Origin: an uncultured Chloroflexia bacterium | Lineage (GTDB): Bacteria; Chloroflexota; Limnocylindria; Limnocylindrales; CSP1-4 | Direction of reading: 5' to 3' | Assembly: GCA_963724095.1 (NCBI GenBank) | Contig: CAVRTH010000019.1 | Location: 536,640-600,639, forward strand | Length of the DNA: 64,000 nt | Part shown: in pieces, positions 1 through 64,000 of the stretch | Numbering within the stretch: position 1 is the stretch's first letter | Layout of the letters: each line of letters begins with the position of its first letter | The notes under the pieces: generated by a model | Seen by the model: only the letters and a program-made list of their open reading frames with translations | Database searches by the model: none | What the model was told of the DNA's origin: nothing | Translations under genes and position numbers: made by a program

Positions 1-48
1 GCTTGGTCAGCCCCTCGGTCTTGATGGGCGGCGCCCCTTCGATCGTGG

Positions 49-525
49 TCATGCGTCCCCTCGTTGCGACTCCTTGTAGTTCTCCCACCGTGCTGCCAGG
101 CGGGGAAGCTCCGCCAGCCAGAAATCGGCGAAGGCGATCATCTCGTCGAGCCCATCGGTGCGCGGCAGCCCGCCGGCGTCCCGCATCTCTCGCCCCATCG
201 CCGCCAACTCGCCAAAGCCCTGCATCTTGGCCCTTGCCATCGAGATCCAGAAGTCGGGGCGCAGGCGGTAGTAGGTCTTGCGGTCGCCGACCCGGTGTCG
301 TTGCTCGATCGCCGCCATCTGCAGCAGCAGGCGTGCGCTGGAGCTGACCGAGGCTGGGCTGAGGCCCGCCCGGGAGCAGATCTCGCCAGCCGACTGTTCG
401 GCCGGCGCGCACGCCAGCAGATAGCCGAACATCTGTCCCGCGGCCCGAGGCACACCGAGCGACGCGAACCACGTGCCCATCTGCTCCACGAGGGCATCGA
501 TGGCAGCGACTCGCCGGTCCATCAC
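49..525 (-). CDS. winged-helix (MarR/GbsR-like) transcriptional regulator
   Basis: 158-aa ORF with a central HTH-like segment (ICSRAGLSPASVSSSARLL) and an AT-rich region upstream of its start at 525-560. Confidence 0.45.
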   Translation of the reverse strand: MMDRRVAAIDALVEQMGTWFASLGVPRAAGQMFGYLLACAPAEQSAGEICSRAGLSPASVSSSARLLLQMAAIEQRHRVGDRKTYYRLRPDFWISMARAKMQGFGELAAMGREMRDAGGLPRTDGLDEMIAFADFWLAELPRLAARWENYKESQRGDA

Positions 526-694
526 TTCAGTAAGTTCCGAACATTTGGGTCATACAGTCATTACGATATCACGCCCAGACGCGGTTGCTGCGCGGTCCGC
601 CCCACCCCGTCTGACCTCGTTGCGAACACGCTCCGCCGCCAGACGTCAGCAGGGTCCCGGAAGCACGTGGCGTTCGTCGGGCGGGGAGGAGAGG

Positions 695-770
695 TGGCGC
701 GCCCGGCGGGACTCGAACCCACGGCCTTCTGCTCCGGAGGCAGACGCTCTATCCACTGAGCTACGGGCGC
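695..770 (-). tRNA. tRNA-Arg (anticodon CCG)
   Basis: Reverse complement reads GCGCCCGTAGCTCAGTGGATAGAGCGTCTGCCTCCGGAGCAGAAGGCCGTGGGTTCGAGTCCCGCCGGGCGCGCCA. Anticodon loop is CTCCGGA, a T-loop GGTTCGAGTCC is present and CCA is encoded. Confidence 0.85.
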
Positions 771-800
771 TTGTGTGTCCATTAGACCACAGCGTTCCGC

Positions 801-1178
801 GTGGGCGGCGCGAGGAGCAAATGGTCGAACGACGATGAAGGTGCTCGTCCTGGGCGGTGGCTCTGCGGTCTTCGCCGGCGTTGCGGTCGGCGCACCGGAC
901 GTGCCTCCGGCAGGACCTACCAGACCTCACTCGGCATCGAGCCTGCCGCTGTCGGTTTCGTCACCGCCCTGGTCTACGGCGAGCGCACGCAGTGGCTCAG
1001 GAACGTGCTCTTGGCGGGGACCATGGAGATCGTGTCCGAGGGTTCGGGCTGGACGGTCGACGAGCCCGAGATCGTCCCGCTGGAGTCGTGCGATATCTCC
1101 AGCATGGACAAGCGACTCCACTGCCTTCTCGCCTTCAGGAGCGCGTTGCGGCTCCACAAGGTCGGCCCGGAGACCTGA
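801..1178 (+). pseudogene. DUF385 / deazaflavin-dependent nitroreductase-like remnant (N-terminus in another frame)
   Basis: C-terminal segment VGFVTALVYGERTQWLRNVLLAGTMEIVSEG resembles the F420H2-dependent reductase family motif (YG.R..W.RN..AAG). The N-terminal part is Arg-rich junk, with MKVLVLGGG in an adjacent frame. Confidence 0.3.
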
Positions 1179-1199
1179 GGTGCTTGCTAGAGTCGAGCC

Positions 1200-2606
1200 A
1201 TGAGCCAACCAAACCGCGGAGCCACCCGCACCGAGACCGATTCGATGGGCGCCGTGGAGGTGCCTGCCGACCGTTACTGGGGAGCCCAGACCGAGCGTTC
1301 CTTGCACCACTTTGCCATCGGCGACCCCGAAGCCGAACGTATGCCGCGCGACATCGTGCATGCCATGGGTCTCCTGAAGCAGGCCTGTGCCGAGGTCAAC
1401 GACGAGGCCGGCAGACTCCCTGCCGGCATCGGCCGGCTGATCGTGCAGGCGGCACAGGAGGTCGCGGCCGGCGACTTGGACGACCACTTCCCGCTGTACA
1501 TCTGGCAGACGGGCTCGGGCACGCAGTCGAACATGAACAGCAACGAAGTCATCGCCAACCGCGCCATCGAGCTGGCTGGCGGTGTGCTCGGCAGCAAGGA
1601 CCCGGTACACCCCAACGACCATGTCAACAAGTCGCAGTCGTCCAATGACACCTTCCCCACCGCCATGCACGTGGCCATCGTCTCCGTCATCGTGCATGCG
1701 CTGCTGCCGTCGGTAGCCCGCCTGCGCGACGAGCTGGCTGCGCGCGCGGCTGACTTCGCCGGTATCGTCAAGATCGGTCGCACCCACCTGCAGGACGCCG
1801 TCCCGCTCACCCTGGGCCAGGAGTTCAGCGGCTATGTGGCCCAGCTCGATGCCGACATCGAGCGCATCGAGGCGACGCTGGCGGGTCTCTACGAGCTGGC
1901 CATCGGTGGCACCGCAGTGGGCACCGGACTCAATGCACCTGCGGGCTTCGATGAAGCGGTGGCCGCGCGCATCGCCGAGCTCAGCGGCCTGCCGTTCGTG
2001 AGTGCACCCAACAAATTCGCCGCCCTGGCAGCACACGACGCGGTCGTCTTCGCCAGCGGGGCCCTGGCCACGCTGGCGGCCAGCCTCACCAAGATCGCCA
2101 ACGACCTGCGCTGGCTGGGAAGCGGCCCTCGTTCCGGTCTCGGCGAGCTGTCGCTGCCAGAGAACGAGCCGGGCTCGTCGATCATGCCGGGCAAGGTGAA
2201 CCCCACCCAGGCCGAGGCGATGACGATGGTGGCGGCCCAGGTCTATGGCAACGACGCCACCGTGAAGTTCGCCGGGTCCCAGGGCAACTTCGAGCTCAAC
2301 GTCTACAAGCCGGTCATGGCCGCCAACGCCATCCGATCTGCGCGGCTGATGGCCGATGCCTGTGACACCTTCCGCGAGTTCGCGGTCGCCGGCGTGACGG
2401 CCAATCGCGAGCGCATCGCCGAGCTGGTGGCGCAATCACTGATGCTGGTCACGGCCCTGAACCCGAAGATCGGCTACGACCGCGCGGCGGAGGTGGCCAA
2501 GAAAGCCCACAAGGAAGGCACCACGCTGAAGGCTGCTGCACTCGCGCTGGGCTATGTCACCGAAGAAGAGTTCGATGAGCTGGTCCGGCCCGAGCGGATG
2601 GTGTGA
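1200..2606 (+). CDS. fumC: class II fumarate hydratase
   Basis: 468 aa. N-terminus [24 protein letters not shown] and the fumarate-lyase signature [16 protein letters not shown]. Confidence 0.9.
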
Positions 2607-2745
2607 GGGAGTGGGGTTCAGACCTCTCCCGCGTCTAGCAGGTACCTACCGAGCAGGTAGCTACGCCATCGAACAGCGGCTCCTGCTGCGGCTGAGCAGC
2701 GGATACGCGGTCGGTGCTCGCGGCTCGAGCGTCGCCAGAATCGAG

Positions 2746-2770
2746 GCGACCCCGTCAATGACGGGGTCGC
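2746..2770. terminator. GC-rich hairpin (11-bp stem, loop AATG) followed by TTTA; candidate bidirectional terminator between the convergent fumC and hisA-like genes
   Basis: gcgaccccgtc aatg acggggtcgc ttta read directly in the sequence. Confidence 0.35.
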
Positions 2771-2954
2771 TTTAACTGTCCCGGCTTGATCTGGAGCAAG
2801 CTCCCGATCGTTCTGCCACGGCGCAAGGGCATCTATGACGCCGGCTTCACCGGCTACCCTAACCCAACCTACCCATGACCTTGCGTCTAGGTCAGTAGTG
2901 CTGTCGAGCAGCACGCTGCGCATAGTAGCGTTCTTCTGGATAGAAACTCAAGGG

Positions 2955-2973
2955 TCTATGCACGTTGCATAGA
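2955..2973. promoter_or_regulatory. 8-3-8 perfect inverted repeat TCTATGCA-cgt-TGCATAGA in an AT-rich pocket
   Basis: Seen directly. Lies in an unusually AT-rich 70-bp stretch of an otherwise 70% GC region, with no convincing coding target. Confidence 0.3.
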
Positions 2974-3028
2974 TGAAGGTTCCATAACATTCTGCGAGGC
3001 CGCAGCCGTGCGCGTCGGTGATGTGGGC

Positions 3029-3732
3029 TCAAGCGACGGCACGGGACGCCTCAGCCAGGTCGATGGAACCGGTGAACAGGGCCTCACCCAGGATGACCCC
3101 AGCTATCCCGGCATCTCGTAGTGTCCGCAGGCCATCGAGGTTGGTGACGCCACCAGCTACCAGCACCTCGGCGTCCAGGTTTGCAGCCAGGTTCCGCAGT
3201 GGCTCGACGCCGTCGCTAGCCACGTGCGAGAACACGAAGCGACCCACACCGGCTGCCTGGAACTCGATCAGCAACTCCTCCAGCGTGGGCCGAGGGCGGC
3301 GCCTCCAGGGGTAGCCGCGCAGGCTCTCCGGCCGCGCGTCCATGCCCACCGCCAGCCAGTCGCCGGCGATCGCTCAGGCATTCCGCCAGTCGTGCGTGAT
3401 CCTCGGCCACGGCCCACAGTGGCAGCACGACACGAGTGGCACCGGCCGCGAACGCGATCTCGACCTGCTCCGGTCCATCGACTCCGCCGGCCAGCTGCAA
3501 CGGCTTGGCCACGGCCCGCGCGATCGAGCTGATGGCCTCGAGATTGGCGGGCCGGCCTCGGGCGGCACCGTCGAGGTCGACGAGGTGGATCGGCCGGCAC
3601 CCCCTGGGCCGCAAGAACCTGGGCGATGGCTGCTGGCCGGTCGGTGGGTGTACCCATTCCCGTCGAGGCACCCGGCCACCACACCAGCCGTGAACGGCCG
3701 TTCTGGAGATCCAGGCTGGGGATGACCTGCAT
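3029..3732 (-). pseudogene. hisA: HisA/PriA-like (ProFAR isomerase family) gene split across three frames
   Basis: N-terminus MQVIPSLDLQNGRSRLV, middle IHLVDLDGAARGRPANLEAISSIARAV (second frame) and C-terminus LVAGGVTNLDGLRTLRDAGIAGVILGEALFTG (third frame); two frame breaks. Confidence 0.55.
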
Positions 3733-5408
3733 CAGCCCGCTGCGGCCGTGCGTGGCATCGTCGGGCCACCACCCTCGCCAGCCAGCAGTCGGCGATGGAA
3801 CGAGATCGGCAGGTTGCCCGAGTAGAGCAGGGCGTCGTGGAAGCCCTTGAGCGAGAAGGCGACGCCCAGTCGTGCCTGCTCATCTGCACGCAACCGCAGC
3901 AACAGCACCTTGCCCAGCAGGTACGAGAGGTTGTAGCCCGGTGTTTGGGTATAGCGATGCACCTCGGCCCTGGCCACGGAACGTTCGAAACCGGTGTGTT
4001 CCACGAGGAAATCGATAGCCTCGGCCACGCTGATCTCGCCGCGATGGAGCCGGATGTCGAGGATGATCCGCGCCGCGCGCCAGATGGCGTCGGTAGCCAC
4101 GATGACCCGTCGCTCGGGCGTGTCCTCGAAGCCCTCCTCCAGCATCATCTGCTCGCAGTACATGCCCCAGCCTTCGTGGAACTCGGGCGCCTCCGTCAGC
4201 AGCCGGGACGGCGTCGGTGACGACAACGCCGCCGCGAACTGGAGATGGTGGCCCGGGTAGGCTTCGTGGACGCTGGTATTGACGATGCTCGCCCAGTTGT
4301 GCTCCAGCATCGCACGTGGGTCGCCATCCACCGAGGGGGTGACGATGTAGACGCCACGGATGGGTCGGTCGAAGGCGGCCGGCTCGAAGTACGCTGCCAA
4401 CGGGATGGTGCTGCGCATGTGTTTGGGCGTCGCTACGATCTCGATGAGGTCGTCGGCCGGCAGGGTGGCCAGATCGTGTTCGGCGATGTATGCGCGAGCC
4501 CGCATCATCGCGTCGCGGTAACCCGCCAGCGCGGCGGCGAACTCGACTGGTCCATCGGCCTTCACGCGCTCTGTGATCTCAGCCTCCGAGAGCCTGGGTC
4601 GATCGCTCGGCCCGCCTCACGCCGAGCCTCGTGCATGGCCTCGAGTTGCTCGTATCCGATGGCCAGGATGTCGTCGGCGCTCAAGCCATCCAGGGCGCGC
4701 AGAGCGATGAGCCGATCGAGCTCGTCAGCACCCAGAGCCACGGCATCGACACTGCGGTCCAGCTGTGTCTCGATCCAGGCGGCATAGTCGAGGAGCGCCG
4801 CCTTGGTGGCACGTGCGGCGCCATGCAACCGCCCCAGCTCCGGGCTGCCCGCCGGCCACACCGCGGTGGCGCTGGTGACGATCTCGTGCACCAGCAGGGG
4901 CAACTCGACTGCCGCCGATCTCCTCCTTCTCCAACCATAGCCGGACCGGCCGGTCTGCCAGCCGGTCGCGCACTTGCTCAAGGGCTGTCGGGATGCCCTC
5001 GATCCGATGCGTCAGCGACAGCAGGCGTTCCTCGAGCGGGGCGAATTCGCGCGCGGCCAGCAGGAACAAGGCGGTGCCGATCTCGTCGGTGGCGGATGTG
5101 CTGCGTTCCCAGCCCCTCACCACCTCCGCGTCGAAGAGGCGTAGTCGAGCGCCGTGCAGAGCTAGTTCGCGTTCGAAGCACACGGCCTCACTCAGTGTGG
5201 CCCGATCGATCGCTTCCAGCTCGGCTACGAAGCGGCGCTCGGCGACGATGTCCGCCTCCTTGGCGCTCCGGCTCAGGTCGGCCAGGCGGCCATCGTGGGC
5301 GTGGATGCCGAGCGCCGTGGCCCAGGCCGGGTACGTCTCCATGAGCGCCTCGAATCGCGACCCGATCGTTTCCTCGACGACCTTGTCAGCCGCCGCCTCG
5401 CCGCTCAC
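3732..5408 (-). pseudogene. DUF885 family protein (putative metallopeptidase with HEAYPGHH motif), two frame breaks
   Basis: Three consecutive minus-strand ORFs (4725-5408, 4562-4981, 3732-4565) together reconstruct a DUF885-like protein of about 560 aa. Its stop overlaps the hisA-like start (ATGA). Confidence 0.6.
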
Positions 5409-6493
5409 GTGGCCAGACCGGTTGCTGCCAATGACTCGCGCGTGACGACCAGGGCCCGCTCGATGTCGGCGCGCTCGATGCCATAGTGCGTGAGCGCCCT
5501 GACGCGACCGCCGCTGTATTCGATGTAGCCCACGCCGCGCTGCCGCATCTCGGCCATGAAGGCAGCCCGTGCCGCCAGTGGCTCCTGGTCCGCTCGCGGC
5601 TTGACCCCGAAGACGATGTAGTTGGTCGTCACACGCTCCGGATCAAGGCCGGTGATGCCGTCCAACTGGGCCAGGCCCTGAGCCAGGCTTTGCGCGTTGG
5701 CGTGATCTTCGGCCAGGCGCTCGATCATGCCTTCCGGGCCGTCGCTCAGGGCGATCAGTCCGGGCGCAGCCAGGACGCCGACCTGGCGCATACCCCCGCC
5801 CACGATCTTGCGGGCGCGACGGGCGCGCCGGATGAAGTCGGCGCTGCCGACCACCACCGAGCCGACCGGGCAGGACAGGCCCTTGGACAGGCAGAACGTG
5901 GCGCTGTCAGCATCGGCCAGCAGCGTCGTGGCAGTGGTATCAAGGGCGACGACCGCGTTCCACAGGCGAGCGCCATCGACGTGGAGTGGAACGCCCATCT
6001 CGTGCGCGACCTCGGCGACTGCTGAGATGTAGGAGCCAGGCAGCGGCTGGCCCATCGAGGGCGAGTGCGTGTTCTCGAGCATCAGCAGTGCCGTCGGTGG
6101 CTGGTGGAAGTCGTCAGGGTTGCTGCGTGCGGCACGGATATCGTCAAGAGCCATGGTGCCGTCCGGAGCGGCCGGGATGCCTCGAATGGTGGCGCCGGTG
6201 ATGACCGCATGTCCGCCGGCCTCATGCTCGATGACATGAGCGCCGCTCGAGGCCACGATCTCGCCGCCGCGGGCGACATGGGCCATGTGTGACACGAGGT
6301 TGCCCATGGTGCCGCTAGCCACGAAGAGCCCCGCCTCCTTGCCGGTGAGCTCTGCGGCGCGTTCTTCGAGAGCGATGACAGTGGGGTCGTCACCGAGGAC
6401 GTCGTCGCCGACCTCGGCCTCGGCCATCGCACGGCGCATGGCAGGGGTTGGCTTGGTGACGGTGTCAGAACGGAGGTCGATGAAGTGGGGCAT
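5405..6493 (-). CDS. ltaE: low-specificity L-threonine aldolase
   Basis: MPHFIDLRSDTVTKPT N-terminus and PLP aldolase fold motifs (GTMGN, CLSKGL). Confidence 0.85.
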   Translation of the reverse strand: MPHFIDLRSDTVTKPTPAMRRAMAEAEVGDDVLGDDPTVIALEERAAELTGKEAGLFVASGTMGNLVSHMAHVARGGEIVASSGAHVIEHEAGGHAVITGATIRGIPAAPDGTMALDDIRAARSNPDDFHQPPTALLMLENTHSPSMGQPLPGSYISAVAEVAHEMGVPLHVDGARLWNAVVALDTTATTLLADADSATFCLSKGLSCPVGSVVVGSADFIRRARRARKIVGGGMRQVGVLAAPGLIALSDGPEGMIERLAEDHANAQSLAQGLAQLDGITGLDPERVTTNYIVFGVKPRADQEPLAARAAFMAEMRQRGVGYIEYSGGRVRALTHYGIERADIERALVVTRESLAATGLAT

Positions 6494-6564
6494 GGTCAGG
6501 CGAGCATACCGAGGCATCTCGTGCGGCGTGTTCGGCCGGCATTTGCTACAGTTCCCATTCCGCA

Positions 6565-6641
6565 GGACCCGTGGTGTAGCGGCCTAACATGCCAGCCTGT
6601 CACGCTGGAGATCGCCGGTTCGAATCCGGTCGGGTCCGCCA
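6565..6641 (+). tRNA. tRNA-Asp (anticodon GTC)
   Basis: GGACCCGTGGTGTAGCGGCCTAACATGCCAGCCTGTCACGCTGGAGATCGCCGGTTCGAATCCGGTCGGGTCCGCCA. Anticodon loop CTGTCAC; acceptor GGACCCG pairs with CGGGTCC; CCA encoded. Confidence 0.9.
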
Positions 6642-6734
6642 GTCCCTGCTTGGATGACTATGCTGCACGCTGTCATGCCCGCCGATAGGGGAGGCGCCGA
6701 GCCCACGTGAGCAAGACCCCGACCGATCCGCGTC

Positions 6735-8426
6735 GTGCCGAACTGGGATCCAAGAATCCTCGTTACCGCCCTCGCAGGCATCTTCCTCTTCGCCATGGCC
6801 GGCTTCGCCCTCGCTGTCATCGATGCCCAGGGGGACCAGCCGACCGAGCCCCCACCACCCTCGCTGCCGGCTATCCCGGTGGTGGGTCAGGCTGACGAAC
6901 CCACCGAGCCCGGTCCCGATGCTGCGACACCGTCACGCATCCTGCTGGCCCAGGCCGACATCACCCCGAGCCCTCTGCCCTCCGCCACTCCTCCTCCGGC
7001 TGAGCCCAGCGCCGAGTCGATGGTCGGAGCGGTCATGCCGATCGTACCGGTGGCGAGCTTCTGGTCGAAGCACGTAGGACTCACTTCGCGTGATATCAGG
7101 CGTGGATTGAAGACCGGCTCGATAGGCGGCTTCAAGCGCGTTGTCGTCGAGGAAGCCATCGCAGATGTCCTGGCTGGCAGCCTTGGTGTCGAGTTCCACC
7201 CCGACGTGCTTCGCGCTGACGCGGAGCACGTCGCCAGCGCCGTCAGCCGTGGCGCCCTCGGGCTCATGGCGGCCTCCCACGCGACTCCGTCGGTTCGACT
7301 GCTGGAGGTCGACGGCAGGTCACTGGTGGGTAACGATCGCATCAGCGATGTCGCCGCTTGGCCGCTGACCGTGAGCCTGGATCTTCCCGCGCAAGAGGCC
7401 TGGGACCAGGGACAGACCTGGGTGCTGGTCGCCGGCGGCGATTCCTTCACCGACCGCGGCATCTACGACAAAGTCGTACGCAAGGGCAAAGGTGTCGACT
7501 ATCCCTTCGACGGCGGCACCGCACGTGTCACCGGACACGGCTGCTGCGACCCCGTCTTCCACGACAACGTCGTGCCCCGCTATGTGCTGACCGGGAACAA
7601 GGGCATGGTGCGCAAGCTCTTCAAGGGGGCCGAGCTGGCCATCGCCAACCACGAGCAGCCAGTCACCAACGCTGCGGTCCACCACACCAGCGGCACACGC
7701 TTCAGCGGCGAGCCGGCATCGACCAAGATCTTCACCCGAGCGGGCATCGATTTCTTCTCGTTGGCCAACAACCACATCAAGGATTACGGCACAGACGGGA
7801 TCAAGGACACCCGGCGCATCCTGAGGCAGAACGGCATCGCCTTCGGAGGTGCCGGCAAGGATCTTGAACAAGCCCGGCGCCTGAGCTACCTGCAGGCAGG
7901 TGACACTCGCATCGCGGTCGTCCCCTGCCTGGGCATCGTGCGCGCGTACTGGGCCGGACCCAACGAGAGCGGCGCCACCCCATGCCTGGACCGCTACCTC
8001 GTGCCCGACATCAAGCAGGCCGCCAGATCGGCCGACTTGGTCATCGTCTTCCCGCACTGGGGCGTCGAGTACACCCGTCAGCCGCTGCCCTCCATGCGCA
8101 AGCACGCCGCCCGCTGGGTCAAGGCGGGCGCGGATCTCGTCCTCGGCGCGCATAGCCATGTCGCCGGCGCCATCGAGGACATCGATGGGGTGCCCGTGCT
8201 GTACTCACTGGGCAACCTCATCTTCGACCAGAACTGGTCCACCAACACCATGGAGTCAGCCCTGCTGGAGGCGACCTTCTACGGTGACCGGCTCATCGAG
8301 ATGCGACTGCTGCCCTACATCATCCACGACGCCAGCCAGCCCAACCTGCTCGATCCGACGAGCGGAGAGGGACGCCGGCTGCTGGTGGAGATGAAGCGGG
8401 CCTCGGCCGACTGGCTCGACTGGTAG
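6735..8426 (+). CDS. CapA/PgsA-family metallophosphatase with N-terminal TM helix and Pro-rich linker
   Basis: GTG start. N-terminal TM segment (ILVTALAGIFLFAMAGFALAV) and a PTEPPPPS.../PSPLPSATPPPAEP linker. C-terminal half has CapA-like motifs (VFPHWGVEY, LGAHSH, LYSLGNLIFDQ). Confidence 0.8.
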   Translation: MPNWDPRILVTALAGIFLFAMAGFALAVIDAQGDQPTEPPPPSLPAIPVVGQADEPTEPGPDAATPSRILLAQADITPSPLPSATPPPAEPSAESMVGAVMPIVPVASFWSKHVGLTSRDIRRGLKTGSIGGFKRVVVEEAIADVLAGSLGVEFHPDVLRADAEHVASAVSRGALGLMAASHATPSVRLLEVDGRSLVGNDRISDVAAWPLTVSLDLPAQEAWDQGQTWVLVAGGDSFTDRGIYDKVVRKGKGVDYPFDGGTARVTGHGCCDPVFHDNVVPRYVLTGNKGMVRKLFKGAELAIANHEQPVTNAAVHHTSGTRFSGEPASTKIFTRAGIDFFSLANNHIKDYGTDGIKDTRRILRQNGIAFGGAGKDLEQARRLSYLQAGDTRIAVVPCLGIVRAYWAGPNESGATPCLDRYLVPDIKQAARSADLVIVFPHWGVEYTRQPLPSMRKHAARWVKAGADLVLGAHSHVAGAIEDIDGVPVLYSLGNLIFDQNWSTNTMESALLEATFYGDRLIEMRLLPYIIHDASQPNLLDPTSGEGRRLLVEMKRASADWLDW

Positions 8427-8720
8427 TCACGCCAAAGGTCACGGCCGCGTCCCCAGGCTGACACCAGATGGACGCTTTCTTCCGGCACCCCGTTGGTGGT
8501 GACCTTCGCCCCGCTCTTCACGCTTGGCGTGCTGCTGCAAGCCGGCGTCAAACCCCTTCCTCGAGGACGCCCGCTGTCGGGGTCCCGGGCACTCGCGGTC
8601 CATTTTCGCAGGCTTATCTCACGGCATGTTCGTGGGACCGATCGTGCTCATCGGCGCCGGCCTGTGGGATCTCCGGCCCGACTGGGAACCGATGCTGATC
8701 CGCTTCCGCCTCTGACGAAG

Positions 8721-9581
8721 TCAGGCCAGGCCGGCTTCCCGGGCGCTGGGCCACAGCGAGAGGTCGATGCCCGGAACAAGGTTGGGCAGTTGGGCCAGGT
8801 CCGCTGCATAGCCGGCCAGCAGTGCCGCGTGCAACGACGGTGAGGGCGCGAACTTGTCGCGGGTCGTGGGGTTGACTTCCCCGCGCAATGCCTCGGCGTC
8901 AAGCTCGTGTGGCGGCAGGCCCAGGAACTCGTAGGTGCGTCCCAGCTGATCGGCCGGATCGGTACGGCAGGCTTCGTATTGGCCGACCCACACCTGTTCG
9001 GCCGGGAAGGCCGCCAGCACCCGTCGCAGTTGTGGCGCGTAGAGGCCGCGTTGGAAGGCGCCCTGGATATCACGATCGGTCAGTGGCTTTCGGGAGGTCG
9101 CCAGCTGATGGGTCAGCCCGGAGCGGAGGCGTTCGACGGGATCGCGCAGCAACACCAGGATGCGCGCATCAGGTGCGGCCATGGCGATGAGCTCGGGCGC
9201 CCAGAAGTCGATGAGGTAGCCGGGCGTCCACTCACCCGCGATCGCTCCTGTCGGCACGGGGAAGTAGCGTTGGTACCGCTCGATGTCGGCCTCCCCGAAG
9301 GGCGTTTCCCAGGAGCGATCGAAGAAGTGCAGCTCCTTGGGACGGCCGGGGGAGCTGACCACGCCCGGGTGCGACTCGATGAGTCGGTTCCACCACGAAG
9401 TGCCGGCCTTCTGGGCACCGATGCCGACGTAGTGCGGTGGGCCCACGCCCCAGTCGTCAGGGCAGCGCGGTGGCTGCGGCGGCCCGGGTTGCCGCGGTCC
9501 ACGCCATCGGTACCATGCCCGGGAACCCCGCACGGCCAGCCGACGCGCTCGTGCCCTGAGGGTCACGAGGGTGCCCTCCAC
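8721..9581 (-). CDS. PAPS-dependent sulfotransferase (paralog 1)
   Basis: 5'-PSB-like motif YVGIGAQKAGTSWW, 3'-PB-like LVLLRDPVERLRS, and PKELHFFD. N-terminal 50 aa are Arg/Pro-rich, so the true start is uncertain. Confidence 0.7.
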   Translation of the reverse strand: MEGTLVTLRARARRLAVRGSRAWYRWRGPRQPGPPQPPRCPDDWGVGPPHYVGIGAQKAGTSWWNRLIESHPGVVSSPGRPKELHFFDRSWETPFGEADIERYQRYFPVPTGAIAGEWTPGYLIDFWAPELIAMAAPDARILVLLRDPVERLRSGLTHQLATSRKPLTDRDIQGAFQRGLYAPQLRRVLAAFPAEQVWVGQYEACRTDPADQLGRTYEFLGLPPHELDAEALRGEVNPTTRDKFAPSPSLHAALLAGYAADLAQLPNLVPGIDLSLWPSAREAGLA

Positions 9582-10406
9582 AGCGACAGATCGAGTTCCG
9601 GCAGCAGCGCTGCCAGCCGCTCATTCTCGGGGGCATATCTACGCACCAGCTGATCCTGCTGCCACTCGCTCAGCATCACCTTGGGCCCCCGTGACTCGTT
9701 GATCCGGGCGGCGAGGTCCAGTTCATCAGGGATCTGGGGTGGCAGGCCGATGAAGCCATAGGTTCGCTCCAGCTGTCCCCTCGGATCAGCCACGCACTGC
9801 TCGTATTGCAGCACCAGCACCTGCTCGCGCGGGAACGCCGCCCACAGGCGCAGCAGCTGGTCGGCATAGATGCCACGGTTGAAGGCGGCGTTGGCGGCCG
9901 CCCGCACAGTGGAGCCCACGGCAAAGCGGCTCTCCGCCAATGTCCGTCCCGAGCGGAAGCGCTCGACCGGATCGACGCAGCAGGACCAGCAATCGGGCAT
10001 CGGGCGCGGCCAGGCGCAGCAGCGCCGGCGTCCAGGCGTCGAGCATGTAGCCGGGCGTCCACTCACCGCAGCGCTGGCCCTCCGGACGGGCGAACAAGGC
10101 GTGGTATCGAGCCACGTCGAGCCGGTCGAGGCCGTTGGCCCAGCGATCGTCGAAGAAGTGGGTCTCCTTCGGTGTCGTCGGCATGCGGCTGACGCCAGGG
10201 TGGGACCGGATGAGGCTGTCCCACCAGGTCGTGCCCGAACGTGCGCTGCCGACGCCGACGTAGTCGGGCGGTCCTGGCTGCCAGCCAGTGGGCGTGGCGG
10301 GTGCTGCATCGTGGGGGTTGGGCGGATCGGCCGGCATCGCGTTGATGATAGGCGGCCAGTGTGTCTCGCCCACCTTGGCTGCCAGACAGCGGGCGTGGCG
10401 GGACAC
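9566..10406 (-). CDS. PAPS-dependent sulfotransferase (paralog 2), apparent frame break near 9990-10010
   Basis: N-terminal part (YVGVGSARSGTTWW, PKETHFFDDRW, LLVLLR) sits in ORF 9786-10406. The C-terminal part (DPVERFRSG...LPELDLSLWRAPS) continues in the frame of ORF 9563-10627. Confidence 0.6.
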
Positions 10407-10439
10407 AGAGAAACGACCCGCCCCCTGGTGGGGACGGGT

Positions 10440-10627
10440 CGTCGTTCGGCTCTTGAAGAGCGGTGGCCCCTAGATCTGGGCCGCCGATTTGCGAGAGGAT
10501 CGTCGGAGATCTGGCCGCCCAAGAAGACGAGGGCGACGATGGCGATGATCGCGATGAGCGCCAGGATCAGCGCGTACTCGGCCAGGCCCTGGCCTTCCTC
10601 GTCGCGACGAAGCAGGAAGTCGACCAT
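10440..10627 (-). CDS. flp: Flp-family type IVb prepilin (copy 1); 3' end uncertain because there is no in-frame stop before the sulfotransferase region
   Basis: MVDFLLRRDEEGQGLAEYALILALIAIIAIVALVFLGGQISD with the Flp processing motif G/LAEY. Strong SD (AGGAGG) 7 nt upstream of the ATG at 10627. Confidence 0.6.
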
Positions 10628-10918
10628 GCTGATGGTCCTCCTAATGATTGAGGCTCCCCGCCAAAGCGGTTTGCCGATGATGGATGAATTCGCGCGGCCG
10701 CCCGATCGGGCCTCCGTGCTCGGCGGATATTACAGCCCCGCCGCCAACTGTCCACTGGGACGGCCGACAGGCCAGCTGCACGTCCTCAGTGCCAGAATGA
10801 TGATGGTGGCGCTGAGGGCAGTCCATGGCACCTCTGGTGCGTATGGACCCGGACCTTCGGTGGTGCTCGTGCACCAGTCCCAGATGGGTTCTATGCGGTT
10901 AGTCCTGGTTAGGGTGGT

Positions 10919-11098
10919 CTAGGAGCTGGCGGCGACCGAGGAGCCGATGTAGTCCATCAGTTCCACGATCGTGTCGCCCAGGAAGATGAGAGACAGGATC
11001 GCCACGAGGGCGATCAAGGCGAGGATGAGCGCGTACTCAGCCAGGCCCTGACCCTCTTCATGCCGGTGCGGCCTCCAGACCGCCAGGAGTCGCGTCAG
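10919..11098 (-). CDS. flp: Flp-family prepilin (copy 2); start codon uncertain (no in-frame ATG close to the leader)
   Basis: ...HRHEEGQGLAEYALILALIALVAILSLIFLGDTIVELMDYIGSSVAASS followed by a stop. Confidence 0.6.
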   Translation of the reverse strand: MTRLLAVWRPHRHEEGQGLAEYALILALIALVAILSLIFLGDTIVELMDYIGSSVAASS

Positions 11099-11236
11099 CT
11101 CCTCCAACGGGTGGGTCACACTCCTTTCGGGCTTGACGGGCCAGGGGCCCCAGGACGCCAGGGCGGGATCAGCGACCAGGTCGCCAAGGTGCGCCAGCGC
11201 ATCTTGAGGGAACGGGCAGAACACGCACCATCGGGA

Positions 11237-11262
11237 TGTCACAGTCCTTGGGAAGTGTCACA
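11237..11262. promoter_or_regulatory. direct repeat TGTCACA-N12-TGTCACA, about 140 bp upstream of Flp copy 2
   Basis: Plus strand reads tgtcacagtccttgggaagtgtcaca; flanking GGATG/CATCC are inverted. Confidence 0.25.
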
Positions 11263-11331
11263 TCCGGCTTCGGCGCAGCCAGATCGGCTCAGGGCGTCGA
11301 TACCCGGTCCGGGCTCCAGGCTCGCGGCCTC

Positions 11332-11727
11332 CTACTCTCCGATGACCGACCAGATGAAGCCCATGAAGATGAAGATGCCGGCAAACAGCCCGATGAGGGC
11401 CGGGACACCGACGGTGTTCACTTCGAGGTTCATGCTCGCCAGGAAGCCCATCGACAGGGCCCACACGATGATGAGCCCTCCGAAGAGGTACTTGGCGTTG
11501 ACGGTCGTGATGGCTTCGACCCAAGCCGTTCGCCGTCGTTCCGGGACCAGCATCACGGTGACCAGCAAGGTCACCATCGCGGCACCCAGCAACACACCCC
11601 CAGCGAACCCGATGTAGTGGCTGCGTTCCAGCTCGGTACGGAGCGCTCCATAGACCGAGATGATCACCCCACCCAGCAACAGGAAGGCGAAGAGGTAGCC
11701 GAGAACTCGCAATCGATCCCAAGTCAT
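11332..11727 (-). CDS. small integral membrane protein (about 4 TM), unknown function
   Basis: 131 aa from MTWDRLRVLGYLFAFLLLGGVIISVYG; hydrophobic throughout; sits between Flp copies 2 and 3. Confidence 0.45.
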   Translation of the reverse strand: MTWDRLRVLGYLFAFLLLGGVIISVYGALRTELERSHYIGFAGGVLLGAAMVTLLVTVMLVPERRRTAWVEAITTVNAKYLFGGLIIVWALSMGFLASMNLEVNTVGVPALIGLFAGIFIFMGFIWSVIGE

Positions 11728-11984
11728 GAGTCCCGGAATCCTAGCAAAACGGTAAGCCGCAAGAACAGTCTTCTTGCGGGCCCCCACGACCCGGGTCTCA
11801 CACGACCAAGTGGGGACGGCCGCCAGACAGTACCTTTGGGTCAGCCGATCGGGAAGAGTGTTTCGCTGCTGCCGGACCTGGAACGTTGCTCGGCGACACC
11901 ACGTGCTGGGACTTGACCCTGCTCATGGCACAGCACGGCCATGTCGTGGGTGCGGCCGCTCAGCCCGAGGCAGATCGAGGCCGG

Positions 11985-12254
11985 CTAGGCGCCGATCAGG
12001 TCCATGACCTCCTGGAACCCGGCGTTGATGATCTCTTCGAACGCGCCCACGATCGCGTCGCCGAGGAACACCAGCGACAGGATCGCGACGATGGCGATCA
12101 AGGCCAGGATGAGGGCGTACTCGGCGAGACCCTGTCCGCGTTGGGCATCGTCGCTGGCGACCAGTGAGTGCAGGGCGGCGCGCAACCGCGCCAGGGGCCG
12201 TAAGCGCGCGGCCCGTTCGGCGACCTTGGCCGCCGCGGCTTGTAACTTGTCCAT
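11985..12254 (-). CDS. flp: Flp-family prepilin (copy 3) with an unusually long leader of about 40 aa
   Basis: MDKLQAAAAKVAERAARLRPLARLRAALHSLVASDDAQRGQGLAEYALILALIAIVAILSLVFLGDAIVGAFEEIINAGFQEVMDLIGA. GGAGAA SD 8 nt upstream. Confidence 0.7.
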   Translation of the reverse strand: MDKLQAAAAKVAERAARLRPLARLRAALHSLVASDDAQRGQGLAEYALILALIAIVAILSLVFLGDAIVGAFEEIINAGFQEVMDLIGA

Positions 12255-12645
12255 CAGGTCGGTTCTCCGATGGTGGAGGAGCCGATGGCGACCCGCTTTC
12301 TGTCTTGCCGCGATGGGGTCTCTGGTAGCGCCACCGTGGATGGATGATGGTCCGGTGGCTGCTTGGGATGAGTTCCCCTGGCTGCGCCACGGGACGAACG
12401 CTCGGTCGTCCGCCCGCGGGTCGTATTCGGCTGATCCGAGGAATGGGATGAATGCGCCGGGTCCGCAACCCGGGCCCCTGGCCACGCGGTTCCAGCAGCT
12501 GCACCTTAGCGTGCGCGCCGGGCCGCCGCATATGGCCCCAAAGACCCACGCGGGGCGGTGCCTCCGGACACCGGCCGGCCTACCCGGGCGTGTGACGGGG
12601 TCCATCGCGGAGCGGGGTATCATCCCCAACCACGCAGGAGGAACC

Positions 12646-14175
12646 GTGGCAGACACGCACGAGCTGGAAAACTGGACCAATCCACGCGACCCCGCCAAGG
12701 CGCTGGGCCCTGACGGACTGCCCGCCCGCAGCCGACGCGCGCCGTACTACGCCGATGTGCCCGTTGAGCAGTGGGATGACTGGCGTTGGCAGCTCTCGAA
12801 CCGTGTCAACGACCTCGAGACCTTCGCTCAGATCCTGGACCTGACCGACAACGAGCGAGAGGGCCTCGGCGCGCCGGACAAGTTCCGGGTCGACATCACG
12901 CCCTATTTCATCAGCCTCATCGACCCGGCCGATGCCGACGATCCCATCCGCCGCCAGGTGATGCCCCTGGGCGATGAACAGCAAGCCTTCACCGCCATGA
13001 TGGAGGACTCCCTGCGCGAGGATCAGCATTCTCCGGTCCCGGGACTGGTGCACCGCTACCCGGATCGCGTGCTCATGTTGGTCACCACCCAGTGCGCCTC
13101 CTACTGCCGCTATTGCACGCGCTCGCGCATCGTGGGTGACGCCACCCAGAACTTCAACACGCGCGACTTCGAGGCCCAGCTCGACTACCTGCGGCGCACC
13201 CCGCAGGTGCGCGACGTGCTGCTGTCGGGTGGCGATCCACTGACCATGGCGCCCAGGCTTCTCGAGCGCGTGCTGCGAGGGCTGCGCGAGATCCCCCACA
13301 TCGAGATCATCCGCCTCGGAACACGCGTGCCGGTGTTCATGCCCCAGCGCGTGGACGACGAGCTGTGCGCCATGCTCGAGGGGTACCACCCGGTCTGGAT
13401 GAACCTGCACTTCAATCACCCCAACGAGATCACGCCGGAGGTCTCGCGCGCGGTTGACAAGCTGAGCCGGACAGGTATCCCCATCGGCAACCAGTCCGTG
13501 CTGCTGGCGGGTGTCAACGACTGCGTCCACATCCAGCGCGACCTGGTGCATCGACTGGTCGAGAACCGCATCCGGCCCTACTACCTCTACCAGTGTGACC
13601 TGGTGGAAGGTGCTGGCCACTTCCGCACGCCCGTGGGCAAAGGACTCGAGATCATCGAGGGCCTGCGTGGGCACACCAGCGGCTATGCCGTGCCCACCTA
13701 CGTGGTGGATGCGCCGGGTGGGGGCGGCAAGATCCCGGTCATGCCCAACTACCTCATCAGCTACTCCGACCACAAGGTCGTGCTACGTAACTACGAGGGC
13801 TACATCACCACCTACGAGGAGCCCACCGAGTACGAAGCGCATGATCGGCGCACTTGCTCCTGGTGTCGCAACGCGCGCCCCGAAGCAGGCCAGGGTGGCG
13901 TCCACGCGCTGCTGCAGGGCGATGCCATGTGGATCGAGCCGGCCGGTCATGCCGAGATCCACACCCGCGGCAACACCCAGGCACATCGCCTGCAATCGCC
14001 CGAAAAGTGGGTGCCGCTCGGTGTCGGCGCCATCGAGGGCGAAGCCTCGGCCCCGCAGGCGAGGCTGGGCAGCGGCGCGACCGCCGGCCCCGGGGCCCGC
14101 GAATATGGACCCGGCGAAGAGCCACGGCCGCGTGAGGGTGAGCCCACCGGTTCCGCTCATGGAGAATTGCTCTAG
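12646..14175 (+). CDS. kamA: lysine 2,3-aminomutase (radical SAM, KamA family) with a C-terminal extension
   Basis: GTG start 4 nt after AGGAGG. Radical-SAM cluster motif CASYCRYCTRSR, and KamA-like VPTYVVDAPGGGGKIPVMPNY. The C-terminal 90 aa or so include a CSWC pair. Confidence 0.8.
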   Translation: MADTHELENWTNPRDPAKALGPDGLPARSRRAPYYADVPVEQWDDWRWQLSNRVNDLETFAQILDLTDNEREGLGAPDKFRVDITPYFISLIDPADADDPIRRQVMPLGDEQQAFTAMMEDSLREDQHSPVPGLVHRYPDRVLMLVTTQCASYCRYCTRSRIVGDATQNFNTRDFEAQLDYLRRTPQVRDVLLSGGDPLTMAPRLLERVLRGLREIPHIEIIRLGTRVPVFMPQRVDDELCAMLEGYHPVWMNLHFNHPNEITPEVSRAVDKLSRTGIPIGNQSVLLAGVNDCVHIQRDLVHRLVENRIRPYYLYQCDLVEGAGHFRTPVGKGLEIIEGLRGHTSGYAVPTYVVDAPGGGGKIPVMPNYLISYSDHKVVLRNYEGYITTYEEPTEYEAHDRRTCSWCRNARPEAGQGGVHALLQGDAMWIEPAGHAEIHTRGNTQAHRLQSPEKWVPLGVGAIEGEASAPQARLGSGATAGPGAREYGPGEEPRPREGEPTGSAHGELL

Positions 14176-14180
14176 GACTC

Positions 14181-14627
14181 ATGAGCTTCTTCAAGCGGCT
14201 ACTTGGCGGCAGCTCCGAGGGTGGGCAGGGCGACGGTCCTGCCGGTCAGCCGGCAGACGACTCCGAGTGGCGCCAGTCAGCCGAGGCGAGCTTCGAGGCG
14301 TATGCCGACAAGCACCGCGTGAGCGTCTGGATCCGCCTGTACGACCCCGATTTCGAGACCTTGCGCGAGCAGCAGCGGGTGTTCGTGCTCGAGAACCGCC
14401 TGATGCGCGCTCTCGACGAGGCCGGCGTGGGTGAGCACGACACCAACTCGCTCGAGCGCGGCTACCTGGCCCTGCGCCTGGTGGGCGAGGATGCCGATGC
14501 CATCGTGGCCGTCGTCGAGCCGCTCCTGGCCGAAGCACCAGAGGGTAGCTACCTGGCGGTGCGACGCGGGCCGGCCGGCACCGGCGAGGACCGCATCCAA
14601 GTCGGTATCGAGGCCGGCACGGACTGA
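14181..14627 (+). CDS. hypothetical protein
   Basis: 148-aa ORF 5 nt downstream of kamA with typical high-GC codon usage; no recognisable motif. Confidence 0.45.
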   Translation: MSFFKRLLGGSSEGGQGDGPAGQPADDSEWRQSAEASFEAYADKHRVSVWIRLYDPDFETLREQQRVFVLENRLMRALDEAGVGEHDTNSLERGYLALRLVGEDADAIVAVVEPLLAEAPEGSYLAVRRGPAGTGEDRIQVGIEAGTD

Positions 14628-14629
14628 CG

Positions 14630-15043
14630 ATGCGGCTACGCGAGACCCCGGGCCTGCCCGACGCTGCCGTCCAACCGCCGACCGTGGCCGAGGCCGGCGA
14701 CCCCTTCAGCCAGCTGCGCGTGGTACATCTGCTGGCGCGTATCCCGCGGGGTCGGAGCGTGCGCCTGCGCGACATCGTCGACCAGCTCAACTCCGAGTAC
14801 CTCGACTGGTCATTCTCGCGAGACGTGGTGGTCGCGGGCGTGGTCCAGCTGCAGGCCAACTGGCTGACTGACTACCGCAACAGCGACGGCATCGTGCTGC
14901 GCGATGGCCCGGCAGGAGCAGAGGTGATCCTCGAGGACAGCAGCCGCGTCGACCCCTGGATCATCCGCCAGGCCCAGCGGCTGCGGGAGGCATGTGACGA
15001 ACGCCTGCGCCTGTTTGCCATCGAGGAAGGCGGGGTCGCCTAG
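14630..15043 (+). CDS. hypothetical protein
   Basis: 137-aa ORF whose ATG lies 3 nt after the previous stop (translational coupling). Confidence 0.45.
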   Translation: MRLRETPGLPDAAVQPPTVAEAGDPFSQLRVVHLLARIPRGRSVRLRDIVDQLNSEYLDWSFSRDVVVAGVVQLQANWLTDYRNSDGIVLRDGPAGAEVILEDSSRVDPWIIRQAQRLREACDERLRLFAIEEGGVA

Positions 15044-15062
15044 CCCGGCGCAGCCCGCAGGA

Positions 15063-16139
15063 TCAGCCTCTGGAGCGGTAGATCGCTTCGATGACGCTGA
15101 TGGATGCTTGGATGGGGGCCTGCCACAGGTTGGTCAGGAAGACAACGGCGAAGCCCGCGTCGGGATCCACCCAGATACGGCCACCAGAGATGCCGCCGTG
15201 GGTGAATGTCGAGGCGCTCCCGGGCCAGTCCGGCTGCGGCTTGCGCCAGCCTAGTGCCTGACGCACCTCGCGCACCACGCCATCCTCTGAGATGTGGGTC
15301 ATGCCTTGGGTGTGATCGCGGGTCATCTCGTCGATGGCAGCCTGTGAGAGCACTCGCGTGCCCGGGGCAAGCGGATCGAGTGGCAGCAAGGCCCGGGCCA
15401 GGCGCAGCAGGTCCGAGAGGCTGCCGAACAGGCCGCCCCCGGGCAACTGGGCCGCGGCGAGGAAGCGCATCAGCACCTCCTGCACCAGCCGGTTGTCCAC
15501 ACCGAAGCCGTGCACCTTGACGACGCGCTGGCGCATGGGTCGAGCGTCGAAGCTCGTATCGGCCATCGCCAGCGGCTCGGTCAATCGCCATGACAGTGCC
15601 CCGGTAAAGGATGTGGCGCTCAGGCGGGCCATCGTTTCAGCCAGCAGGATGAAGCTCACCGAGTTGTAGGCATAGGCACTGCCGGGTGACGTGAGTGGTG
15701 CGCTCGACAGCACGAACGCCAGGGAACGCCGGTACGTCGGGCGTTCGTGTCGCAGTGATTCCATCGGCATGTCCGGCAATCCGGAGGTATGCGTCAATAC
15801 CTGCCAGGCAGTGATGCTCTCGAGGGCGGTGCCACGAAGCTCCGGCAGGCAGCGGGCCAGCGGCGCGCGCAGGTCCAGGCGACCCTCGTCGACGTAGCGC
15901 ATGAACGCGGTCGCCACGATGGCCTTGGTGATCGAGGCCAGGAAGAAGACACTGTCATCGGTGGGCGACCCGCCGGGGCCACCGATGAAGTGGGAGTCGG
16001 AGCGGCCGGCTGCATCGATGACACCGAAGGACGCGCAGGGCAGGATCCCGTCCCGGACGAGGGTGGTTGCCGCCTCTCGCGCAGGGCCAGGTTCGAAGGC
16101 GAGGTGGGCGCTGTCGCGCTGCTCGGCAAGGGAGGTCAT
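15063..16139 (-). CDS. serine hydrolase, beta-lactamase/esterase (class C-like) family
   Basis: SxxK motif (LASITKAI) about 70 aa from the N-terminus; 358 aa. Confidence 0.75.
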   Translation of the reverse strand: MTSLAEQRDSAHLAFEPGPAREAATTLVRDGILPCASFGVIDAAGRSDSHFIGGPGGSPTDDSVFFLASITKAIVATAFMRYVDEGRLDLRAPLARCLPELRGTALESITAWQVLTHTSGLPDMPMESLRHERPTYRRSLAFVLSSAPLTSPGSAYAYNSVSFILLAETMARLSATSFTGALSWRLTEPLAMADTSFDARPMRQRVVKVHGFGVDNRLVQEVLMRFLAAAQLPGGGLFGSLSDLLRLARALLPLDPLAPGTRVLSQAAIDEMTRDHTQGMTHISEDGVVREVRQALGWRKPQPDWPGSASTFTHGGISGGRIWVDPDAGFAVVFLTNLWQAPIQASISVIEAIYRSRG

Positions 16140-16147
16140 GCCAGCCG

Positions 16148-16495
16148 ATGATAGGGCGCGTGACGAGAGACGAGTACATCGCTGCTATGCGCACGCTCAT
16201 CCGCGAAGGCGAACGCCTCGCCCAACACCCTTCGATGGTGGCGCTGCGCACGTGGATCGCCGGTTCGGACGAGTTGCTGCGCAACGCCTGGGGTTCGATG
16301 GACCGTTACCACCTCTCCTGGTTGATGGTGGGTCGGCCCGCCGATACCGTACGCGGCCGCGCCATGTCACCAGCCGAGGAAGCGGGCTACGTGCGCGAGG
16401 TCGCGCGCGCCAAGACGGCCGCGTTACGCATGAGCCTGAAGGCCGTCGAGGAGGACCATATGCCCTTCCTGGGCCAGGGGCCCGGCGAGGCCTAG
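16148..16495 (+). CDS. hypothetical protein
   Basis: 115-aa ORF starting MIGRVTRDEYIAAMR. Confidence 0.4.
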   Translation: MIGRVTRDEYIAAMRTLIREGERLAQHPSMVALRTWIAGSDELLRNAWGSMDRYHLSWLMVGRPADTVRGRAMSPAEEAGYVREVARAKTAALRMSLKAVEEDHMPFLGQGPGEA

Positions 16496-16508
16496 CGGGT
16501 CTCGTTCC

Positions 16509-16985
16509 CTAGCGTCTCGGCCTCGCCCCGTAGAGCGCCGCCAGCACGTACAGCGCGAGGCCCGCGATCTCCAGCGGGCCGAACTGCGGCGCGAGCCAGT
16601 CGAGCAAGGGCGTGCCCTCGATGCGCTCCATGAAGGTTCGCGACGAGCCGGGCAGGATCGACATGGCGACCACCCAGGTCAGGATCAGCCCCGCCAGCCA
16701 GGCGAGGGCGGAGATGGCAGCCGCCAGCAGGGGGGTGGCGCGGACCTGGTACAGCAGCGTCCCGATGACCCAGCCCCCCAGCACCGCCACGGCCAACAGT
16801 CCGGGGCCCAGTTCGAAGATGCCCTTCAGGAGTGCCCAAGCCACCGCCGCCAGCGATGCCACGGCCAGGGCCTCGACCACGGCCACCGACAGTGAACGCG
16901 GACGCAGCCGGACTCCACTCGAGCGGGGTGGGGATGGCGGAGTCACGCCCGCAGCTGCAGGTCGACGTTCACCCGGTTCGATCAT
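16509..16985 (-). CDS. hypothetical membrane protein
   Basis: 158 aa with 3-4 hydrophobic helices. Confidence 0.4.
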   Translation of the reverse strand: MIEPGERRPAAAGVTPPSPPRSSGVRLRPRSLSVAVVEALAVASLAAVAWALLKGIFELGPGLLAVAVLGGWVIGTLLYQVRATPLLAAAISALAWLAGLILTWVVAMSILPGSSRTFMERIEGTPLLDWLAPQFGPLEIAGLALYVLAALYGARPRR

Positions 16986-17039
16986 GCGCCAACTCTAGCC
17001 GCGCGTCGTCCACGAAGGTCGCTAGACTGATGGACGCTC

Positions 17040-17540
17040 ATGTCACACCCAGCTACTGGTCTGCCGCCTTCGGACGCCACTGCCGGTGATCCGGCCGTGG
17101 CTGCCCGGCTGCGTGCTGCCCCGCGCCTGCCGGCACTCGCGCTTGATGCGGCGCTTCGCATCGACCACACACTGGCTCAGCGTTACGACGAGCTCATGCT
17201 GCGTCGCTTCCTGCGTGACTACGGGCAGCACGTCGAGCAGCTCGCGCGCGCCGTCGAGACCGGCGAGGAGCGCTACGTGGTGGTCTACGGTGAGGCGCTG
17301 GTGCCCATCTACCGTCGCCGTGGCGTGCGCATGAACGACGTGACCACGTTGCTGCACGGGCTCGAGGAAGCTGCCGTGGCCCTTGGGTCGGCCGCTGATG
17401 CGCCGCTCATCCGCGAGCCCATGGACGACTGGGTCGAGCGCATGCGCCACCATCGTCGGCTGCCCGGCGACCACGAAGGCAACAGCGCCATCCGCTTGAT
17501 CTGGAAGGGCGCCGGCTTCGGCGACGACTCGGTCGTCTGA
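17040..17540 (+). CDS. hypothetical protein
   Basis: 166-aa ORF; its stop overlaps the next start (ATGA). Confidence 0.4.
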   Translation: MSHPATGLPPSDATAGDPAVAARLRAAPRLPALALDAALRIDHTLAQRYDELMLRRFLRDYGQHVEQLARAVETGEERYVVVYGEALVPIYRRRGVRMNDVTTLLHGLEEAAVALGSAADAPLIREPMDDWVERMRHHRRLPGDHEGNSAIRLIWKGAGFGDDSVV

Positions 17541-17866
17541 TGACGATCAAGTGGGTCAAGTCCGATCCGTTGGTGATGAATGGCGAGCCCTTCTGCTACG
17601 GCACGCGACTGACGGTTCGCAACCTCCTCCAGATGCGCAGCAATGGCCTTATGCCCAACGAGATGCTGAGCCAGCATCCGGAGCTCAAGCGCGTCGGTAT
17701 CGCGGAGGCATTCCGCTACGCTGGCGAGCATCGTGAGCGCTACGCGGCATTCTTCGATAGCGACGGTTCACTCTTGGGGCCCGGTTTCGACCCCGCTGAA
17801 GCAGCCCGGCTACCCGAACATCTGCGCCAAGCCGGCGTGGTGGTGAACGAGGCCGCCGGGGTCTAG
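17540..17866 (+). CDS. DUF433 domain protein
   Basis: N-terminal [21 protein letters not shown] matches the DUF433 core (G.P...GTR..V). Confidence 0.55.
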
Positions 17867-17910
17867 CATCTCGCGGGGGCCGGCCCGTGATCGATCGAGG
17901 CGCGACCTGC

Positions 17911-19059
17911 ATGACCAAGACGATCGGCATCCTGACGGCGGGCGGCGACAGCCCCGGTCTCAACGCGGCCATCCGCGGCGTGGGCAAGACGGCCATCGGC
18001 GCCCACGACATGACCGTCATCGGCTTTCGCGATGGTTTTCGCGGCCTGATGGAGAACCGCGAAGTACCGCTGGACCGCTCGCGACTGTCGGGCATCCTGA
18101 CCGTCGGCGGCACGATCCTGGGGACCAGCCGCGACAAACCCCATCGCATGACCGTCGGCCAGCAAACGCTGGACATGACCGATGTCATCGTCGAGAACTA
18201 CCACAACCATCATCTGGACGCGCTCGTCTGCCTGGGTGGCGGCGGGACCCAGAAGAATGCCTTCCGGCTGCACAAGCAGGGACTGAACATCGTCACCCTG
18301 CCCAAGACCATCGACAACGACGTGGCCATGACCGACGTCACCTTCGGCTTCGACACCGCACTCGGCATCGCCACCGAGGCCATCGACCGGCTGCACAGCA
18401 CGGCGCACAGCCACCATCGCATCATCGTCGTCGAGGTGATGGGCCACAACGCTGGCTGGCTGGCACTGGGAGCCGGCATCGCCGGCGGCGCTGATGTCAT
18501 CCTCATCCCTGAGATCCCCTACGACATCGAGGTCGTGGCCGAGGCTATCCGCCAGCGCCACCGTACCGGCAGTTCCTTCAGCATCGTGGCTGTCTCGGAG
18601 GGCGCCATGCCCCAGGAGCGAGCGAAGGCGCTGCGCGATGCGGAGGATGCCTTGGCCAAAGCCAAGGACCGCAAGCACGCGGATAGAGCGCGCGACAAGG
18701 GCATCAAGCATTCGAAGGCTCGGATCGACGAGATCACCGCGCATCTCGACAACTCCACGCTGCGCCTCTCGGAGGAGCTGGAGCGACAGACCAACCTGGA
18801 ATCGCGCGTGACCATCCTGGGATACCTGCAGCGCGGGGGTACGCCATCAGCCGCCGACCGCCTGCTGGCGACGCGCCTCGGCGCGGCCTGTGCACACACC
18901 ATCGAAGAGGGTACGTTCGGTGTGATGATCGCCGCCTCCGGCGACGAGGCCAAGGCAGTACCGCTCCGCAAGGTCGTCGGCAAGCGCAAGACCGTCCCGC
19001 TCGACCACTCCTGGATCCGTACCGCACGCAGCATCGGGGTCTCCCTCGGCGACGCCTGA
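17911..19059 (+). CDS. pfkA: 6-phosphofructokinase (ATP- or PPi-dependent)
   Basis: [34 protein letters not shown]. Confidence 0.85.
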
Positions 19060-19100
19060 ATCGGTCGATGAATCGGACCCCGGTGTAGGATTCCCCGACC

Positions 19101-19457
19101 ATGTCAGACCCGACCATGTCCCGCGACTCACTTGGCCCCACGATCACATCATCGGACGAGGCGCCCTTGATCGACCCCGTCCAGCGCTCCCGTGAGCTGG
19201 CCGTACTCGACGCTCTGCGCTCGGTGGTCGATCCCGAGATCGGCATGAACGTCGTCGAGCTGGCGCTCATCAGGCAGGTCATCCTCGGAGACGAGGAGAG
19301 CGAGATCAAGATGATCCTGACGACGCCCTTCTGCCCCTACGCCGGTTCCATGATCCAGCAGGTCAAGGAGGCTGCCGAAGAGGCCGAAGGCCACGACGTC
19401 AAGGTCACCTTGCTGGCCGAGCGTTGGGATCCCCGCGACGCTGGCTTGACCTGGTAA
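19101..19457 (+). CDS. DUF59/MIP18-family Fe-S assembly protein (SufT-like)
   Basis: LRSVVDPEIGMNVVELALIR ... TTPFCPYAGSM is typical of the SufT/PaaD-like domain. Confidence 0.6.
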   Translation: MSDPTMSRDSLGPTITSSDEAPLIDPVQRSRELAVLDALRSVVDPEIGMNVVELALIRQVILGDEESEIKMILTTPFCPYAGSMIQQVKEAAEEAEGHDVKVTLLAERWDPRDAGLTW

Positions 19458-19480
19458 CAGGAACCGTGACGGCGGATCGC

Positions 19481-20114
19481 ATGAGCGCCGCTGACCTTCG
19501 TGGGCGCCGCGAAGCCATCGCCGGCAGTGCTGTCGCCACCGGCAGGGGCGACGACGGCACGACGGGGCTGCTCTACGGCGGCCGGATCACCAAGGACGAC
19601 GCTCGCGCGGAGGCCTACGGCACCATCGACGAGGCCGTCGCCTGCCTGGGCCTGGCGCGCGCAGAAGTGGCGGTGCTGACGGCCTCGGGGACGCTTCCGG
19701 GAACCATCGCGGGCCTGGGGGACACGTTGCTGAAGCTGCAGCGAGACCTCTTCGTCGCCGGGTCCGAGCTGGCCACCAATCCTGATGCCTGGGACCGCCT
19801 GCGAGATGGCGAGACGCGTGTGGACGAGGCCATGCTCAGTGGTCTCGAGCAGATGCTGCATGATGCCGAGTGCGCGCATGGAGATGCCACGCGAGTTCGT
19901 CGTTCCTGGCGCCGACCGCTTGTCAGCCGCGCTCGAGGTGAGCCGTACCGTCATCCGTCGAGCTGAGCGCCGCGTCATCGCGCTCGATCACGAACGTCTC
20001 GTCCCGGGCGCCTGGCTGATGCCATACCTCAATCGCCTGGCCGACCTGCTGTGGGTCCTGGCGCGGCTGGCCGAGCAGGCCGGCGGAGGCACGACCACCG
20101 CGCTGCGCGGCTAG
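19481..20114 (+). CDS. PduO-type ATP:cob(I)alamin adenosyltransferase, apparent frame break near 19860-19880
   Basis: TGRGDDGTTGLLYGGRI in ORF 19424-19966. The C-terminus (FVVPGADRLSAALEVSRTVIRRAERRV...YLNRLADLLWVLAR) is in ORF 19785-20114. Confidence 0.65.
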
Positions 20115-20203
20115 CCGCCGTCTCCGGGCGCCCAGGGCCGCTCTCGCTAGAATTGTGAGCCGATCCGCCCGCCCGTGGGCGACCTCGAAAGGAACAGACG
20201 ATC

Positions 20204-20974
20204 GTGCAATCCCGCGATAACGACCCAAACAACCGCAGCCAGGCACCCGGTCAGGTGTCGAACCAGGGCGCCGCCACTCCCAATACGCTGACCCGCGACG
20301 GGGTCATCGTATCGAGCCCGCCGCGTGAGGGCTTCCTCACGGGCAGCTTCGTGTGGATGTTCGCGGGCGTCCTGCTTTCGGCCATCGCGGCCTGGTTCGT
20401 GATGAACAACGAAGGCCTGCGGGAGACGGTCACCGACTGGGTCTTCCTCCTGCTCATCGGCCAGCTGGGGTTGGTGATGGTCATCAACTTCGCCATCACG
20501 CGCATCTCATCGGCCGTAGCGCTGGCGCTGTTCTTCGTCTATGCCCTGACGATGGGCCTGGTCCTGGGCGTCATCGTGCTGGCCTACCTGCCGTCCATCG
20601 GTGTCTCGGGCGTGGTTTCTGCCTTCGCCGGCGCGTCCGCGGTCTTCGGTGGCGCCGCTCTCTATGGCGTGGTCACCAAACGCGATCTGACCAGCCTGCA
20701 AGGCCTCCTGTTCATGGGGCTGCTCGGGCTGATCGTGGTGATGTTCGTCCAGATCTTCTTCTTCCCCGGCAACTCCATGGCCAACCTGCTGATCGGTATC
20801 GTCGGCGTGCTCCTGTTCACCGGCATCACCGCCTGGGATGTGCAGCGGCTGAAGAACGGCTCCATGCCCAACATCAACAAGGACTCCGCCACGGTGCTGG
20901 GAGCGCTGGCGCTGTACCTCGACTTCGTCAACCTTTTCATCTTCATGTTGCGGATCTTCGGCAGCAGCCGCTGA
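20204..20974 (+). CDS. Bax inhibitor-1/YccA family membrane protein
   Basis: 7 TM segments and a Gln/Asn-rich N-terminus; family-typical C-terminal LYLDFVNLFIFMLRIFG. Confidence 0.75.
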   Translation: MQSRDNDPNNRSQAPGQVSNQGAATPNTLTRDGVIVSSPPREGFLTGSFVWMFAGVLLSAIAAWFVMNNEGLRETVTDWVFLLLIGQLGLVMVINFAITRISSAVALALFFVYALTMGLVLGVIVLAYLPSIGVSGVVSAFAGASAVFGGAALYGVVTKRDLTSLQGLLFMGLLGLIVVMFVQIFFFPGNSMANLLIGIVGVLLFTGITAWDVQRLKNGSMPNINKDSATVLGALALYLDFVNLFIFMLRIFGSSR

Positions 20975-21066
20975 CGCAGCCGGGCCGGGCGGCCAGCGTC
21001 CGATCGTGCTGATAGCGAGGGCCTCGTCGGGAACGGCGGGGCCCTCGTCGAAGGAGGAGATCGTCG

Positions 21067-21945
21067 ATGACGATGCGAGTCGGTTTCTGCGGCATGGGCA
21101 CCATGGGTGCCGCCATGGCCGCGAACGTGGCACGTGCAGGCTTCCCGCTTACGGTGTGGAACCGCACGCCGGGGCGTGCTTCCGTGGCGATCGCCGCTGG
21201 TGCGTTCGAGGCGGCCGATCCCGCGGCCGTGGCGGCCGCCAGCGACATCGTGGTCATCTGCGTGTCCGACACGCCTGACGTGGAGGCCGTCCTGTTCGGT
21301 GAGCACGGACTGGCCGAGGGTCTGGCTGAAGGTGCGCTGGTCGTCGACTGTTCCACCATCGCTCCTGCTGCCACCCGCGAGTTCGCGGCGCGATCGGCTG
21401 CTGCGGGCGTCGGTTTCGTCGATGCGCCGGTCTCCGGCGGTTCGGAGGGCGCCGAAAAGGGCACGCTGACGATCATGGTCGGGGGTGCGGACGACGACGT
21501 CGCGCGGGCCACCCCCGTGCTCGAGGCCATGGGTTCCACGATCACGCACATGGGCCCGGTCGGCGCCGGCCAGGCCACCAAGGCCGTCAACCAGGTGATC
21601 CTGTGCGGCGTCTATCTCGGTGTCGCCGAAGGCATGGTGTTGGCCATGAAGTCGGGTCTGGATGCCGAGAAGGTCGTGGCCGCGCTGGCGGGTGGCGCAG
21701 CCGGGTCATGGGTTCTGCAGAACCGCAGTGGTCGTATGATCGACAACGACTACCCGCTCGGGTTCCGCATCGCTCTGCACCTGAAGGACCTCACCATCGC
21801 CCTGGCGCAGGCGCGCGCCGTGGGTGCGGCGTTGCCGGTCTCGGCGCTGGCGGCCCAGATCGAGGCCGGGCTGGTCGCCCGCGGTCACGCTGACGACGAC
21901 AACTCCGCGCTGGCTCGTGCCGTGCGTGAGTGGAGTGGCTTGTGA
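21067..21945 (+). CDS. NAD(P)-dependent 3-hydroxyisobutyrate / 2-hydroxy-3-oxopropionate reductase family dehydrogenase
   Basis: Rossmann GFCGMGTMGAAMA and the family-typical GAGQATKAVNQ motif. Confidence 0.8.
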   Translation: MTMRVGFCGMGTMGAAMAANVARAGFPLTVWNRTPGRASVAIAAGAFEAADPAAVAAASDIVVICVSDTPDVEAVLFGEHGLAEGLAEGALVVDCSTIAPAATREFAARSAAAGVGFVDAPVSGGSEGAEKGTLTIMVGGADDDVARATPVLEAMGSTITHMGPVGAGQATKAVNQVILCGVYLGVAEGMVLAMKSGLDAEKVVAALAGGAAGSWVLQNRSGRMIDNDYPLGFRIALHLKDLTIALAQARAVGAALPVSALAAQIEAGLVARGHADDDNSALARAVREWSGL

Positions 21946-23168
21946 GTGATCGCCTCCGCGAGCGTGCCGATGTCGTCATCATCGGTGCCGGTATCGTGGG
22001 TCTGGCGACCGCCTTGCGCTTGCTGCAGCGCAAGCCCGACCTCGCCATCGTCGTCCTGGAGAAGGAGGCCACGGTCGCATCCCACCAGACCGGCCACAAC
22101 AGCGGCGTCCTGCACGCCGGGCTCTACTACCGGCCGGGCTCGCTCAAGGCACGCCTGTGTCACGAAGGCAAGGCCGACATGGAGGCGTACTGTCGGGCAC
22201 GCGGCGTGTCCGTCGAGCGCTGCGGCAAGCTGGTCATCGCGCTCGACGAGTCCGAGCTGGGTCGCTTCGAGGCCCTCAAGCAGCGGGCGCTGGCCAACGA
22301 CGTGCCCGGGCTGGAGGAGGTCGGGCCCGAGCGCATCCGCGAACTGGAGCCGCACGCGTCGGGCATCAAGGCGCTGTGGAGTCCCGGCTCCGGCGTCGTC
22401 GACTTCCTCGCCGTTGCGCACGCTATCGCCCACGATGTAGTCGAGCGCGGCGGGGTCGTGGAGACGCGTCGCGGTGTGACCTCCATCAGGCGACGAGGTG
22501 ACGAGATCGTCCTGGGCACCCCTCGTGGCGACCTGGTAGCTCGTCGAGTCATCGCTTGTGCCGGGCTGCAGGCCGACCGAGTGGCGGCCATGACAGACGA
22601 CGTCGACGAGGAGCCGCCGCGCATCGTGCCCTTTCGCGGTGACTACTACACCTTGAAGCCTGAGGCAGAGCACCTGGTGCGCGGGCTCATCTATCCGGTG
22701 CCTGACCCGCAGCTCCCGTTCCTCGGGATGCACCTCACCAAGCGCATCGACGGCAGCGTGCTGGCTGGCCCCAACGCGGTCCTGGCCACCTCTCGTGAGG
22801 GCTACGGTCGGCTCGATGTGTCACTGCGCGACCTGGCTGAAACCCTCACCTACCCGGGCTTTCGCAAGCTGGCACGCAGGTTCTGGCGGTCGGGCGTCGA
22901 GGAGATGTGGCGCGACTGGTACAAGCGCGCCTTCCTCGAGGATCTGCGCCGGTTCGTACCCGCACTGAGCTCCGATCACCTTGTCTTCGGTCCCTCGGGC
23001 GTGCGGGCTCAGGCGCTGCAGCGCGATGGCTCCATGGTCGATGACTTCCTGCTGGGTGGCTCGGACCGGGTCCTGCACGTCTTCAATGCGCCGTCGCCGG
23101 CGGCGACATCTTCGCTGGCCATCGGCCGCGTACTGGCGGGGGAAGCCTTTGGGCGCTTCGGCCTGTAG
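21930..23168 (+). CDS. lhgO: L-2-hydroxyglutarate oxidase/dehydrogenase (FAD)
   Basis: DVVIIGAGIVGLATA FAD motif and LhgO/YgaF-like length and sequence (HNSGVLHAGLYY). Start overlaps the upstream gene by 16 nt. Confidence 0.75.
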   Translation: MEWLVSDRLRERADVVIIGAGIVGLATALRLLQRKPDLAIVVLEKEATVASHQTGHNSGVLHAGLYYRPGSLKARLCHEGKADMEAYCRARGVSVERCGKLVIALDESELGRFEALKQRALANDVPGLEEVGPERIRELEPHASGIKALWSPGSGVVDFLAVAHAIAHDVVERGGVVETRRGVTSIRRRGDEIVLGTPRGDLVARRVIACAGLQADRVAAMTDDVDEEPPRIVPFRGDYYTLKPEAEHLVRGLIYPVPDPQLPFLGMHLTKRIDGSVLAGPNAVLATSREGYGRLDVSLRDLAETLTYPGFRKLARRFWRSGVEEMWRDWYKRAFLEDLRRFVPALSSDHLVFGPSGVRAQALQRDGSMVDDFLLGGSDRVLHVFNAPSPAATSSLAIGRVLAGEAFGRFGL

Positions 23169-23266
23169 GTCGGTCGCGGGCCGCGACGGCGATCCGTACC
23201 CATGTCGCCGGGGTCGGGTTGCGTGTACGCTGTGGCCAGCCTGTCATCCATCGATGAGGTTGTGAC

Positions 23267-24181
23267 ATGACGTGGGATTCCCAGGGCCCCGCGACGCCGC
23301 AGGATCCGCGCGCGGCCGGTGCCTACCAGCAGCCGCAGGGGCAAGAGCCTCCGCCTGGCTACGCGCCACCGCCCGGCTATGGGCCGCCACCCGGCTACGC
23401 GCCACCACCACCGCCCGGCTATGGGCCACCCTCACAGGATCCCTGGGGCCAGCCGCCACCGCCAGGGAGTCAGCCGCCCCCGCCGGGCTACGGTGGACAA
23501 CAGGGCCCGTATGGTGCGCCGCAGCCGATGTGGCAGCCGCCGCCCGCCTACCCGCTCGCGCCGGACGCTTACCCCGTCAACGTCTCCTACGACCGGGAGG
23601 CGGGGATCAATCGTGCCTGGGGTATCCCCATCGTCGGGCAGCTGATCCGCTGGGTCCTGGCCATCCCGCACTTCATCGTGATCATGCTCCTGGCCATCGT
23701 GGCCGCCATCCAGATCCTTGTGGCCTGGATCCCGGTCCTGATCCTGGGCCGCTTCCCCGGCTGGGGCTACCGTTGGATCGGTGGTCTCCTGGGCTACAAC
23801 CTGCGTGTGACCGCGTACCTGCTGCTGATGACGCCGACGTATCCGCCGTTCTCGCTCTCGGGTGAGGAACATCCGGTGAGCGTGCGTTTCGACGAGGGCG
23901 TGCGCATCAACCGGCTCTGGGGCATCCCGCTCATCGGCCAGTTGGTGCGTGCCATCCTGCTCATCCCCCACCTCATCATCCTGTGGCTCCTCGCGATCCT
24001 GGTCTGGTTCCTGATGCTCGTCGTTTGGGTGCCCGTACTGTTCCTCGGCCGACAGGCCGACATCATCTACACCCTGGTCGGTGGCTTCTACCGCTGGCAG
24101 CTGCGCGTGAGCGCCTACGTGCTGCTGATGGTCGATCGCTACCCACCCTTCTCACTCGGAGAGGACGACCCGCGACTGTGA
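23267..24181 (+). CDS. tandem DUF4389 membrane protein with a Pro/Gly/Tyr-rich N-terminal repeat region
   Basis: Two DUF4389-like units (WGIPxxGQLxR...YRWxxRVxAYxLLM.DRYPPFSL) preceded by (PPPGYxP)n repeats. Confidence 0.7.
   Translation: MTWDSQGPATPQDPRAAGAYQQPQGQEPPPGYAPPPGYGPPPGYAPPPPPGYGPPSQDPWGQPPPPGSQPPPPGYGGQQGPYGAPQPMWQPPPAYPLAPDAYPVNVSYDREAGINRAWGIPIVGQLIRWVLAIPHFIVIMLLAIVAAIQILVAWIPVLILGRFPGWGYRWIGGLLGYNLRVTAYLLLMTPTYPPFSLSGEEHPVSVRFDEGVRINRLWGIPLIGQLVRAILLIPHLIILWLLAILVWFLMLVVWVPVLFLGRQADIIYTLVGGFYRWQLRVSAYVLLMVDRYPPFSLGEDDPRL
23335..23480 (+). repeat. imperfect tandem nucleotide repeats of about 27-33 nt encoding (A/G)PPPGYGPPPGY
   Basis: ccgcccggctatgggccgccacccggctacgcgccacca repeated with variation. 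Confidence 0.5.
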
Positions 24182-24741
24182 CCGACCCCATCAAGGACAA
24201 CGACGAGCACGACACCGAAGACGCGTCCGAGACCAACGGCGCACCCGAGGGGACCGGCACGCCGGACCAGCTCGCGGGCGCCCTCGAGGCTGCCGAGGCC
24301 ACGTTGCGACGGATGCCGGAGGTCGACTACCTGCTGGTGGCCGATCGCGCCGAGGTCGTCAATGGCAAGCTCTACCTCATGGGCGGCAGCTGGGATCGCA
24401 TCCAGCCGCCACAGTTCCCGCATCGGATGATGCTGGGCATCGCGCTAGGCGTTCGCATCCCCTTCGCCTACACCGACGACCAGCACACGGTGGCCATCGA
24501 GCTGTTGCACGATGACGCGCGCCTGATCGGCTTCGAGGCCAAGCTCTCGACTGGGCGGCCCCCGGGCATGGCTGGCATGGACATGCTGGTGCCGATGGCC
24601 TTCAACATCCCCATCGCCATCCCGGGTGAGGGTCAGGTCACGCTGCGCGCGGTCATCGACGGCCGCTCCGGTCGTCGCCACGAGATCAAGGTCACCCAGC
24701 GCCCCCAGCAGCAGGGGCGGTCGCCGGTCCAGCCGGCGTAG
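24178..24741 (+). CDS. hypothetical protein
   Basis: GTG start overlapping the DUF4389 stop (GTGA). 187 aa with an acidic N-terminus; no motif recognised. Confidence 0.4.
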   Translation: MTDPIKDNDEHDTEDASETNGAPEGTGTPDQLAGALEAAEATLRRMPEVDYLLVADRAEVVNGKLYLMGGSWDRIQPPQFPHRMMLGIALGVRIPFAYTDDQHTVAIELLHDDARLIGFEAKLSTGRPPGMAGMDMLVPMAFNIPIAIPGEGQVTLRAVIDGRSGRRHEIKVTQRPQQQGRSPVQPA

Positions 24742-24834
24742 CCAGACTCTGGCGGCGCACCTCGCCGTCTCGCCATCTCGCCGCCTCACGCCAGCGTGGT
24801 CATCTCGGCCCACGTGGCTGCACTTCGGGTGTCG

Positions 24835-24863
24835 TTGACGCCTGGGAGCGGCGGGGCTAGACT
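24835..24863 (+). promoter_or_regulatory. sigma-70-like promoter TTGACG-N17-TAGACT upstream of the rrf2-suf-cysO cluster
   Basis: Read directly: ttgacg cctgggagcggcggggc tagact, about 95 bp upstream of the Rrf2 ATG. Confidence 0.45.
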
Positions 24864-24865
24864 CA

Positions 24866-24889
24866 ATCCTGACGAAATAAGTCGGAATT
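24866..24889 (+). promoter_or_regulatory. candidate Rrf2/IscR-type operator (GACG-AAATA-AGTC core) just downstream of the -10
   Basis: aatccTGACGAAATAAGTCGGaatt approximates the IscR type-1 consensus GACT-N5-AGTC. Confidence 0.35.
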
Positions 24890-24955
24890 GACGGTGCCGC
24901 ACGTCCAAGCGCCAACCAAGGCGGCACCGCTGACGAGGAGACCGGTCAGACCAGC

Positions 24956-25485
24956 GTGCGCACTACTGTCCCGAGCTCGGGAGCCCTCCATTTCTCCACG
25001 CGCGGCGAGTACGGCGTCCGCCTCATGGTCGAGCTTGCCCGCCACCACGGCAGTGGCCCCGTGAGCCTGTCGGAGATGGCCGACCACGAGTCCCTGCCGC
25101 GTCCGTACCTGGAGCAACTGGTGGTGAGCCTGCGCGAAGCGGACCTGGTCACCAGCACTCGCGGCGCACGCGGCGGTTACGAGCTGTCGAGGTCACCTGC
25201 GGCCATCCGCATGAGCGAGGTGATCACCGCGCTCGAAGGGCCCATCGCGCCCATGATCTGCGCCAGCGATGACCCACACCACGCAGAGGCGTGCCAGCGT
25301 GCCGGCTTCTGCAACGTCGAGCAGCTGTGGCTGCGCGTCCGAGACGCCATCGTGGTTGCCCTCGACTCCATGACCCTCGAGGAACTCGCCGAGCCGCGGC
25401 TCGGCCACCCTGCCCATCCCCAACCGGCCCTCGTGGCCATCCAGCCGCTCTCAGAGCGACCCATCAAGGAGCCAGTCGCCCAGCC

Positions 25486-25489
<4 letters not shown>
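24956..25489 (+). CDS. Rrf2-family transcriptional regulator (IscR/CymR-like)
   Basis: N-terminal winged-helix LHFSTRGEYGVRLMVELA...ARGGYEL and three Cys in the C-terminal half (ICASDD, EACQRAGFCN). Confidence 0.75.
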
Positions 25490-26403
<914 letters not shown>

Positions 26404-26451
26404 CCGGTCCGATGCGACTGTCCGCCCGGCCGCCACGCTGACACCTGACCG

Positions 26452-27724
26452 ATGAACACCACGACTCCCCTGGACCCCGAGGTCATCCGACGCGACTTCC
26501 CCATCTTCGAGCGGGAGTTCCATGGCCAGCGCCTGGACTACCTCGATAGTGCTGCCACGGCCCTGAAGCCGCGCGTGGTGTCCGAGGCGGTCGACGGCTA
26601 CAACCGTCGCTATAGCGCCAACGTCCATCGCGGCATCTACACCATCGGCGAGGAGGCCACGGCGGCCTACGAGGGTGCACGCGAGAAGGTGGCCCGCTTC
26701 ATCAACGCACCCGACCCGCGCGAGATCGTCTTCGTCCGTAACGCCACTGAGGCCATCAACCTGGTGGCCTACGCCTGGGGCAGGCGCAACATCGGTCGTG
26801 CCGACGCCATCGTGCTGACTGAGCTGGAGCACCACTCCAACCTGGTGCCCTGGCAGCTGCTGGCACAGGAGAAGGACGCCGATCTCGAATTCGTGCCCTT
26901 CGATGCCCAGGGCCGGCTCGATCATGGATTCCTGGGAGGTACTGCTGCGGACCCGTCCCAAGCTGGTCGCCTTCACCCACAAGTCCAACACCCTCGGCAC
27001 CGTCCTCCCGGTCGCGCAGATGGTGGCGCAGGCACACGATGTCGGCGCCCTGGTGCTCGTCGATGGCGCGCAGGCCGTGCCCCACATGGCCGTCGACGTG
27101 CAGGACATGGGTGCCGACTTCTACGTCTTCTCCGGCCACAAGGTGCTGGGTCCCGCTGGCTCCGGCGCACTGTGGGCACGAGCCGACCTGCTCGAGGAGA
27201 TGCCGCCGTTCCTCAGCGGTGGCGAGATGGTCAACTCGGTCCACCTGCGACACACGACCTTCAACGACATCCCCCACAAGTTCGAAGCCGGTACGCCCGA
27301 TGTGTCCGCCGCCATCGGGCTCGGCGCCGCGGTCGACTACCTCACCGACCTCGGCATGGACCGGGTGGCGGCCCACGAGGAGATGCTCACCGCGTACGCG
27401 CTCGAGCTACTGCCCCGGGAGGTGCCGGGGATCCAGATCCACGGCCCTGCGGAGGCCGCCGATCGGGCCGGCATCGTCACCTTCACCCTGCCACAGGCGC
27501 ACGCCCACGACGTCGCTACGCTCCTCGACCGTGAGGCCATCGCCATCCGCGCCGGCCACCACTGTACGCAGCCGTTGCACGAGCGACTGGGTGAGACTGC
27601 CACCTGTCGCGCGTCCTTCGGCGTCTATAGCGGCAGCGACGATATCGACCGCCTGGCCACCGCACTGCGCGGTGTCCAACGCATCTTCGGGCGAGCTCCG
27701 GCCCCTGCCGGCAGCCCGTCGTAG
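26452..27724 (+). CDS. sufS: cysteine desulfurase SufS (group II), apparent frame break near 26900-26940
   Basis: YLDSAATALKP, VHRG N-terminal half in ORF 26452-27534. C-terminal half (FSGHKVLGPAGSGAL, RAGHHC) in ORF 26903-27724. Confidence 0.8.
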
Positions 27725-27760
27725 AGAACCACGACCACATCGAGTACCCTGCACTCTCCC

Positions 27761-28160
27761 ATGGATGACCTCTACCGCGACGAGATCCTCGAGCACTACC
27801 GCGAGCCCCACAACTTCGGCACACTGGACGCGCCTGACGCCGTCCACGAAGGCCACAACCCGCTCTGCGGCGACCGCATCACGATGATGCTGACCGTCGA
27901 CGCGGCCGGGAACATCAGCGACGTCGCCTTCACCGGCCGGGGCTGCGCCATCAGCCAAGCCTCCGCGTCCTTGCTTACCGACGAGGTCAAGGGTCGTCCG
28001 GTGACCGAGGTCGAGGCGATGCGAAACCAGGACGTCCTCGACCTCCTGGGTATCGAGATCGAGCCCGGCGCGCCTGAAGTGCGCGCTCCTCTCCCTCGAT
28101 ACGATGCAGCGTGCGCTGGAGGGGCGCCACCGCGACACGACCACCGACGCCGGCCACTGA
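27761..28160 (+). CDS. sufU: SufU/NifU-like Fe-S scaffold, apparent frame break near 28060-28075
   Basis: MDDLYRDEILEHYREPHNFG, NPLCGD, GRGCAISQASAS. The expected C-terminus RLKCALLSLDTMQRALEGRH is in the +1 frame, ending with TGA at 28158-28160. Confidence 0.7.
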
Positions 28161-28221
28161 CGACCGACCCACTTCGCCACCTCGACTGCCCGAGTCGATC
28201 CATCATGGAGCCACACTCCCG

Positions 28222-29406
28222 ATGAGCAAGTCATACCGAGACCTCTTGCGCGAGGCGCGTGAGCAGGTACCCGAGGTGACCACGGCCCAGGCCGAGCTGG
28301 CCGCCGAACGTGGCGCCACCCTCCTCGACGTCCGCGAGGGGAGCGAGTGGGAGCAAGGTCACGTCAGCGGTGCCCGCCATGTCTCCAAGTCCTACATCGA
28401 GCAAGAGATCGAAGGCATCGCGCCCGACCGCTCCCTGCCGATCGTGGTCTATTGCGCCAGCGGCATCCGTTCGCTCTTCGTGAGTCAGACGTTGCAGCAG
28501 ATGGGCTACACCGATGTCACCTCCATGCGGGGTGGGTTCCAGGCCTGGAAGGCCGAGGGCCGTGCCTGGGTCCAGCCCACCGTGCTGACCCCGGAGCAGA
28601 AGTCGCGCTACTCGCGCCACCTTCTCATCCCCGAGGTCGGAGCCGAGGGCCAAGTCCGGCTGCTCGACTCGAGGGTGCTCTTCGTCGGTGCCGGCGGTCT
28701 GGGCTCACCGGCCATGCTGTACCTGGCCGCGGCCGGTGTCGGCACCATCGGCATCGTCGACTTCGACGTGGTGGACGCCTCCAACCTGCAGCGACAGGTC
28801 ATCCACCGCACCGACCGCGTGGGCATGCGCAAGGTCGAGTCGGCGGCCATGACCATCAGCGAACTCAATCCCGATGTGAAGGTCCTTCCCCACGAGGTCA
28901 TGCTGGGCCCAGACAACGTCGCGGAGCTGATCGCAGGCTACGATCTCGTCTTCGATGGGACCGACACGTTCGAAACGCGCTACGTCCTCAACGATGCCGC
29001 CGTGGCTGCCGGCATCCCGGTGGTGCACGCGTCGGTCTTCCGCTTCGAGGGCCAGCTGACGGTCTTCAAGCCGTACGACGGACCCTGCTACCGCTGTCTG
29101 TACCCCACGCCCCCGCCGCCCGAGCTGGCACCGGGTTGCTCCGTGGCCGGCGTCCTCGGTGTCGTCCCCGGCGTGATGGGCCTGCTGCAGGCCACCGAGG
29201 GCATCAAGGTGCTGCTCGACATCGGCGACTCGCTCGCGGGCCGCCTGCTCATCTACGACGCGCTCGACGGAGCCTTCAGCGAGCTCCAGCTGCGACGCGA
29301 CCCCAAGTGCCCGGCCTGCGGCGACGGCGAGCTCGTCGAACCGGCCGCTGACGGCGTCTTCGCACTACCCACCACTTCAGCTGCCAGGACGGAGGTGAAC
29401 GCATGA
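28222..29406 (+). CDS. sulfur-carrier adenylyltransferase (ThiF/MoeB E1-like) with an N-terminal rhodanese domain, i.e. reversed order relative to MoeZ
   Basis: Rhodanese CxxGxR (VVYCASGIRS) at residues around 85-95, then YSRHLLIPEVG, VLFVGAGGLGSP and two CxxC pairs (CYRC, CPAC). Confidence 0.8.
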   Translation: MSKSYRDLLREAREQVPEVTTAQAELAAERGATLLDVREGSEWEQGHVSGARHVSKSYIEQEIEGIAPDRSLPIVVYCASGIRSLFVSQTLQQMGYTDVTSMRGGFQAWKAEGRAWVQPTVLTPEQKSRYSRHLLIPEVGAEGQVRLLDSRVLFVGAGGLGSPAMLYLAAAGVGTIGIVDFDVVDASNLQRQVIHRTDRVGMRKVESAAMTISELNPDVKVLPHEVMLGPDNVAELIAGYDLVFDGTDTFETRYVLNDAAVAAGIPVVHASVFRFEGQLTVFKPYDGPCYRCLYPTPPPPELAPGCSVAGVLGVVPGVMGLLQATEGIKVLLDIGDSLAGRLLIYDALDGAFSELQLRRDPKCPACGDGELVEPAADGVFALPTTSAARTEVNA

Positions 29407-29678
29407 CTGCGGTCCGGATCCCGCCGGTGCTGCGCGGGCAGGCCGGCAACCAGAAGAAGGTCGAGGTCACCGGCGCCACGGTGGGCGAGGCCCTCGCGTC
29501 ACTGCTCGAGCAGTTCCCCGGCCTGCGCGAGCAGGTCTTCACCGCTGACGGCACGCTCAACCGCTTCGTCAACGTCTACGTCAACGGACGCGACGTGCGC
29601 TATGAGCAGGAGCTGGCGACCCCGATCGGGGAAAGTGACGAGGTCATCCTGCTGCCGGCCATGGCCGGGGGTCGCTAG
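29403..29678 (+). CDS. cysO: MoaD/ThiS-family sulfur carrier protein (CysO-like), C-terminal GG
   Basis: 91 aa ending ...ILLPAMAGG-R; start overlaps the upstream stop. Confidence 0.75.
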   Translation: MTAVRIPPVLRGQAGNQKKVEVTGATVGEALASLLEQFPGLREQVFTADGTLNRFVNVYVNGRDVRYEQELATPIGESDEVILLPAMAGGR

Positions 29679-29693
29679 CGAGGTCAGCTCGTC

Positions 29694-30713
29694 GTGGATC
29701 CGACGACGGAACGACAGTCGGGGACAGAGATCGACGCGCTGCGTCCGCATGCCCACGGAGGCCACGCGCGCCACGGCGGGCGCTTCCCCTCGATCGTCGA
29801 CGCCATCGGCTTCACGCCGCTGGTCGAGGTGCCCAACGTCTGCCCCAACCCCAACGTGCGGCTGTACGTGAAGCTCGAGTTCATGAACCCGACCGGGTCC
29901 GTCAAGGACCGCGTGGCCAAGTACCTCATGGAGGACCTGGAGGCTTCCGGTCGCCTCCAGCCCGACTCCATCATCATCGAGCCCACCAGCGGCAATACCG
30001 GCATCGGCTTGGCCATGATCGCGCGCCGCAAGGGTTACCGCGTGGCCGTGGTGGTGCCGGACAACGTGACCATGGAGCGGCGCCAGCTGCTGGCGCTCTT
30101 CGGTGCGGAGGTCATCGATTCGCCCGGACAACTGGGCTCCAACGGGGCGGTGGCCCTGGCCAAGCACCTCGTTGAGAAGGACAGCCGCTTCGTCATGCCG
30201 TACCAGTACGGCAACCCTGCCAACCCGCGGGCCCACGAGGAGACGACCGCCGAGGAGATCATCGCCGACTGTCCCGAGGTAGACGCGTTCGTGGCCGGGC
30301 TGGGCACCGGCGGGACGCTCATGGGCGTGGGCCGTCGCCTGCGGCGACACAACCCCGACGTGCGCATCTATGCGGCCGAGCCACTGCCCGGCGAGCGGCT
30401 ACAGGGACTGCGCTCGCTCGACGAGGGCTTCATCCCCGAGATCTTCGACCCCACCGCCATCGACGGCAAGTTCCTGGTCTCCAACACCGACGCCATCGGG
30501 TCGCTCCGTGAACTCACCGAGAAAGAGGGCATCTTCGCCGGCGTCTCCTGCGGCGCGGTGATGGTGGCCGCCAAGCAGCTGGCACGGGAGATGGAACGGG
30601 GCACCATCGTGGCGCTGCTGGCCGACGGCGGCTGGAAGTACCTCAGCGAGGATATCTGGACGCGCGACCTCGATGCCGACGAGGACGAGATCGACAGCCT
30701 GAACCTGTGGTGA
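29694..30713 (+). CDS. cysM: PLP-dependent cysteine synthase (CysM, O-phosphoserine/thiocarboxylate-dependent type)
   Basis: PTGSVKDRVAKYLMED, EPTSGNTGIGLAM, LYQYGNPANP; collinear with CysM of the mycobacterial mec-cysO-cysM locus. Start probably downstream of 29694. Confidence 0.85.
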   Translation: MDPTTERQSGTEIDALRPHAHGGHARHGGRFPSIVDAIGFTPLVEVPNVCPNPNVRLYVKLEFMNPTGSVKDRVAKYLMEDLEASGRLQPDSIIIEPTSGNTGIGLAMIARRKGYRVAVVVPDNVTMERRQLLALFGAEVIDSPGQLGSNGAVALAKHLVEKDSRFVMPYQYGNPANPRAHEETTAEEIIADCPEVDAFVAGLGTGGTLMGVGRRLRRHNPDVRIYAAEPLPGERLQGLRSLDEGFIPEIFDPTAIDGKFLVSNTDAIGSLRELTEKEGIFAGVSCGAVMVAAKQLAREMERGTIVALLADGGWKYLSEDIWTRDLDADEDEIDSLNLW

Positions 30714-31291
30714 ACGACGAGCGGGATAGGGATCGCGCAGCGGAGGTCCTGTCCTCAGCCGATGAGCCGGCCGTGGCCGGGGACAGCGCGGTCGTGCCCG
30801 ACGTCGCAGCCTGGCAGCGGGCCGCTGCCAGTGGCGCTTCGTCCGGCGGGCGGGGCGGGCGTGCGCCCTGGGTCCCGGCATCGGCGTCGCTCCCGCCGTC
30901 GATCCGCGGCGAGCTTGTCGACTGGCTACGCGGGGCGCTGCCCAACGAGGGCTGTGGTGTGCTCGTCTCCAACCGCACCGCCGAGGACGGTGGCGTGCCC
31001 TCACGTTTCGTGAGCCTGCGCAACGTCGCCGCCTCGCCCTACCGCTACCTCATGGATAGTGGAGAGCTGCTACGGGTGATGCTCGAGATCGACGACGCCG
31101 ACGAGGTGGTGTGGGGCATCGTCCACTCACACGTGGCCTCTCCGCCATACCCATCGCCGACCGACATCGGCCTTGCCGCCTATCCCGATGCGGTCTATGT
31201 GCTGGCGTCCTTCGCGGCCGAGCCGCCGGAGGTTCGGGCCTGGACCATCGTGGAAGGCTCCGTCAACGAGGTGGTCCTGGAGCGGACATAG
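30707..31291 (+). CDS. mec: JAMM/MPN+ metalloprotease (Mec+-like CysO deconjugase)
   Basis: JAMM motif HSHVASPPYPSPTD (HxHx7Sx2D) plus an upstream Glu; start probably later than 30707. Confidence 0.75.
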   Translation: MVNDERDRDRAAEVLSSADEPAVAGDSAVVPDVAAWQRAAASGASSGGRGGRAPWVPASASLPPSIRGELVDWLRGALPNEGCGVLVSNRTAEDGGVPSRFVSLRNVAASPYRYLMDSGELLRVMLEIDDADEVVWGIVHSHVASPPYPSPTDIGLAAYPDAVYVLASFAAEPPEVRAWTIVEGSVNEVVLERT

Positions 31292-31353
31292 CTCGACGTT
31301 CTCAGCCGGGGACGTCGTACACTCCTGGTCTAGTCCACAGTGGAGGGCAACAC

Positions 31354-31848
31354 ATGGGTCAACTCCTGGTCATCACTTTCGGCGCGCGTGAGACCGCCGG
31401 CCAGGCGGCCGAACGGCTCAAGGGCCTCAGTAAGGCGCACGCGGCCAACATCGAGGACATGGCTGTCGTGGAGAAGGACGCCGACGGCAAGATCCATGTC
31501 CACCACGGTGTCGACTCCACTACCGCGAGCGGCGCCATCATCGGTGGCGCGCTAGGGCTGCTCATCGGGCTTGTCTTCTTCCCCATCGGGGGTTTGGCGA
31601 TCGGCGCCGCTGCCGGTGGCTTCATCGGCCGCGCCTTCCATCACAACGTCGACAAGCGCTTGGTGAAGGACGTCACCGAGGACCTGTCCGAGAACACGTC
31701 GGCGCTCTTCGTGCTCGGCAGCGCAGCCTCTCCGTCAGCTGTCGTGGGTGCTCTCGAGCCCTTCCACGGCAAGGTGTACCAGACGACACTCGATCCCGAG
31801 ACCGAGGCGCAGATCCAAGCCGCCCTCGACCGCGAGCCGAAGGACTAG
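31354..31848 (+). CDS. DUF1269-family membrane protein
   Basis: GGAGGG SD 6 nt upstream. Gly-rich TM pair (GAIIGGALGLLIGLVFFPIGGLAIGAAAGGFIG) typical of DUF1269. Confidence 0.55.
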   Translation: MGQLLVITFGARETAGQAAERLKGLSKAHAANIEDMAVVEKDADGKIHVHHGVDSTTASGAIIGGALGLLIGLVFFPIGGLAIGAAAGGFIGRAFHHNVDKRLVKDVTEDLSENTSALFVLGSAASPSAVVGALEPFHGKVYQTTLDPETEAQIQAALDREPKD

Positions 31849-31948
31849 TCACTCGCCTCGCACGCGATGCCCAAGCTTACCGCCGCGACCGTCGGTCGGG
31901 GCTGGATCCTCGGCGGGAGGAACCGACCGCTGGTGCTGCTCGCGAGGC

Positions 31949-32777
31949 CTACTCCCCGCCGGGCGTTCCCGGCGGCAGTTCGAAGAGCGCGACATCGCAC
32001 TGGTAAGCCCGTAGCAGCGTGAAGATGTAGCCCATGCGCTCGTGGTAGGACTCCCAGTCGGGCGCATCGCTATGCACCACCGAGTCGTGATCCTGTCCGA
32101 AGCGATCTGCCAGTTCGATGAGCTCCGGGTCGTGCAAGGTCTGCAAGTCGGTCGGGAAGTCGCGCCCATCGAGGTAGGTTGGCCGAGGCACGTCCTCGTC
32201 AAGCTGCACGACCCCGTCGGGGAGGTGCAGGCCAAGGTGGCTGGTCGCCACCACCGCCAGGATCGAGCCGCCCGGGATGGCAGCCTTGATGAACGGATCG
32301 GCCACCATCTGTTCGTGCGCGCCCACCGAGACGTCGGCCACGAGCATGCGCTGGGCGCGGCACGCTTGCGCTGACCGGTCGGGGCGAGCGGGTGCGGCCA
32401 GCAAGAGGGCATCGGCATAGCTGCGAAACGCCTGGCGCAGGTCCATGCTCGCTGCGATCTGCGGGTCCTGGTACAGGCGCCACGTCACCGAACACCGCCG
32501 CGTTGCCGGCTGCGACGGCGGCACGGACGTCATCGATGAGCAGTCGTCTCAGCGGTCTGGAGATGGAGGCACCGAGCATCGAGCGTCGTGCCTCGGAACT
32601 GGCCCACTGGCCGAAGGTCAGCCAGTTGACGTGCTCGCGACCGAGGATCGCCGCCATCGCCTCGGAAAGCGCGTGATAGCCGCGTGTGATGGCGGCGTTG
32701 CGGGCCAGCTCGTCCTCCATCGCGAGGATGGTGCCGATGTCCTCGAGGCGCAGCCCGGTCGCTGGTCGGTCGTTCAT
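31949..32777 (-). CDS. hypothetical protein, apparent frame break near 32450-32530
   Basis: N-terminus MNDRPATGLRLEDIGTILAMEDELARNAAITRGYHALSEAM (frame of ORF 32199-33092) continues in ORF 31949-32533 (…AIPGGSILAVVATSHLGLHLPDG…); no family assigned. Confidence 0.35.
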
Positions 32778-32799
32778 CTTCCCTGCGGTGCGGGCCGAG

Positions 32800-33246
32800 C
32801 TACTCCTCGCCGATGTCCTCGTTCCAGACATCTGGGTAGCGCGCGATGAACTCGGCCATGAGTGTCTTGCACTCGGGCGAATCCAGGTTGACGACCTCCA
32901 CGCCGCGTGAGCGCAGGTAGTCTTCGCCGCCCATGAAGGTCTCGTTCTCGCCGATGACGACGCGCGGGATGCCGTAGAGCAAGATGGCGCCTGTGCACAT
33001 GTCGCAGGGAGAGAGTGTGGTGTACATGGTGGCGCGCCTGTAGACCGATGCGTGCAGGCGGCCGATGTTCTCGAGGCAGTCGGTCTCACCATGGCGGATG
33101 ACGCTGCCCTGCTGCACGCGGCGGTTGTGGCCGGAGCCCAGCACCTTGCCCTCGGCCACGAGAGCCGCGCCCACCGGCACGCCTCCTTCGGCCAGCCCCT
33201 GTGCCCCCTCGTCGATGGCGATCTTCATGAATGCCCCGTCGTCCAT
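32800..33246 (-). CDS. cytosine deaminase, yeast FCY1-type (CDA fold)
   Basis: HGETDCLEN (H-x-E) and SPCDMCTGAI (PCxxC) zinc motifs, with end-to-end similarity to FCY1-like deaminases. Confidence 0.8.
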   Translation of the reverse strand: MDDGAFMKIAIDEGAQGLAEGGVPVGAALVAEGKVLGSGHNRRVQQGSVIRHGETDCLENIGRLHASVYRRATMYTTLSPCDMCTGAILLYGIPRVVIGENETFMGGEDYLRSRGVEVVNLDSPECKTLMAEFIARYPDVWNEDIGEE

Positions 33247-33271
33247 GTCTCCTCCTCTGTGTGTTGCTCGC

Positions 33272-34186
33272 TCAGGATCGTCGGTACGGTCGTAGATAGG
33301 CGCCTGGATAGGGCACGTTGCGGCCCGACAGCGCCAGCGCCACGATCACGATGACGTACGGCAGCGCCAGCATGATCTCGTTGGGGATGCCCTCGAAGCC
33401 GGGCGTGATATGCAGCCGCAGGCCCAGCGAGTAGACGGCGGCGAAGACGAGAGCGCCCAGCACGCCACGGAAGATACGCCAGCGGCCGAAGATGACCAGG
33501 GCGATGACCACCCAGCCGCGGCCGGCGATGATGTCGAGCGTGAACGTGCCCAGCATGGCCAGCGTGATGAAGGCGCCACCGACAGCCATCAAGGCGCCGC
33601 CGATCATGAGCGCGATGTAGCGGATGCGGAAGACGTTGATGCCGGCCACGTCCGCCGCCTCTGGGTTCTCGCCCACCGCGCGGATGGACAGACCCAGCGG
33701 CGTCTTCATCAGCACCCACCAGGCAACCGGGGCCACCACCAGGAAGGCCAGGTAGGTCAAGCCGTATTGATGGGCGATGGTGCCGAGGGGGCCCAGTCCG
33801 GCCAGTGGGTCCCACAATGGCATGGGTTCGATGCGCGCCAGTGCGCCACCGCTGAACATCAAGCGGTTGGTGAACTCGCTGATGCCGATGAGCACGATCG
33901 TCAACCCCAAGCCGCTGACGTGCTGGTTGGCGCCCAGTGTCACCGTCAGCGATCCCATCAGGGCCCCGGCGATGAGTCCGACCACGATGGCGCCCAGCAG
34001 GCCCAGCAGAGGATCGCCGGTGTAGTAGGCGGTGGCAAACCCGAAGAAGGCGCCCGCGTACATCGTGCCCTCGATCCCCAGGTTCAGGATGCCGGCGCGC
34101 TCGGTGTAGGTCTCACCCACCGTGCCGTAGACCAGCGGCGTAGCGTTGCGGAAGGTGGCGGCGATGATGTCGGCGAAGAACGTCAT
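33272..34186 (-). CDS. ABC transporter permease (BMP-family nucleoside uptake, NupC/YufQ-like)
   Basis: 304 aa with about 8 TM segments; overlaps the upstream permease by 4 nt. Confidence 0.75.
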   Translation of the reverse strand: MTFFADIIAATFRNATPLVYGTVGETYTERAGILNLGIEGTMYAGAFFGFATAYYTGDPLLGLLGAIVVGLIAGALMGSLTVTLGANQHVSGLGLTIVLIGISEFTNRLMFSGGALARIEPMPLWDPLAGLGPLGTIAHQYGLTYLAFLVVAPVAWWVLMKTPLGLSIRAVGENPEAADVAGINVFRIRYIALMIGGALMAVGGAFITLAMLGTFTLDIIAGRGWVVIALVIFGRWRIFRGVLGALVFAAVYSLGLRLHITPGFEGIPNEIMLALPYVIVIVALALSGRNVPYPGAYLRPYRRS

Positions 34187-35331
34187 GTGGGTGACGTCTC
34201 CGACGGCGGCAATCCCTCGGGCTCACCGGGTGAGGGTTCACCCTCGTCCGGCGGCCGTTCATCCTCGCGGCTGGCGCGCCAGCGATAGATGGCCACGGCG
34301 CCGATGACGACAAGCAGCATGGTGCCCTGCACCACGTCGCCCAGCTGACTGGGGATCTGCAGGCTGCGCACGGCGGACGAGGCACCAACGCTCACGTCGC
34401 CGAGCAGCAAGCCCGCCAGCAACACGCCAGGCATGGTCAGCCCGCCCAGCATGGCCACCACGATGCCGGTGTAGCCGAAGCCGGGCGAGACGCCCTCGGT
34501 CAATCGGAACTGGATGCCGGCTACCTCTGACACGCCAGCGATACCGGCGATGGCGCCGCTGACGAGAGCCACGCGCAGCAGCGTCCGCTCGACCTTGACG
34601 CCGGCGAAGCGCGCTCCGTGTGGAGAGAGCCCCACCGCGCGCACGCGGAGGCCCGTGGCCGTGCGGCTGAGGACGTACCAGGCGATGACGATGAGCACGA
34701 TGCCGATGACGAAGCCGAGGTGCAGGCGGGACTTGCCGATGAGCGGGATGAACTCCGAGAGCGCCGGGAACTCGGCTGCCTGTGCGATCCGCGGTGACTC
34801 CGGGAACCCGGTTTCGGGATTCTTCCATGGCCCGTGGAGCAGCGCCTGTACGATGAGCAACGCGACCGGATTGAGCAGTAGCGTGGTCACGACCTCATCG
34901 ATCCCCAATCGCACCCGCAACAGCGCCGGCACCAGTGCCCACGCGGCACCGGCCAGCGCGCCGGCGGCGATCATGGCTGGCAGCACTAGCAGCGCCGGCC
35001 AGCCTTCGACCACCTGGCCGATGCCGGCGGCGGCCACAGCGCCCATCAACAGCTGACCCTCGACGCCGATGTTCCAGTAGCCGGCGCGGAAGGCGATGGC
35101 CACCGCGGTGCCCGTCAAGAGGATGGGGGTGGCCTTGTTGAGCACCTCCAACAGCGTGAACTCTCGCGTCAGCGGCGCGACGAAGTAGGCGTAGTAGGCA
35201 TCGAGCGGGTTGGCACCCGCGATGACGAAGGCCCCGCCGGTGACGGCGAGGATGGCGACGATGGCGCCGACCGCGATCACGCCCGCCCGGCCCAGGCGAG
35301 TCTCGACCACGCGTCGCGCCTCGAGCGTCAT
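34183..35331 (-). CDS. ABC transporter permease (BMP-family nucleoside uptake, NupB/YufP-like)
   Basis: 382 aa polytopic membrane protein; overlaps the ATPase stop. Confidence 0.75.
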   Translation of the reverse strand: MTLEARRVVETRLGRAGVIAVGAIVAILAVTGGAFVIAGANPLDAYYAYFVAPLTREFTLLEVLNKATPILLTGTAVAIAFRAGYWNIGVEGQLLMGAVAAAGIGQVVEGWPALLVLPAMIAAGALAGAAWALVPALLRVRLGIDEVVTTLLLNPVALLIVQALLHGPWKNPETGFPESPRIAQAAEFPALSEFIPLIGKSRLHLGFVIGIVLIVIAWYVLSRTATGLRVRAVGLSPHGARFAGVKVERTLLRVALVSGAIAGIAGVSEVAGIQFRLTEGVSPGFGYTGIVVAMLGGLTMPGVLLAGLLLGDVSVGASSAVRSLQIPSQLGDVVQGTMLLVVIGAVAIYRWRASREDERPPDEGEPSPGEPEGLPPSETSPT

Positions 35332-36881
35332 CGCGCGCTCCCGAGCCCGAACGCGCCAGGATCGTCTGCGGCCTGGCCGCGGCCAGCCATCAGCATGCCC
35401 AATCGCTCGCGATCTGCATCGGCCGCATCAAGCCGGCCCACCACGCGTCCCTCGTACAGCACGACGATGCGGTCGGACAGGCCCACCAGCTCGTCGAGGT
35501 CTTCCGACATGAGCAAGATCGCCGCGCCCTTGCTGCGCCGCGCCAGCAGCTCCGCGCGAACGTACTCGCTGGCACCGACGTCGAGACCGCGGGTAGGCTG
35601 CGAGACGATGATGACGTGCGGTTCACGCGACAGCACGCGTGCCAGCAACACTTTCTGGATGTTGCCGCCGGAGAGCGTGGCCACCCGATCGCTGGGTCGC
35701 GCCTTGATCTGGTAGCGCTCGATGAGATCGATGGCGTGGGCCTCGATGGCCTTGCCGTCGAGCCGGCCGCCCGGAGCGAAGTCGTCGATGTGCTCCATGA
35801 TGAAGTTGAGCGAAACCGGCAGGTCCAGCACCAGGCTGGCGTGGCGGTCTTCCGGGATGCGACCAACGCCGGCGGCCATCACGTCCTGGGGACCACTGTT
35901 GGCCAGTTCCCGGCCTTCGACGGCGATGCTCCCGTTCGTCACTCGACGCATGCCGCTCAGCACCTCGGCCAGCTCGGTCTGGCCATTGCCGCTGACTCCG
36001 GCCACCCCCACGATCTCGCCGGCGTGGACCTCCAGGTCGATGTCGTGCAGCGCTGCCAGGCCGTGGGCGCCACGTGCCGAGACGCTGCGTACCTGCAGGC
36101 GTGCCTCGCCGTCATGCCAGAGTGGCTCCTGGCGCTCGACGCCGAAGGTCGGCCGGCCCACCATCATGCGGGCCAGCTCGCGCTCGTCGGTATCGCCTGC
36201 TGCCGTACCAACCATGCGACCCTGCCGCATCACGCTGACGCGGTCGCTGATGGCGCGGACCTCACCCAACTTGTGGCTGATGAAGACGACCGACAGGCCG
36301 TCCTCGACGAGGCGGCGCAGCGTTTCGAAGAGTGCCTCCACCTCCTGCGGCACGAGCACCGCGGTGGGTTCGTCCAGGATCAGCACCCGGCAGTCACGCG
36401 CGAGGGCCTTGACGATCTCGACACGTTGCTGCTCGCCGACCGACAGTTCCTGCACCAGCGCATCCGGTCGCACCGCGATGCCGAAGCGGTCGGCAGCTTC
36501 CTCCACCGATGCTCGTGCGGCAGTGAGGTCGAGCCGCACGCCGGACGCGCGACCGAGGACGACGTTCTCGGTAACGGTCATCGGCTGCACGAGGCTGAAG
36601 TGCTGGGTGACCATGCCGATGCCGACCGCGATGGCGTCGCGAGGGGAGTGGATGGCGACAGTAGCGCCGTCGACCGCGATGCTGCCCGCATCGGCGCTGG
36701 TGAGCCCGTACAGGATGCGCATCAGCGTCGTCTTGCCGGCGCCGTTCTCGCCGAGGAGGGCGTGGACCTCACCCCTGGTCAGGGCAAGGTCCACCGTGTC
36801 ATTGGCGACGAGGTCGCCGAAGCGCTTGGTGATGCCACATAGCTCGGCGGCCAGGTCGCCCTGGCCGCCGGCAGTGGTCAC
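35328..36881 (-). CDS. tandem-domain ABC ATPase (RbsA/NupA-like)
   Basis: Two Walker A sites (GENGAGKTT, GVSGNGQT) and two LSGGxQ signatures. Confidence 0.85.
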   Translation of the reverse strand: MTTAGGQGDLAAELCGITKRFGDLVANDTVDLALTRGEVHALLGENGAGKTTLMRILYGLTSADAGSIAVDGATVAIHSPRDAIAVGIGMVTQHFSLVQPMTVTENVVLGRASGVRLDLTAARASVEEAADRFGIAVRPDALVQELSVGEQQRVEIVKALARDCRVLILDEPTAVLVPQEVEALFETLRRLVEDGLSVVFISHKLGEVRAISDRVSVMRQGRMVGTAAGDTDERELARMMVGRPTFGVERQEPLWHDGEARLQVRSVSARGAHGLAALHDIDLEVHAGEIVGVAGVSGNGQTELAEVLSGMRRVTNGSIAVEGRELANSGPQDVMAAGVGRIPEDRHASLVLDLPVSLNFIMEHIDDFAPGGRLDGKAIEAHAIDLIERYQIKARPSDRVATLSGGNIQKVLLARVLSREPHVIIVSQPTRGLDVGASEYVRAELLARRSKGAAILLMSEDLDELVGLSDRIVVLYEGRVVGRLDAADADRERLGMLMAGRGQAADDPGAFGLGSAR

Positions 36882-36903
36882 GCTGAGATACCGAAGAGGC
36901 CGG

Positions 36904-37911
36904 CTACTCGAGGATGACGGACCCCGCCGGGGTGGCCTCGTTGATGTCGACGCGGAAGAGGCCGGAGACGATCTCCGCTTCCTTGGCCATGACGGTGTCG
37001 AGCAACTCCGTGGGCACGAGGTCCGCGTTGATGGTCGCCAGCGCGGCGCCGCCCTTGCCGACCATGCTGAAGTCCTTGAGGTCCTGGGCGGTATAGGTGC
37101 CGCCGGCGACCTGGTCGATGATGTACTGGGCGGTGGGAGCCATGTTCCAGGTCACGCTGGTGACGACGGCTTCGGGCGCCAGCTCGGACTGATCGCTCAT
37201 GTTGCCGATGGCCAGTACGCCCTTCTCCTGCGCCGCTTCGATGACGCCGTAGCGCTCGGCGTAGAGCACGTCTGCACCGGCGTCGATCTGTGCCAACGCC
37301 GCCTCCTTGGCCGCGGCCGGGTCGAACCAGCTGTTGATGAAGCTGACCTTGGCTTCCACCTCGGGGTTCGTCGCCTGGGCGCCGGCGATGAAGGCGTTGG
37401 TGATGCGGTTGACTTCGGGCACAGGAACGCCACCGACGACACCCACGACGCCCGTCTCGGTCAGTCCGCCGGCGAGCATGCCGGCGAGGTACGCGGGCTC
37501 ATGGATCCAGTTGTCGAAGACGCTGAAGTTGGGATCGGCTGGGCCACCGCCGGAGCCGAAGACGAAGGCGATGTCGGGATAGTCGGCCGCGACCGCGCGC
37601 ACCGCTTCCTCGTTGCCGAAGGCGTCACCGAAGATGATGTCGGGCTGCTCGATCTCCGCCACATCGCGCAGCGTCAGTTCCATGTCGCCGGCGTAGCCGA
37701 TGTCATCGGCGAAGTTGTAGTCGATGAGGCCGGCTTCAGCCTCGGCCTTGAGCGCGGCGTGGATGACGCCATCCCACGGCTCTTCGATCTGGGTGGCATA
37801 AGCGCCGAAGACCTTGAGGGGTTCATCCTGCGCGGTGACTGCGGCCCCGCCTGCGGTCACACTGAGTACCAGCAGCGCGCTGGCTGCGAGCATGGGGCGA
37901 CGCCCGTTCAT
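36904..37911 (-). CDS. BMP-family (PnrA/Med-like) ABC substrate-binding lipoprotein
   Basis: Signal peptide MNGRRPMLAASALLVLSVTAGGAA and a BMP-family body (IIFGDAFGNEEAV, GVVGGVPVPEV). Confidence 0.85.
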   Translation of the reverse strand: MNGRRPMLAASALLVLSVTAGGAAVTAQDEPLKVFGAYATQIEEPWDGVIHAALKAEAEAGLIDYNFADDIGYAGDMELTLRDVAEIEQPDIIFGDAFGNEEAVRAVAADYPDIAFVFGSGGGPADPNFSVFDNWIHEPAYLAGMLAGGLTETGVVGVVGGVPVPEVNRITNAFIAGAQATNPEVEAKVSFINSWFDPAAAKEAALAQIDAGADVLYAERYGVIEAAQEKGVLAIGNMSDQSELAPEAVVTSVTWNMAPTAQYIIDQVAGGTYTAQDLKDFSMVGKGGAALATINADLVPTELLDTVMAKEAEIVSGLFRVDINEATPAGSVILE

Positions 37912-38012
37912 TCGATACGTACCTCCCTGGTGCCGGCGACAGGCGCACCCGGGCGGGCGACGTCCCGGCCTCTCTGGCTCGCGGCATCGTACATGTAGTC
38001 ACGCTAGCGCGG

Positions 38013-38855
38013 TCAAGTGGCCTCGCGGTTGCGATGTGGGGACGTTCCACGCCGATGGTCGATCGACGCCACTAACGATTCCTCGGATGGCGTCGATCCC
38101 AGGCCCAGGCGCGCGCCGATGACCGCGGCCGCCGGCGGCTCGAGGCCAGCCGCTCGGAGGTGTGGCCAGGCGGCCTCGGCGAAGACCTCCGCGGGGCTAC
38201 CATCGATGATGACGCGGCCGGCATCGAGCAGGACCACGCGCTCGAACGTCTCGGCCACGAAGCGCATGTCGTGGCTGATGGCGATGACCGTGCGTCCAGC
38301 CGCATGCAGCTGGCCGACCAGCGCTTCGACCACTGCCCGGCCACGCGCGTCGAGACCCGTCGTAGGCTCGTCGAGCACCAGCACCGGCGTCTCCATCGCC
38401 AGCACCGAAGCGATGCTCAGGAGCTTCCTGGCACTCTCGCCAAGGTCGTCCGGGTGGCTGTTCACAGCGTCGGCCAGGCCCACCGCCGTGAGCGCGTCGA
38501 TGACCCGCCCGCCGACCTCTTCGTCGGGCACGCCCAGGTGGCGTGGGCCGTAGGCGACTTCCTCGAAGGTGTCATGGCCGAAGATCTGCCGCTCGGGATG
38601 CTGGAAACAGAGGCCCACCACGTGTGCCAGCTGTGCCACTCGCCAGCCGGCGACATCCTCACCATCGAGGAGCAGCCGGCCCCGATCTGGCCGCAGCAGT
38701 CCGACCAGGTGGCGCGCCAGCGTGGTCTTGCCGCTGCCGTTGGCGCCGATCAGCGCCAGCGACTGTCCCGCCGGGATCGCCAGGTCGATGCCTGCCAGTG
38801 CCCCCACGCCGTCCGGGTAGGCGAAGGCGACCCCGTCCAGGCGAAGGTCGGTCAT
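38013..38855 (-). CDS. ecfA: ECF transporter ATPase EcfA
   Basis: GANGSGKTT, Q-loop, LSGGQ-like ESARKL and DEPT; overlaps the upstream ATPase. Confidence 0.8.
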   Translation of the reverse strand: MTDLRLDGVAFAYPDGVGALAGIDLAIPAGQSLALIGANGSGKTTLARHLVGLLRPDRGRLLLDGEDVAGWRVAQLAHVVGLCFQHPERQIFGHDTFEEVAYGPRHLGVPDEEVGGRVIDALTAVGLADAVNSHPDDLGESARKLLSIASVLAMETPVLVLDEPTTGLDARGRAVVEALVGQLHAAGRTVIAISHDMRFVAETFERVVLLDAGRVIIDGSPAEVFAEAAWPHLRAAGLEPPAAAVIGARLGLGSTPSEESLVASIDHRRGTSPHRNREAT

Positions 38856-39655
38856 GGGCGCGTCTCCAGCAGCATCGGGTCCAGCCCAGCCTCGGCCAGC
38901 CGGCGCCGCAGGCGCTGCTCAGGCAGGGCCTCGATCCCCAGCGCGGTCACGGCCGGGTCTCCCAGCACCTCCTCGACCGAGCCGTGCACGACGATATTGC
39001 CGGCCGCGACGACGACCAGGCTGTCAGCGATCTGCGCCAGCGCGTCCGTGCGCTGTTCAGCCAGCAGCACCGCGGCGCCGGCGGCTGCGATGGTGGCGAT
39101 CGCGTCGAGTACCCCACGCGTGCCGCGAGCGTCAAGATGGGCGACCGGCTCGTCGAGCACGAGCACTCGCGGCCGCATCGCCACCAGGCCGGCCAGCACC
39201 ACCAGTTGCTGCTGTCCGCCCGATAGCCGACGTGGATCTCGCCCGGCGAGTGCGCTGCTGCCCACCTGGCGCAAGGCCTCCTCGGCTCGTGCCACGACTT
39301 CGTCCCGCCCAAGGCCCAGGTTCGCCGGTCCAAAGGCCACTTCTTCCAGGACGGTATCCGCCACCAAAGTCAGTTGCCCAGCTGGATCCTGTAGACCGGT
39401 GGTGATGCGTTCTGCCACCCGATGCATCGGCCAGCGGGCGATGTCCTCTCCATCGAGACGCACGCTGCCGCTCAGCCGACCCCCGATGACGCGCGGAGCC
39501 AGGCCCCCGGCCACCAGGCACAGGCTGGACTTGCCGGCCTCCGCCGGACCCACCAGGCCGGTCACTTGCCCGTCAGGCACCTCGAGAGAGACCGCGTGCA
39601 GCCGGTCGCGGTCGCCGCCGGCGTAGCGGTAGGAGACCCCCTCCAGGCTCAGCAC
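38852..39655 (-). CDS. ecfA: ECF transporter ATPase EcfA' (GTG start overlapping the ecfT stop)
   Basis: VLSLEGVSYRYAGG, GPAEAGKSS, LSGGQQQLV, LDEPVAHLD. Confidence 0.75.
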   Translation of the reverse strand: MLSLEGVSYRYAGGDRDRLHAVSLEVPDGQVTGLVGPAEAGKSSLCLVAGGLAPRVIGGRLSGSVRLDGEDIARWPMHRVAERITTGLQDPAGQLTLVADTVLEEVAFGPANLGLGRDEVVARAEEALRQVGSSALAGRDPRRLSGGQQQLVVLAGLVAMRPRVLVLDEPVAHLDARGTRGVLDAIATIAAAGAAVLLAEQRTDALAQIADSLVVVAAGNIVVHGSVEEVLGDPAVTALGIEALPEQRLRRRLAEAGLDPMLLETRP

Positions 39656-40413
39656 GGCAGGGGCATCCCGAAGGCGCGCACGACGCCAAGTCCGACCACG
39701 CCCAGGACGATGCCCCAACGCGCGACCTGCTGGACGCGGCTGTCGTGTGGCGGCCACAGCACCGTTCGAGGTCCCGGGCGGGTGAAGCCGCGAGTCTCGA
39801 GCGCCAGCGTTCGCGTCTCCACTTCGCGCACGGCGCCGAGCACGGTCGGCGCGGCGACGGCTGCGACGCCTCGCGCGCGTCGCAGCCAGTTGCCCTCCGT
39901 GTCGAGGCCGCGTGCACGCTGGGCCGCGGTGACCTCCTGGCTGCGCTCCGCGAGGCGCGGGATCATGGACACGGCGTTGTGCACGACGAACGTCAGGCGC
40001 GGCGAGACGCCGTGGTGTTGGAGACTTGACACCAACTCCGACGGGCGCGTCGTGATGTAGAACAGCACGGCGGCGCCGGCCATCGTCAGCACGCGCACCA
40101 CCACTTCCGCTGCCAGCAACGCGCCCTCCTCCGTGCCGCCGGGGTCGAAGAGCAGGTTGACGATGGCCGCACTCAGCGCCAGCGGCAGGGCCAGCAGCAG
40201 GCCCGTCGTGAGCACCCGGCGCGCCACACCTGCGAGCATGGCCGGCAGGACGACGGCGACCAGCGCCAGCAGCAGCGGGCAGACCAAGCCGCCGAGCAGG
40301 ACCGCCGCGACGACCGTCCCCATCGCCACGGTCAGCCGCGTCAGCGGGTCGAGCCGAAGCCAGCTGGTGGCCGCGTTCGGGTCAGCCCGGGAGTCCAGCG
40401 TCATCCTCGGCAT
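39649..40413 (-). CDS. ecfT: ECF transporter transmembrane component EcfT (CbiQ family)
   Basis: 254 aa with 5-6 TM segments and the CbiQ-like ARGxD loop (AAQRARGLDTEGN). Confidence 0.75.
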   Translation of the reverse strand: MPRMTLDSRADPNAATSWLRLDPLTRLTVAMGTVVAAVLLGGLVCPLLLALVAVVLPAMLAGVARRVLTTGLLLALPLALSAAIVNLLFDPGGTEEGALLAAEVVVRVLTMAGAAVLFYITTRPSELVSSLQHHGVSPRLTFVVHNAVSMIPRLAERSQEVTAAQRARGLDTEGNWLRRARGVAAVAAPTVLGAVREVETRTLALETRGFTRPGPRTVLWPPHDSRVQQVARWGIVLGVVGLGVVRAFGMPLPC

Positions 40414-41455
40414 CGGCTAGCGGGAGCAGGTACTCGCCCTGCGGAAAGCGGGCCTTGGTGCGCGTGGCCATGGCGCCAAGGATGAGGTACGCCACGAAGT
40501 AGGTGACGACCTTGTCGACCGGATCGGAGATGAGGCTCTGGCCCAGCACCGCTTGCTGCAGGTCTGCGCCGGCCTGGCGGAAGGCCGCGATGACGAAGTC
40601 GGCGCCAGAACCGGTCACACCACCGAAGAGGCTGGCGGCGATGGGTGCCGCCATGAACGCGGCCACGACGCCGGTGATGGCACCCGCCAGCAGGATGTAT
40701 GCGGCCGCCAGGTCGCGCCAGCGCACCAGCAGCACCACCAGCCCGATCGCCGTGACGGCGACCAGCGACATCGCGACCCAGCCCAGGATGAGGAAGGCTC
40801 GGTCGTTGCTCTCGGGCGCGATGCCGTCACCTCCTGCCGCATCCAGCCAAACGCTCAGCGCCACGAGGACCATCACGACCAGGGCGCCGATGGTGAGCGC
40901 GCCGCCGATCGCGAGCCGGCGACCGGATGTGCCGCGACGCGGTCGCAACCAGCCCCAGCGGGCGAAGGTGCCGGCCAGCAGGCCCACCACCACGGCCACC
41001 ACCGCGAAGGGCACCGCGAACGGGCTCCCGAACGGTGGCGGCGCCAGGTACGTCCAGATGACGTTGGTGAGAAAGCCGGTCGCGGCGCCGGCCAGGGGCC
41101 CGGCCAACGCCGCCACCAGGATGGTGCCGATCGAATTGAGATAGATGGGGATCTTCAAGGCACTCGCAACAGCGGTGCCGAGCACGATATTGAGGGCCAT
41201 GGCCACGGGCATCAGCACCAGCGTGCGCGTATCGAACTGGCGCGCGATGGAGTCGAGCCGGCGCGTCTGCAGGTACTCGATGAGCCCGTAGGTGGCGATG
41301 CCGGCCGGGATGGCCAGCGCCATCACCAGCGTGAACCGCTCGAGCGCGTCCTCGAAGTCCAGCCCGGCGAGGGCAGCCATGCCGGCGATGGCGATGAGCC
41401 CGAACGCGACCAGGCCGCCGCCCGCTCGCAGCCACGTCGCCGACACGCCCATGCC
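40382..41455 (-). CDS. ECF transporter substrate-capture (S) component, apparently an internally duplicated (tandem-fused) form
   Basis: 357 aa, about twice the usual S-component size; both halves contain a similar LAG(P/A)xxGxxxxF motif and 5-6 TM each. Confidence 0.5.
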   Translation of the reverse strand, partial: GMGVSATWLRAGGGLVAFGLIAIAGMAALAGLDFEDALERFTLVMALAIPAGIATYGLIEYLQTRRLDSIARQFDTRTLVLMPVAMALNIVLGTAVASALKIPIYLNSIGTILVAALAGPLAGAATGFLTNVIWTYLAPPPFGSPFAVPFAVVAVVVGLLAGTFARWGWLRPRRGTSGRRLAIGGALTIGALVVMVLVALSVWLDAAGGDGIAPESNDRAFLILGWVAMSLVAVTAIGLVVLLVRWRDLAAAYILLAGAITGVVAAFMAAPIAASLFGGVTGSGADFVIAAFRQAGADLQQAVLGQSLISDPVDKVVTYFVAYLILGAMATRTKARFPQGEYLLPLADAEDDAGLPG

Positions 41456-41463
41456 CCGGTGAG

Positions 41464-42462
41464 TCACTCGGCGTCGTGCCGGCGCGCCACGGCCAGCCGA
41501 CCGAGTCGATCGAGGAAGCGATCGAAGAAGGCCTCGCTGTCGGCCTCCACGGCGATATCGAGGTTGGGCGCCCGGCCCCAGGCCCGGCGCCAATCGGTGA
41601 CGGTCTCGCCCGTCGTCCAGCGGCCCTCAAGCTCCACTTCCACCGTCAGCGCCTCCGTCCGGGCAAGCCCCGGGTCGAGCGCGGCGGCCAGGACGAGGGC
41701 GTCGTGGATGAAAGCTCCGTAGAAGCCGTCGTAGCGGCTGTGGAACTCGAAGTAGAAGCGCAAGGCTTCGTTGGCGAAGCGGACGATGGGGTCGTTCGCG
41801 TCTTGCGCGACCTCGGCCAGTCGCTCGAGGTGCGCCGGGGTGAGCTTGGCGCGCTCGGTGACATCGAGCCCGAAGGCGACCGGGCGCGGCGCCCCCGCCC
41901 CTGCTGCCTCCCAGCCCTTGATGGTGGCGCCAAGCGCTTCGGGGTCCACGCCCGCGTTCCACTCCATCGTCGGAGCCGTGTTGCCCGGCGAGCGATAGGC
42001 ACCCACCATCATCACCAGTCGGCGCAGCAGGCGTGGCAGCTCGGGTGCGCGCTCCAGTGCCACCGCCACGTTCGAGAGCGGCCCCAGCGTCACCAGTGTC
42101 AGCTCACCGGGCCTGGCCCGGGCGCAGTCGATGAACAGGTCGGCCGCGTCCCTGCCCCCCACGCCTCGCGCGGGCTCCGGCAACAGCGCATAGCCCAGGC
42201 CCGTGGGACCGTGCGTATCTGCCGCAGTCCGCAGCGGCCGCGCGATGGGTGCCGCCCGACCGGCGGCCACCTCGATGTCGTCGCGCCCCGCGAGTGCCAG
42301 TACCGCGAGCGTGTTGCGCACGACGTGCGGCAGCTCGACGTTGCCGGCCACACAGCCCACAGCGACGATCTCGGCATCGCTCGAAGCGGCGGCAAACAGC
42401 AGCGCGAGCGCATCGTCGATACCGGTGTCGCAATCGATGAGCAGGGGCGTGGTCGCGGGCAT
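41464..42462 (-). CDS. nucleoside hydrolase (IU-NH family)
   Basis: N-terminal LLIDCDTGIDDALAL (DxDxxxDD) and the family-typical C-terminal half. Confidence 0.85.
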   Translation of the reverse strand: MPATTPLLIDCDTGIDDALALLFAAASSDAEIVAVGCVAGNVELPHVVRNTLAVLALAGRDDIEVAAGRAAPIARPLRTAADTHGPTGLGYALLPEPARGVGGRDAADLFIDCARARPGELTLVTLGPLSNVAVALERAPELPRLLRRLVMMVGAYRSPGNTAPTMEWNAGVDPEALGATIKGWEAAGAGAPRPVAFGLDVTERAKLTPAHLERLAEVAQDANDPIVRFANEALRFYFEFHSRYDGFYGAFIHDALVLAAALDPGLARTEALTVEVELEGRWTTGETVTDWRRAWGRAPNLDIAVEADSEAFFDRFLDRLGRLAVARRHDAE

Positions 42463-42582
42463 GGCATCGGCAGGGTACCGCGTGTAGCATTCGAGTCGGC
42501 CCTACTGGTCGCACCTGAACCGTCGCGCCGCGGGCACCCCCACCGCATACAGGTACCGACGAAACTCGTCCTCGGAGGAAAC

Positions 42583-44040
42583 ATGAGCCACCGCGTCACC
42601 CTCATCCCCGGCGACGGGGTGGGACCCGAGATCACCGCCGCCACCCGCCGGGTCATCGAAGCGACCGGTGTCGCTGTCGATTGGGAAGAGGCCATCGCCG
42701 GCGAGGCGGTCTTCCGTGCCGGTGACAGCTCGGGTGTACCCCGCGAGACGGCCAATTCCATCGCTCGTACCGGCGTGGCGCTGAAGGGCCCCTTGGCCAC
42801 TCCCGTGGGTTTCGGCGAGAAGTCGGCCAACGTGACCTTGCGCAAGCTCTTCGAGACCTACGCCAACCTGCGTCCTGCGCGCCAGATCCCCGGCGTACCC
42901 ACGCGCTACGACGGCGAAGGCATCGACTTCATCGTCGTGCGCGAGAACATCGAGGACCTCTACGCCGGCGTCGAGTACATGGACTCGCGCGACGTGGCGA
43001 TCGCGCTCAAGATCATCACCCGGCGCGGTTCGGAGAAGATCATCCGCTACGCCTTCGAGCTGGCCCGACGCGAGGGCCGCAAGAAGGTCACCTGCGCTAC
43101 CAAGTCGAACATCCTCAAGCTCAGCGAGGGCCTCTTCCAGCGCGTCTTCGAGGAGATGGCCCCCGAGTACCCAGACATCGAGCCGCAGCACCTCATCATC
43201 GACAACGTGGCCCACCAGATGGCCAAGGACCCAGCGCAGTTCGACGTCATCGTCACCACCAACCTCGCCGGCGACATCATCAGCGACCTCGCGTCGGGTT
43301 TGGTCGGCGGCCTGGGCTTTGCGGCCTCGGGCAACTTCGGTGACGACGTGGCCATCTTCGAGGCCGTCCATGGCTCCGCGCCCAAGTACGCCGGCAAGAA
43401 CGTCATCAACCCCACCGCGCTCATCCTCAGCTCGGTGATGATGCTCAAGCACCTTGGCGAGGCGGAGGCGGCCCAACGGATCGAGGACGCGGTCTTCGTC
43501 ACGCTCGAGGAAGGCGCAGCGGTGACGCTCGATGTGGCGCGCCAGGCGGGCGACGTGGAGCGGGCGACCTCTACCTCCGGCTTTGCCGACGCCATCATCG
43601 AGAACCTTGGCCGGGCGCCCGCCACGCGCTACCCGACGAAGGCCTCGCCGCCGGCGGCTGCGCCGTCGCCGCTGCCACGCTGGCAGCCGCGACCGGTCCT
43701 TCCGCCCGACACGCAGTTGCTGGGCGTTGACATCTATACCGAGATGGACGGTGACCCGCAGCCGGTGGGCCGTGCGCTCGACGAGGCTGCCGGGCCGGAG
43801 TTCAGGCTGCTGCTGATGTCGGCCCGCGGGACGGTGGTGTACCCCACCGGCAACTCGCATACCGACACCGTCGGCTGGTGGCGCTGCCGTTTCGTGGCAG
43901 TGGAGGAGGGGGGCACCGTCGATGACGCGGCCATCCTGCGCCTGCTTGCGCGCATGGGCGAGCGCATGACCTGGGCGCACGTGCAGAAGCTCCGGGTCAT
44001 CGAGGGCGAGACCGGCTTCACCAAGGCGCAGGGGCAGTAG
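42583..44040 (+). CDS. icd: isocitrate dehydrogenase (NAD-type, isocitrate/isopropylmalate DH family) with a C-terminal extension of about 150 aa
   Basis: GGAGGA SD 4 nt upstream. RVTLIPGDGVGPEI, NLRP, TKSNILK, GSAPKYAG. The extension (from about APATRYPTKASPPAAAPS) has no recognisable motif. Confidence 0.8.
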   Translation: MSHRVTLIPGDGVGPEITAATRRVIEATGVAVDWEEAIAGEAVFRAGDSSGVPRETANSIARTGVALKGPLATPVGFGEKSANVTLRKLFETYANLRPARQIPGVPTRYDGEGIDFIVVRENIEDLYAGVEYMDSRDVAIALKIITRRGSEKIIRYAFELARREGRKKVTCATKSNILKLSEGLFQRVFEEMAPEYPDIEPQHLIIDNVAHQMAKDPAQFDVIVTTNLAGDIISDLASGLVGGLGFAASGNFGDDVAIFEAVHGSAPKYAGKNVINPTALILSSVMMLKHLGEAEAAQRIEDAVFVTLEEGAAVTLDVARQAGDVERATSTSGFADAIIENLGRAPATRYPTKASPPAAAPSPLPRWQPRPVLPPDTQLLGVDIYTEMDGDPQPVGRALDEAAGPEFRLLLMSARGTVVYPTGNSHTDTVGWWRCRFVAVEEGGTVDDAAILRLLARMGERMTWAHVQKLRVIEGETGFTKAQGQ

Positions 44041-44076
44041 GCCTCGCGCGACAGACGCAGGGTCGGGGCCCGGGAC

Positions 44077-44496
44077 GTGGGCGAGGACCAGGAGCTCGAG
44101 GGCGTGCCACAGCTCGACCGGCAGGAACGACCGCTGTCGCTGGACGTCCACGGCCGGCCGCTGGTGCCGCAGCGGGTGCCGGAGCTGGCGCCCACGCCGC
44201 TCCAGAGCAGCTTCATCTACCTCTCGATCGTGGTCCTCATCTGCGGCGTCATGGCCATCGGCGCCCTGGAGCTGGGAACGCCCATGTCGTCACTGTGGGT
44301 GAAGGTCCCCGTCCTGCTCGGGGGTGTCGTGCTACTGGCCCTCACGGCAGATGCCCTCGTGCGCGTGTGGCGCTCGGTCGGCGCCTGGTGGGCGGTCGAC
44401 CGCGGCCGGGCCTGGTTCCGCCTGCTGTGGGCGACCGTGCTGGCTGCTACGCTGCTGGTCGTGACAGGCATCATGCTCATCGTGGTGCGGGCCTGA
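44077..44496 (+). CDS. hypothetical membrane protein
   Basis: C-terminal half has 3 TM helices; the N-terminal part is uncertain. Confidence 0.35.
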   Translation: MGEDQELEGVPQLDRQERPLSLDVHGRPLVPQRVPELAPTPLQSSFIYLSIVVLICGVMAIGALELGTPMSSLWVKVPVLLGGVVLLALTADALVRVWRSVGAWWAVDRGRAWFRLLWATVLAATLLVVTGIMLIVVRA

Positions 44497-44500
44497 CGCG

Positions 44501-45128
44501 ATGACCCGGATCGACGACCCCGGCGCCCGCCTCCCCGTCCACGGTTTCGCCAACGGTGCACCCCAGTGGCTGGCGCCGGTACTGCGCTATTGTTCCCGCT
44601 GCGGTGGGGAGCTGGTGTTCGGCCCGGTGGCGGGCGAGGAACGCGAGCGGCACTGCTGTTCCGCCTGCGGCGCCATCACCTACGTCAACCCTCGCCTGGT
44701 GGTGACCACGCTGCCCATCACCGATGCGGGCGAGCTCGTGCTCATCCGTCGCGCCATCCCTCCGGGCATCGGCACCTGGGCCCAGCCGGGCGGCTTCCTC
44801 GAAGCCGATGAGACGGTCGTGCAGGGTGCGGTGCGCGAGACACTCGAGGAGACCTGCCTGCTGGTCGAGCCCACCGACATCGTGGGTATCTACTCGCGGC
44901 CACAGGCAGCGGTGGCGGTCATCGCCTATCGTGCCGATATCCTGGGCGGAGACGATGCAACCCACCCCCGAGTCCCTGCAGGTGCGGGCCTTCGCCGTCG
45001 AGGACATCCCCTGGGAGGGCCTCGGGTTCGACACCACGCTGTGGGCGGTGCGCGACTGGGTCCGATCGGTTCGACCCGACCTTGACGTGGATGTGCTCGG
45101 GCCGGAGTTCCTCGAGCGCCGGGATTGA
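44501..45128 (+). CDS. NUDIX hydrolase with N-terminal zinc ribbon (NudC-like), apparent frame break near 44950
   Basis: CSRCGGEL...CSACG zinc ribbon and Nudix box GFLEADETVVQGAVRETLEET. The C-terminus continues in ORF 44724-45128. Confidence 0.6.
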
Positions 45129-45210
45129 CTGGGCCGCTGCGAGACCGGCGTGCGCACCTTGCCGCCCTGCGGCGAAGATGGCCACCGCTGACCGCTACAC
45201 GGGCGCTCGC

Positions 45211-45504
45211 TCACATCGTGGCGATGTTGGAGAGCGCACCCAGTCCGCCGACCAGCACGCCGAATACCAGGACGGCGGCGGCCAACCTGGGACGAGTACG
45301 ACCGACGACGAGGAAGACGGTTGCCACCAGCAGTACGGTGGCGAACTTGGCCACGGTCAGCAGCGCCAGTCCGTAGTCGGAGGCGAGGGTGGCGACCAGC
45401 GGGTTCATCTCTGCACCCAGCCCGTGCCGTGCCACCATCACCAGGAACGTGGTGTAGTCCGCCAGGTGGGCGATGATCAGGAGCCCGATACCCAGGGCCG
45501 ACAT
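45211..45504 (-). CDS. small membrane protein, unknown function
   Basis: 97 aa, 3 TM. Confidence 0.35.
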   Translation of the reverse strand: MSALGIGLLIIAHLADYTTFLVMVARHGLGAEMNPLVATLASDYGLALLTVAKFATVLLVATVFLVVGRTRPRLAAAVLVFGVLVGGLGALSNIATM

Positions 45505-45644
45505 GTCTCCTCCGTGCCACCAGGGCGCTGCCTTCTGGACGCGGGACCGGGCTCGCCACTGCTCGACGTGATCCGGTTCGGCGACCGGGATGGATCACGC
45601 GTCTTCGCTTCCCGTACTGGACTTGGCTCGGAAGGCTCCCGATT

Positions 45645-46833
45645 CTACCGCTCGGCGCGTCTCGGATCGGTGACCGTTTGGCTCGGACGCCGCACGGGCC
45701 AGCGTCGATCGACCTGCTCGGTGACAGAACGCACCGGATCTGCCGGCCAGCGGACGCACTCCCCGCCCAGGCCGAGCCAGTCGTCGAGATGCCAGCACAG
45801 CACGGGCGCGACTGCCGCGAAGTAGGCGAAGGTGCCCCACCAGCCGAGGAAGAGCGTGGCGCCGAACACCAGGGTCCCGACGATGACGAGCGAGGCAGCC
45901 GACCGAACCCACACCAGGCTCGCGATGGCGAGGAGGATGCCCGCGCCGATCCGTAGCATCCCCCAGGCGCCTGCTGGGATGCCACCCGGACTACCCACCG
46001 CGTACGCCAGCGAGTAGTAGGGCTGAGCGTGGATCGTGTCGGCACGCCGGAACGACCACGACAGCGCCTCAGGGCTCCATGCCACCAGCGCTGGCAGCCA
46101 CATCACGGCAGAGGCGATGAGGAAGGCGATGAGCGGACCGACCGCACCGGCATAGGCCACCAGACCTGGCAACCAGGCGAGTGCGTAGGGCTTGAACGCC
46201 GCAGCGACTGCGAGCAGCACCCCGCCCGCGATGGGCGCGCGCATCGCGACCAGCAGTGCGACAAGGATGAGCAGGCCAGCCGTGGTGTCGTTGGAGCCAT
46301 CGGTCGCAGAGACCACGAGGGCGGGCGTGACTGCATAGACCGCGAGGCCCAGCGGGCGCCCGCGGACGGCCAACAAGCCCAGCACCAGCATGGACGCCGC
46401 CAGCTCCAGCTGTACCGGCTGGTCAAGGCTGGGCAGGTACCACAGCAATGCCACCGGACCGTAGGCGAACGGGGCCCCGGCGGGCAACGACTCGGCGTAG
46501 CCATGGCCGTACGGGATTGCCCCCGGCGATCATCTCGCGGATGGCGGCTTCGGTGACGACGAGGACATCGCTGAACCCGCTCGACGGTGCGACTCGCAGG
46601 GCGATGCCGACCAGCAACAGCAGGATGACGGCCACTCCTGCCACGCGCCAGCGCAGCGAGACCGCCAGGATCACCGCCACCGCGATGAGTGACAGCACTG
46701 CCACGGGCGGCGGCGTCCCCGATCCGAGCAAGCCCACCAGCGCCACGATGAGTGCCAGCCAGACCGCCGACGCGGTGCGCTTGTGGGGAGCACGCTCGCC
46801 GATGCCGGACGTACCGGCGGAGTCTCTGCTCAC
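45645..46833 (-). CDS. GT87/DUF2029-family membrane glycosyltransferase (polyprenyl-phosphomannose-dependent type), apparent frame break near 46490
   Basis: Polytopic protein of about 390 aa reconstructed from ORF 46423-46833 and ORF 45645-46487; FKPYALAWLP-type loop. Confidence 0.5.
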
Positions 46834-47435
46834 TCGACCGGTTCGGCCGGCTCCCAGGCGGGCGTGCGAAGCAGGCGGCCCAGCAAGTCGGAAGCTTCCT
46901 CCAGCGCCAGGCGCTCGCCCCGGCCGAGCTCCGAGATGGCCTCAGCCAGGGGCGCGATCTGGCGGTCGCGACCAAGCCCCAGCTGTTCCTCGCCCCTGGC
47001 CGTGGCACGGATGACGACCGAGCGTCGGTCATCCGGGTTGGGCTCGCGTGTCACCAGGCCATCGGCGGCCATCGCGTGCACCAGCCGCGTCATCGTGGGG
47101 GGCCTGACGTGCTCCGCGGCAGCCAGCTCGCCCAGCGTACGTGGGCCGCCCATGACCAGCAGCCCCAGCGCCGAGAGTCGCGCCCGGGTGAGACCGTCGC
47201 CGGCATCAGCGCGTGCGAGGTGTCGCTGCAGCACGGTAGAGAGACCAGCCAGGCGGGCTGCCAGCTCGCTGGCCCCGACCGTGGCGCGCCGGCCCGCGAT
47301 GGCCTTCACCATGCCCGCTGCGCCATCGGGAAGCTCGCCCGCCAGGACATCGACCGCTTCGGCGCCATCGAGGCGCAGTTCCTTCTTGCGGTCCTTCTTC
47401 CTGGCCTTGTCCCTGCTCTTGGACTTCTTGCCCAT
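46830..47435 (-). CDS. MarR-family transcriptional regulator with a Lys-rich N-terminal tail
   Basis: MGKKSKSRDKARKKDRKKELR tail followed by a MarR wHTH (LTRARLSALGLLVMGGPRTLGELAAAEHVRPPTMTRLVHAMAADGLV). Confidence 0.75.
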   Translation of the reverse strand: MGKKSKSRDKARKKDRKKELRLDGAEAVDVLAGELPDGAAGMVKAIAGRRATVGASELAARLAGLSTVLQRHLARADAGDGLTRARLSALGLLVMGGPRTLGELAAAEHVRPPTMTRLVHAMAADGLVTREPNPDDRRSVVIRATARGEEQLGLGRDRQIAPLAEAISELGRGERLALEEASDLLGRLLRTPAWEPAEPVE

Positions 47436-47486
47436 CGCCGGCCCCGGTGTACTCCGCGCTCGCTAGGTCAGTGGCGGGTTGGACTG

Positions 47487-48056
47487 CTAGGGGCATCCTA
47501 CCGGCGCCAAGGGCTGGCCGGTGGCCGAGTCCGATTCCCACTGCGGGTGCCGGAAGCAGCTCAGCAGGTGGTCATCGACCAATCCGATCGACTGCATGTA
47601 GGCATAGATGATGACCGGGCCCACGAAGCGGAAACCGCGGCGCTTGAGATCGTTCGACAGCTCCCGCGACAGCGGCGTCTCAGCTGGCACGTCGGCCATC
47701 GACTGGTGGTGGTTGACGATGGGTGATCCGGCGACGAGATCCCATAGATAGGCGTCGAGCCCACCGGCTTGTTCGCGCAGGCGCAGGGTCGCCGCGGCAT
47801 TGTCCCGGAAGGCACGCACCTTGGCGCGGTTGCGGATGATGCGAACGTCGGTCAGCAGCCGTGCCTGCCGCTCATCGTCGTACGCCGCGATGCGCTCAGC
47901 GTCGAAGTCGTCATAGGCCTCGCGATAGCCCTCGCGGCGGTCCAGGACCGTCGACCAGGCGAGGCCGGCCTGTGCGCCCTCCAGGCAGAGCATCTCGAAG
48001 AGGGCGCGCTCATCGTGCAACGGCCGCCCCCACTCGTGGTCGTGGTACGACATCAT
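47487..48056 (-). CDS. tag: DNA-3-methyladenine glycosylase I
   Basis: YHDHEWG motif and Tag-like length and sequence. Confidence 0.85.
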   Translation of the reverse strand: MMSYHDHEWGRPLHDERALFEMLCLEGAQAGLAWSTVLDRREGYREAYDDFDAERIAAYDDERQARLLTDVRIIRNRAKVRAFRDNAAATLRLREQAGGLDAYLWDLVAGSPIVNHHQSMADVPAETPLSRELSNDLKRRGFRFVGPVIIYAYMQSIGLVDDHLLSCFRHPQWESDSATGQPLAPVGCP

Positions 48057-48106
48057 CCGTGGACCGCTGACCGCCCAGTCGCAGCGTCTCAGCCGCGGTT
48101 CGTCGC

Positions 48107-48895
48107 TCAGTAGATCCTCCGAACGTCCGCCGGCAGCTTCAGCTCGAAGGCCGAGTCGAAGAGGACCGGGTCGACCTGCAGCGACGTCACCTCGGCATGG
48201 CGGGTGACCGTAGCGGCGATGCGTTCGATGAGCAGCAGCACGAAACCACTGTCCCGGGCGATGCCGACATCGATGGAGCGATCGGGTCGGTCGACCAGCA
48301 CCTTGGCGCTGCGTGGATGCTGGGCGCGCACGACGACGACCTCCCGCCCGGCGACCGGTCGCACCCCGACTACCGCCAGCGGCCCGGTCACGAGCACGTT
48401 GCGCAGTAGCCCGTGGGGGTGGATGAAGGCGTCGGCCAGGCTGCCCGCCGGCAGTGCCGTGAGTGGCTCATAGGTGCGAGAGTAGGCTGGCAGGGTCGGG
48501 TCGTCGGAGACGGCCACCCTGGCGCGAACCTTGCGCACGCTGGCGCGCCTGTTGCTGGCCTCGAAGCTCGTGATGGTCTCGCCGTCGCTGACCCAGATGT
48601 CGTATTCGCGGGTCAGCGGCTCCGAGTCACGCTTGATGGTGACACGGGCGTGCCCGGGGTGCCGCAACTGGATCTGGTGAAGGATGGTGTCGGCACCCTT
48701 GGCGCTGACGACGCGCTCCTCGATGGTCATGCGCAGGGACTGCACCCGCGACTCCGCCTCACGCGCGAAGTCGAACAGGTCCTCGATGCTGGGAGCTTCG
48801 TCGGCGAGCGCCACGCGTGCCGCTGTGGGCAGGGGCTCTGTTGCACCCGCGGGAATGAGGTCTGACATCGACCGAATGCTACCCGACGTCGCCAA
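48107..48895 (-). CDS. hypothetical protein
   Basis: 262 aa; no family recognised. Confidence 0.4.
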   Translation of the reverse strand: MATSGSIRSMSDLIPAGATEPLPTAARVALADEAPSIEDLFDFAREAESRVQSLRMTIEERVVSAKGADTILHQIQLRHPGHARVTIKRDSEPLTREYDIWVSDGETITSFEASNRRASVRKVRARVAVSDDPTLPAYSRTYEPLTALPAGSLADAFIHPHGLLRNVLVTGPLAVVGVRPVAGREVVVVRAQHPRSAKVLVDRPDRSIDVGIARDSGFVLLLIERIAATVTRHAEVTSLQVDPVLFDSAFELKLPADVRRIY

Positions 48896-49541
48896 CGCCC
48901 GGGAGAGCCTGGCGAACGGCTACCACCTCGATGAGGTGGAAGTGGTGCGGGTCGCCCAGCGCGGTCTCGCCGTCCTCTTCCTTCTCGTTCCAGTGCTCGA
49001 TCTCGAATCCGTCGAGGTAGCCGCGAATGACAGCCGGCGAGGGGCATGTCATGTCGGGCTCGTCAGCCGCCTGGTCGCGGTCTCCGAAGAGCATGCCGCT
49101 GAAGCGACCACCGACCGGGATCGCGGCCCGGATCCTGCCCCAGGCCTCGTCGTAGTCGCGGGCCGACTGGAAGGGAAGGATGAGGTTGGCATTGACGAGG
49201 TCGCAAGGCGGGATCTCGAAGTCGGCGAGAACGCAGACGCGGGTCTGGAGTCGCTCCAGGTCTCCGGCCGGGGTCAGGCGCCGCAGCGTCTCGATAGCCT
49301 CTGGTGTCATGTCCGTGGCCAGCACGCGCCAGCCGCGCCGCAGCAACTCGCGCGTGTCGCGACCGGCCCCGCAGCCGAGGTCGACGGCGAAGCGCGGTCC
49401 GTCCTGTGGATGATCACCGAAGGCTTCGGCCGCCATCTTCGTCGTGGTCCACGAGGGCCGCTCGGCGGTGATCTGGTAGTAGTCGGGCCAGTGCGTGTCG
49501 CTCGCCTTATCGGCGCTGGTCGTCGTCGGTTCGTGTGTCAT
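48879..49541 (-). CDS. class I SAM-dependent methyltransferase
   Basis: Motif I VDLGCGAGRDT and acidic motif II (RVLATDM). Confidence 0.7.
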   Translation of the reverse strand: MTHEPTTTSADKASDTHWPDYYQITAERPSWTTTKMAAEAFGDHPQDGPRFAVDLGCGAGRDTRELLRRGWRVLATDMTPEAIETLRRLTPAGDLERLQTRVCVLADFEIPPCDLVNANLILPFQSARDYDEAWGRIRAAIPVGGRFSGMLFGDRDQAADEPDMTCPSPAVIRGYLDGFEIEHWNEKEEDGETALGDPHHFHLIEVVAVRQALPGVGDVG

Positions 49542-49634
49542 CTTCGGGTGAGCCTATCACCGCGCTATGCTCGACTTGGTGCCGCCGCAGCAGCCCATCC
49601 ATCGACCTCTGGCGCGCCGGAAGGAGCTCATCAC

Positions 49635-50264
49635 ATGCGTGTCGCAGTGGTCAACGAGACCAGCGCGGTCGACAAGCACTCGTTCATCATGTCCGCCCTC
49701 GAGGGCCGCGGCCTCGAGGTGCTCAATGCCGGCATGACGGAGCCCGGGGAGTCGCCCGAGCTGCAATACATCCACACCGGCCTCATCTCGGCGCTCGTGC
49801 TGGCCGCTGAGCGCGTGGACATGGTCATCGGCGGTTGCGGTACCGGCCAGGGCTACATGAACTCGGTGATGCAATACCCCGGCGTCGTCTGCGGCCACCT
49901 GCTCACCTCGCTCGACGCGTTCCTCTTCGCGCGCATCAATGCCGGCAACGTCATCTCACTGGCGCTCAACCAGGGCTGGGGCTGGGCCGGTGACGAGAAC
50001 CTGCGCCTGCTCTTCGACCAGCTCTTCACGCAGGAGGTGGCTACGGGGTTCCCGGCTCACCGCCGGGAGCCGCAGCGGGCCTCGCGCGACGCCCTCAAGG
50101 TCATCTCGGAAGCCTCCCATCGCTGCATGAAGGGCATCGTCAAGCGGCTGCCCGACGAGATCATCGTGCCGGCCATCACGCACCCGGCTGCGGCCGCCGT
50201 GCTGGACATCCCCACCATCGCCGATGCCGAGCTGCGCGAGGCGCTCGAGGCGCGCTTGCCCTAG
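49635..50264 (+). CDS. RpiB/LacA/LacB-family sugar-phosphate isomerase
   Basis: AAGGAG SD. MRVAVVNETSAV...GGCGTGQGYMNSVMQYPGV matches the RpiB signature region. Confidence 0.7.
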   Translation: MRVAVVNETSAVDKHSFIMSALEGRGLEVLNAGMTEPGESPELQYIHTGLISALVLAAERVDMVIGGCGTGQGYMNSVMQYPGVVCGHLLTSLDAFLFARINAGNVISLALNQGWGWAGDENLRLLFDQLFTQEVATGFPAHRREPQRASRDALKVISEASHRCMKGIVKRLPDEIIVPAITHPAAAAVLDIPTIADAELREALEARLP

Positions 50265-50563
50265 GCTCCGGCATCGCCGTGCACACGAGGTTTGGTCGTC
50301 GCCCCTCCTGCATGGCGGCCACACCGGTGGGCCGGAGGCTCGAACGCGAGGATCGAGCCTTCCCGGGCCAGGAACTCGATGCCCTCGACCAACGGGCGCC
50401 AGTAGGCCTCGTCGGTCTGCGCCAGCGCCGAACAGGTGACGACGACCTCCAGGTCATCTCCTCTGACGAGGTAGAGCCAGTGATACACATCAGCGAACGT
50501 ACCTGGAGCATCGGTCACGCCCGGCACCTCCCACACGCGCCCGATACCGGGGTCAACGGGCAC
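50261..50563 (-). CDS. hypothetical protein (GTG start, GGAGG SD)
   Basis: 100-aa ORF with a good SD; no family recognised. Confidence 0.35.
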   Translation of the reverse strand: MPVDPGIGRVWEVPGVTDAPGTFADVYHWLYLVRGDDLEVVVTCSALAQTDEAYWRPLVEGIEFLAREGSILAFEPPAHRCGRHAGGATTKPRVHGDAGA

Positions 50564-50674
50564 TGGCTTGCCTCCGACGGTGGTCCGCCACGGGCCGAAT
50601 GACGCGGTCGAGCGCGACCGTCAAACGATGCATCTCGTTCCCGACATGTGTTCACCCATCCTCCGCGTCCCGGG

Positions 50675-50716
50675 CCGGAAGGCCCGGCGTGCTGGCCGGA
50701 AGGCCCGGCGTGCTGG
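50675..50716. repeat. perfect 21-bp tandem duplication (ccggaaggcccggcgtgctgg) x2 in a divergent intergenic region
   Basis: Read directly: positions 50675-50695 are identical to 50696-50716. Confidence 0.6.
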
Positions 50717-51018
50717 CAGGCGGCCTGCTGACGATCGACGCTTCGACGCACCCGACGGCGATAGCCAGGTCCACCAGGGCCTCGGGCCCACAGACGGTCG
50801 CACCCCGCATAGGTGTACGACCGACGTCTGGTCGTCGCTGTCATGCCGACCGCCGAGGCAGCCCAGGCAGCCGGCGCGGCGCCACCGATCCTCCGCTGGT
50901 GTCGAGGTGTAGACTGCCGCGCCTTGGGGGCCGTCACACGAGAAGGGCCAGCTCGCCGGCATCCAGCCGCGAGCCACCGTCGGACCCAGCGGTCCGGCCA
51001 CGATCAGGGAGGTTCTCC

Positions 51019-51438
51019 ATGTCTGACAACAAGGCCACGATGCTGCGCATCTACGACGAGGTGTTCAGCCAGGGCGATTTCGACCTCGGCGACGAGATCC
51101 TGGCCGATGACTTCGTCGAGCACGAGGAGCTTCCGCCCGGGATCCCGTCGGGCAAGGCGGCACCGCGGGCGCTGATGACCATGATGCGTTCTGCCTTCCC
51201 CGACTTCCACGCGGCGGTCGAGGAGCTGCTCGAGGATGGGGACAAGGTGATCGCCCGCGTGCGCTTCTCCGGCACCCACCAGGGCGAGTTCATGGGCATC
51301 CCCGCGACCGGCAAGACGTTCGACATCGCCGTCATCGACATCATCGAGTTCCGCGATGGCAAGGCGAGCGCCCATTGGGGAGTCATGGACATGGCCGGGA
51401 TGATGGCGCAGCTCGGGATCGGCGGGCCGCCCGCGTAG
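51019..51438 (+). CDS. SnoaL-like ester cyclase / NTF2-fold protein
   Basis: AGGGAGG SD. LRIYDEVFSQGDFDLGDEILADDFVEHE...FDIAVIDIIEFRDGK is typical of the ester cyclase family. Confidence 0.65.
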   Translation: MSDNKATMLRIYDEVFSQGDFDLGDEILADDFVEHEELPPGIPSGKAAPRALMTMMRSAFPDFHAAVEELLEDGDKVIARVRFSGTHQGEFMGIPATGKTFDIAVIDIIEFRDGKASAHWGVMDMAGMMAQLGIGGPPA

Positions 51439-51556
51439 GCCTCCCCACTGCGCCGCGCGATCGTCGGCGAGCACCTGCGCGGTACCGCCATGAATAGGTG
51501 TGTCTTCGGTCTGGTCGCGCCGCCACGGCTCAGGCAGCCGAGGCGGCGCGAGCATC

Positions 51557-52114
51557 CTAGTCGGCGGGCGCGTACTCGTCCGGCACGGGCGGCATCTCGC
51601 CGCTGAAGATGGCGCCCTGCATGTCAGCGCCGATCTCCGGAGACCAGTCGGCGACCAGGTACGCGCTCAGCCCGTCGTAGTCGCCCTCGCCGGCCAGGAC
51701 GACAGTCTCGATATCGACCGTGATGTCGCTCGGAACCTCGCCAAGTCCGCTGATCGCCGTGCTCGGTCCGGACCAGGACTCGCCCTCATTGTCGATGCGC
51801 CACAAGTCCGCCTGGACCACGAGCCCCGCTTCAGTGCCCACCGGATGAACCCTGAAATTGAGCACCCGCGAGAGCGAGCCCGTCAGTCGCGGATCGCTCA
51901 TCTCGATGGGCCCTTCCCGCACCAGCCCACGCACATCCTCGACGCCATCAGCGATGGTGCTGACCGGCTCCCCGATGACTGTCGAGGCGCCGACCGTGCC
52001 GGTGACGAGCGTCGCCTCTGACGACGCATCCTCTTGTGCCGCCACCGCGATCGCGGAGCCAGCGATCAGGCCGACGAGGACGGTGGCGGCGACGGAGGTC
52101 TTGAGTCCCTTCAC
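51557..52114 (-). CDS. secreted hypothetical protein
   Basis: GTG start after GGAGG; signal peptide KGLKTSVAATVLVGLIAGSAIAVAAQ. Confidence 0.4.
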   Translation of the reverse strand: MKGLKTSVAATVLVGLIAGSAIAVAAQEDASSEATLVTGTVGASTVIGEPVSTIADGVEDVRGLVREGPIEMSDPRLTGSLSRVLNFRVHPVGTEAGLVVQADLWRIDNEGESWSGPSTAISGLGEVPSDITVDIETVVLAGEGDYDGLSAYLVADWSPEIGADMQGAIFSGEMPPVPDEYAPAD

Positions 52115-52351
52115 GGGACCTCCCAACTCCCCCCTTGCGGTGCCCGTCAGCGATCGGCCAGTGGCCTGTGCGGGCAGATTGGCTGCCACCATAGCAGCGG
52201 TGTCCAGCGAACCGCAACGATGCGGGCCGTAGCGCCGAGCGAGGCGGCCCGCCGGGTTCGCCACTGAGCTGCGGGTGTCGGCAGGGTCGCCGCCGCCATG
52301 GCTCGGCGCGTGGCCTCCTGGCCGTCACGTTCCCGGGAACGAGCGTCAGAT

Positions 52352-53089
52352 TCAGCGAGACGACTCGGCGAGCGCCTTGATCACCTTGAGCATCTTGCGC
52401 TCCATCACGAACGACACGGGCTCCAGCAACAAGGGACCTCCCATCAGCCTGGAGCGGCGGTCGTCAGCGTGCTGGTAGCGGGTTCGGGACACGAGCCTTG
52501 TCGTCCCTCCCGGCTGTTCGATGAGCACGAGGGCCCAGCTGGTGGCGAGGACCGCGCTCTCATCCGCGTCAGCGGGGCCACCGAAGACTACGAGCGTCGT
52601 GGGCTCTTCGACGACGGTCACGGTCAACGGCGGTGCCTGCGCGTGCAGCCTGACCGGGTCCCCCACGCGGACGTCCTGATGCTCGTCGAGGATGCGCGCG
52701 GTGTTCTCGATCTGGCAGCCTACGAGGTTCTCCAGCTTCTGGTAGCTGTAGAAGCCACCTCGGCCCTGGCCGATCTGAGCTATCCACGGCCAGATGCGCG
52801 GCGCTGGTGCGTTGATGGAGATGGCGTGCGTCGCGCTCCACTTCGGATGGGGAACGAGCTCATCGCCCGGATAGGACCTCGCGAGCTCTGCGTCCGTCGC
52901 TCCCCATCGCAGGCGTCGGGACCTGAGGAAGGGTGTGATCAGGGCGCCCCCGGTCTCGACGCCCCCCTGGAGGGCTTCAGTCCACGAAGCCCCGATCTTC
53001 GTCACCACGGCCCCCTCCACGCACCCTCGTCTACGGATCTTGCGACAGACCCAAGCCTTGATCGACGGGCTCTCGTGGCCAAGGGCCAA
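52352..53089 (-). CDS. SRPBCC (Bet v1-like / polyketide cyclase-like) family protein; start uncertain
   Basis: ISINAPAPRIWPWIAQIGQGRGGFYSY resembles SRPBCC ligand-binding proteins. Confidence 0.45.
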   Translation of the reverse strand: MALGHESPSIKAWVCRKIRRRGCVEGAVVTKIGASWTEALQGGVETGGALITPFLRSRRLRWGATDAELARSYPGDELVPHPKWSATHAISINAPAPRIWPWIAQIGQGRGGFYSYQKLENLVGCQIENTARILDEHQDVRVGDPVRLHAQAPPLTVTVVEEPTTLVVFGGPADADESAVLATSWALVLIEQPGGTTRLVSRTRYQHADDRRSRLMGGPLLLEPVSFVMERKMLKVIKALAESSR

Positions 53090-53163
53090 GAGGACCTCAA
53101 GCGGGGAGAAGCCGGCACGTTCGTGTCGGAAGGAGCACTCGGCTCGCGCGTCGCTGGATCTTG

Positions 53164-54236
53164 CTAGGGCACGTCCACCGGACGCACCACGCGGTCCTCG
53201 CGTCCGGAGATCTGCGCGGCGAGCGCGGTCGACAGCACCTGGCGGTGCTCGTCCGCGGTGAGCAGCGACGAGCGTCCCTCGCGCACAGCCTCGATGAAGT
53301 CGCGCGTGGCGAGGATGAAGGACTCATCCCACTCGCTCGCGATGTCCTCGTAGTCGCGCGTGACACCGTCACGGTACACCTGCAGCGAGGGCACCTCCTG
53401 GATCTTGCCGTGGCCGCGGTTGACCCACGCCACGCCACGTGAGCCGGTGACCTCGACGCGGTCATCCTGGGAGTAGAACAGCGTCTGTACCTGCAGCTCG
53501 GGCGCGTTGACGACCTCCAGGACGCCCATGGCCCCACTCGCCCAGCGCAGCGAGACCGCGGACGGCGAGTCCAGCGCGCCACCCTCCACCGGGGTCGAGC
53601 CGATCCAGTGCGTGGACCTCGTCAGCCACTCCCAGCAGCGCCCAGAAGATGCTGAACTTGTGCAGCCCGTCATCGAATACCAGCGGCCCACCGCCGTTCT
53701 GCTCGATGTCGAAGCGCCACGCGGCCGCACGGTCGGGGACATCCCAGCCACAGGCCGGGTTGCCCGAGCGGCTGATCTGGCGCACTGACAGCACCTCCCC
53801 GAGCTCGCCCTGTCGCACCAGCTCCACGAGCTGCGCGACCGGCGGGTAGAAGAGGAAGTTCTCGAAGACGCGCACTACCTGGCCCCGCGCCTCTGCCTCG
53901 GCGGCTGCCGCGACGAAGCGCGAGCACTCGGCCACCGTGAAGCCCACCGGCTTCTGGGTCGAGAGGTGCTTGCCCGTCTCGATGGCCGCCAGCGCCACCT
54001 CCATGTGCATGTGGTGGGGCAGGAGCACCTCGAAGGCGTCGATCGAATCGTCGGCCAGGCAGTCGCGCCAGTCGGCGTACACCTTCTCCGGCTCGATGCC
54101 CCACGAGCGTGCCCGCGCCAGGGCGCCCTCCGTGTCGGGCTTGCAGACCGCGGCGATGCTGGGTGTACGGCGACTTGACGTACTCGATGGCGTGCAGGTC
54201 GCTGATGCGGCCGGGGCCGATGATGGCCACCCTCAT
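53164..54236 (-). pseudogene. Gfo/Idh/MocA-family oxidoreductase split over three frames
   Basis: N-terminus MRVAIIGPGRISDLHAIEY (ORF 53670-54257), middle EVLLPHHMHMEVALAAIETGKHLSTQKP (ORF 53462-54082) and C-terminus in ORF 53164-53751. Confidence 0.55.
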
Positions 54237-54284
54237 GCGTTCGACGGCTGCGGACACGTGTGTGCTCCCTCCCTTGGCTCGACA

Positions 54285-55167
54285 TCATTCCTTGACGGCG
54301 CCCAGCGTCAGCCCGGCGATGAAGTACCGCTGGAACACCACGAAGACCACGATCGTGGGGACGCTCGCGATGACCGACATGGCCGCCTGAGAGGCCCAGG
54401 CGACGTTGTACTGGCCCTTGAGCGCATTGATACCCGCCATCACCGTCTTGGCTTCCGCCGAGCGTGTGAACACCAGCGGCCACAGGAAGTCATTCCAGAT
54501 CCAGGTGAACTGTAGGGTCGCGAGGACCGCTAGTGCCGGCAGCGACAACGGCACCACGATCCGCGGAGCAGCACCGACCACTCGCCGGCCCCATCCACGA
54601 TGGCTGCCTCACGCAGGCCGGATGGCAAGGCGCTCAGGAAGTTGCGCATGAGCAGGGTCGTGATCGACATGCCCAGGTCAAGCGGATATGGACGGATAGA
54701 CCGTGTCGTAGAGCGTCGGATACAGCGTAGTCGAACAGTCCCAGGCTATCGAAGATGCGGAACAGCGGGATCAGCATCGCCTGCGGCGGGAAGAACATGC
54801 CCGCGATGACGACCAGGAAGAGCACCTCGGCAAAGGGGAAGCGGAACTGGCTGAAGACATAGCCCAGCAGGACCCCGCCGGCGACCGAGATGATGGTGGC
54901 CGGGATGGTCACCAGGAAGCTGTTGAGCAGGTATCGCGGCAGCGGCGTGTCGGTGATCAGACTTCGCGTGAAGTTGTCCAGCGTCGCAGCTTCGGGGATA
55001 TGCCATACCCCCCGCAGCGAGATCTCAGCGTTCGTCTGCAGTGACGTGAGGACGACACCGATCAGTGGCGCCGCGTAGATCACGAGCATGGCCAGGATGA
55101 AGCCGTGCAGCAGCAACGATCGGCTGGGCGGGCGCGCCTTCTCCGCCTGCACGCGGGCGTCAGCCAT
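54285..55167 (-). pseudogene. CUT1-family sugar ABC permease (MalG-like), frame-disrupted
   Basis: N-terminal part in ORF 54634-55167; C-terminal part (EAKTVMAGINALKGQY…) in ORF 54285-54581. Confidence 0.55.
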
Positions 55168-56036
55168 AGAGGCGCTCCGAAGCCCGGCTCTGGCGGAAGT
55201 AGATGACGATCACGATGATGGCCAGGCCGAAGAGGGCGGTGGCGATGGCGGCACCGTAGCCGAACTGGTACTTGAAGAAGGTCTCGGAGAACATGAACAT
55301 CGCCAGGTTGTCCGAGGTGTGGAATGGGCCACCCTTGGTCAGGACATAGACGATGTCGAAGCCCTTGAGCGTATTGATGACGGCGAGACTGATGACCACC
55401 ACGGTCGCCGGGCGGAGTAGTGGCACCATGATGCGGCGGAACTGCTGCCAGGTATTGGCGCCGTCGATCGAGGCGGCCTCAAGCAGCTCTCTGGGGATGG
55501 TGGTAAGCGCGGCGAGATAGAGGATCAGGCTGAGGGCCGTCTGCTGCCAGCACCAGGCTACGATGACCGCCGCCAGGGATGTGTTGGGGTTTCCTAGCCA
55601 CGCCTGCGTGAGGTCACCCAGCCCGATGGCCTCCAGGACCGAGTTCAGCAGTCCCCAGTCGGGTTGGTAGAGTCCAGACCCAGACCTGCCCCACGACCAC
55701 GAGGGAAAGCGTGATGGGCAGGTAGAACATCGACTTGTAGAAGCGGCTCGCACGCAATGGCCGGTCGAGCAGCACTGCCAGCCCCAGGCCGGCGATGGTG
55801 GGTACCGTGACGGCGACGATGAGCCAAAGCGCGGTGTTGCGGAAGGCGCCGATGAAGAGCGGGTCGTTGAGAGCCCTGACGTAGTTGTCCAGACCGATGG
55901 GCGTGGGATCGCCGAGACCGCTCCAACTCCATGTGCTGTAGATGGCCGACTGGAGCAGCGGGTAGAGCACGAAGACGAAGTAGATGGCAAGCGGACCCGC
56001 AGCCATCGATATCAGCGCCAGGCGGCTTCCACGCAT
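55160..56036 (-). pseudogene. CUT1-family sugar ABC permease (MalF-like), frame-disrupted
   Basis: N-terminus in ORF 55614-56036; EAA-loop C-terminal half (ASIDGANTWQQFRRIMVPLLRP) in ORF 55160-55990. Confidence 0.55.
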
Positions 56037-56133
56037 CGCGTCCTCGGGTTAACGGGGCGCCGAGTCCACGCAGGACCCGGCGCCCGATGTCAGGTCCGCC
56101 GGCCCGCCAGTGCTCCGGGCGACGAACGTCCTG

Positions 56134-57439
56134 TCACTGCTGTTCGAAGGCGGCCTTGACGCCTGCCTCAGTCTCGGCCAGCAAGGCCGCGACGTCCTGG
56201 TTCGGGTCGGACATGAACTTCGCGAACATGTCCAGGCCGACCTCCGACGGCGCCGGCGGCGTCGCGAGGTCGTAGTTGAAGTTGAACGACGGCGACGCCG
56301 CTACGACGGCGAGTGCCTTCTGGAGCACGCTGTTCAACGCGCTCGTATCGGAATTCACGTTCGGGGGCAGTGCGCCCTGGCCGATGGCCCACTGGGTCTG
56401 CACATCCGGTCCCGCCAGGAACGCGAGCAGGTCCATGGCGTTCTGGGGATGCTTGGCCGCAGCCGCGACCGCGAAGGTGTCGACCGGCCCGACCACCGCA
56501 TTCGGCATGCTCGGGTCGAGCGTCGGGAACTCGAAGAAGTCGTAGTCCTCACCTGCGACCGCACCCAGGCCATCCATGTAGCCGGTGATCCAGGTGCCCA
56601 TGAGGTTCATGGCCGCCTCACCCTTGTAGAGGCTGGTCGGCGGCGTCGGTCCAGTCGATAGGCGTTGGCGTCCGGCGTGAAGCAGCCGGCATTGGCGGCA
56701 TCCTGCCAGAGCGTCATGGCATTGACGACCTCCGGGTCGGTATAGGAGGCATCGCCCGCCATCAGGCTTGGCGCGGTAATCGGGCCCGGCCGTCCGCAAC
56801 AGGAGATAGTCGAACCAGAACTGGGCCGGCCAGCGGTTCATGGAGCCGATCGAGATGGGGACGATGCCCTGTTCCTGCAGCGCGCCGCAGGCCGCGAGGA
56901 GCTCATCCCAGGTCGTCGGGATCGGCTACCCCGGCGGCGTCCATGACCTTGGGGTTGTAGAACATGCCGGCGTAGTGATAGCCGAACGGGATGAGTGTAC
57001 TTGCTCCGTCATAGGTCGACGCCGCCGCGACCATGCCCGCGCGGGAACTGGATGCATCCAGGTCATTCGCCGCCCACATCTCGTCGATGGGCATGAGCGA
57101 GTCCGTTCTTCACCTGGAAGGCGGCCCGGGCACCAGCCCAGTCGGTCAGTACGTCCGGCGGGTTGCCGCCCGCCAGCTGCACCAGGATGGCGGTCTTGTA
57201 GTTCTCGTGGTCGATCGTCACACGAAGTTGACGGTGATGCCGGTCTCGTCGGTGAACTGCGCTAGCATGATGTCGAGCCAACGCCTTCTCGCCAAGGTCG
57301 ACCTGAGAAGTACGTCAGGATGTCGACACTGTCACCTTCATCCTGGGCGAGGGTCGCTGTTGGTGCCGCGACCGCCAACAGCGCGACACTGGCCGCCAGC
57401 ACGAAGCTTCGGCGCCAGATCGTTCCCAACTTGGTCATC
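56134..57439 (-). pseudogene. sugar ABC substrate-binding protein split over at least 4 frames
   Basis: Signal peptide MMTKLGTIWRRSFVLAASVALLAVAAPTATLAQDE after AGGAGG. Body pieces lie in ORFs 57063-57281, 56903-57094 and 56134-56841. Confidence 0.5.
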
Positions 57440-57680
57440 ATCTGTCCTCCTGTCCGTCCGAATGGCGTTTTCCCAGAACGCCCCATCGGGTCAGTCACTC
57501 CTCACAGCATGTGCGATCGGACCGCGGCCACCTCCCTTTCCTTGTTCCTTTGTGCGCAGGCGACCGGCCCGCGCGTGAGTTTCGCTGTTCCTCGACCGCG
57601 GTTGTGATGTCGCGGTCGCCGGGAGCCGGGCGATCGTGGCCGGATCACTGGCGCGAGGTAGGCTGCCGAGAACGATCACA

Positions 57681-58526
57681 TCATGCACTTCCGCCGATGC
57701 CGCACGCACGCCCGGCATCGACGGCGCTCATCGAGGCCACCCGATGGGCTGGCCCGCCCAGCTCGCGGCTGACTCGTGCGGCGGTGTCGACCACGATCGG
57801 AGCCACCGCCTTGAGCCGTTCTGCGTCCAGGCGTTCGGCCGGGGCAGAGATACCAAGCGATGCCACCACGCCGCCGATACCGAAGACCGCTGCGGCCACG
57901 CAGCGCACGCCCGGGTGATACTCCCGATCGTCCACTGCATAGCCGGTCACGCGCACCTGGGCCAGCTCCTTCTCGAGCGCCCCTGGCGAGGTGATGGTGT
58001 TGGGCGTGAAGGCCTCGTAGTCGATGCTGCGGAGGAGTCCTTCGGCCGTCCCTCGCGGCAGGTTCGCGATGAGTGATTTGCCGGTCGCGGTGCAGTGCAG
58101 CGGCCCGGATTGGCCGATCCCCGCGTTCGCTGAGAGGAGCGTGGTGCCATTGAGCGTTGACACATAGACGACATGATCACCGGCCAGCACCGCAAGGTGC
58201 GTGTTGTCACCCGCCGCGGCCCACAGCGACTTGAGGTGCGGTGCTGCCACGACCGTGAGATCACGCGAATCGAGAACGGATCGCGCCAGTTCCACCACTT
58301 TCACGCTGGCGGCGTAGCGGCGCGTGGAGACGTCCTGCTCCACATACCCGAGGCGCACCAGGGCGGCCAGCGTCCGATGGGCATTGGCCTTGTCGAGAGC
58401 GAGCTGTGCGGCGATCTCGGTGACCCCCAGCGAGGTATGTGATGACACCAGCAGCTCGAGCGTGCGCATGCCGGTTGCGAGCGCTCCCCGCTGACCCGAC
58501 CCAGAGGACCTTGCCTGGCCAGTCAT
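57681..58526 (-). CDS. IclR-family transcriptional regulator
   Basis: N-terminal wHTH (LGVTEIAAQLALDKANAHRTLAALVRLGYV) and an IclR effector domain. Confidence 0.8.
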   Translation of the reverse strand: MTGQARSSGSGQRGALATGMRTLELLVSSHTSLGVTEIAAQLALDKANAHRTLAALVRLGYVEQDVSTRRYAASVKVVELARSVLDSRDLTVVAAPHLKSLWAAAGDNTHLAVLAGDHVVYVSTLNGTTLLSANAGIGQSGPLHCTATGKSLIANLPRGTAEGLLRSIDYEAFTPNTITSPGALEKELAQVRVTGYAVDDREYHPGVRCVAAAVFGIGGVVASLGISAPAERLDAERLKAVAPIVVDTAARVSRELGGPAHRVASMSAVDAGRACGIGGSA

Positions 58527-58694
58527 CGCAACGCGATTGTCTTACTCGCTACACACTCGTCAAGCACATTTCTTAATGGACAACGATCGTTGACGAGTCA
58601 CGCGTGGATCGCCGGCGAGACGCTGGCCACAGGCCGCCGTTCCCGCCCACGGCGCGTCATCGCGGCGTTACCGGCGTTGTCATACAGTCGCAGC

Positions 58695-59492
58695 ATGGAC
58701 ATGCACCAGGAGCCGGGCATCCGGCACCTCACCTACGATCAGCTCATCGCCTCCACGGTCGACCACGAGTGCGACGGCGTGGGGCGTGATCACATCTGTG
58801 TTCGCATCGCGGCGGTGGCCGACCTGCCCACCAAGTTCGGGACCTTCCATATCGTCGGCTTCTGGAATGACCGGGATGGCAAGGACCACGTCGCCATCGT
58901 CAAGGGGGACCCCTTCGAGAAGGAGGACGTGCCCGTCCGGATGCACAGCGAGTGCCTCACCGGCGATGCGCTCGGCTCGCTGCGCTGTGACTGTCGAGAT
59001 CAGCTTACGTCCGCGCTGCGCGCGATCGATGCGCAGGAGACCGGCATGGTGCTCTATCTGCGCCAGGAAGGGCGCGGCATCGGCTTGCTCAACAAGCTCC
59101 GCGCCTATGGACTCCAGGATGAAGGACTCGATACGGTCGATGCGAACGTGGCCCTTGGCTTCCGCGACGATGAGCGTGACTACAGCATCGCAGCCCACAT
59201 GCTGGAGCTGCTGCGAGTACGTTCCATCAAGCTGATGACGAACAATCCCAGGAAGGTGGAGGGCCTGCGCGAGCTGGGTATCGAGGTCAGCGGCCGGATT
59301 CCTCACGTCATCCCGGCCAACAAGCACAATCGTTCGTACCTGGAGACCAAGGCGCTGCGCTCTGGCCATCTCATCGACGTGGAAGGCCACGAGCACCTGC
59401 TCGAGCAGATCGACCGCCCCATCGTGGAGGGCATGAGTCCCGATGACATCGATGCCCTCGAGACGTTCGACCCGGTGGAGGTAGAGGCATGA
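58695..59492 (+). CDS. ribA: GTP cyclohydrolase II (RibA-like) with a C-terminal extension of about 60 aa
   Basis: VRMHSECLTGDALGSLRCDCRDQL zinc/GTP motif and LRQEGRGIGL. Confidence 0.75.
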   Translation: MDMHQEPGIRHLTYDQLIASTVDHECDGVGRDHICVRIAAVADLPTKFGTFHIVGFWNDRDGKDHVAIVKGDPFEKEDVPVRMHSECLTGDALGSLRCDCRDQLTSALRAIDAQETGMVLYLRQEGRGIGLLNKLRAYGLQDEGLDTVDANVALGFRDDERDYSIAAHMLELLRVRSIKLMTNNPRKVEGLRELGIEVSGRIPHVIPANKHNRSYLETKALRSGHLIDVEGHEHLLEQIDRPIVEGMSPDDIDALETFDPVEVEA

Positions 59493-60190
59493 GCGGTCGT
59501 CCGGTCGCGATGATCACCGGTGCCAGCGGTGGGCTTGGACGGGTGCTTGCGCGCGACCTTGCCGCCGACGGCTACGACCTGGCCCTGCTGGGTTCGGACG
59601 CGGGGCGTCTTGAGGCGCTTGGCGCGGACCTGGGACTGGACCGTGACCACACCATCACGATGGCGGCCGACCTGCGTGACGCGGCCGCTGCTGCCGAGGC
59701 CATCGATGCGGTCTACGACCGCTTCGGGCGTGTCGACACGCTGGCGCAGTTGGTGGGCGGCTGGACCGGCAGCATGGACGTGGGGCGCTCACCCGACGAG
59801 CCCTATGCGTCGATGATCGACCAGCACTTCTGGACATCGCTCAACGTCGTGCGCGAGCTGGCGCCGCGGATGATCGATGCCGGCTTCGGGCGCATCGTGG
59901 CGGTGTCTTCGCCGATGGCGGCTTCGCCGGATGCAGGCATGAGCGCTTACGCGGTGGGCAAGGCCGCCCAGGAGGCGCTCTTCGCGGCCCTCGCACAAGA
60001 GGTCGTCGGCAGCGGCGTGACGGTCAATGTCCTGCGTGTGCGTGCCATCGACACCGCGGCGGGCGAGGCTGGTTCCGACAAGCGATCCGCCACCTCGCCG
60101 GCGGAGATCTCAGCTGCTGTCCGCTATCTCTTCAGCGCTGAGGCGCGCGTCGTCAACGGGCAACGCATCGGGCTCCACAGCGGCATCTAG
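59489..60190 (+). CDS. SDR-family oxidoreductase
   Basis: AMITGASGGLGRVLA (TGxxxGxG), catalytic YxxxK (YAVGKAA); start overlaps the ribA-like stop. Confidence 0.8.
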   Translation: MSGRPVAMITGASGGLGRVLARDLAADGYDLALLGSDAGRLEALGADLGLDRDHTITMAADLRDAAAAAEAIDAVYDRFGRVDTLAQLVGGWTGSMDVGRSPDEPYASMIDQHFWTSLNVVRELAPRMIDAGFGRIVAVSSPMAASPDAGMSAYAVGKAAQEALFAALAQEVVGSGVTVNVLRVRAIDTAAGEAGSDKRSATSPAEISAAVRYLFSAEARVVNGQRIGLHSGI

Positions 60191-60858
60191 GGCGCTTCCC
60201 CCCGGGAGAGCTCCGCGCGGACAGCGTCGGCCATGGCTGCCCCCAAGCTGGCGCAGCCGGCCGCATCGAGGTGCACGCCATCGGCCGGATCCACCGACGC
60301 CACCGATCCGGCATCGAAGAAGCCGGCGCCGTGGTCCTCGGCCACGATCGCGTACATGCGGGCCAGTTGCCGAGAGGTCTCGAGTGCATCCCCGAAGCCC
60401 CACATCTCGCTGCGTGCAGTGATCTCGCCCAACGGCACCGGCGATACCAGTAGCACTCGGGGCGGATCACCCTCAGGACCGGACAGGGACGCGCGCGCGA
60501 CATCGACCAGCCGGGCTGCTCCGCACGCGATCTCGGGCGCGGTCAGGCCGTAGATGCGCTTGAGGTCATTCGTGCCCAGCATGATGATCAGCAGGTCCAC
60601 CGGTGCATGTGAGAGCAGACACGGCAGCAGGTACGGCAGCCCGTTGCGGCCTGGCTCGATCTCCGAGTCCCAGATGGTGCAGCGGCCGTTGAGGCCCTCC
60701 TCGATGACCTCGTAGTCGTCACCCAGTACGGCCTCCATGACGCGAGGCCAGCGGACCGCCCGCGGCAGTCGCCGAGGTCCCTCCGGGGTCTTCCCATGTC
60801 CTGACGGGTTCGCTCCGTGGGTGTTGGAATCACCGAAGCAGACGATCGTGCGAGTCAT
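60187..60858 (-). CDS. SGNH/GDSL-family hydrolase
   Basis: Block I VCFGDSNTHG, block III/V (GTNDL, DGVHL). Confidence 0.75.
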   Translation of the reverse strand: MTRTIVCFGDSNTHGANPSGHGKTPEGPRRLPRAVRWPRVMEAVLGDDYEVIEEGLNGRCTIWDSEIEPGRNGLPYLLPCLLSHAPVDLLIIMLGTNDLKRIYGLTAPEIACGAARLVDVARASLSGPEGDPPRVLLVSPVPLGEITARSEMWGFGDALETSRQLARMYAIVAEDHGAGFFDAGSVASVDPADGVHLDAAGCASLGAAMADAVRAELSRGEAP

Positions 60859-62000
60859 GCCATTCCCCCTCCGTGAAAGCGATCGATGCGAAACATCCCG
60901 ATGTCATGGTACGTCCCGCCATCGAGCGCGAGGTCAGCGGCGATCTCCCCCACCACGCTGGCGAACTTGAAGCCGTGGCCGCTGCAGGGTGACACGACCA
61001 CGACCTGTGGTGCCGACGGCAGCCGGTCGATGATGAAGTGCTCGTCGGGGGTATTGGTGAACATGCAGGTCTTGCGCGTGAGTGCCGCACCGTCAGCGTC
61101 GGGCAGGTAGCGAACCGTGGCGGCCCGGATGACGGCCTCGTCCTCGGGCTCGAACCGCGAGCGGTCCCAGGCGTCGGGGTCGACGACCTCTCGCCGATGG
61201 TGCATGAGCCCGATCTTCAGCCCCGGGATGCCGTACTCGGGGAAGCCGTAGTAGAGCCCCTCGGGCACCTCGAGGATGAAGATGGGGAAGGCGCCCACCG
61301 CGTAGCGCTCGGGACGCAGGGTCCGTGCCCACAGCAGCATCTGTCGCTCCGGCAGCGCGATCGTTGCCAGCGAGTCGATCAGTTTTCCCACCCAGGCTCC
61401 GGTACTGACTACGAGCCGGCGTGCCCGGTACTCGCCCTGCTGCGTCTTCAAGACGACGCCGTTGCCATCCGGCCACCAGTCCACGACCGGCTCGTAGCCG
61501 CGCAGGTCGGCGCCGGCGTCCAGGGCCAGCCGCGCGTACCCGGCGATGGCGCGCTCGCTCAGCACGAATCCACCCTCGGGCTGATAGACAGCGACCAGGT
61601 CGGACGGCAGGCGGAAGCCCGGGAACCGAGCCATCAGGGCCTCCGCGTCAAGCAGCTCATGTTCCAGGTCGTGGGTGCGGGCCGATGCCAGTGATCCCCT
61701 CACGGTCTCGCTCGCAGGATGTCCGATGTCGACCCCACCGGTCGTCACCAGGATGGGCTCGCCCAGCCGCCTCTCCAGCTCACGCCATCGCACGTAGGCG
61801 CGACGAAGGAGAGGCACGTAGCGCGGATCCTCGGCGTAGGCCAGGCGGATGATGCGGTTGACGCCATGAGATGAACCGCTGTCGTTGGGGATCCCGGCTC
61901 GCTCCAGCCCAAGCACGCGAGCGCCGCGAGCCGCCAGCTCTGCGGCCGTGGCACTGCCCATGCCGCCCACCCCGGCCACGATGACGTCGTACTCCATCAC
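60855..62000 (-). CDS. monomeric sarcosine oxidase / N-methyltryptophan oxidase family flavoenzyme
   Basis: DVIVAGVGGMGSATA FAD motif and the MSOX covalent-flavinylation region SPCSGHGFKF. Confidence 0.8.
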   Translation of the reverse strand: MMEYDVIVAGVGGMGSATAAELAARGARVLGLERAGIPNDSGSSHGVNRIIRLAYAEDPRYVPLLRRAYVRWRELERRLGEPILVTTGGVDIGHPASETVRGSLASARTHDLEHELLDAEALMARFPGFRLPSDLVAVYQPEGGFVLSERAIAGYARLALDAGADLRGYEPVVDWWPDGNGVVLKTQQGEYRARRLVVSTGAWVGKLIDSLATIALPERQMLLWARTLRPERYAVGAFPIFILEVPEGLYYGFPEYGIPGLKIGLMHHRREVVDPDAWDRSRFEPEDEAVIRAATVRYLPDADGAALTRKTCMFTNTPDEHFIIDRLPSAPQVVVVSPCSGHGFKFASVVGEIAADLALDGGTYHDIGMFRIDRFHGGGMA

Positions 62001-62086
62001 GTCTCCCCGCGCTCAACGACGAAGACCGGGCGAGGATGCCCGGTCTTCGTCGCATGCTGATGGCGGGACCGAACGGCCCCCTTGCG

Positions 62087-62548
62087 TCAGACCGAGGTAG
62101 TCGGGGGCGGGGTGGACGTGCTCGGGTCGCCGGTCGCCTGCGGGTTGCCGGCGAATCTGTCCATCTCGACTTGCGCGAACTGGTCGCGGATATCCTGCCG
62201 GCTGGTGTACCACAGCAGCAGCGCAGGGATGGCCGCGGACGCCAGGCCGTAGGCGATCGAACCGGTGGCCATCCAGACGAACATGGCGTCGACGAGTCCG
62301 AACACCGCCATGATCATGGTGAAGAGCAGGGCCCATGGTCGCATGGACCACAGGGCCCAGCCGACGCCCAGATAGATGATGCCCACGACGAGGGTCACGA
62401 GCCCGACCCAGACCACTCCGCTGCCGTTCCACTTGTCGTCGCCGAAGATGGCGATGCCAAGGAGTTGAAGCGCGACGAGCAACCGCACCGTGGCGATGGC
62501 GATGGCGAGTGCCCCAAGCATCAGCACTCCGAATGGGCGACCTTGCAT
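62087..62548 (-). CDS. hypothetical membrane protein
   Basis: 4 TM helices and a Pro/Thr-rich C-terminus. Confidence 0.4.
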   Translation of the reverse strand: MQGRPFGVLMLGALAIAIATVRLLVALQLLGIAIFGDDKWNGSGVVWVGLVTLVVGIIYLGVGWALWSMRPWALLFTMIMAVFGLVDAMFVWMATGSIAYGLASAAIPALLLWYTSRQDIRDQFAQVEMDRFAGNPQATGDPSTSTPPPTTSV

Positions 62549-62717
62549 CTGTCGATACCTCCGTGTTGGACGACCGAGGACCCGTGCGGCTCTCGAGGGC
62601 ACGACTCTTGGCGCACGCTGTCTGCTAGCGTATCGCAGCTCACGTCAGCCGAGCCATCAATTCTCGCGTACGCATGCGGCAAGCACCACCTGGCACCCGC
62701 CGCATGCGGCATTGGGA

Positions 62718-64000
62718 TCAGTCCTCGATGGTGACGTAGACCGGTGCCGTGATACCTCCCTGCACGGGGGCCCGGTCGAGGGACACCATGTCGCCTGCGG
62801 TGGCACGTCGCGTTCGCGGGATGGCGAACGCCGCCATGGCGCCGACGCCCACGAAGACCGCCCCCATCAGGACCGCTGGCACCATGCCGTCGACGAATGC
62901 CTGCGGGCTGGCGTAGGAGCCACGCTGCGAGAACACGGCCGCCAGCACCGCAACCCCGAAGACGCCACCCAGCTCCCGGATGGCGTTGCTGGCGCCGGAC
63001 GCCTGGCCCTCTTCCTGCTTGTGAACAGCGGAGAGGATGACATTGGCCATGGGTGCGAAGAACAGGCCCATGCCGATGCCGGAGATGACGAACGCCGGCA
63101 CCATGGCGAGATACTCGACCGACGTGCTCGAGACCAGGCCCAGCCAGGCCAGTCCGATCGCCTGCAGTGTCAGGCCTGCGCCCATGAGCAGCCCGCCGCC
63201 GATGCGGTCAGATAGTGCGCCCGCGATCGGCGCCACGAACATCGGCGCCAGCGTCCAGGGCAGGATGGCGAGCCCAGCCTCCAGCGGGGAGTAGAGACGC
63301 GCGAACTGCAGGAACTGCACGAGCAGGAAGATGGCACCGAACATCCCGAAGCTCATGAGCATGGCGCTGAGGTTGGCCAGGCTGAAGGCGCGGCTGGCAA
63401 AGAAGCGTGGCGGCAGCATCGGCGCTGGCGCGCGCCGCTCCCACAGCAGAAAGGCGATCAGCAGGGCGATGCCGGCTGCGAGCGCTCCCAGGATAAGCGG
63501 GCTGGTCCAGCCCTCGCTGTTGCCGTTGATCAAGGCCCATACGATCCCGAAGAGGCCCCCCGACGCCAGGACGACGCCGCGCAAGTCCAGGCGACCGGCC
63601 GGGCCATGGCTCTCACGCAGTCCGAACCAGGCCAGCGGGATGAGTGCCAGCCCGAGGGGCACGTTGACCCAGAAGATCCAATTCCAGGCCACTCCCTCGA
63701 CGATGGCGCCGCCGACCAGTGGGCCGATGGCGATGGCAAGGCCTCCGACCGCGCCCCAGGCGCCGAGGGCCATGCCACGTCGCTCGGCTGGCACCGCGGC
63801 GCTCAGCAGTGTCAGGGTCAGGGGCGTCACGATGGCCGCTCCGATACCCTGGGCCATGCGGCCGATGAGCAGCATCTCCACGCTCGTCGACGAGGCGGCG
63901 AAGGCCGATGCCGCGGTGAAGATGGCCACACCGATGATGAACATGCGGCGCCGACCGAAGCGGTCACCCAGTGCCGCGCCGGTCAGCAGGAAGACAGCGA
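62718..64000 (-). CDS. MFS transporter (DHA2/EmrB-like), N-terminus beyond the window end
   Basis: More than 408 aa of 12-14 TM MFS-like sequence ending at 62718; the ORF is still open at position 64000. Confidence 0.75.
   Translation of the reverse strand, partial: AVFLLTGAALGDRFGRRRMFIIGVAIFTAASAFAASSTSVEMLLIGRMAQGIGAAIVTPLTLTLLSAAVPAERRGMALGAWGAVGGLAIAIGPLVGGAIVEGVAWNWIFWVNVPLGLALIPLAWFGLRESHGPAGRLDLRGVVLASGGLFGIVWALINGNSEGWTSPLILGALAAGIALLIAFLLWERRAPAPMLPPRFFASRAFSLANLSAMLMSFGMFGAIFLLVQFLQFARLYSPLEAGLAILPWTLAPMFVAPIAGALSDRIGGGLLMGAGLTLQAIGLAWLGLVSSTSVEYLAMVPAFVISGIGMGLFFAPMANVILSAVHKQEEGQASGASNAIRELGGVFGVAVLAAVFSQRGSYASPQAFVDGMVPAVLMGAVFVGVGAMAAFAIPRTRRATAGDMVSLDRAPVQGGITAPVYVTIED

Follow-up and report, generated by a model that had tools for sequence, protein, structure and literature searches.

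A 64,000-nucleotide stretch (hereafter, the window) of a 1,138,220-bp contig from the metagenome-assembled genome (MAG) of an uncultured Limnocylindria (Chloroflexota) bacterium contains many otherwise conserved genes that are interrupted by changes of reading frame, raising the question of whether these genes are decaying or were broken while the consensus sequence was being built. The frame breaks are very probably consensus errors of a Nanopore-only MAG whose real genes are intact, rather than marks of gene decay. This reading is preferred because Logan contigs lack the inserted bases, the frequency of breaks depends on how a genome was assembled, and the repaired genes are free of stops and have normal dN/dS values. 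The contig most likely belongs to the Microflora Danica (MFD) long-read catalogue, whose pipeline is Flye assembly and a single Medaka round. The MAGs of this catalogue (MFD-LR) were built from Nanopore data alone and polished once, with Medaka 1.8.0 (PMC12313526).

Frame breaks in the window

Frameshift-aware protein-to-DNA alignment, with intact orthologues from 3-10 relatives as references, located 28 frame-breaking events in 15 of the ~73 genes of the window (~21%). Off-frame ORF matches overwhelmed naive blastx as a means of calling breaks in DNA of such high GC content; its place was taken by a filter on GC at codon positions together with a dynamic-programming aligner that allows for frameshifts. 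Insertions make up 27 of the 28 events (24 of one base and three of two bases), and the remaining event is a deletion. The binomial p value for this bias (2e-7) refers to 26/27 events, since it predates a re-alignment to L089 that divided one event into two. The preliminary description had counted at least 18 affected genes, a figure that is lowered here to 15; 14 of the 15 genes it named are confirmed, but its DUF385 remnant was not found among 20 leftover ORFs. Weak N-terminal candidates in CapA (6755) and in threonine aldolase (6500) were ascribed to start-site divergence and are not counted.

In the first part of the window, four broken genes lie on the reverse strand. The hisA-like gene (3032..3732) runs through three frames, with one-base insertions at ~3374 and ~3591 (contexts GATCGC[T]CAGG and GGAT[C]GGCC) according to frameshift-aware alignment to L086 and L082; the two parts of its Pfam His_biosynth match (profile positions 41-108 and 123-227) are in separate frames. 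The DUF885 gene (3753..5408) has a one-base insertion at ~4916 (GCC[G]ATCTCC) and a one-base deletion at ~4594, the sole deletion-class event of the window, both derived from alignment to L082 and to the intact 558-aa protein of L086; Pfam profile positions 1-126 and 286-527 fall on separate ORFs. The sulfotransferase 2 gene (9566..10337) was aligned to the L086 Sulf257 protein, placing a one-base insertion at ~9974-9975, where the window reads GGATCG[A]CGCAGC and two relatives read GGGTCG-CGCAGC. The flp pilin copy 1 (10483..10627) carries one-base insertions at ~10488 and ~10505 (GGG[C]CGCC and GGAT[C]GTCGG), within its last 15 codons. It no longer has its stop codon, and the frame stays open as far as 9563, forming a 388-aa ORF that contains a Flp_Fap match; the L082 protein Flp51 matches it at 95% over residues 1-41 and diverges afterwards.

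Three further genes are on the forward strand. A PduO-type cobalamin adenosyltransferase gene (19481..20111) has a one-base insertion at 19871 (GAG[T]GCG vs GAG-GC in five relatives), dividing its Pfam Cob_adeno_trans match by frame into profile positions 1-103 and 104-170. The preliminary description had singled out sufS and sufU as affected, and both are. The sufS cysteine desulfurase gene (26452..27724) carries a one-base insertion at 26919 (GGCT[C]GATCATGG vs GGCT-GATCATGG in seven relatives), its Pfam Aminotran_5 match is divided into profile positions 2-128 and 130-371, and the break is supported by 70-77 loci. In sufU (27761..28160), with a one-base insertion at 28061 (GAGATC[G]AGCCC vs GAGATC-AGCCC in eight relatives), the NifU_N match covers only profile positions 2-96 of 127 and is then lost; removal of the inserted base restores ISPARLKCALLSL.

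A lineage-specific hypothetical gene (31949..32753, reverse strand) has a +1-class frame break at ~32440-32525. It has no homologue in the syntenic relatives, and homologues such as P0413 and P0424 extend across both halves without interruption; in the alignments of four of five homologues the break is a one-base insertion at 32441-32525. The NUDIX hydrolase gene (44501..45125, forward strand) is interrupted by one inserted base, G44951, and matches only profile positions 3-81 of 134 (Pfam). A polytopic membrane protein gene (45645..46830, reverse strand), which the preliminary description had labelled GT87 and which has no Pfam match, carries a one-base insertion at 46512; proteins of L081 (373 aa) and L084 (383 aa) align across its two frames. 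A DUF5658 membrane protein gene (45214..45560, reverse strand), absent from the preliminary description, is also broken, with a one-base insertion at 45479 near its 5' end that makes the called gene 97 aa instead of 115 aa.

The remaining events fall in a sugar-uptake operon on the reverse strand. The Gfo/Idh/MocA oxidoreductase gene (GFO; 53167..54257) has one-base insertions at 53608 and 54158 (CCA[G]TGC and GAT[G]CTG), and its GFO_IDH_MocA profile match is distributed over three frames. Each of these frames agrees with L081 at 97-99% of amino acids, with exactly one spare base per junction, and L084 and L089 gave the same result. ABC permease 1 (54288..55167), aligned in frameshift-aware mode to L081, L084 and L089, has insertions at ~54565 (two bases), 54677-54683 and 54723-54729. 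ABC permease 2 (55163..56036) has a one-base insertion at 55672 (TAGA[G]TCCAG vs TAGA-TCCAG, with three relatives concordant), and the Pfam BPD_transp_1 match is divided in both permeases. The sugar ABC substrate-binding protein (SBP; 56137..57438) has eight insertion events, at 56632, 56657, 56766-56769, 56923, 57098-57101, 57223 (two bases), 57275 and 57303, as located with L081 and the closer L089 (83% of amino acids); its SBP_bac_8 match starts only at profile position 109.

Break rate across the clade and comparison with Logan contigs

Frame breaks were surveyed at 84 related loci, comparing MFD Flye/Medaka Nanopore MAGs with other MAGs of the same clade; the loci closest to the window all belong to Limnocylindria MAGs, on which ground the actinobacterial origin hinted at by the gene content was rejected. 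MFD Flye-contig loci contain 56 breaks in 511 kb (1.1 per 10 kb), whereas the other loci, mostly short-read MEGAHIT or SPAdes assemblies, contain one break in 302 kb (0.03 per 10 kb; p ~1e-10 for break rate against assembly method). By the same strict criterion the window has two breaks in 18.7 kb, or 1.07 per 10 kb, bearing out the high density that the preliminary description reported. The break rate tracks assembly method, not lineage. Breaks in the relatives are private and affect different genes, namely DUF885 and CapA in L082, Tag and GDSL lipase in L084, and a TPP enzyme in L089, and 40 of 47 located events in MFD relatives are one-base insertions, the same bias as in the window. CapA, sulfotransferase 1, Tag and GDSL lipase are intact in the window and broken in relatives; candidate breaks in CapA and sulfotransferase 1 (called via L082) and in Tag (via L084) were rejected as errors of L082 and L084 themselves.

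Three Logan contigs from run ERR11523667 match the window at 100% (L083), 99.65% (L087) and 99.24% (L088) identity. The inserted bases at 44951, 45479 and 46512 are absent from L087 and L088, that is, from all three break sites covered. The repaired 208-aa NUDIX protein, with G44951 removed, has an exact match only in Logan (contig L087), and the broken 194-aa form occurs in NCBI/ENA alone, on the 1.14-Mb contig. In L088, DUF5658 has its 115-aa form and the polytopic membrane protein gene is intact, encoding 395 aa. An intergenic consensus error is also visible at 44062..44064, where the window reads GGGTC-GG and Logan reads GGATCAGG in the L087 alignment. To judge by the run's ERR prefix and its ENA project, the Logan contigs probably derive from the same Nanopore reads as the window and so represent an independent consensus rather than an independent chemistry; as k-mer contigs, they are a proxy for read-level support. 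Between L088 and the window there are 15 substitutions in 2.2 kb, so that L088 could partly represent a co-occurring strain. Logan confirmation extends to 3/28 events, the 53.6-57.3 kb cluster lying outside the contigs retrieved. Exact repaired forms of SufU, HisA, Flp1, PduO, GFO, permease 2, sulfotransferase 2 and SufS had no Logan match, but these negatives are uninformative because only 2/7 intact control genes were found in Logan.

Residual indels of Nanopore-only Flye and Medaka MAGs, known from IDEEL-type truncated gene calls, likewise take the form of one-base splits at a rate tied to platform and pipeline, and they too are private to each MAG and removed by an independent consensus.

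Gene decay as an alternative

Genuine pseudogenisation, in which a host-restricted or otherwise decaying lineage loses genes by real frameshifts, would fit the share of genes affected, the clustering of events (variance/mean 2.8, with half of them in the sugar-uptake operon) and the dN/dS of the SBP, at 0.41 the highest observed. It is nevertheless highly improbable. The broken genes are free of nonsense mutations, of large deletions and of IS insertions, and no in-frame stop occurs across the 26 genes examined. The near-exclusive occurrence of insertions is the reverse of the general picture of bacterial mutation, which is reported to favour deletions. The affected genes include sufS and sufU, neither of which has a second copy within the window. 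All repaired genes are readable end to end and evolve under normal purifying selection, with dN/dS of 0.05-0.23 vs 0.06-0.38 for intact genes. The platform-dependent break rate and the three testable sites that are intact in Logan likewise speak against decay, and the earlier preference for indel artefacts over pseudogenes is upheld. Genomes of the Mycobacterium leprae type carry mixed lesions (stops, deletions and rearrangements) under relaxed selection, and their lesions are reproducible across sequencing methods. The window resembles such pseudogene-rich reduced genomes in its high fraction of frame-disrupted genes; unlike them, it has neither mixed lesions nor relaxed selection, and its breaks are not reproduced at any of the three covered sites.

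A mixed origin, with most breaks being artefacts and the sugar-uptake operon (permease 1, permease 2, the SBP and perhaps GFO) really undergoing inactivation, is very unlikely. It draws on the concentration of 14/28 events within 3.7 kb (53.6-57.3 kb; Poisson p ~1e-8, computed for at least 13 events), on the elevated SBP dN/dS, and on the failure to retrieve a Logan contig with an intact operon, a homologue search having returned no near-identical Logan protein for the repaired SBP segment. Against this, the 14 operon events are without exception insertions and match the proven artefacts in kind, the SBP once repaired reads as 429 aa without a stop and can be aligned over its whole length, GFO shares 98% identity with its relative in L081, and the Logan negatives carry no information, as the control genes indicate.

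Sequence context of the errors and relevance for databases

The preliminary description had expected G/C homopolymers at the indels, an expectation that fails: a run of at least four bases lies within 3 nt of 0/27 events, compared to a background of 6.7%. Runs of at least three bases are no commoner near events than in the background, and the three Logan-verified insertions each lie between unlike bases. Homopolymer-length errors of an older Nanopore or other long-read chemistry, although a classic source of frameshifts in Nanopore assemblies (PMC9262707), are accordingly extremely improbable here; in contrast to those classic indels, the window has insertions at non-repetitive sites in a genome of 67% GC. 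Programmed frameshifting is also improbable, given that no slippery motif is common to the 28 sites, which lie in 15 unrelated genes, and that Logan lacks the extra bases at the sites it covers.

The motif GATC occurs within 6 nt of 10/24 events vs 10% background (p 5e-5), and within 3 nt of 8/21 differences between the window and Logan vs 4.5% background (p 2e-6); the substitutions between Logan and the window are mainly A-to-G and T-to-C. This enrichment suggests methylation-linked consensus errors. Methylation errors described for ONT R10 (PMC12506013; PMC11610603) are likewise concentrated at or beside a short palindromic motif, with A-to-G and T-to-C substitutions dominant and indels within 1-2 bases of the motif. 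The window differs from those cases in that only ~40% of its events are near GATC, and any methylation here is suggested by sequence context; another motif or plain low coverage, which the preliminary description had also named, must account for the other events. Nothing resembling a Dam methylase was noticed among the genes of the window.

The errors would originate while the consensus was being built or polished. Some would stem from modified bases, probably 6mA in GATC, that distort the signal expected by the polishing model, and local clustering would reflect low coverage or mixed strains; for R10.4 data, ~40x coverage is required for a near-finished consensus (PMC9262707). It is possible, albeit tentative, that the error positions mark a Dam-like GATC methylome (possibly with a second motif) in this Limnocylindria lineage, and that they reveal a polishing model which fails systematically by inserting bases. 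Many public MFD long-read MAGs, GTDB species representatives among them, would in that case carry ~1 false frameshift in every 9 kb of conserved coding sequence.

The window contains no new biology, and its relevance is one of database quality. About a fifth of its genes (~21%) are split or truncated, sufS and sufU included, and errors of this kind distort the pseudogene counts, metabolic reconstructions, pangenomes and protein databases that are built from such records. Since the errors are not of the homopolymer type, homopolymer-aware filters would miss them. Sister MAGs of the same catalogue are affected in the same way, with about one such error in every 9 kb of conserved coding sequence.

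Extent and form of the frame breaks

Frameshift-aware protein-to-DNA alignment located 28 frame-disrupting events in 15 genes, about 21% of the approximately 73 genes in the window, and each affected gene is intact in at least one relative. By profile coordinates, single Pfam domains are cut into consecutive pieces carried by two or three neighboring ORFs that differ in frame, as seen for His_biosynth, DUF885, Cob_adeno_trans, Aminotran_5 (2-128 and 130-371), NifU_N, NUDIX, GFO_IDH_MocA, two BPD_transp_1 permeases, and SBP_bac_8. Events are located in the hisA-like gene (3374, 3591), the DUF885 gene (4916, 4594), sulfotransferase 2 (9975), flp copy 1 (~10488, ~10505), PduO (19871), sufS (26919), sufU (28061), a hypothetical gene (~32440-32525), NUDIX (44951), a DUF5658 gene not noticed before the Logan comparison (45479), the membrane protein initially labeled GT87 (46512), the Gfo/Idh/MocA oxidoreductase GFO (53608, 54158), permease 1 (54565, ~54680, ~54726), permease 2 (55672), and the sugar ABC substrate-binding protein SBP (eight events, 56632-57303). 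The frame breaks reported in the preliminary description are confirmed; 14 of its 15 named genes proved broken, and no DUF385 remnant was detected. No Pfam family covers the hypothetical gene; its database homologues run through both halves uninterrupted. The otherwise collinear relatives lack this gene (31850-32800) and have different, longer DNA there, and homologues occur elsewhere in public data.

In DNA alignments with up to nine relatives, the window carries one extra base per break, e.g., GAG[T]GCG, GCT[C]GATC, GATC[G]AGC, CCA[G]TGC, and GAT[G]CTG (inserted base in brackets). Insertions account for 27 of the 28 events and a deletion for one; the bias is significant in a binomial test (p = 2e-7) on 26 of 27, a count predating the re-alignment with relative L089 that divided one event into two. 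The homopolymer association initially expected fails: no run of at least four bases occurs within 3 nt of any of 27 events, versus a background of 6.7%. With the extra bases removed, the genes read end to end, with no in-frame stops in 26 genes. The dN/dS values are 0.05-0.23 for repaired genes (0.41 for SBP) and 0.06-0.38 for intact neighbors, and GFO retains 97-99% amino acid identity to relative L081 in all three frames.

Assembly origin and independent consensus sequences

Window GC content is 66-70%. A SufC search found no actinobacterial relatives; the best SufC loci all belong to Limnocylindria (Chloroflexota) MAGs (90-70% amino acid identity), many being 'MFD...contig_N' Microflora Danica long-read records. 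The closest loci share 78-81% nucleotide identity with the window and are collinear over 15.4-34.5 kb; L081, L084, and L089 served as syntenic relatives for 42-58 kb, and L082 and L086 for 1-16 kb. In NCBI and ENA, the window's own proteins sit on one 1,138,220-bp contig (P0121, P0246). We infer that the window belongs to the Microflora Danica long-read MAG catalogue, which is Nanopore-only, with Flye assembly and one round of Medaka 1.8.0 polishing (PMC12313526).

Breaks in all fetched loci were called alike, requiring support from at least three other genomes. MFD Flye contigs had 56 breaks in 43 loci (511 kb; 1.1 per 10 kb), versus one break in 41 loci (302 kb; 0.03 per 10 kb) from other MAGs, mostly MEGAHIT or SPAdes assemblies (p ~1e-10); the lone break is on an OPERA hybrid contig. 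By the same criterion, the window had two breaks in 18.7 kb (1.07 per 10 kb). Among locatable MFD events, 40 of 47 are 1-base insertions, and the MFD breaks are MAG-private and in differing genes, with sufS struck at several different positions. The break rate therefore tracks the assembler, which speaks against a biological cause.

The MFD relatives have split genes of their own: DUF885 in L082 (11113-12790); GDSL lipase, Tag, and TPP enzyme in L084 (19353-19995, 7933-8448, and 15023-16849); and TPP enzyme in L089 (4145-5958). Each of them has an unbroken counterpart in the window or in the short-read MAG L086. In two cases, a pair of different MFD MAGs shares a 1-base insertion at one site (L028:11849/L037:11803 and L026:13226/L035:13275), one being gcacgccc[G]gacatc in sufS and the other directly before gggccagg in the next gene, an observation that suggests systematic, context-specific errors or common ancestry of the MAGs concerned.

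Direct comparison was provided by Logan, which assembles public sequencing runs one by one from k-mers and forms part of the protein collection used. The window's RpiB was found on Logan contig L083 (run ERR11523667), which matches window 49006-50303 at 100% identity. In exact-sequence look-ups, the frameshifted NUDIX protein (194 aa) matched in NCBI/ENA only, whereas the repaired form (208 aa, G44951 removed) matched in Logan only. The repaired-NUDIX contig L087 (99.65% identity to the window) and contig L088 (99.24%) lack the extra bases at 44951, 45479, and 46512, and L088 encodes the membrane protein as an intact gene of 395 aa. Therefore, wherever an independent consensus spans a break (3 of 28 events), the break vanishes. 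Other repaired proteins had no exact Logan match, a result without weight because only two of seven intact control genes were represented full-length there. The Logan contigs probably derive from the same Nanopore reads as the window. The 15 substitutions between L088 and the window may reflect a co-occurring strain; 10 of them are concentrated in 300 bp (45376-45676), a patch attributable to poor polishing or to microdiversity among strains in the sample.

Error type, GATC association, and clustering

Collectively, the evidence supports the artefact reading of the preliminary description while correcting the error type to insertions outside homopolymers, with a partial link to GATC; the window's frame breaks hold no new biology. 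GATC lies within 6 nt of 10 of 24 window events versus a 10% background (p = 5e-5), and within 3 nt of 8 of 21 Logan-window differences versus 4.5% (p = 2e-6). Two Logan GATC sites read GGTC in the window, and, going from Logan to the window, A-to-G or T-to-C changes make up 9 of 17 substitutions. This pattern agrees with published methylation-linked ONT errors, which include indels at most one base from methylated sites (PMC12506013), suggesting that methylation-linked consensus error at GATC may explain part of the events. Since ~60% of events lie away from GATC, a further contribution from low coverage, mixed strains, or a second motif would be required. Events also cluster along the window (variance/mean 2.8, p = 2e-7): the sugar operon at 53.6-57.3 kb holds 14, which appear to match the proven artefacts in kind, and its repaired genes are intact. 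GATC occurs 409 times in the window (1-64000) versus 191 expected from base composition.

Neighboring features

Three flp pilin paralogues (10483-10627, 10922-11110, and 11991-12254) adjoin two tandem sulfotransferase genes (region 8721-12254); relatives have one or two sulfotransferase genes. The suf cluster (24956-31291) comprises Rrf2-SufC-SufS-SufU, the window lacking both sufB and sufD, and is directly followed by rhodanese-ThiF, ThiS, a PALP enzyme, and a JAB protease, resembling a CysO/CysM/Mec-like sulfur-carrier set. Between nucleoside hydrolase and isocitrate dehydrogenase, L081 and L084 encode a PETase/chlorophyllase-like hydrolase; the window contains no match to this gene (corresponding site 42462-42583). 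Finally, dS relative to L081 is only 0.16-0.23 for RpiB, hyp185, hyp217, and GFO (49600-54300), versus 0.4-0.9 for most other window genes relative to L081 or L086, suggesting that this segment was recently exchanged or recombined between two Limnocylindria lineages.

Follow-up and report, generated by a model that had tools for sequence, protein, structure and literature searches.

The gene at positions 28222-29406 of the window (the whole 64,000-nucleotide stretch of DNA analysed here, from an uncultured Chloroflexia bacterium) encodes a protein in which a rhodanese domain precedes a ThiF/MoeB adenylation domain. This raises the question of which sulfur carrier such an enzyme serves, and of whether its domain order sets it apart from known enzymes. 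Most probably (at roughly 80%), the gene product is a bifunctional sulfur-carrier activating enzyme, combining a rhodanese with a zinc-containing MoeB-type E1, and acts on the CysO-like carrier whose gene overlaps its own. The layout itself is already known: it is common, is covered by a curated database family of its own, and is found here in an ordinary CysO/CysM operon.

Domain organisation of the enzyme

The gene and its parts are as follows.

28222..29406, + strand: rhodanese and MoeB-type E1-like adenylyltransferase fusion, 394 aa (ORF list, Pfam, NCBIfam)
28222..28575, + strand: rhodanese domain, aa 1-118 (Pfam PF00581, PDB matches, AF2)
28546..28608, + strand: junction between the final rhodanese helix and the opening helix of the adenylation domain, aa 109-129 (spacing survey, AF2)
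28585..29337, + strand: ThiF/MoeB adenylation domain, aa 122-372 (Pfam PF00899, PDB, Foldseek)
29338..29403, + strand: C-terminal tail, aa 373-394, predicted to be disordered (AF2 pLDDT <50)

The ATG start codon at 28222 lies inside a forward frame that the ORF list gives as 28111..29406, with GGAG 11 nt upstream, and the protein begins MSKSYRDLL. Close homologues of 394-395 aa share this start methionine (consensus MTKSYRDLLREAR). At the other end, the genes overlap: the TGA stop shares an ATGA with the ATG of the CysO-like gene.

An N-terminal rhodanese domain had been predicted from the sequence, and Pfam Rhodanese (PF00581) does match aa 27-112 with an E-value of 1.1e-19. Rhodaneses matched in the PDB are 6mxv (1e-39) and 1yt8 (2e-31), and AF2 pLDDT is 83-96 across aa 1-120. 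The active-site loop VVYCASGIRS occupies aa 75-84 and fits the pattern CxxGxR[ST] as C78-ASGIRS, the codon of Cys78 lying at 28453-28455. Among 115 rhodanese-first (N-type) proteins, Cys78 is invariant (115/115), and G81 (112), R83 (114) and S84 (113) are nearly so.

The junction that follows is short and of constant length. Exactly 20 residues separate W109 from R129 in 92 of the 115 N-type proteins, P119 and L122 are conserved, and R129 opens an R-Y-S-R-H motif at the first helix of the adenylation domain. The AF2 monomer model has a pTM of 0.59 and is of low confidence at the junction, with pLDDT below 50 at aa 128-135.

The ThiF/MoeB fold that was expected to follow the rhodanese domain is likewise present, with Pfam ThiF (PF00899) matching aa 130-365 at 2.7e-82; by their E-values, both assignments are far beyond chance. 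In the PDB, this domain matches MoeB (1jw9_B, 2.3e-57), ThiF (1zud, 5.7e-56) and Uba4 (6yub, 4e-58). It carries VLFVGAGGLGSP at aa 152-163, which holds the GxGxxG motif (G156-A-G-G-L-G), the further residues D180/D182, N188, R191, Q192 and D248, and a zinc site formed by C289/C292 and C363/C366 (CYRC, aa 289-292; CPAC, aa 363-366). There is also a crossover-loop Cys306 (nt 29137-29139). All catalytic residues are conserved: across the 115 N-type sequences the ATP-site residues are invariant, C289 and C292 are kept in 115, C363 and Cys306 in 114, and C366 in 108. Every motif quoted in the original prediction, namely the rhodanese loop, the sequence at aa 152-163 and the two CxxC pairs, is therefore found. 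The C-terminal tail varies in length within the family.

The cysO operon and the carrier probably served

The neighbouring genes on the same strand are listed below.

24956..28160, + strand: upstream block, Rrf2 to SufU (annotation of the flank)
24956-25489, + strand: Rrf2 regulator
25486-26403, + strand: SufC
26452-27724, + strand: SufS, with a frame break near 26919/26921
27761-28160, + strand: SufU, with a frame break near 28062-28066
29403..29678, + strand: CysO-like sulfur carrier of the ThiS/MoaD fold, 91 aa (Pfam ThiS, 9e-14)
29694..30713, + strand: CysM-type PLP cysteine synthase, 339 aa (Pfam PALP, 1.5e-68)
30707..31291, + strand: Mec-like JAMM/MPN+ metallopeptidase, 194 aa from a GTG start (Pfam Prok-JAB, 1.8e-17)

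A CysO-like gene next door had already been proposed, and this holds: beside the ThiS match, the top PDB match of the carrier is M. tuberculosis CysO (3dwg_C, 2.3e-18). It ends in AMAGG-R, with a single residue (Arg91) past the Gly-Gly. The synthase has M. tuberculosis CysM as its top PDB matches (3dwg_A/3dki, 4e-90), 3dwg being the entry of the CysO-CysM complex, and the alignment with that protein keeps the Arg of ALRNMDEGF. In the translation of the peptidase gene, the JAMM motif can be read as E...HSHx7Sx2D, and 2kks is matched at 2e-12. A Gly-Gly carrier, a CysM-type synthase and a JAMM peptidase, the gene set of CysO-dependent cysteine synthesis, thus adjoin one another here.

The operon is conserved. 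The order Rhd-ThiF, CysO, CysM, Mec is repeated on one strand across loci of Chloroflexota and Actinomycetota. Of 80 related loci, 67 have a CysO-like gene on the same strand, downstream of the fusion gene; CysM lies within 3 kb in 55, and Mec within 3 kb in 35 and farther downstream in many others. Several of the 13 loci without CysO within 3 kb are on short contigs. Operons that combine ThiS/MoaD, E1-rhodanese, JAB and cysteine synthase genes, including one in Chloroflexus, have been reported previously (Iyer et al. 2006, Table 1, row 4c; PMC1779556).

A functional parallel is found in M. tuberculosis, where MoeZR-dependent activation of CysO and rhodanese persulfide chemistry have been described (PMC3227635). 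MoeZR (Rv3206c) joins an E1-like adenylation domain and a rhodanese in one chain, as here. M. tuberculosis CysO and CysM are the best matches of the carrier and synthase, and the same chemistry is to be expected (PMC3227635). The two systems differ in that the E1 gene lies within the cysO operon here, unlike that of MoeZR, and in that M. tuberculosis CysO ends at the Gly-Gly whereas this carrier has one more residue. Between one and seven residues follow the Gly-Gly in 46 of the 67 neighbouring carriers, which fits a need for trimming by the JAMM peptidase.

By analogy, the most likely role of the enzyme would be the adenylation and thiocarboxylation of CysO for CysM-dependent cysteine synthesis. 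The following cycle, with its sulfur donor and carrier specificity, is modelled on M. tuberculosis CysO/CysM/Mec/MoeZR, E. coli MoeB and Uba4. The JAMM peptidase (Mec) would trim Arg91 from the carrier and expose its Gly-Gly. The ThiF domain would then bind ATP (through GxGxxG, Arg129/Arg132, Asp180/182 and Asp248) and adenylate the terminal glycine, while Cys78 of the rhodanese would be charged to a persulfide, perhaps by the upstream SufS/SufU or by another source of sulfane sulfur. Attack of this persulfide on the acyl-adenylate, or on a thioester at Cys306 as in Uba4, would give an acyl-disulfide, the reduction of which would yield the carrier thiocarboxylate. CysM would condense O-phosphoserine or O-acetylserine with the thiocarboxylate; once the acyl group has moved from S to N, Mec would free cysteine and restore the carrier.

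Alternatively, the enzyme could be a true MoeB, an adenylyltransferase of MoaD for which the adjacency of cysO is secondary, or it could serve both MoaD and CysO. This is possible, albeit doubtful. [quoted passage not shown] The protein also scores above the cutoff of NF006444, an NCBIfam equivalog named 'molybdopterin-synthase adenylyltransferase MoeB', but the same architecture occurs elsewhere beside ThiS-like genes in YcaO/TfuA/LanM natural-product (peptide-modification) clusters on proteobacterial plasmids. The family name is therefore generic and is no evidence of a role in Moco synthesis; as a family-wide name it is probably too specific. The conserved partner genes, moreover, are CysO, CysM and Mec, and moa genes were not recognised in the approximately 13 kb annotated (~17.9-24.7, 25.0-31.8 and 32.8-33.2 kb).

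It is rather improbable that the enzyme is instead the E1 of a SAMP/TtuB-like protein conjugation system, with the carrier ligated to target lysines and the JAMM enzyme acting as deconjugase. The carrier clears the archaeal NCBIfam model SAMP1 (72.6 bits; cutoff 60), but it is the only component to clear its model: the E1 domain reaches 342.4 bits on the model of the SAMP-activating UbaA (cutoff 450), and the JAMM protein matches the desampylase model at 61.8 bits (cutoff 130). The conserved Cys306 could hold a thioester; the invariant Cys78 of the rhodanese, on the other hand, indicates thiocarboxylate formation. That the nearest solved relative of the carrier is M. tuberculosis CysO, and that a CysM-type synthase lies directly downstream in most related loci, also argues against conjugation.

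Family membership and spread of the rhodanese-first layout

The product of 28222-29406 scores 540.6 bits on NF006444 (PRK08762) against a cutoff of 449, in a single unbroken alignment of aa 5-372 with positions 3-373 of the 387 in the profile. It has the domain order of that family, and equally its length, its Zn motifs and its catalytic Cys, with no structural difference; the inferred partner alone differs, being CysO here and MoaD by implication of the family name.

The protein had been predicted to be a single intact rhodanese-ThiF chain, and a check for a frame error or separate upstream ORF near 28540-28560 found neither. The ORF is intact, the NF006444 alignment is unbroken across the suspected junction, and in the 80 top related genome loci the homologues align colinearly with the query from residue 1-16 to approximately 366, with the contig-truncated locus L023 as the sole exception. 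Frame breaks do occur in SufS and SufU, the two genes directly upstream in the same assembly, but the chance that two separate genes, one for a rhodanese and one moeB, were joined here by a frameshift or by faulty assembly is negligible and such a joining is ruled out by the colinear homologues, given that one HMM is continuous over the chain, that the 80 loci come from independent assemblies, that cultured Rhizobium, Sinorhizobium and Mycetohabitans have colinear counterparts in their RefSeq genomes, and that the junction length is so widely kept.

The original prediction also implied that the layout is rare, and this part of it is not supported. Genomes of at least 80 species, spread over several phyla, encode colinear full-length homologues. 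Among the 150 best representatives of clusters at 50% identity, the rhodanese comes first in 62 and last in 66. The rhodanese-first form is found in Chloroflexota, Actinomycetota, Acidobacteriota, Myxococcota, Pseudomonadota and Bacteroidota, and RefSeq routinely labels such proteins 'moeB' (Rhizobium, Sinorhizobium, Mycetohabitans). A protein 100% identical to the product of 28222-29406 (P0001) is present in NCBI/ENA. As a finding from a genome scan, the layout consequently carries little weight, since the family is large, curated and routinely annotated, and the identical sequence is already public.

Neighbour-joining trees show 33 architecture changes among 128 sequences of the ThiF domain and 15 among 118 sequences of the rhodanese domain, the latter tree having large pure N-type and C-type clades; they do not discriminate between one and several origins of the rhodanese-first form. 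The CxxGxRS loop is common to both, with N-type proteins favouring CA[SG]GxRS and C-type proteins C[HRK][SH]GxRS, a preference that is suggestive as a discriminator and not decisive. The four cysteines of the zinc site are kept in nearly all close relatives of either architecture and do not discriminate between them.

Sulfur delivery and sulfur source

Characterised enzymes were correctly said to carry a C-terminal rhodanese, as do MoeZR, MoeBR, MOCS3 and Uba4 (PMC3227635, PMC7527816). The description of this protein as a domain-swapped MoeZ is right about the reversed order (the rhodanese at aa 27-112 lies before ThiF at aa 130-365) but imprecise otherwise, as the adenylation domain is MoeB-type. 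The protein reaches 368.4 bits on the MoeZ model NF005902 (cutoff 647), in an alignment broken into two stretches, and MoeZ/MoeZR proteins mostly lack the two CxxC motifs (PMC3227635), both of which are present here. Membership of MoeZ is thus ruled out by score, domain order and CxxC motifs.

The best structural matches, over aa 122-367, are E. coli MoeB (1jw9) and ThiF (1zud), with target-normalised Foldseek TM-scores of 0.90-0.93 (MoeB 0.90) and 41-43% identity; normalised to the query, TM does not exceed 0.58 with any chain in the PDB. Both E. coli enzymes have the same Zn-binding CxxC pairs, but they have no rhodanese of their own, and their sulfur is supplied by separate proteins (PMC3227635). 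Uba4/MOCS3 (PDB 6yub, 6yuc) has a homologous adenylation domain (~40% identity) and shares the crossover-loop Cys, the Zn site and the rhodanese persulfide Cys, although 6yub aligns at the adenylation domain only. Uba4 has its rhodanese behind the adenylation domain, joined to it by a linker of approximately 35 residues (aa 286-321), which fills the groove for the Urm1 C-terminus and gates ATP use, within a thioester/acyl-disulfide scheme (PMC7527816). In the present protein, by contrast, the rhodanese comes first, through the short fixed-length junction, and the C-terminus is the disordered tail.

Because the junction is short, of fixed length and without a Uba4-like linker, it is reasonable to suppose from the sequence that persulfide delivery differs from that of the C-terminal form. 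A rigid junction of this kind may tie Cys78 to the first adenylation-domain helix with its conserved R129/R132 ATP-site motif. Since a gating linker of the Uba4 type is absent, the geometry of sulfur delivery could then be fixed, and the sulfur might pass across the dimer to a carrier bound on the partner subunit. The joint proposition, that the rhodanese-first fusion is a mechanistically distinct solution with fixed delivery geometry and lineage-specific charging by SufS/SufU, as opposed to a trivial rearrangement, is nevertheless unlikely. Literature searches found no biochemistry on any rhodanese-first member, and these together with PDB comparison found no solved structure or paper on this form of E1. 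As the characterised and solved fusions are C-terminal and the N-terminal form is equally common, persulfide hand-over to the adenylated carrier in the latter is a tractable structural question, though a modest one that holds no surprise.

SufS/SufU, encoded immediately upstream, is a candidate persulfide source, and in this Chloroflexota lineage it may charge the rhodanese directly, which, if true, would link Fe-S and CysO sulfur trafficking. The physiological donor is doubtful, because loading by SufS would consume cysteine to produce cysteine; nor has the donor been established in M. tuberculosis (PMC3227635). No SufB or SufD was found in the upstream operon, either here or in the relative L008. 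The upstream block is found only in closer Chloroflexota relatives, with SufU in 25, SufC in 21 and Rrf2 in 19 of the 80 loci.

A rhodanese-first fusion in a single frame

Rhd-MoeB, an N-terminal rhodanese fused to a MoeB/ThiF-type E1-like adenylation domain (28222-29406, + strand), lies in an open frame of 28111..29406 on the + strand in the ORF list of the window. Translation from the ATG at 28222, which has a GGAG 11 nt on its 5' side, yields 394 aa beginning MSKSYRDLL, and the same start methionine is used by close homologues of 394-395 aa. The TGA stop codon (29404-29406) overlaps the ATG of the downstream gene at 29403.

Two Pfam domains, Rhodanese (aa 27-112, E 1.1e-19) and ThiF (aa 130-365, E 2.7e-82), bear out the original prediction of a rhodanese domain ahead of a ThiF/MoeB fold. 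The motifs it quoted are all found in the protein (VVYC78ASGIRS, VLFVG156AGGLGSP, C289YRC292 and C363PAC366). The NCBIfam profile aligns as one unbroken stretch (aa 5-372), and the best 80 of 584 related genome stretches are nearly all full length and colinear with Rhd-MoeB, starting at residues 1-16 and extending to around residue 366; the exception, locus L023, is truncated where its contig ends. This rules out a frame error near 28540-28560, and the claim of a single-gene fusion stands. The interdomain junction is short and fixed in length, with exactly 20 residues from W109 to R129 in 92 of 115 aligned rhodanese-first proteins, and includes the conserved residues P119 and L122. Together, the continuous profile alignment, the colinear loci and the fixed junction exclude an artefactual fusion, and the rhodanese-first layout is confirmed.

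The rhodanese is a single domain that makes up the N-terminal third (best solved matches 6mxv and 1yt8; pLDDT 83-96). The C-terminal two thirds form the adenylation domain, which matches by sequence the solved structures of Uba4 (6yub, 4e-58), Escherichia coli MoeB (1jw9, 2.3e-57) and E. coli ThiF (1zud, 5.7e-56). An AlphaFold2 model (mean pLDDT 80.8, pTM 0.59) superposes on MoeB and ThiF with target-normalised TM of 0.90-0.93; no PDB chain spanning the entire model was found (query-normalised TM <=0.58). Model confidence is lowest at aa 128-135, in the crossover loop (aa 301-311) and in the C-terminal tail (aa 373-394).

All six cysteines occupy conserved functional positions in the alignment of 115 rhodanese-first proteins. 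The predicted rhodanese persulfide site, Cys78, is kept in 115/115, the predicted zinc site (Cys289/Cys292/Cys363/Cys366) in 108-115, and the crossover-loop Cys306, at the position of the thioester Cys202 of Chaetomium Uba4 (PMC7527816), in 114. Nucleotide-site residues G156/G158/G159, D180, D182, N188, R191, Q192 and D248 are invariant (115/115), and R129 is kept in 114.

Family membership and known relatives

Rhd-MoeB is a member of NF006444 (PRK08762; 540.6 bits, cutoff 449). This 387-position NCBIfam equivalog describes exactly the rhodanese-first architecture and is named 'molybdopterin-synthase adenylyltransferase MoeB'. The candidates scored in a word-indexed protein search, at least 8,000 of them, include an NCBI/ENA protein of 100% identity, encoded on a 1.14-Mb contig, and the named close relatives were mostly Chloroflexota or Limnocylindrales MAG proteins called MoeB. 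Relatives are encoded in 584 stretches (contigs, one genome per species), the best 80 of which come from Chloroflexota, Solirubrobacterales, Acidimicrobiia, Acidobacteria and Myxococcaceae. Among 1.84 billion cluster representatives scanned exhaustively with HMMER, 6,208 matched at E <= 1e-30; the best 150 comprise 62 rhodanese-first proteins, 66 with the rhodanese last and 22 without one. The rhodanese-first layout is likewise found in Burkholderia cenocepacia, a gammaproteobacterial MAG and Bacteroidales. Plasmids from Rhizobium, Sinorhizobium, Mycetohabitans and Piscinibacter encode it too, under the RefSeq name 'moeB' where the record is annotated.

The rhodanese-first architecture is thus real but ordinary, and the interpretation of it as a reversal of MoeZ/MOCS3 is partly supported: the domain order holds, but a dedicated family model and 62 of the 150 best representatives speak against an unusual variant. 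The form is already known as a family. Neither sequence nor fold comparison with the PDB found a solved structure of it, and literature searches for an N-terminal-rhodanese E1 found no paper.

MoeZR/MoeBR, MOCS3 and Uba4 resemble Rhd-MoeB in combining an E1-like adenylation domain with a rhodanese persulfide, and active-site loops are similar in the rhodanese-first and rhodanese-last forms. Identity with MoeZ/MoeZR is ruled out by score (368 bits on NF005902, cutoff 647), by domain order and by the presence of both CxxC motifs, which MoeB/MoeBR possess and MoeZ/MoeZR mostly lack (PMC3227635). A Uba4/MOCS3-like layout is likewise ruled out, as the order differs and no linker-rhodanese follows the adenylation domain. 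In Uba4, a linker of ~35 residues between adenylation and rhodanese domains fills the groove that receives the C-terminus of Urm1 and gates the use of ATP (PMC7527816), whereas in Rhd-MoeB only a predicted-disordered tail follows the adenylation domain and the rhodanese sits on the short fixed junction. This predicted difference is the sole point of structural interest.

Operon and proposed role

The Rhd-MoeB architecture, correctly read but widespread and catalogued before, belongs to an operon type that is itself known.

Genes of the Rhd-MoeB operon and its upstream block
24956-25489, + strand, Rrf2 regulator
25486-26403, + strand, SufC
26452-27724, + strand, SufS
27761-28160, + strand, SufU
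28222-29406, + strand, Rhd-MoeB
29403-29678, + strand, ThiS-fold carrier (CysO-like)
29694-30713, + strand, PLP cysteine synthase (CysM-type)
30707-31291, + strand, JAMM peptidase (Mec-like)

The best solved relatives of the carrier and the synthase are Mycobacterium tuberculosis CysO (3dwg_C, 2.3e-18) and CysM (3dwg_A/3dki, 4e-90). In alignment with the latter, the synthase retains the Arg of ...ALRNMDEGF..., which we take to be the one linked to the preference of M. tuberculosis CysM for O-phosphoserine. The JAMM protein has an E...HSHx7Sx2D motif. Of the best 80 of the 584 loci, 67 have a CysO-like gene downstream on the same strand. A distance of 3 kb takes in CysM in 55 of the 80 and Mec in 35, and many more carry Mec farther downstream. 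This operon type (ThiS/MoaD, E1 fused to rhodanese, JAB and cysteine synthase, including that of Chloroflexus) was listed by Iyer, Burroughs and Aravind in 2006, in a text that mentions only carboxy-terminal rhodanese domains (PMC1779556).

Given the M. tuberculosis-like partners and the conserved neighbourhood, the most likely role of Rhd-MoeB is activation of the CysO-like carrier for CysM-dependent cysteine synthesis. Rhd-MoeB would adenylate the terminal Gly of the carrier, a thiocarboxylate would then be made through the Cys78 persulfide, and this would feed cysteine synthesis by CysM. Mec may have two jobs, carrier trimming and cysteine release. This chemistry is drawn from M. tuberculosis MoeZR/CysO (PMC3227635) and Uba4 (PMC7527816), none of them rhodanese-first.

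The window carrier ends in ...AMAGG-R (29664-29678), with an Arg after Gly-Gly, a tail that supports a trimming role for the peptidase. Similarly, 46 of the 67 carriers adjoining in related loci have 1-7 residues past Gly-Gly (such as R, A, AR, SR or AA), whereas in 20 Gly-Gly is the C-terminus, which implies that JAMM-dependent C-terminal maturation is the rule in this group.

Rhd-MoeB may be a true or dual MoeB (molybdopterin) enzyme, as its family name suggests, but that name looks generic, since the architecture also occurs in natural-product clusters. Rhodanese-first genes adjoin MoaD/ThiS genes in YcaO/TfuA/LanM clusters of Rhizobium leguminosarum (plasmid NZ_CP030762.1, 73679-84761) and Mycetohabitans rhizoxinica (pBRH01). 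In B. cenocepacia (L081/L082) their neighbours are DUF692, carbamoyltransferase and YcaO genes, and in Piscinibacter (L085) the first two of these. Such placements suggest that the architecture provides sulfur for thioamide-type pathways to peptide natural products, and 'molybdopterin-synthase' is probably too specific for the family. The YcaO/TfuA/LanM clusters (L084, L086) also include methyltransferase genes and a Nif11-type precursor, and the rhodanese-first genes beside DUF692 (MbnB/TglH) adjoin a small ORF as well. Membership of a SAMP-like conjugation system is improbable: the carrier passes its SAMP-type model, but the E1 and the JAMM protein fail theirs.

The upstream suf block and flanking features

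The Rrf2-SufC-SufS-SufU block, which among the best 80 of 584 loci precedes the fusion gene only in the closer relatives from Chloroflexota, offers SufS/SufU as a candidate sulfur donor, in which case cysteine sulfur would be spent making cysteine. Neither SufB nor SufD was found in the block, in the window (24956-28160) or in the relative L008 (1-6100). The top model for the Rrf2 protein is the cysteine-metabolism regulator CymR, below cutoff (124.6 vs 195).

SufS (26452-27724) and SufU (27761-28160) each carry one frame break. The profile match of SufS changes frame between its positions 2-147, read as far as 26919, and its positions 150-403, read in the next frame from 26921. The SufU C-terminus (PARLKCALLSL...) shifts to another frame at ~28065, with a stop at 28160. 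SufC/SufS of the relative L001, a Microflora Danica MAG, are similarly broken, and those of L002 are intact. Assembly indels, not pseudogenes, probably account for the breaks.

Just upstream of the operon, the gene at 23267-24181 (+ strand) encodes a Pro/Gly/Gln-rich N-terminal region followed by two DUF4389 membrane-domain matches, and the next ORF (23983-24741) matches DUF6941. Elsewhere in the window, Rfam places a full-length c-di-GMP-II-GCG riboswitch aptamer at 45535-45621 (- strand; 55.5 bits against a gathering score of 47.9, E 2.3e-07).
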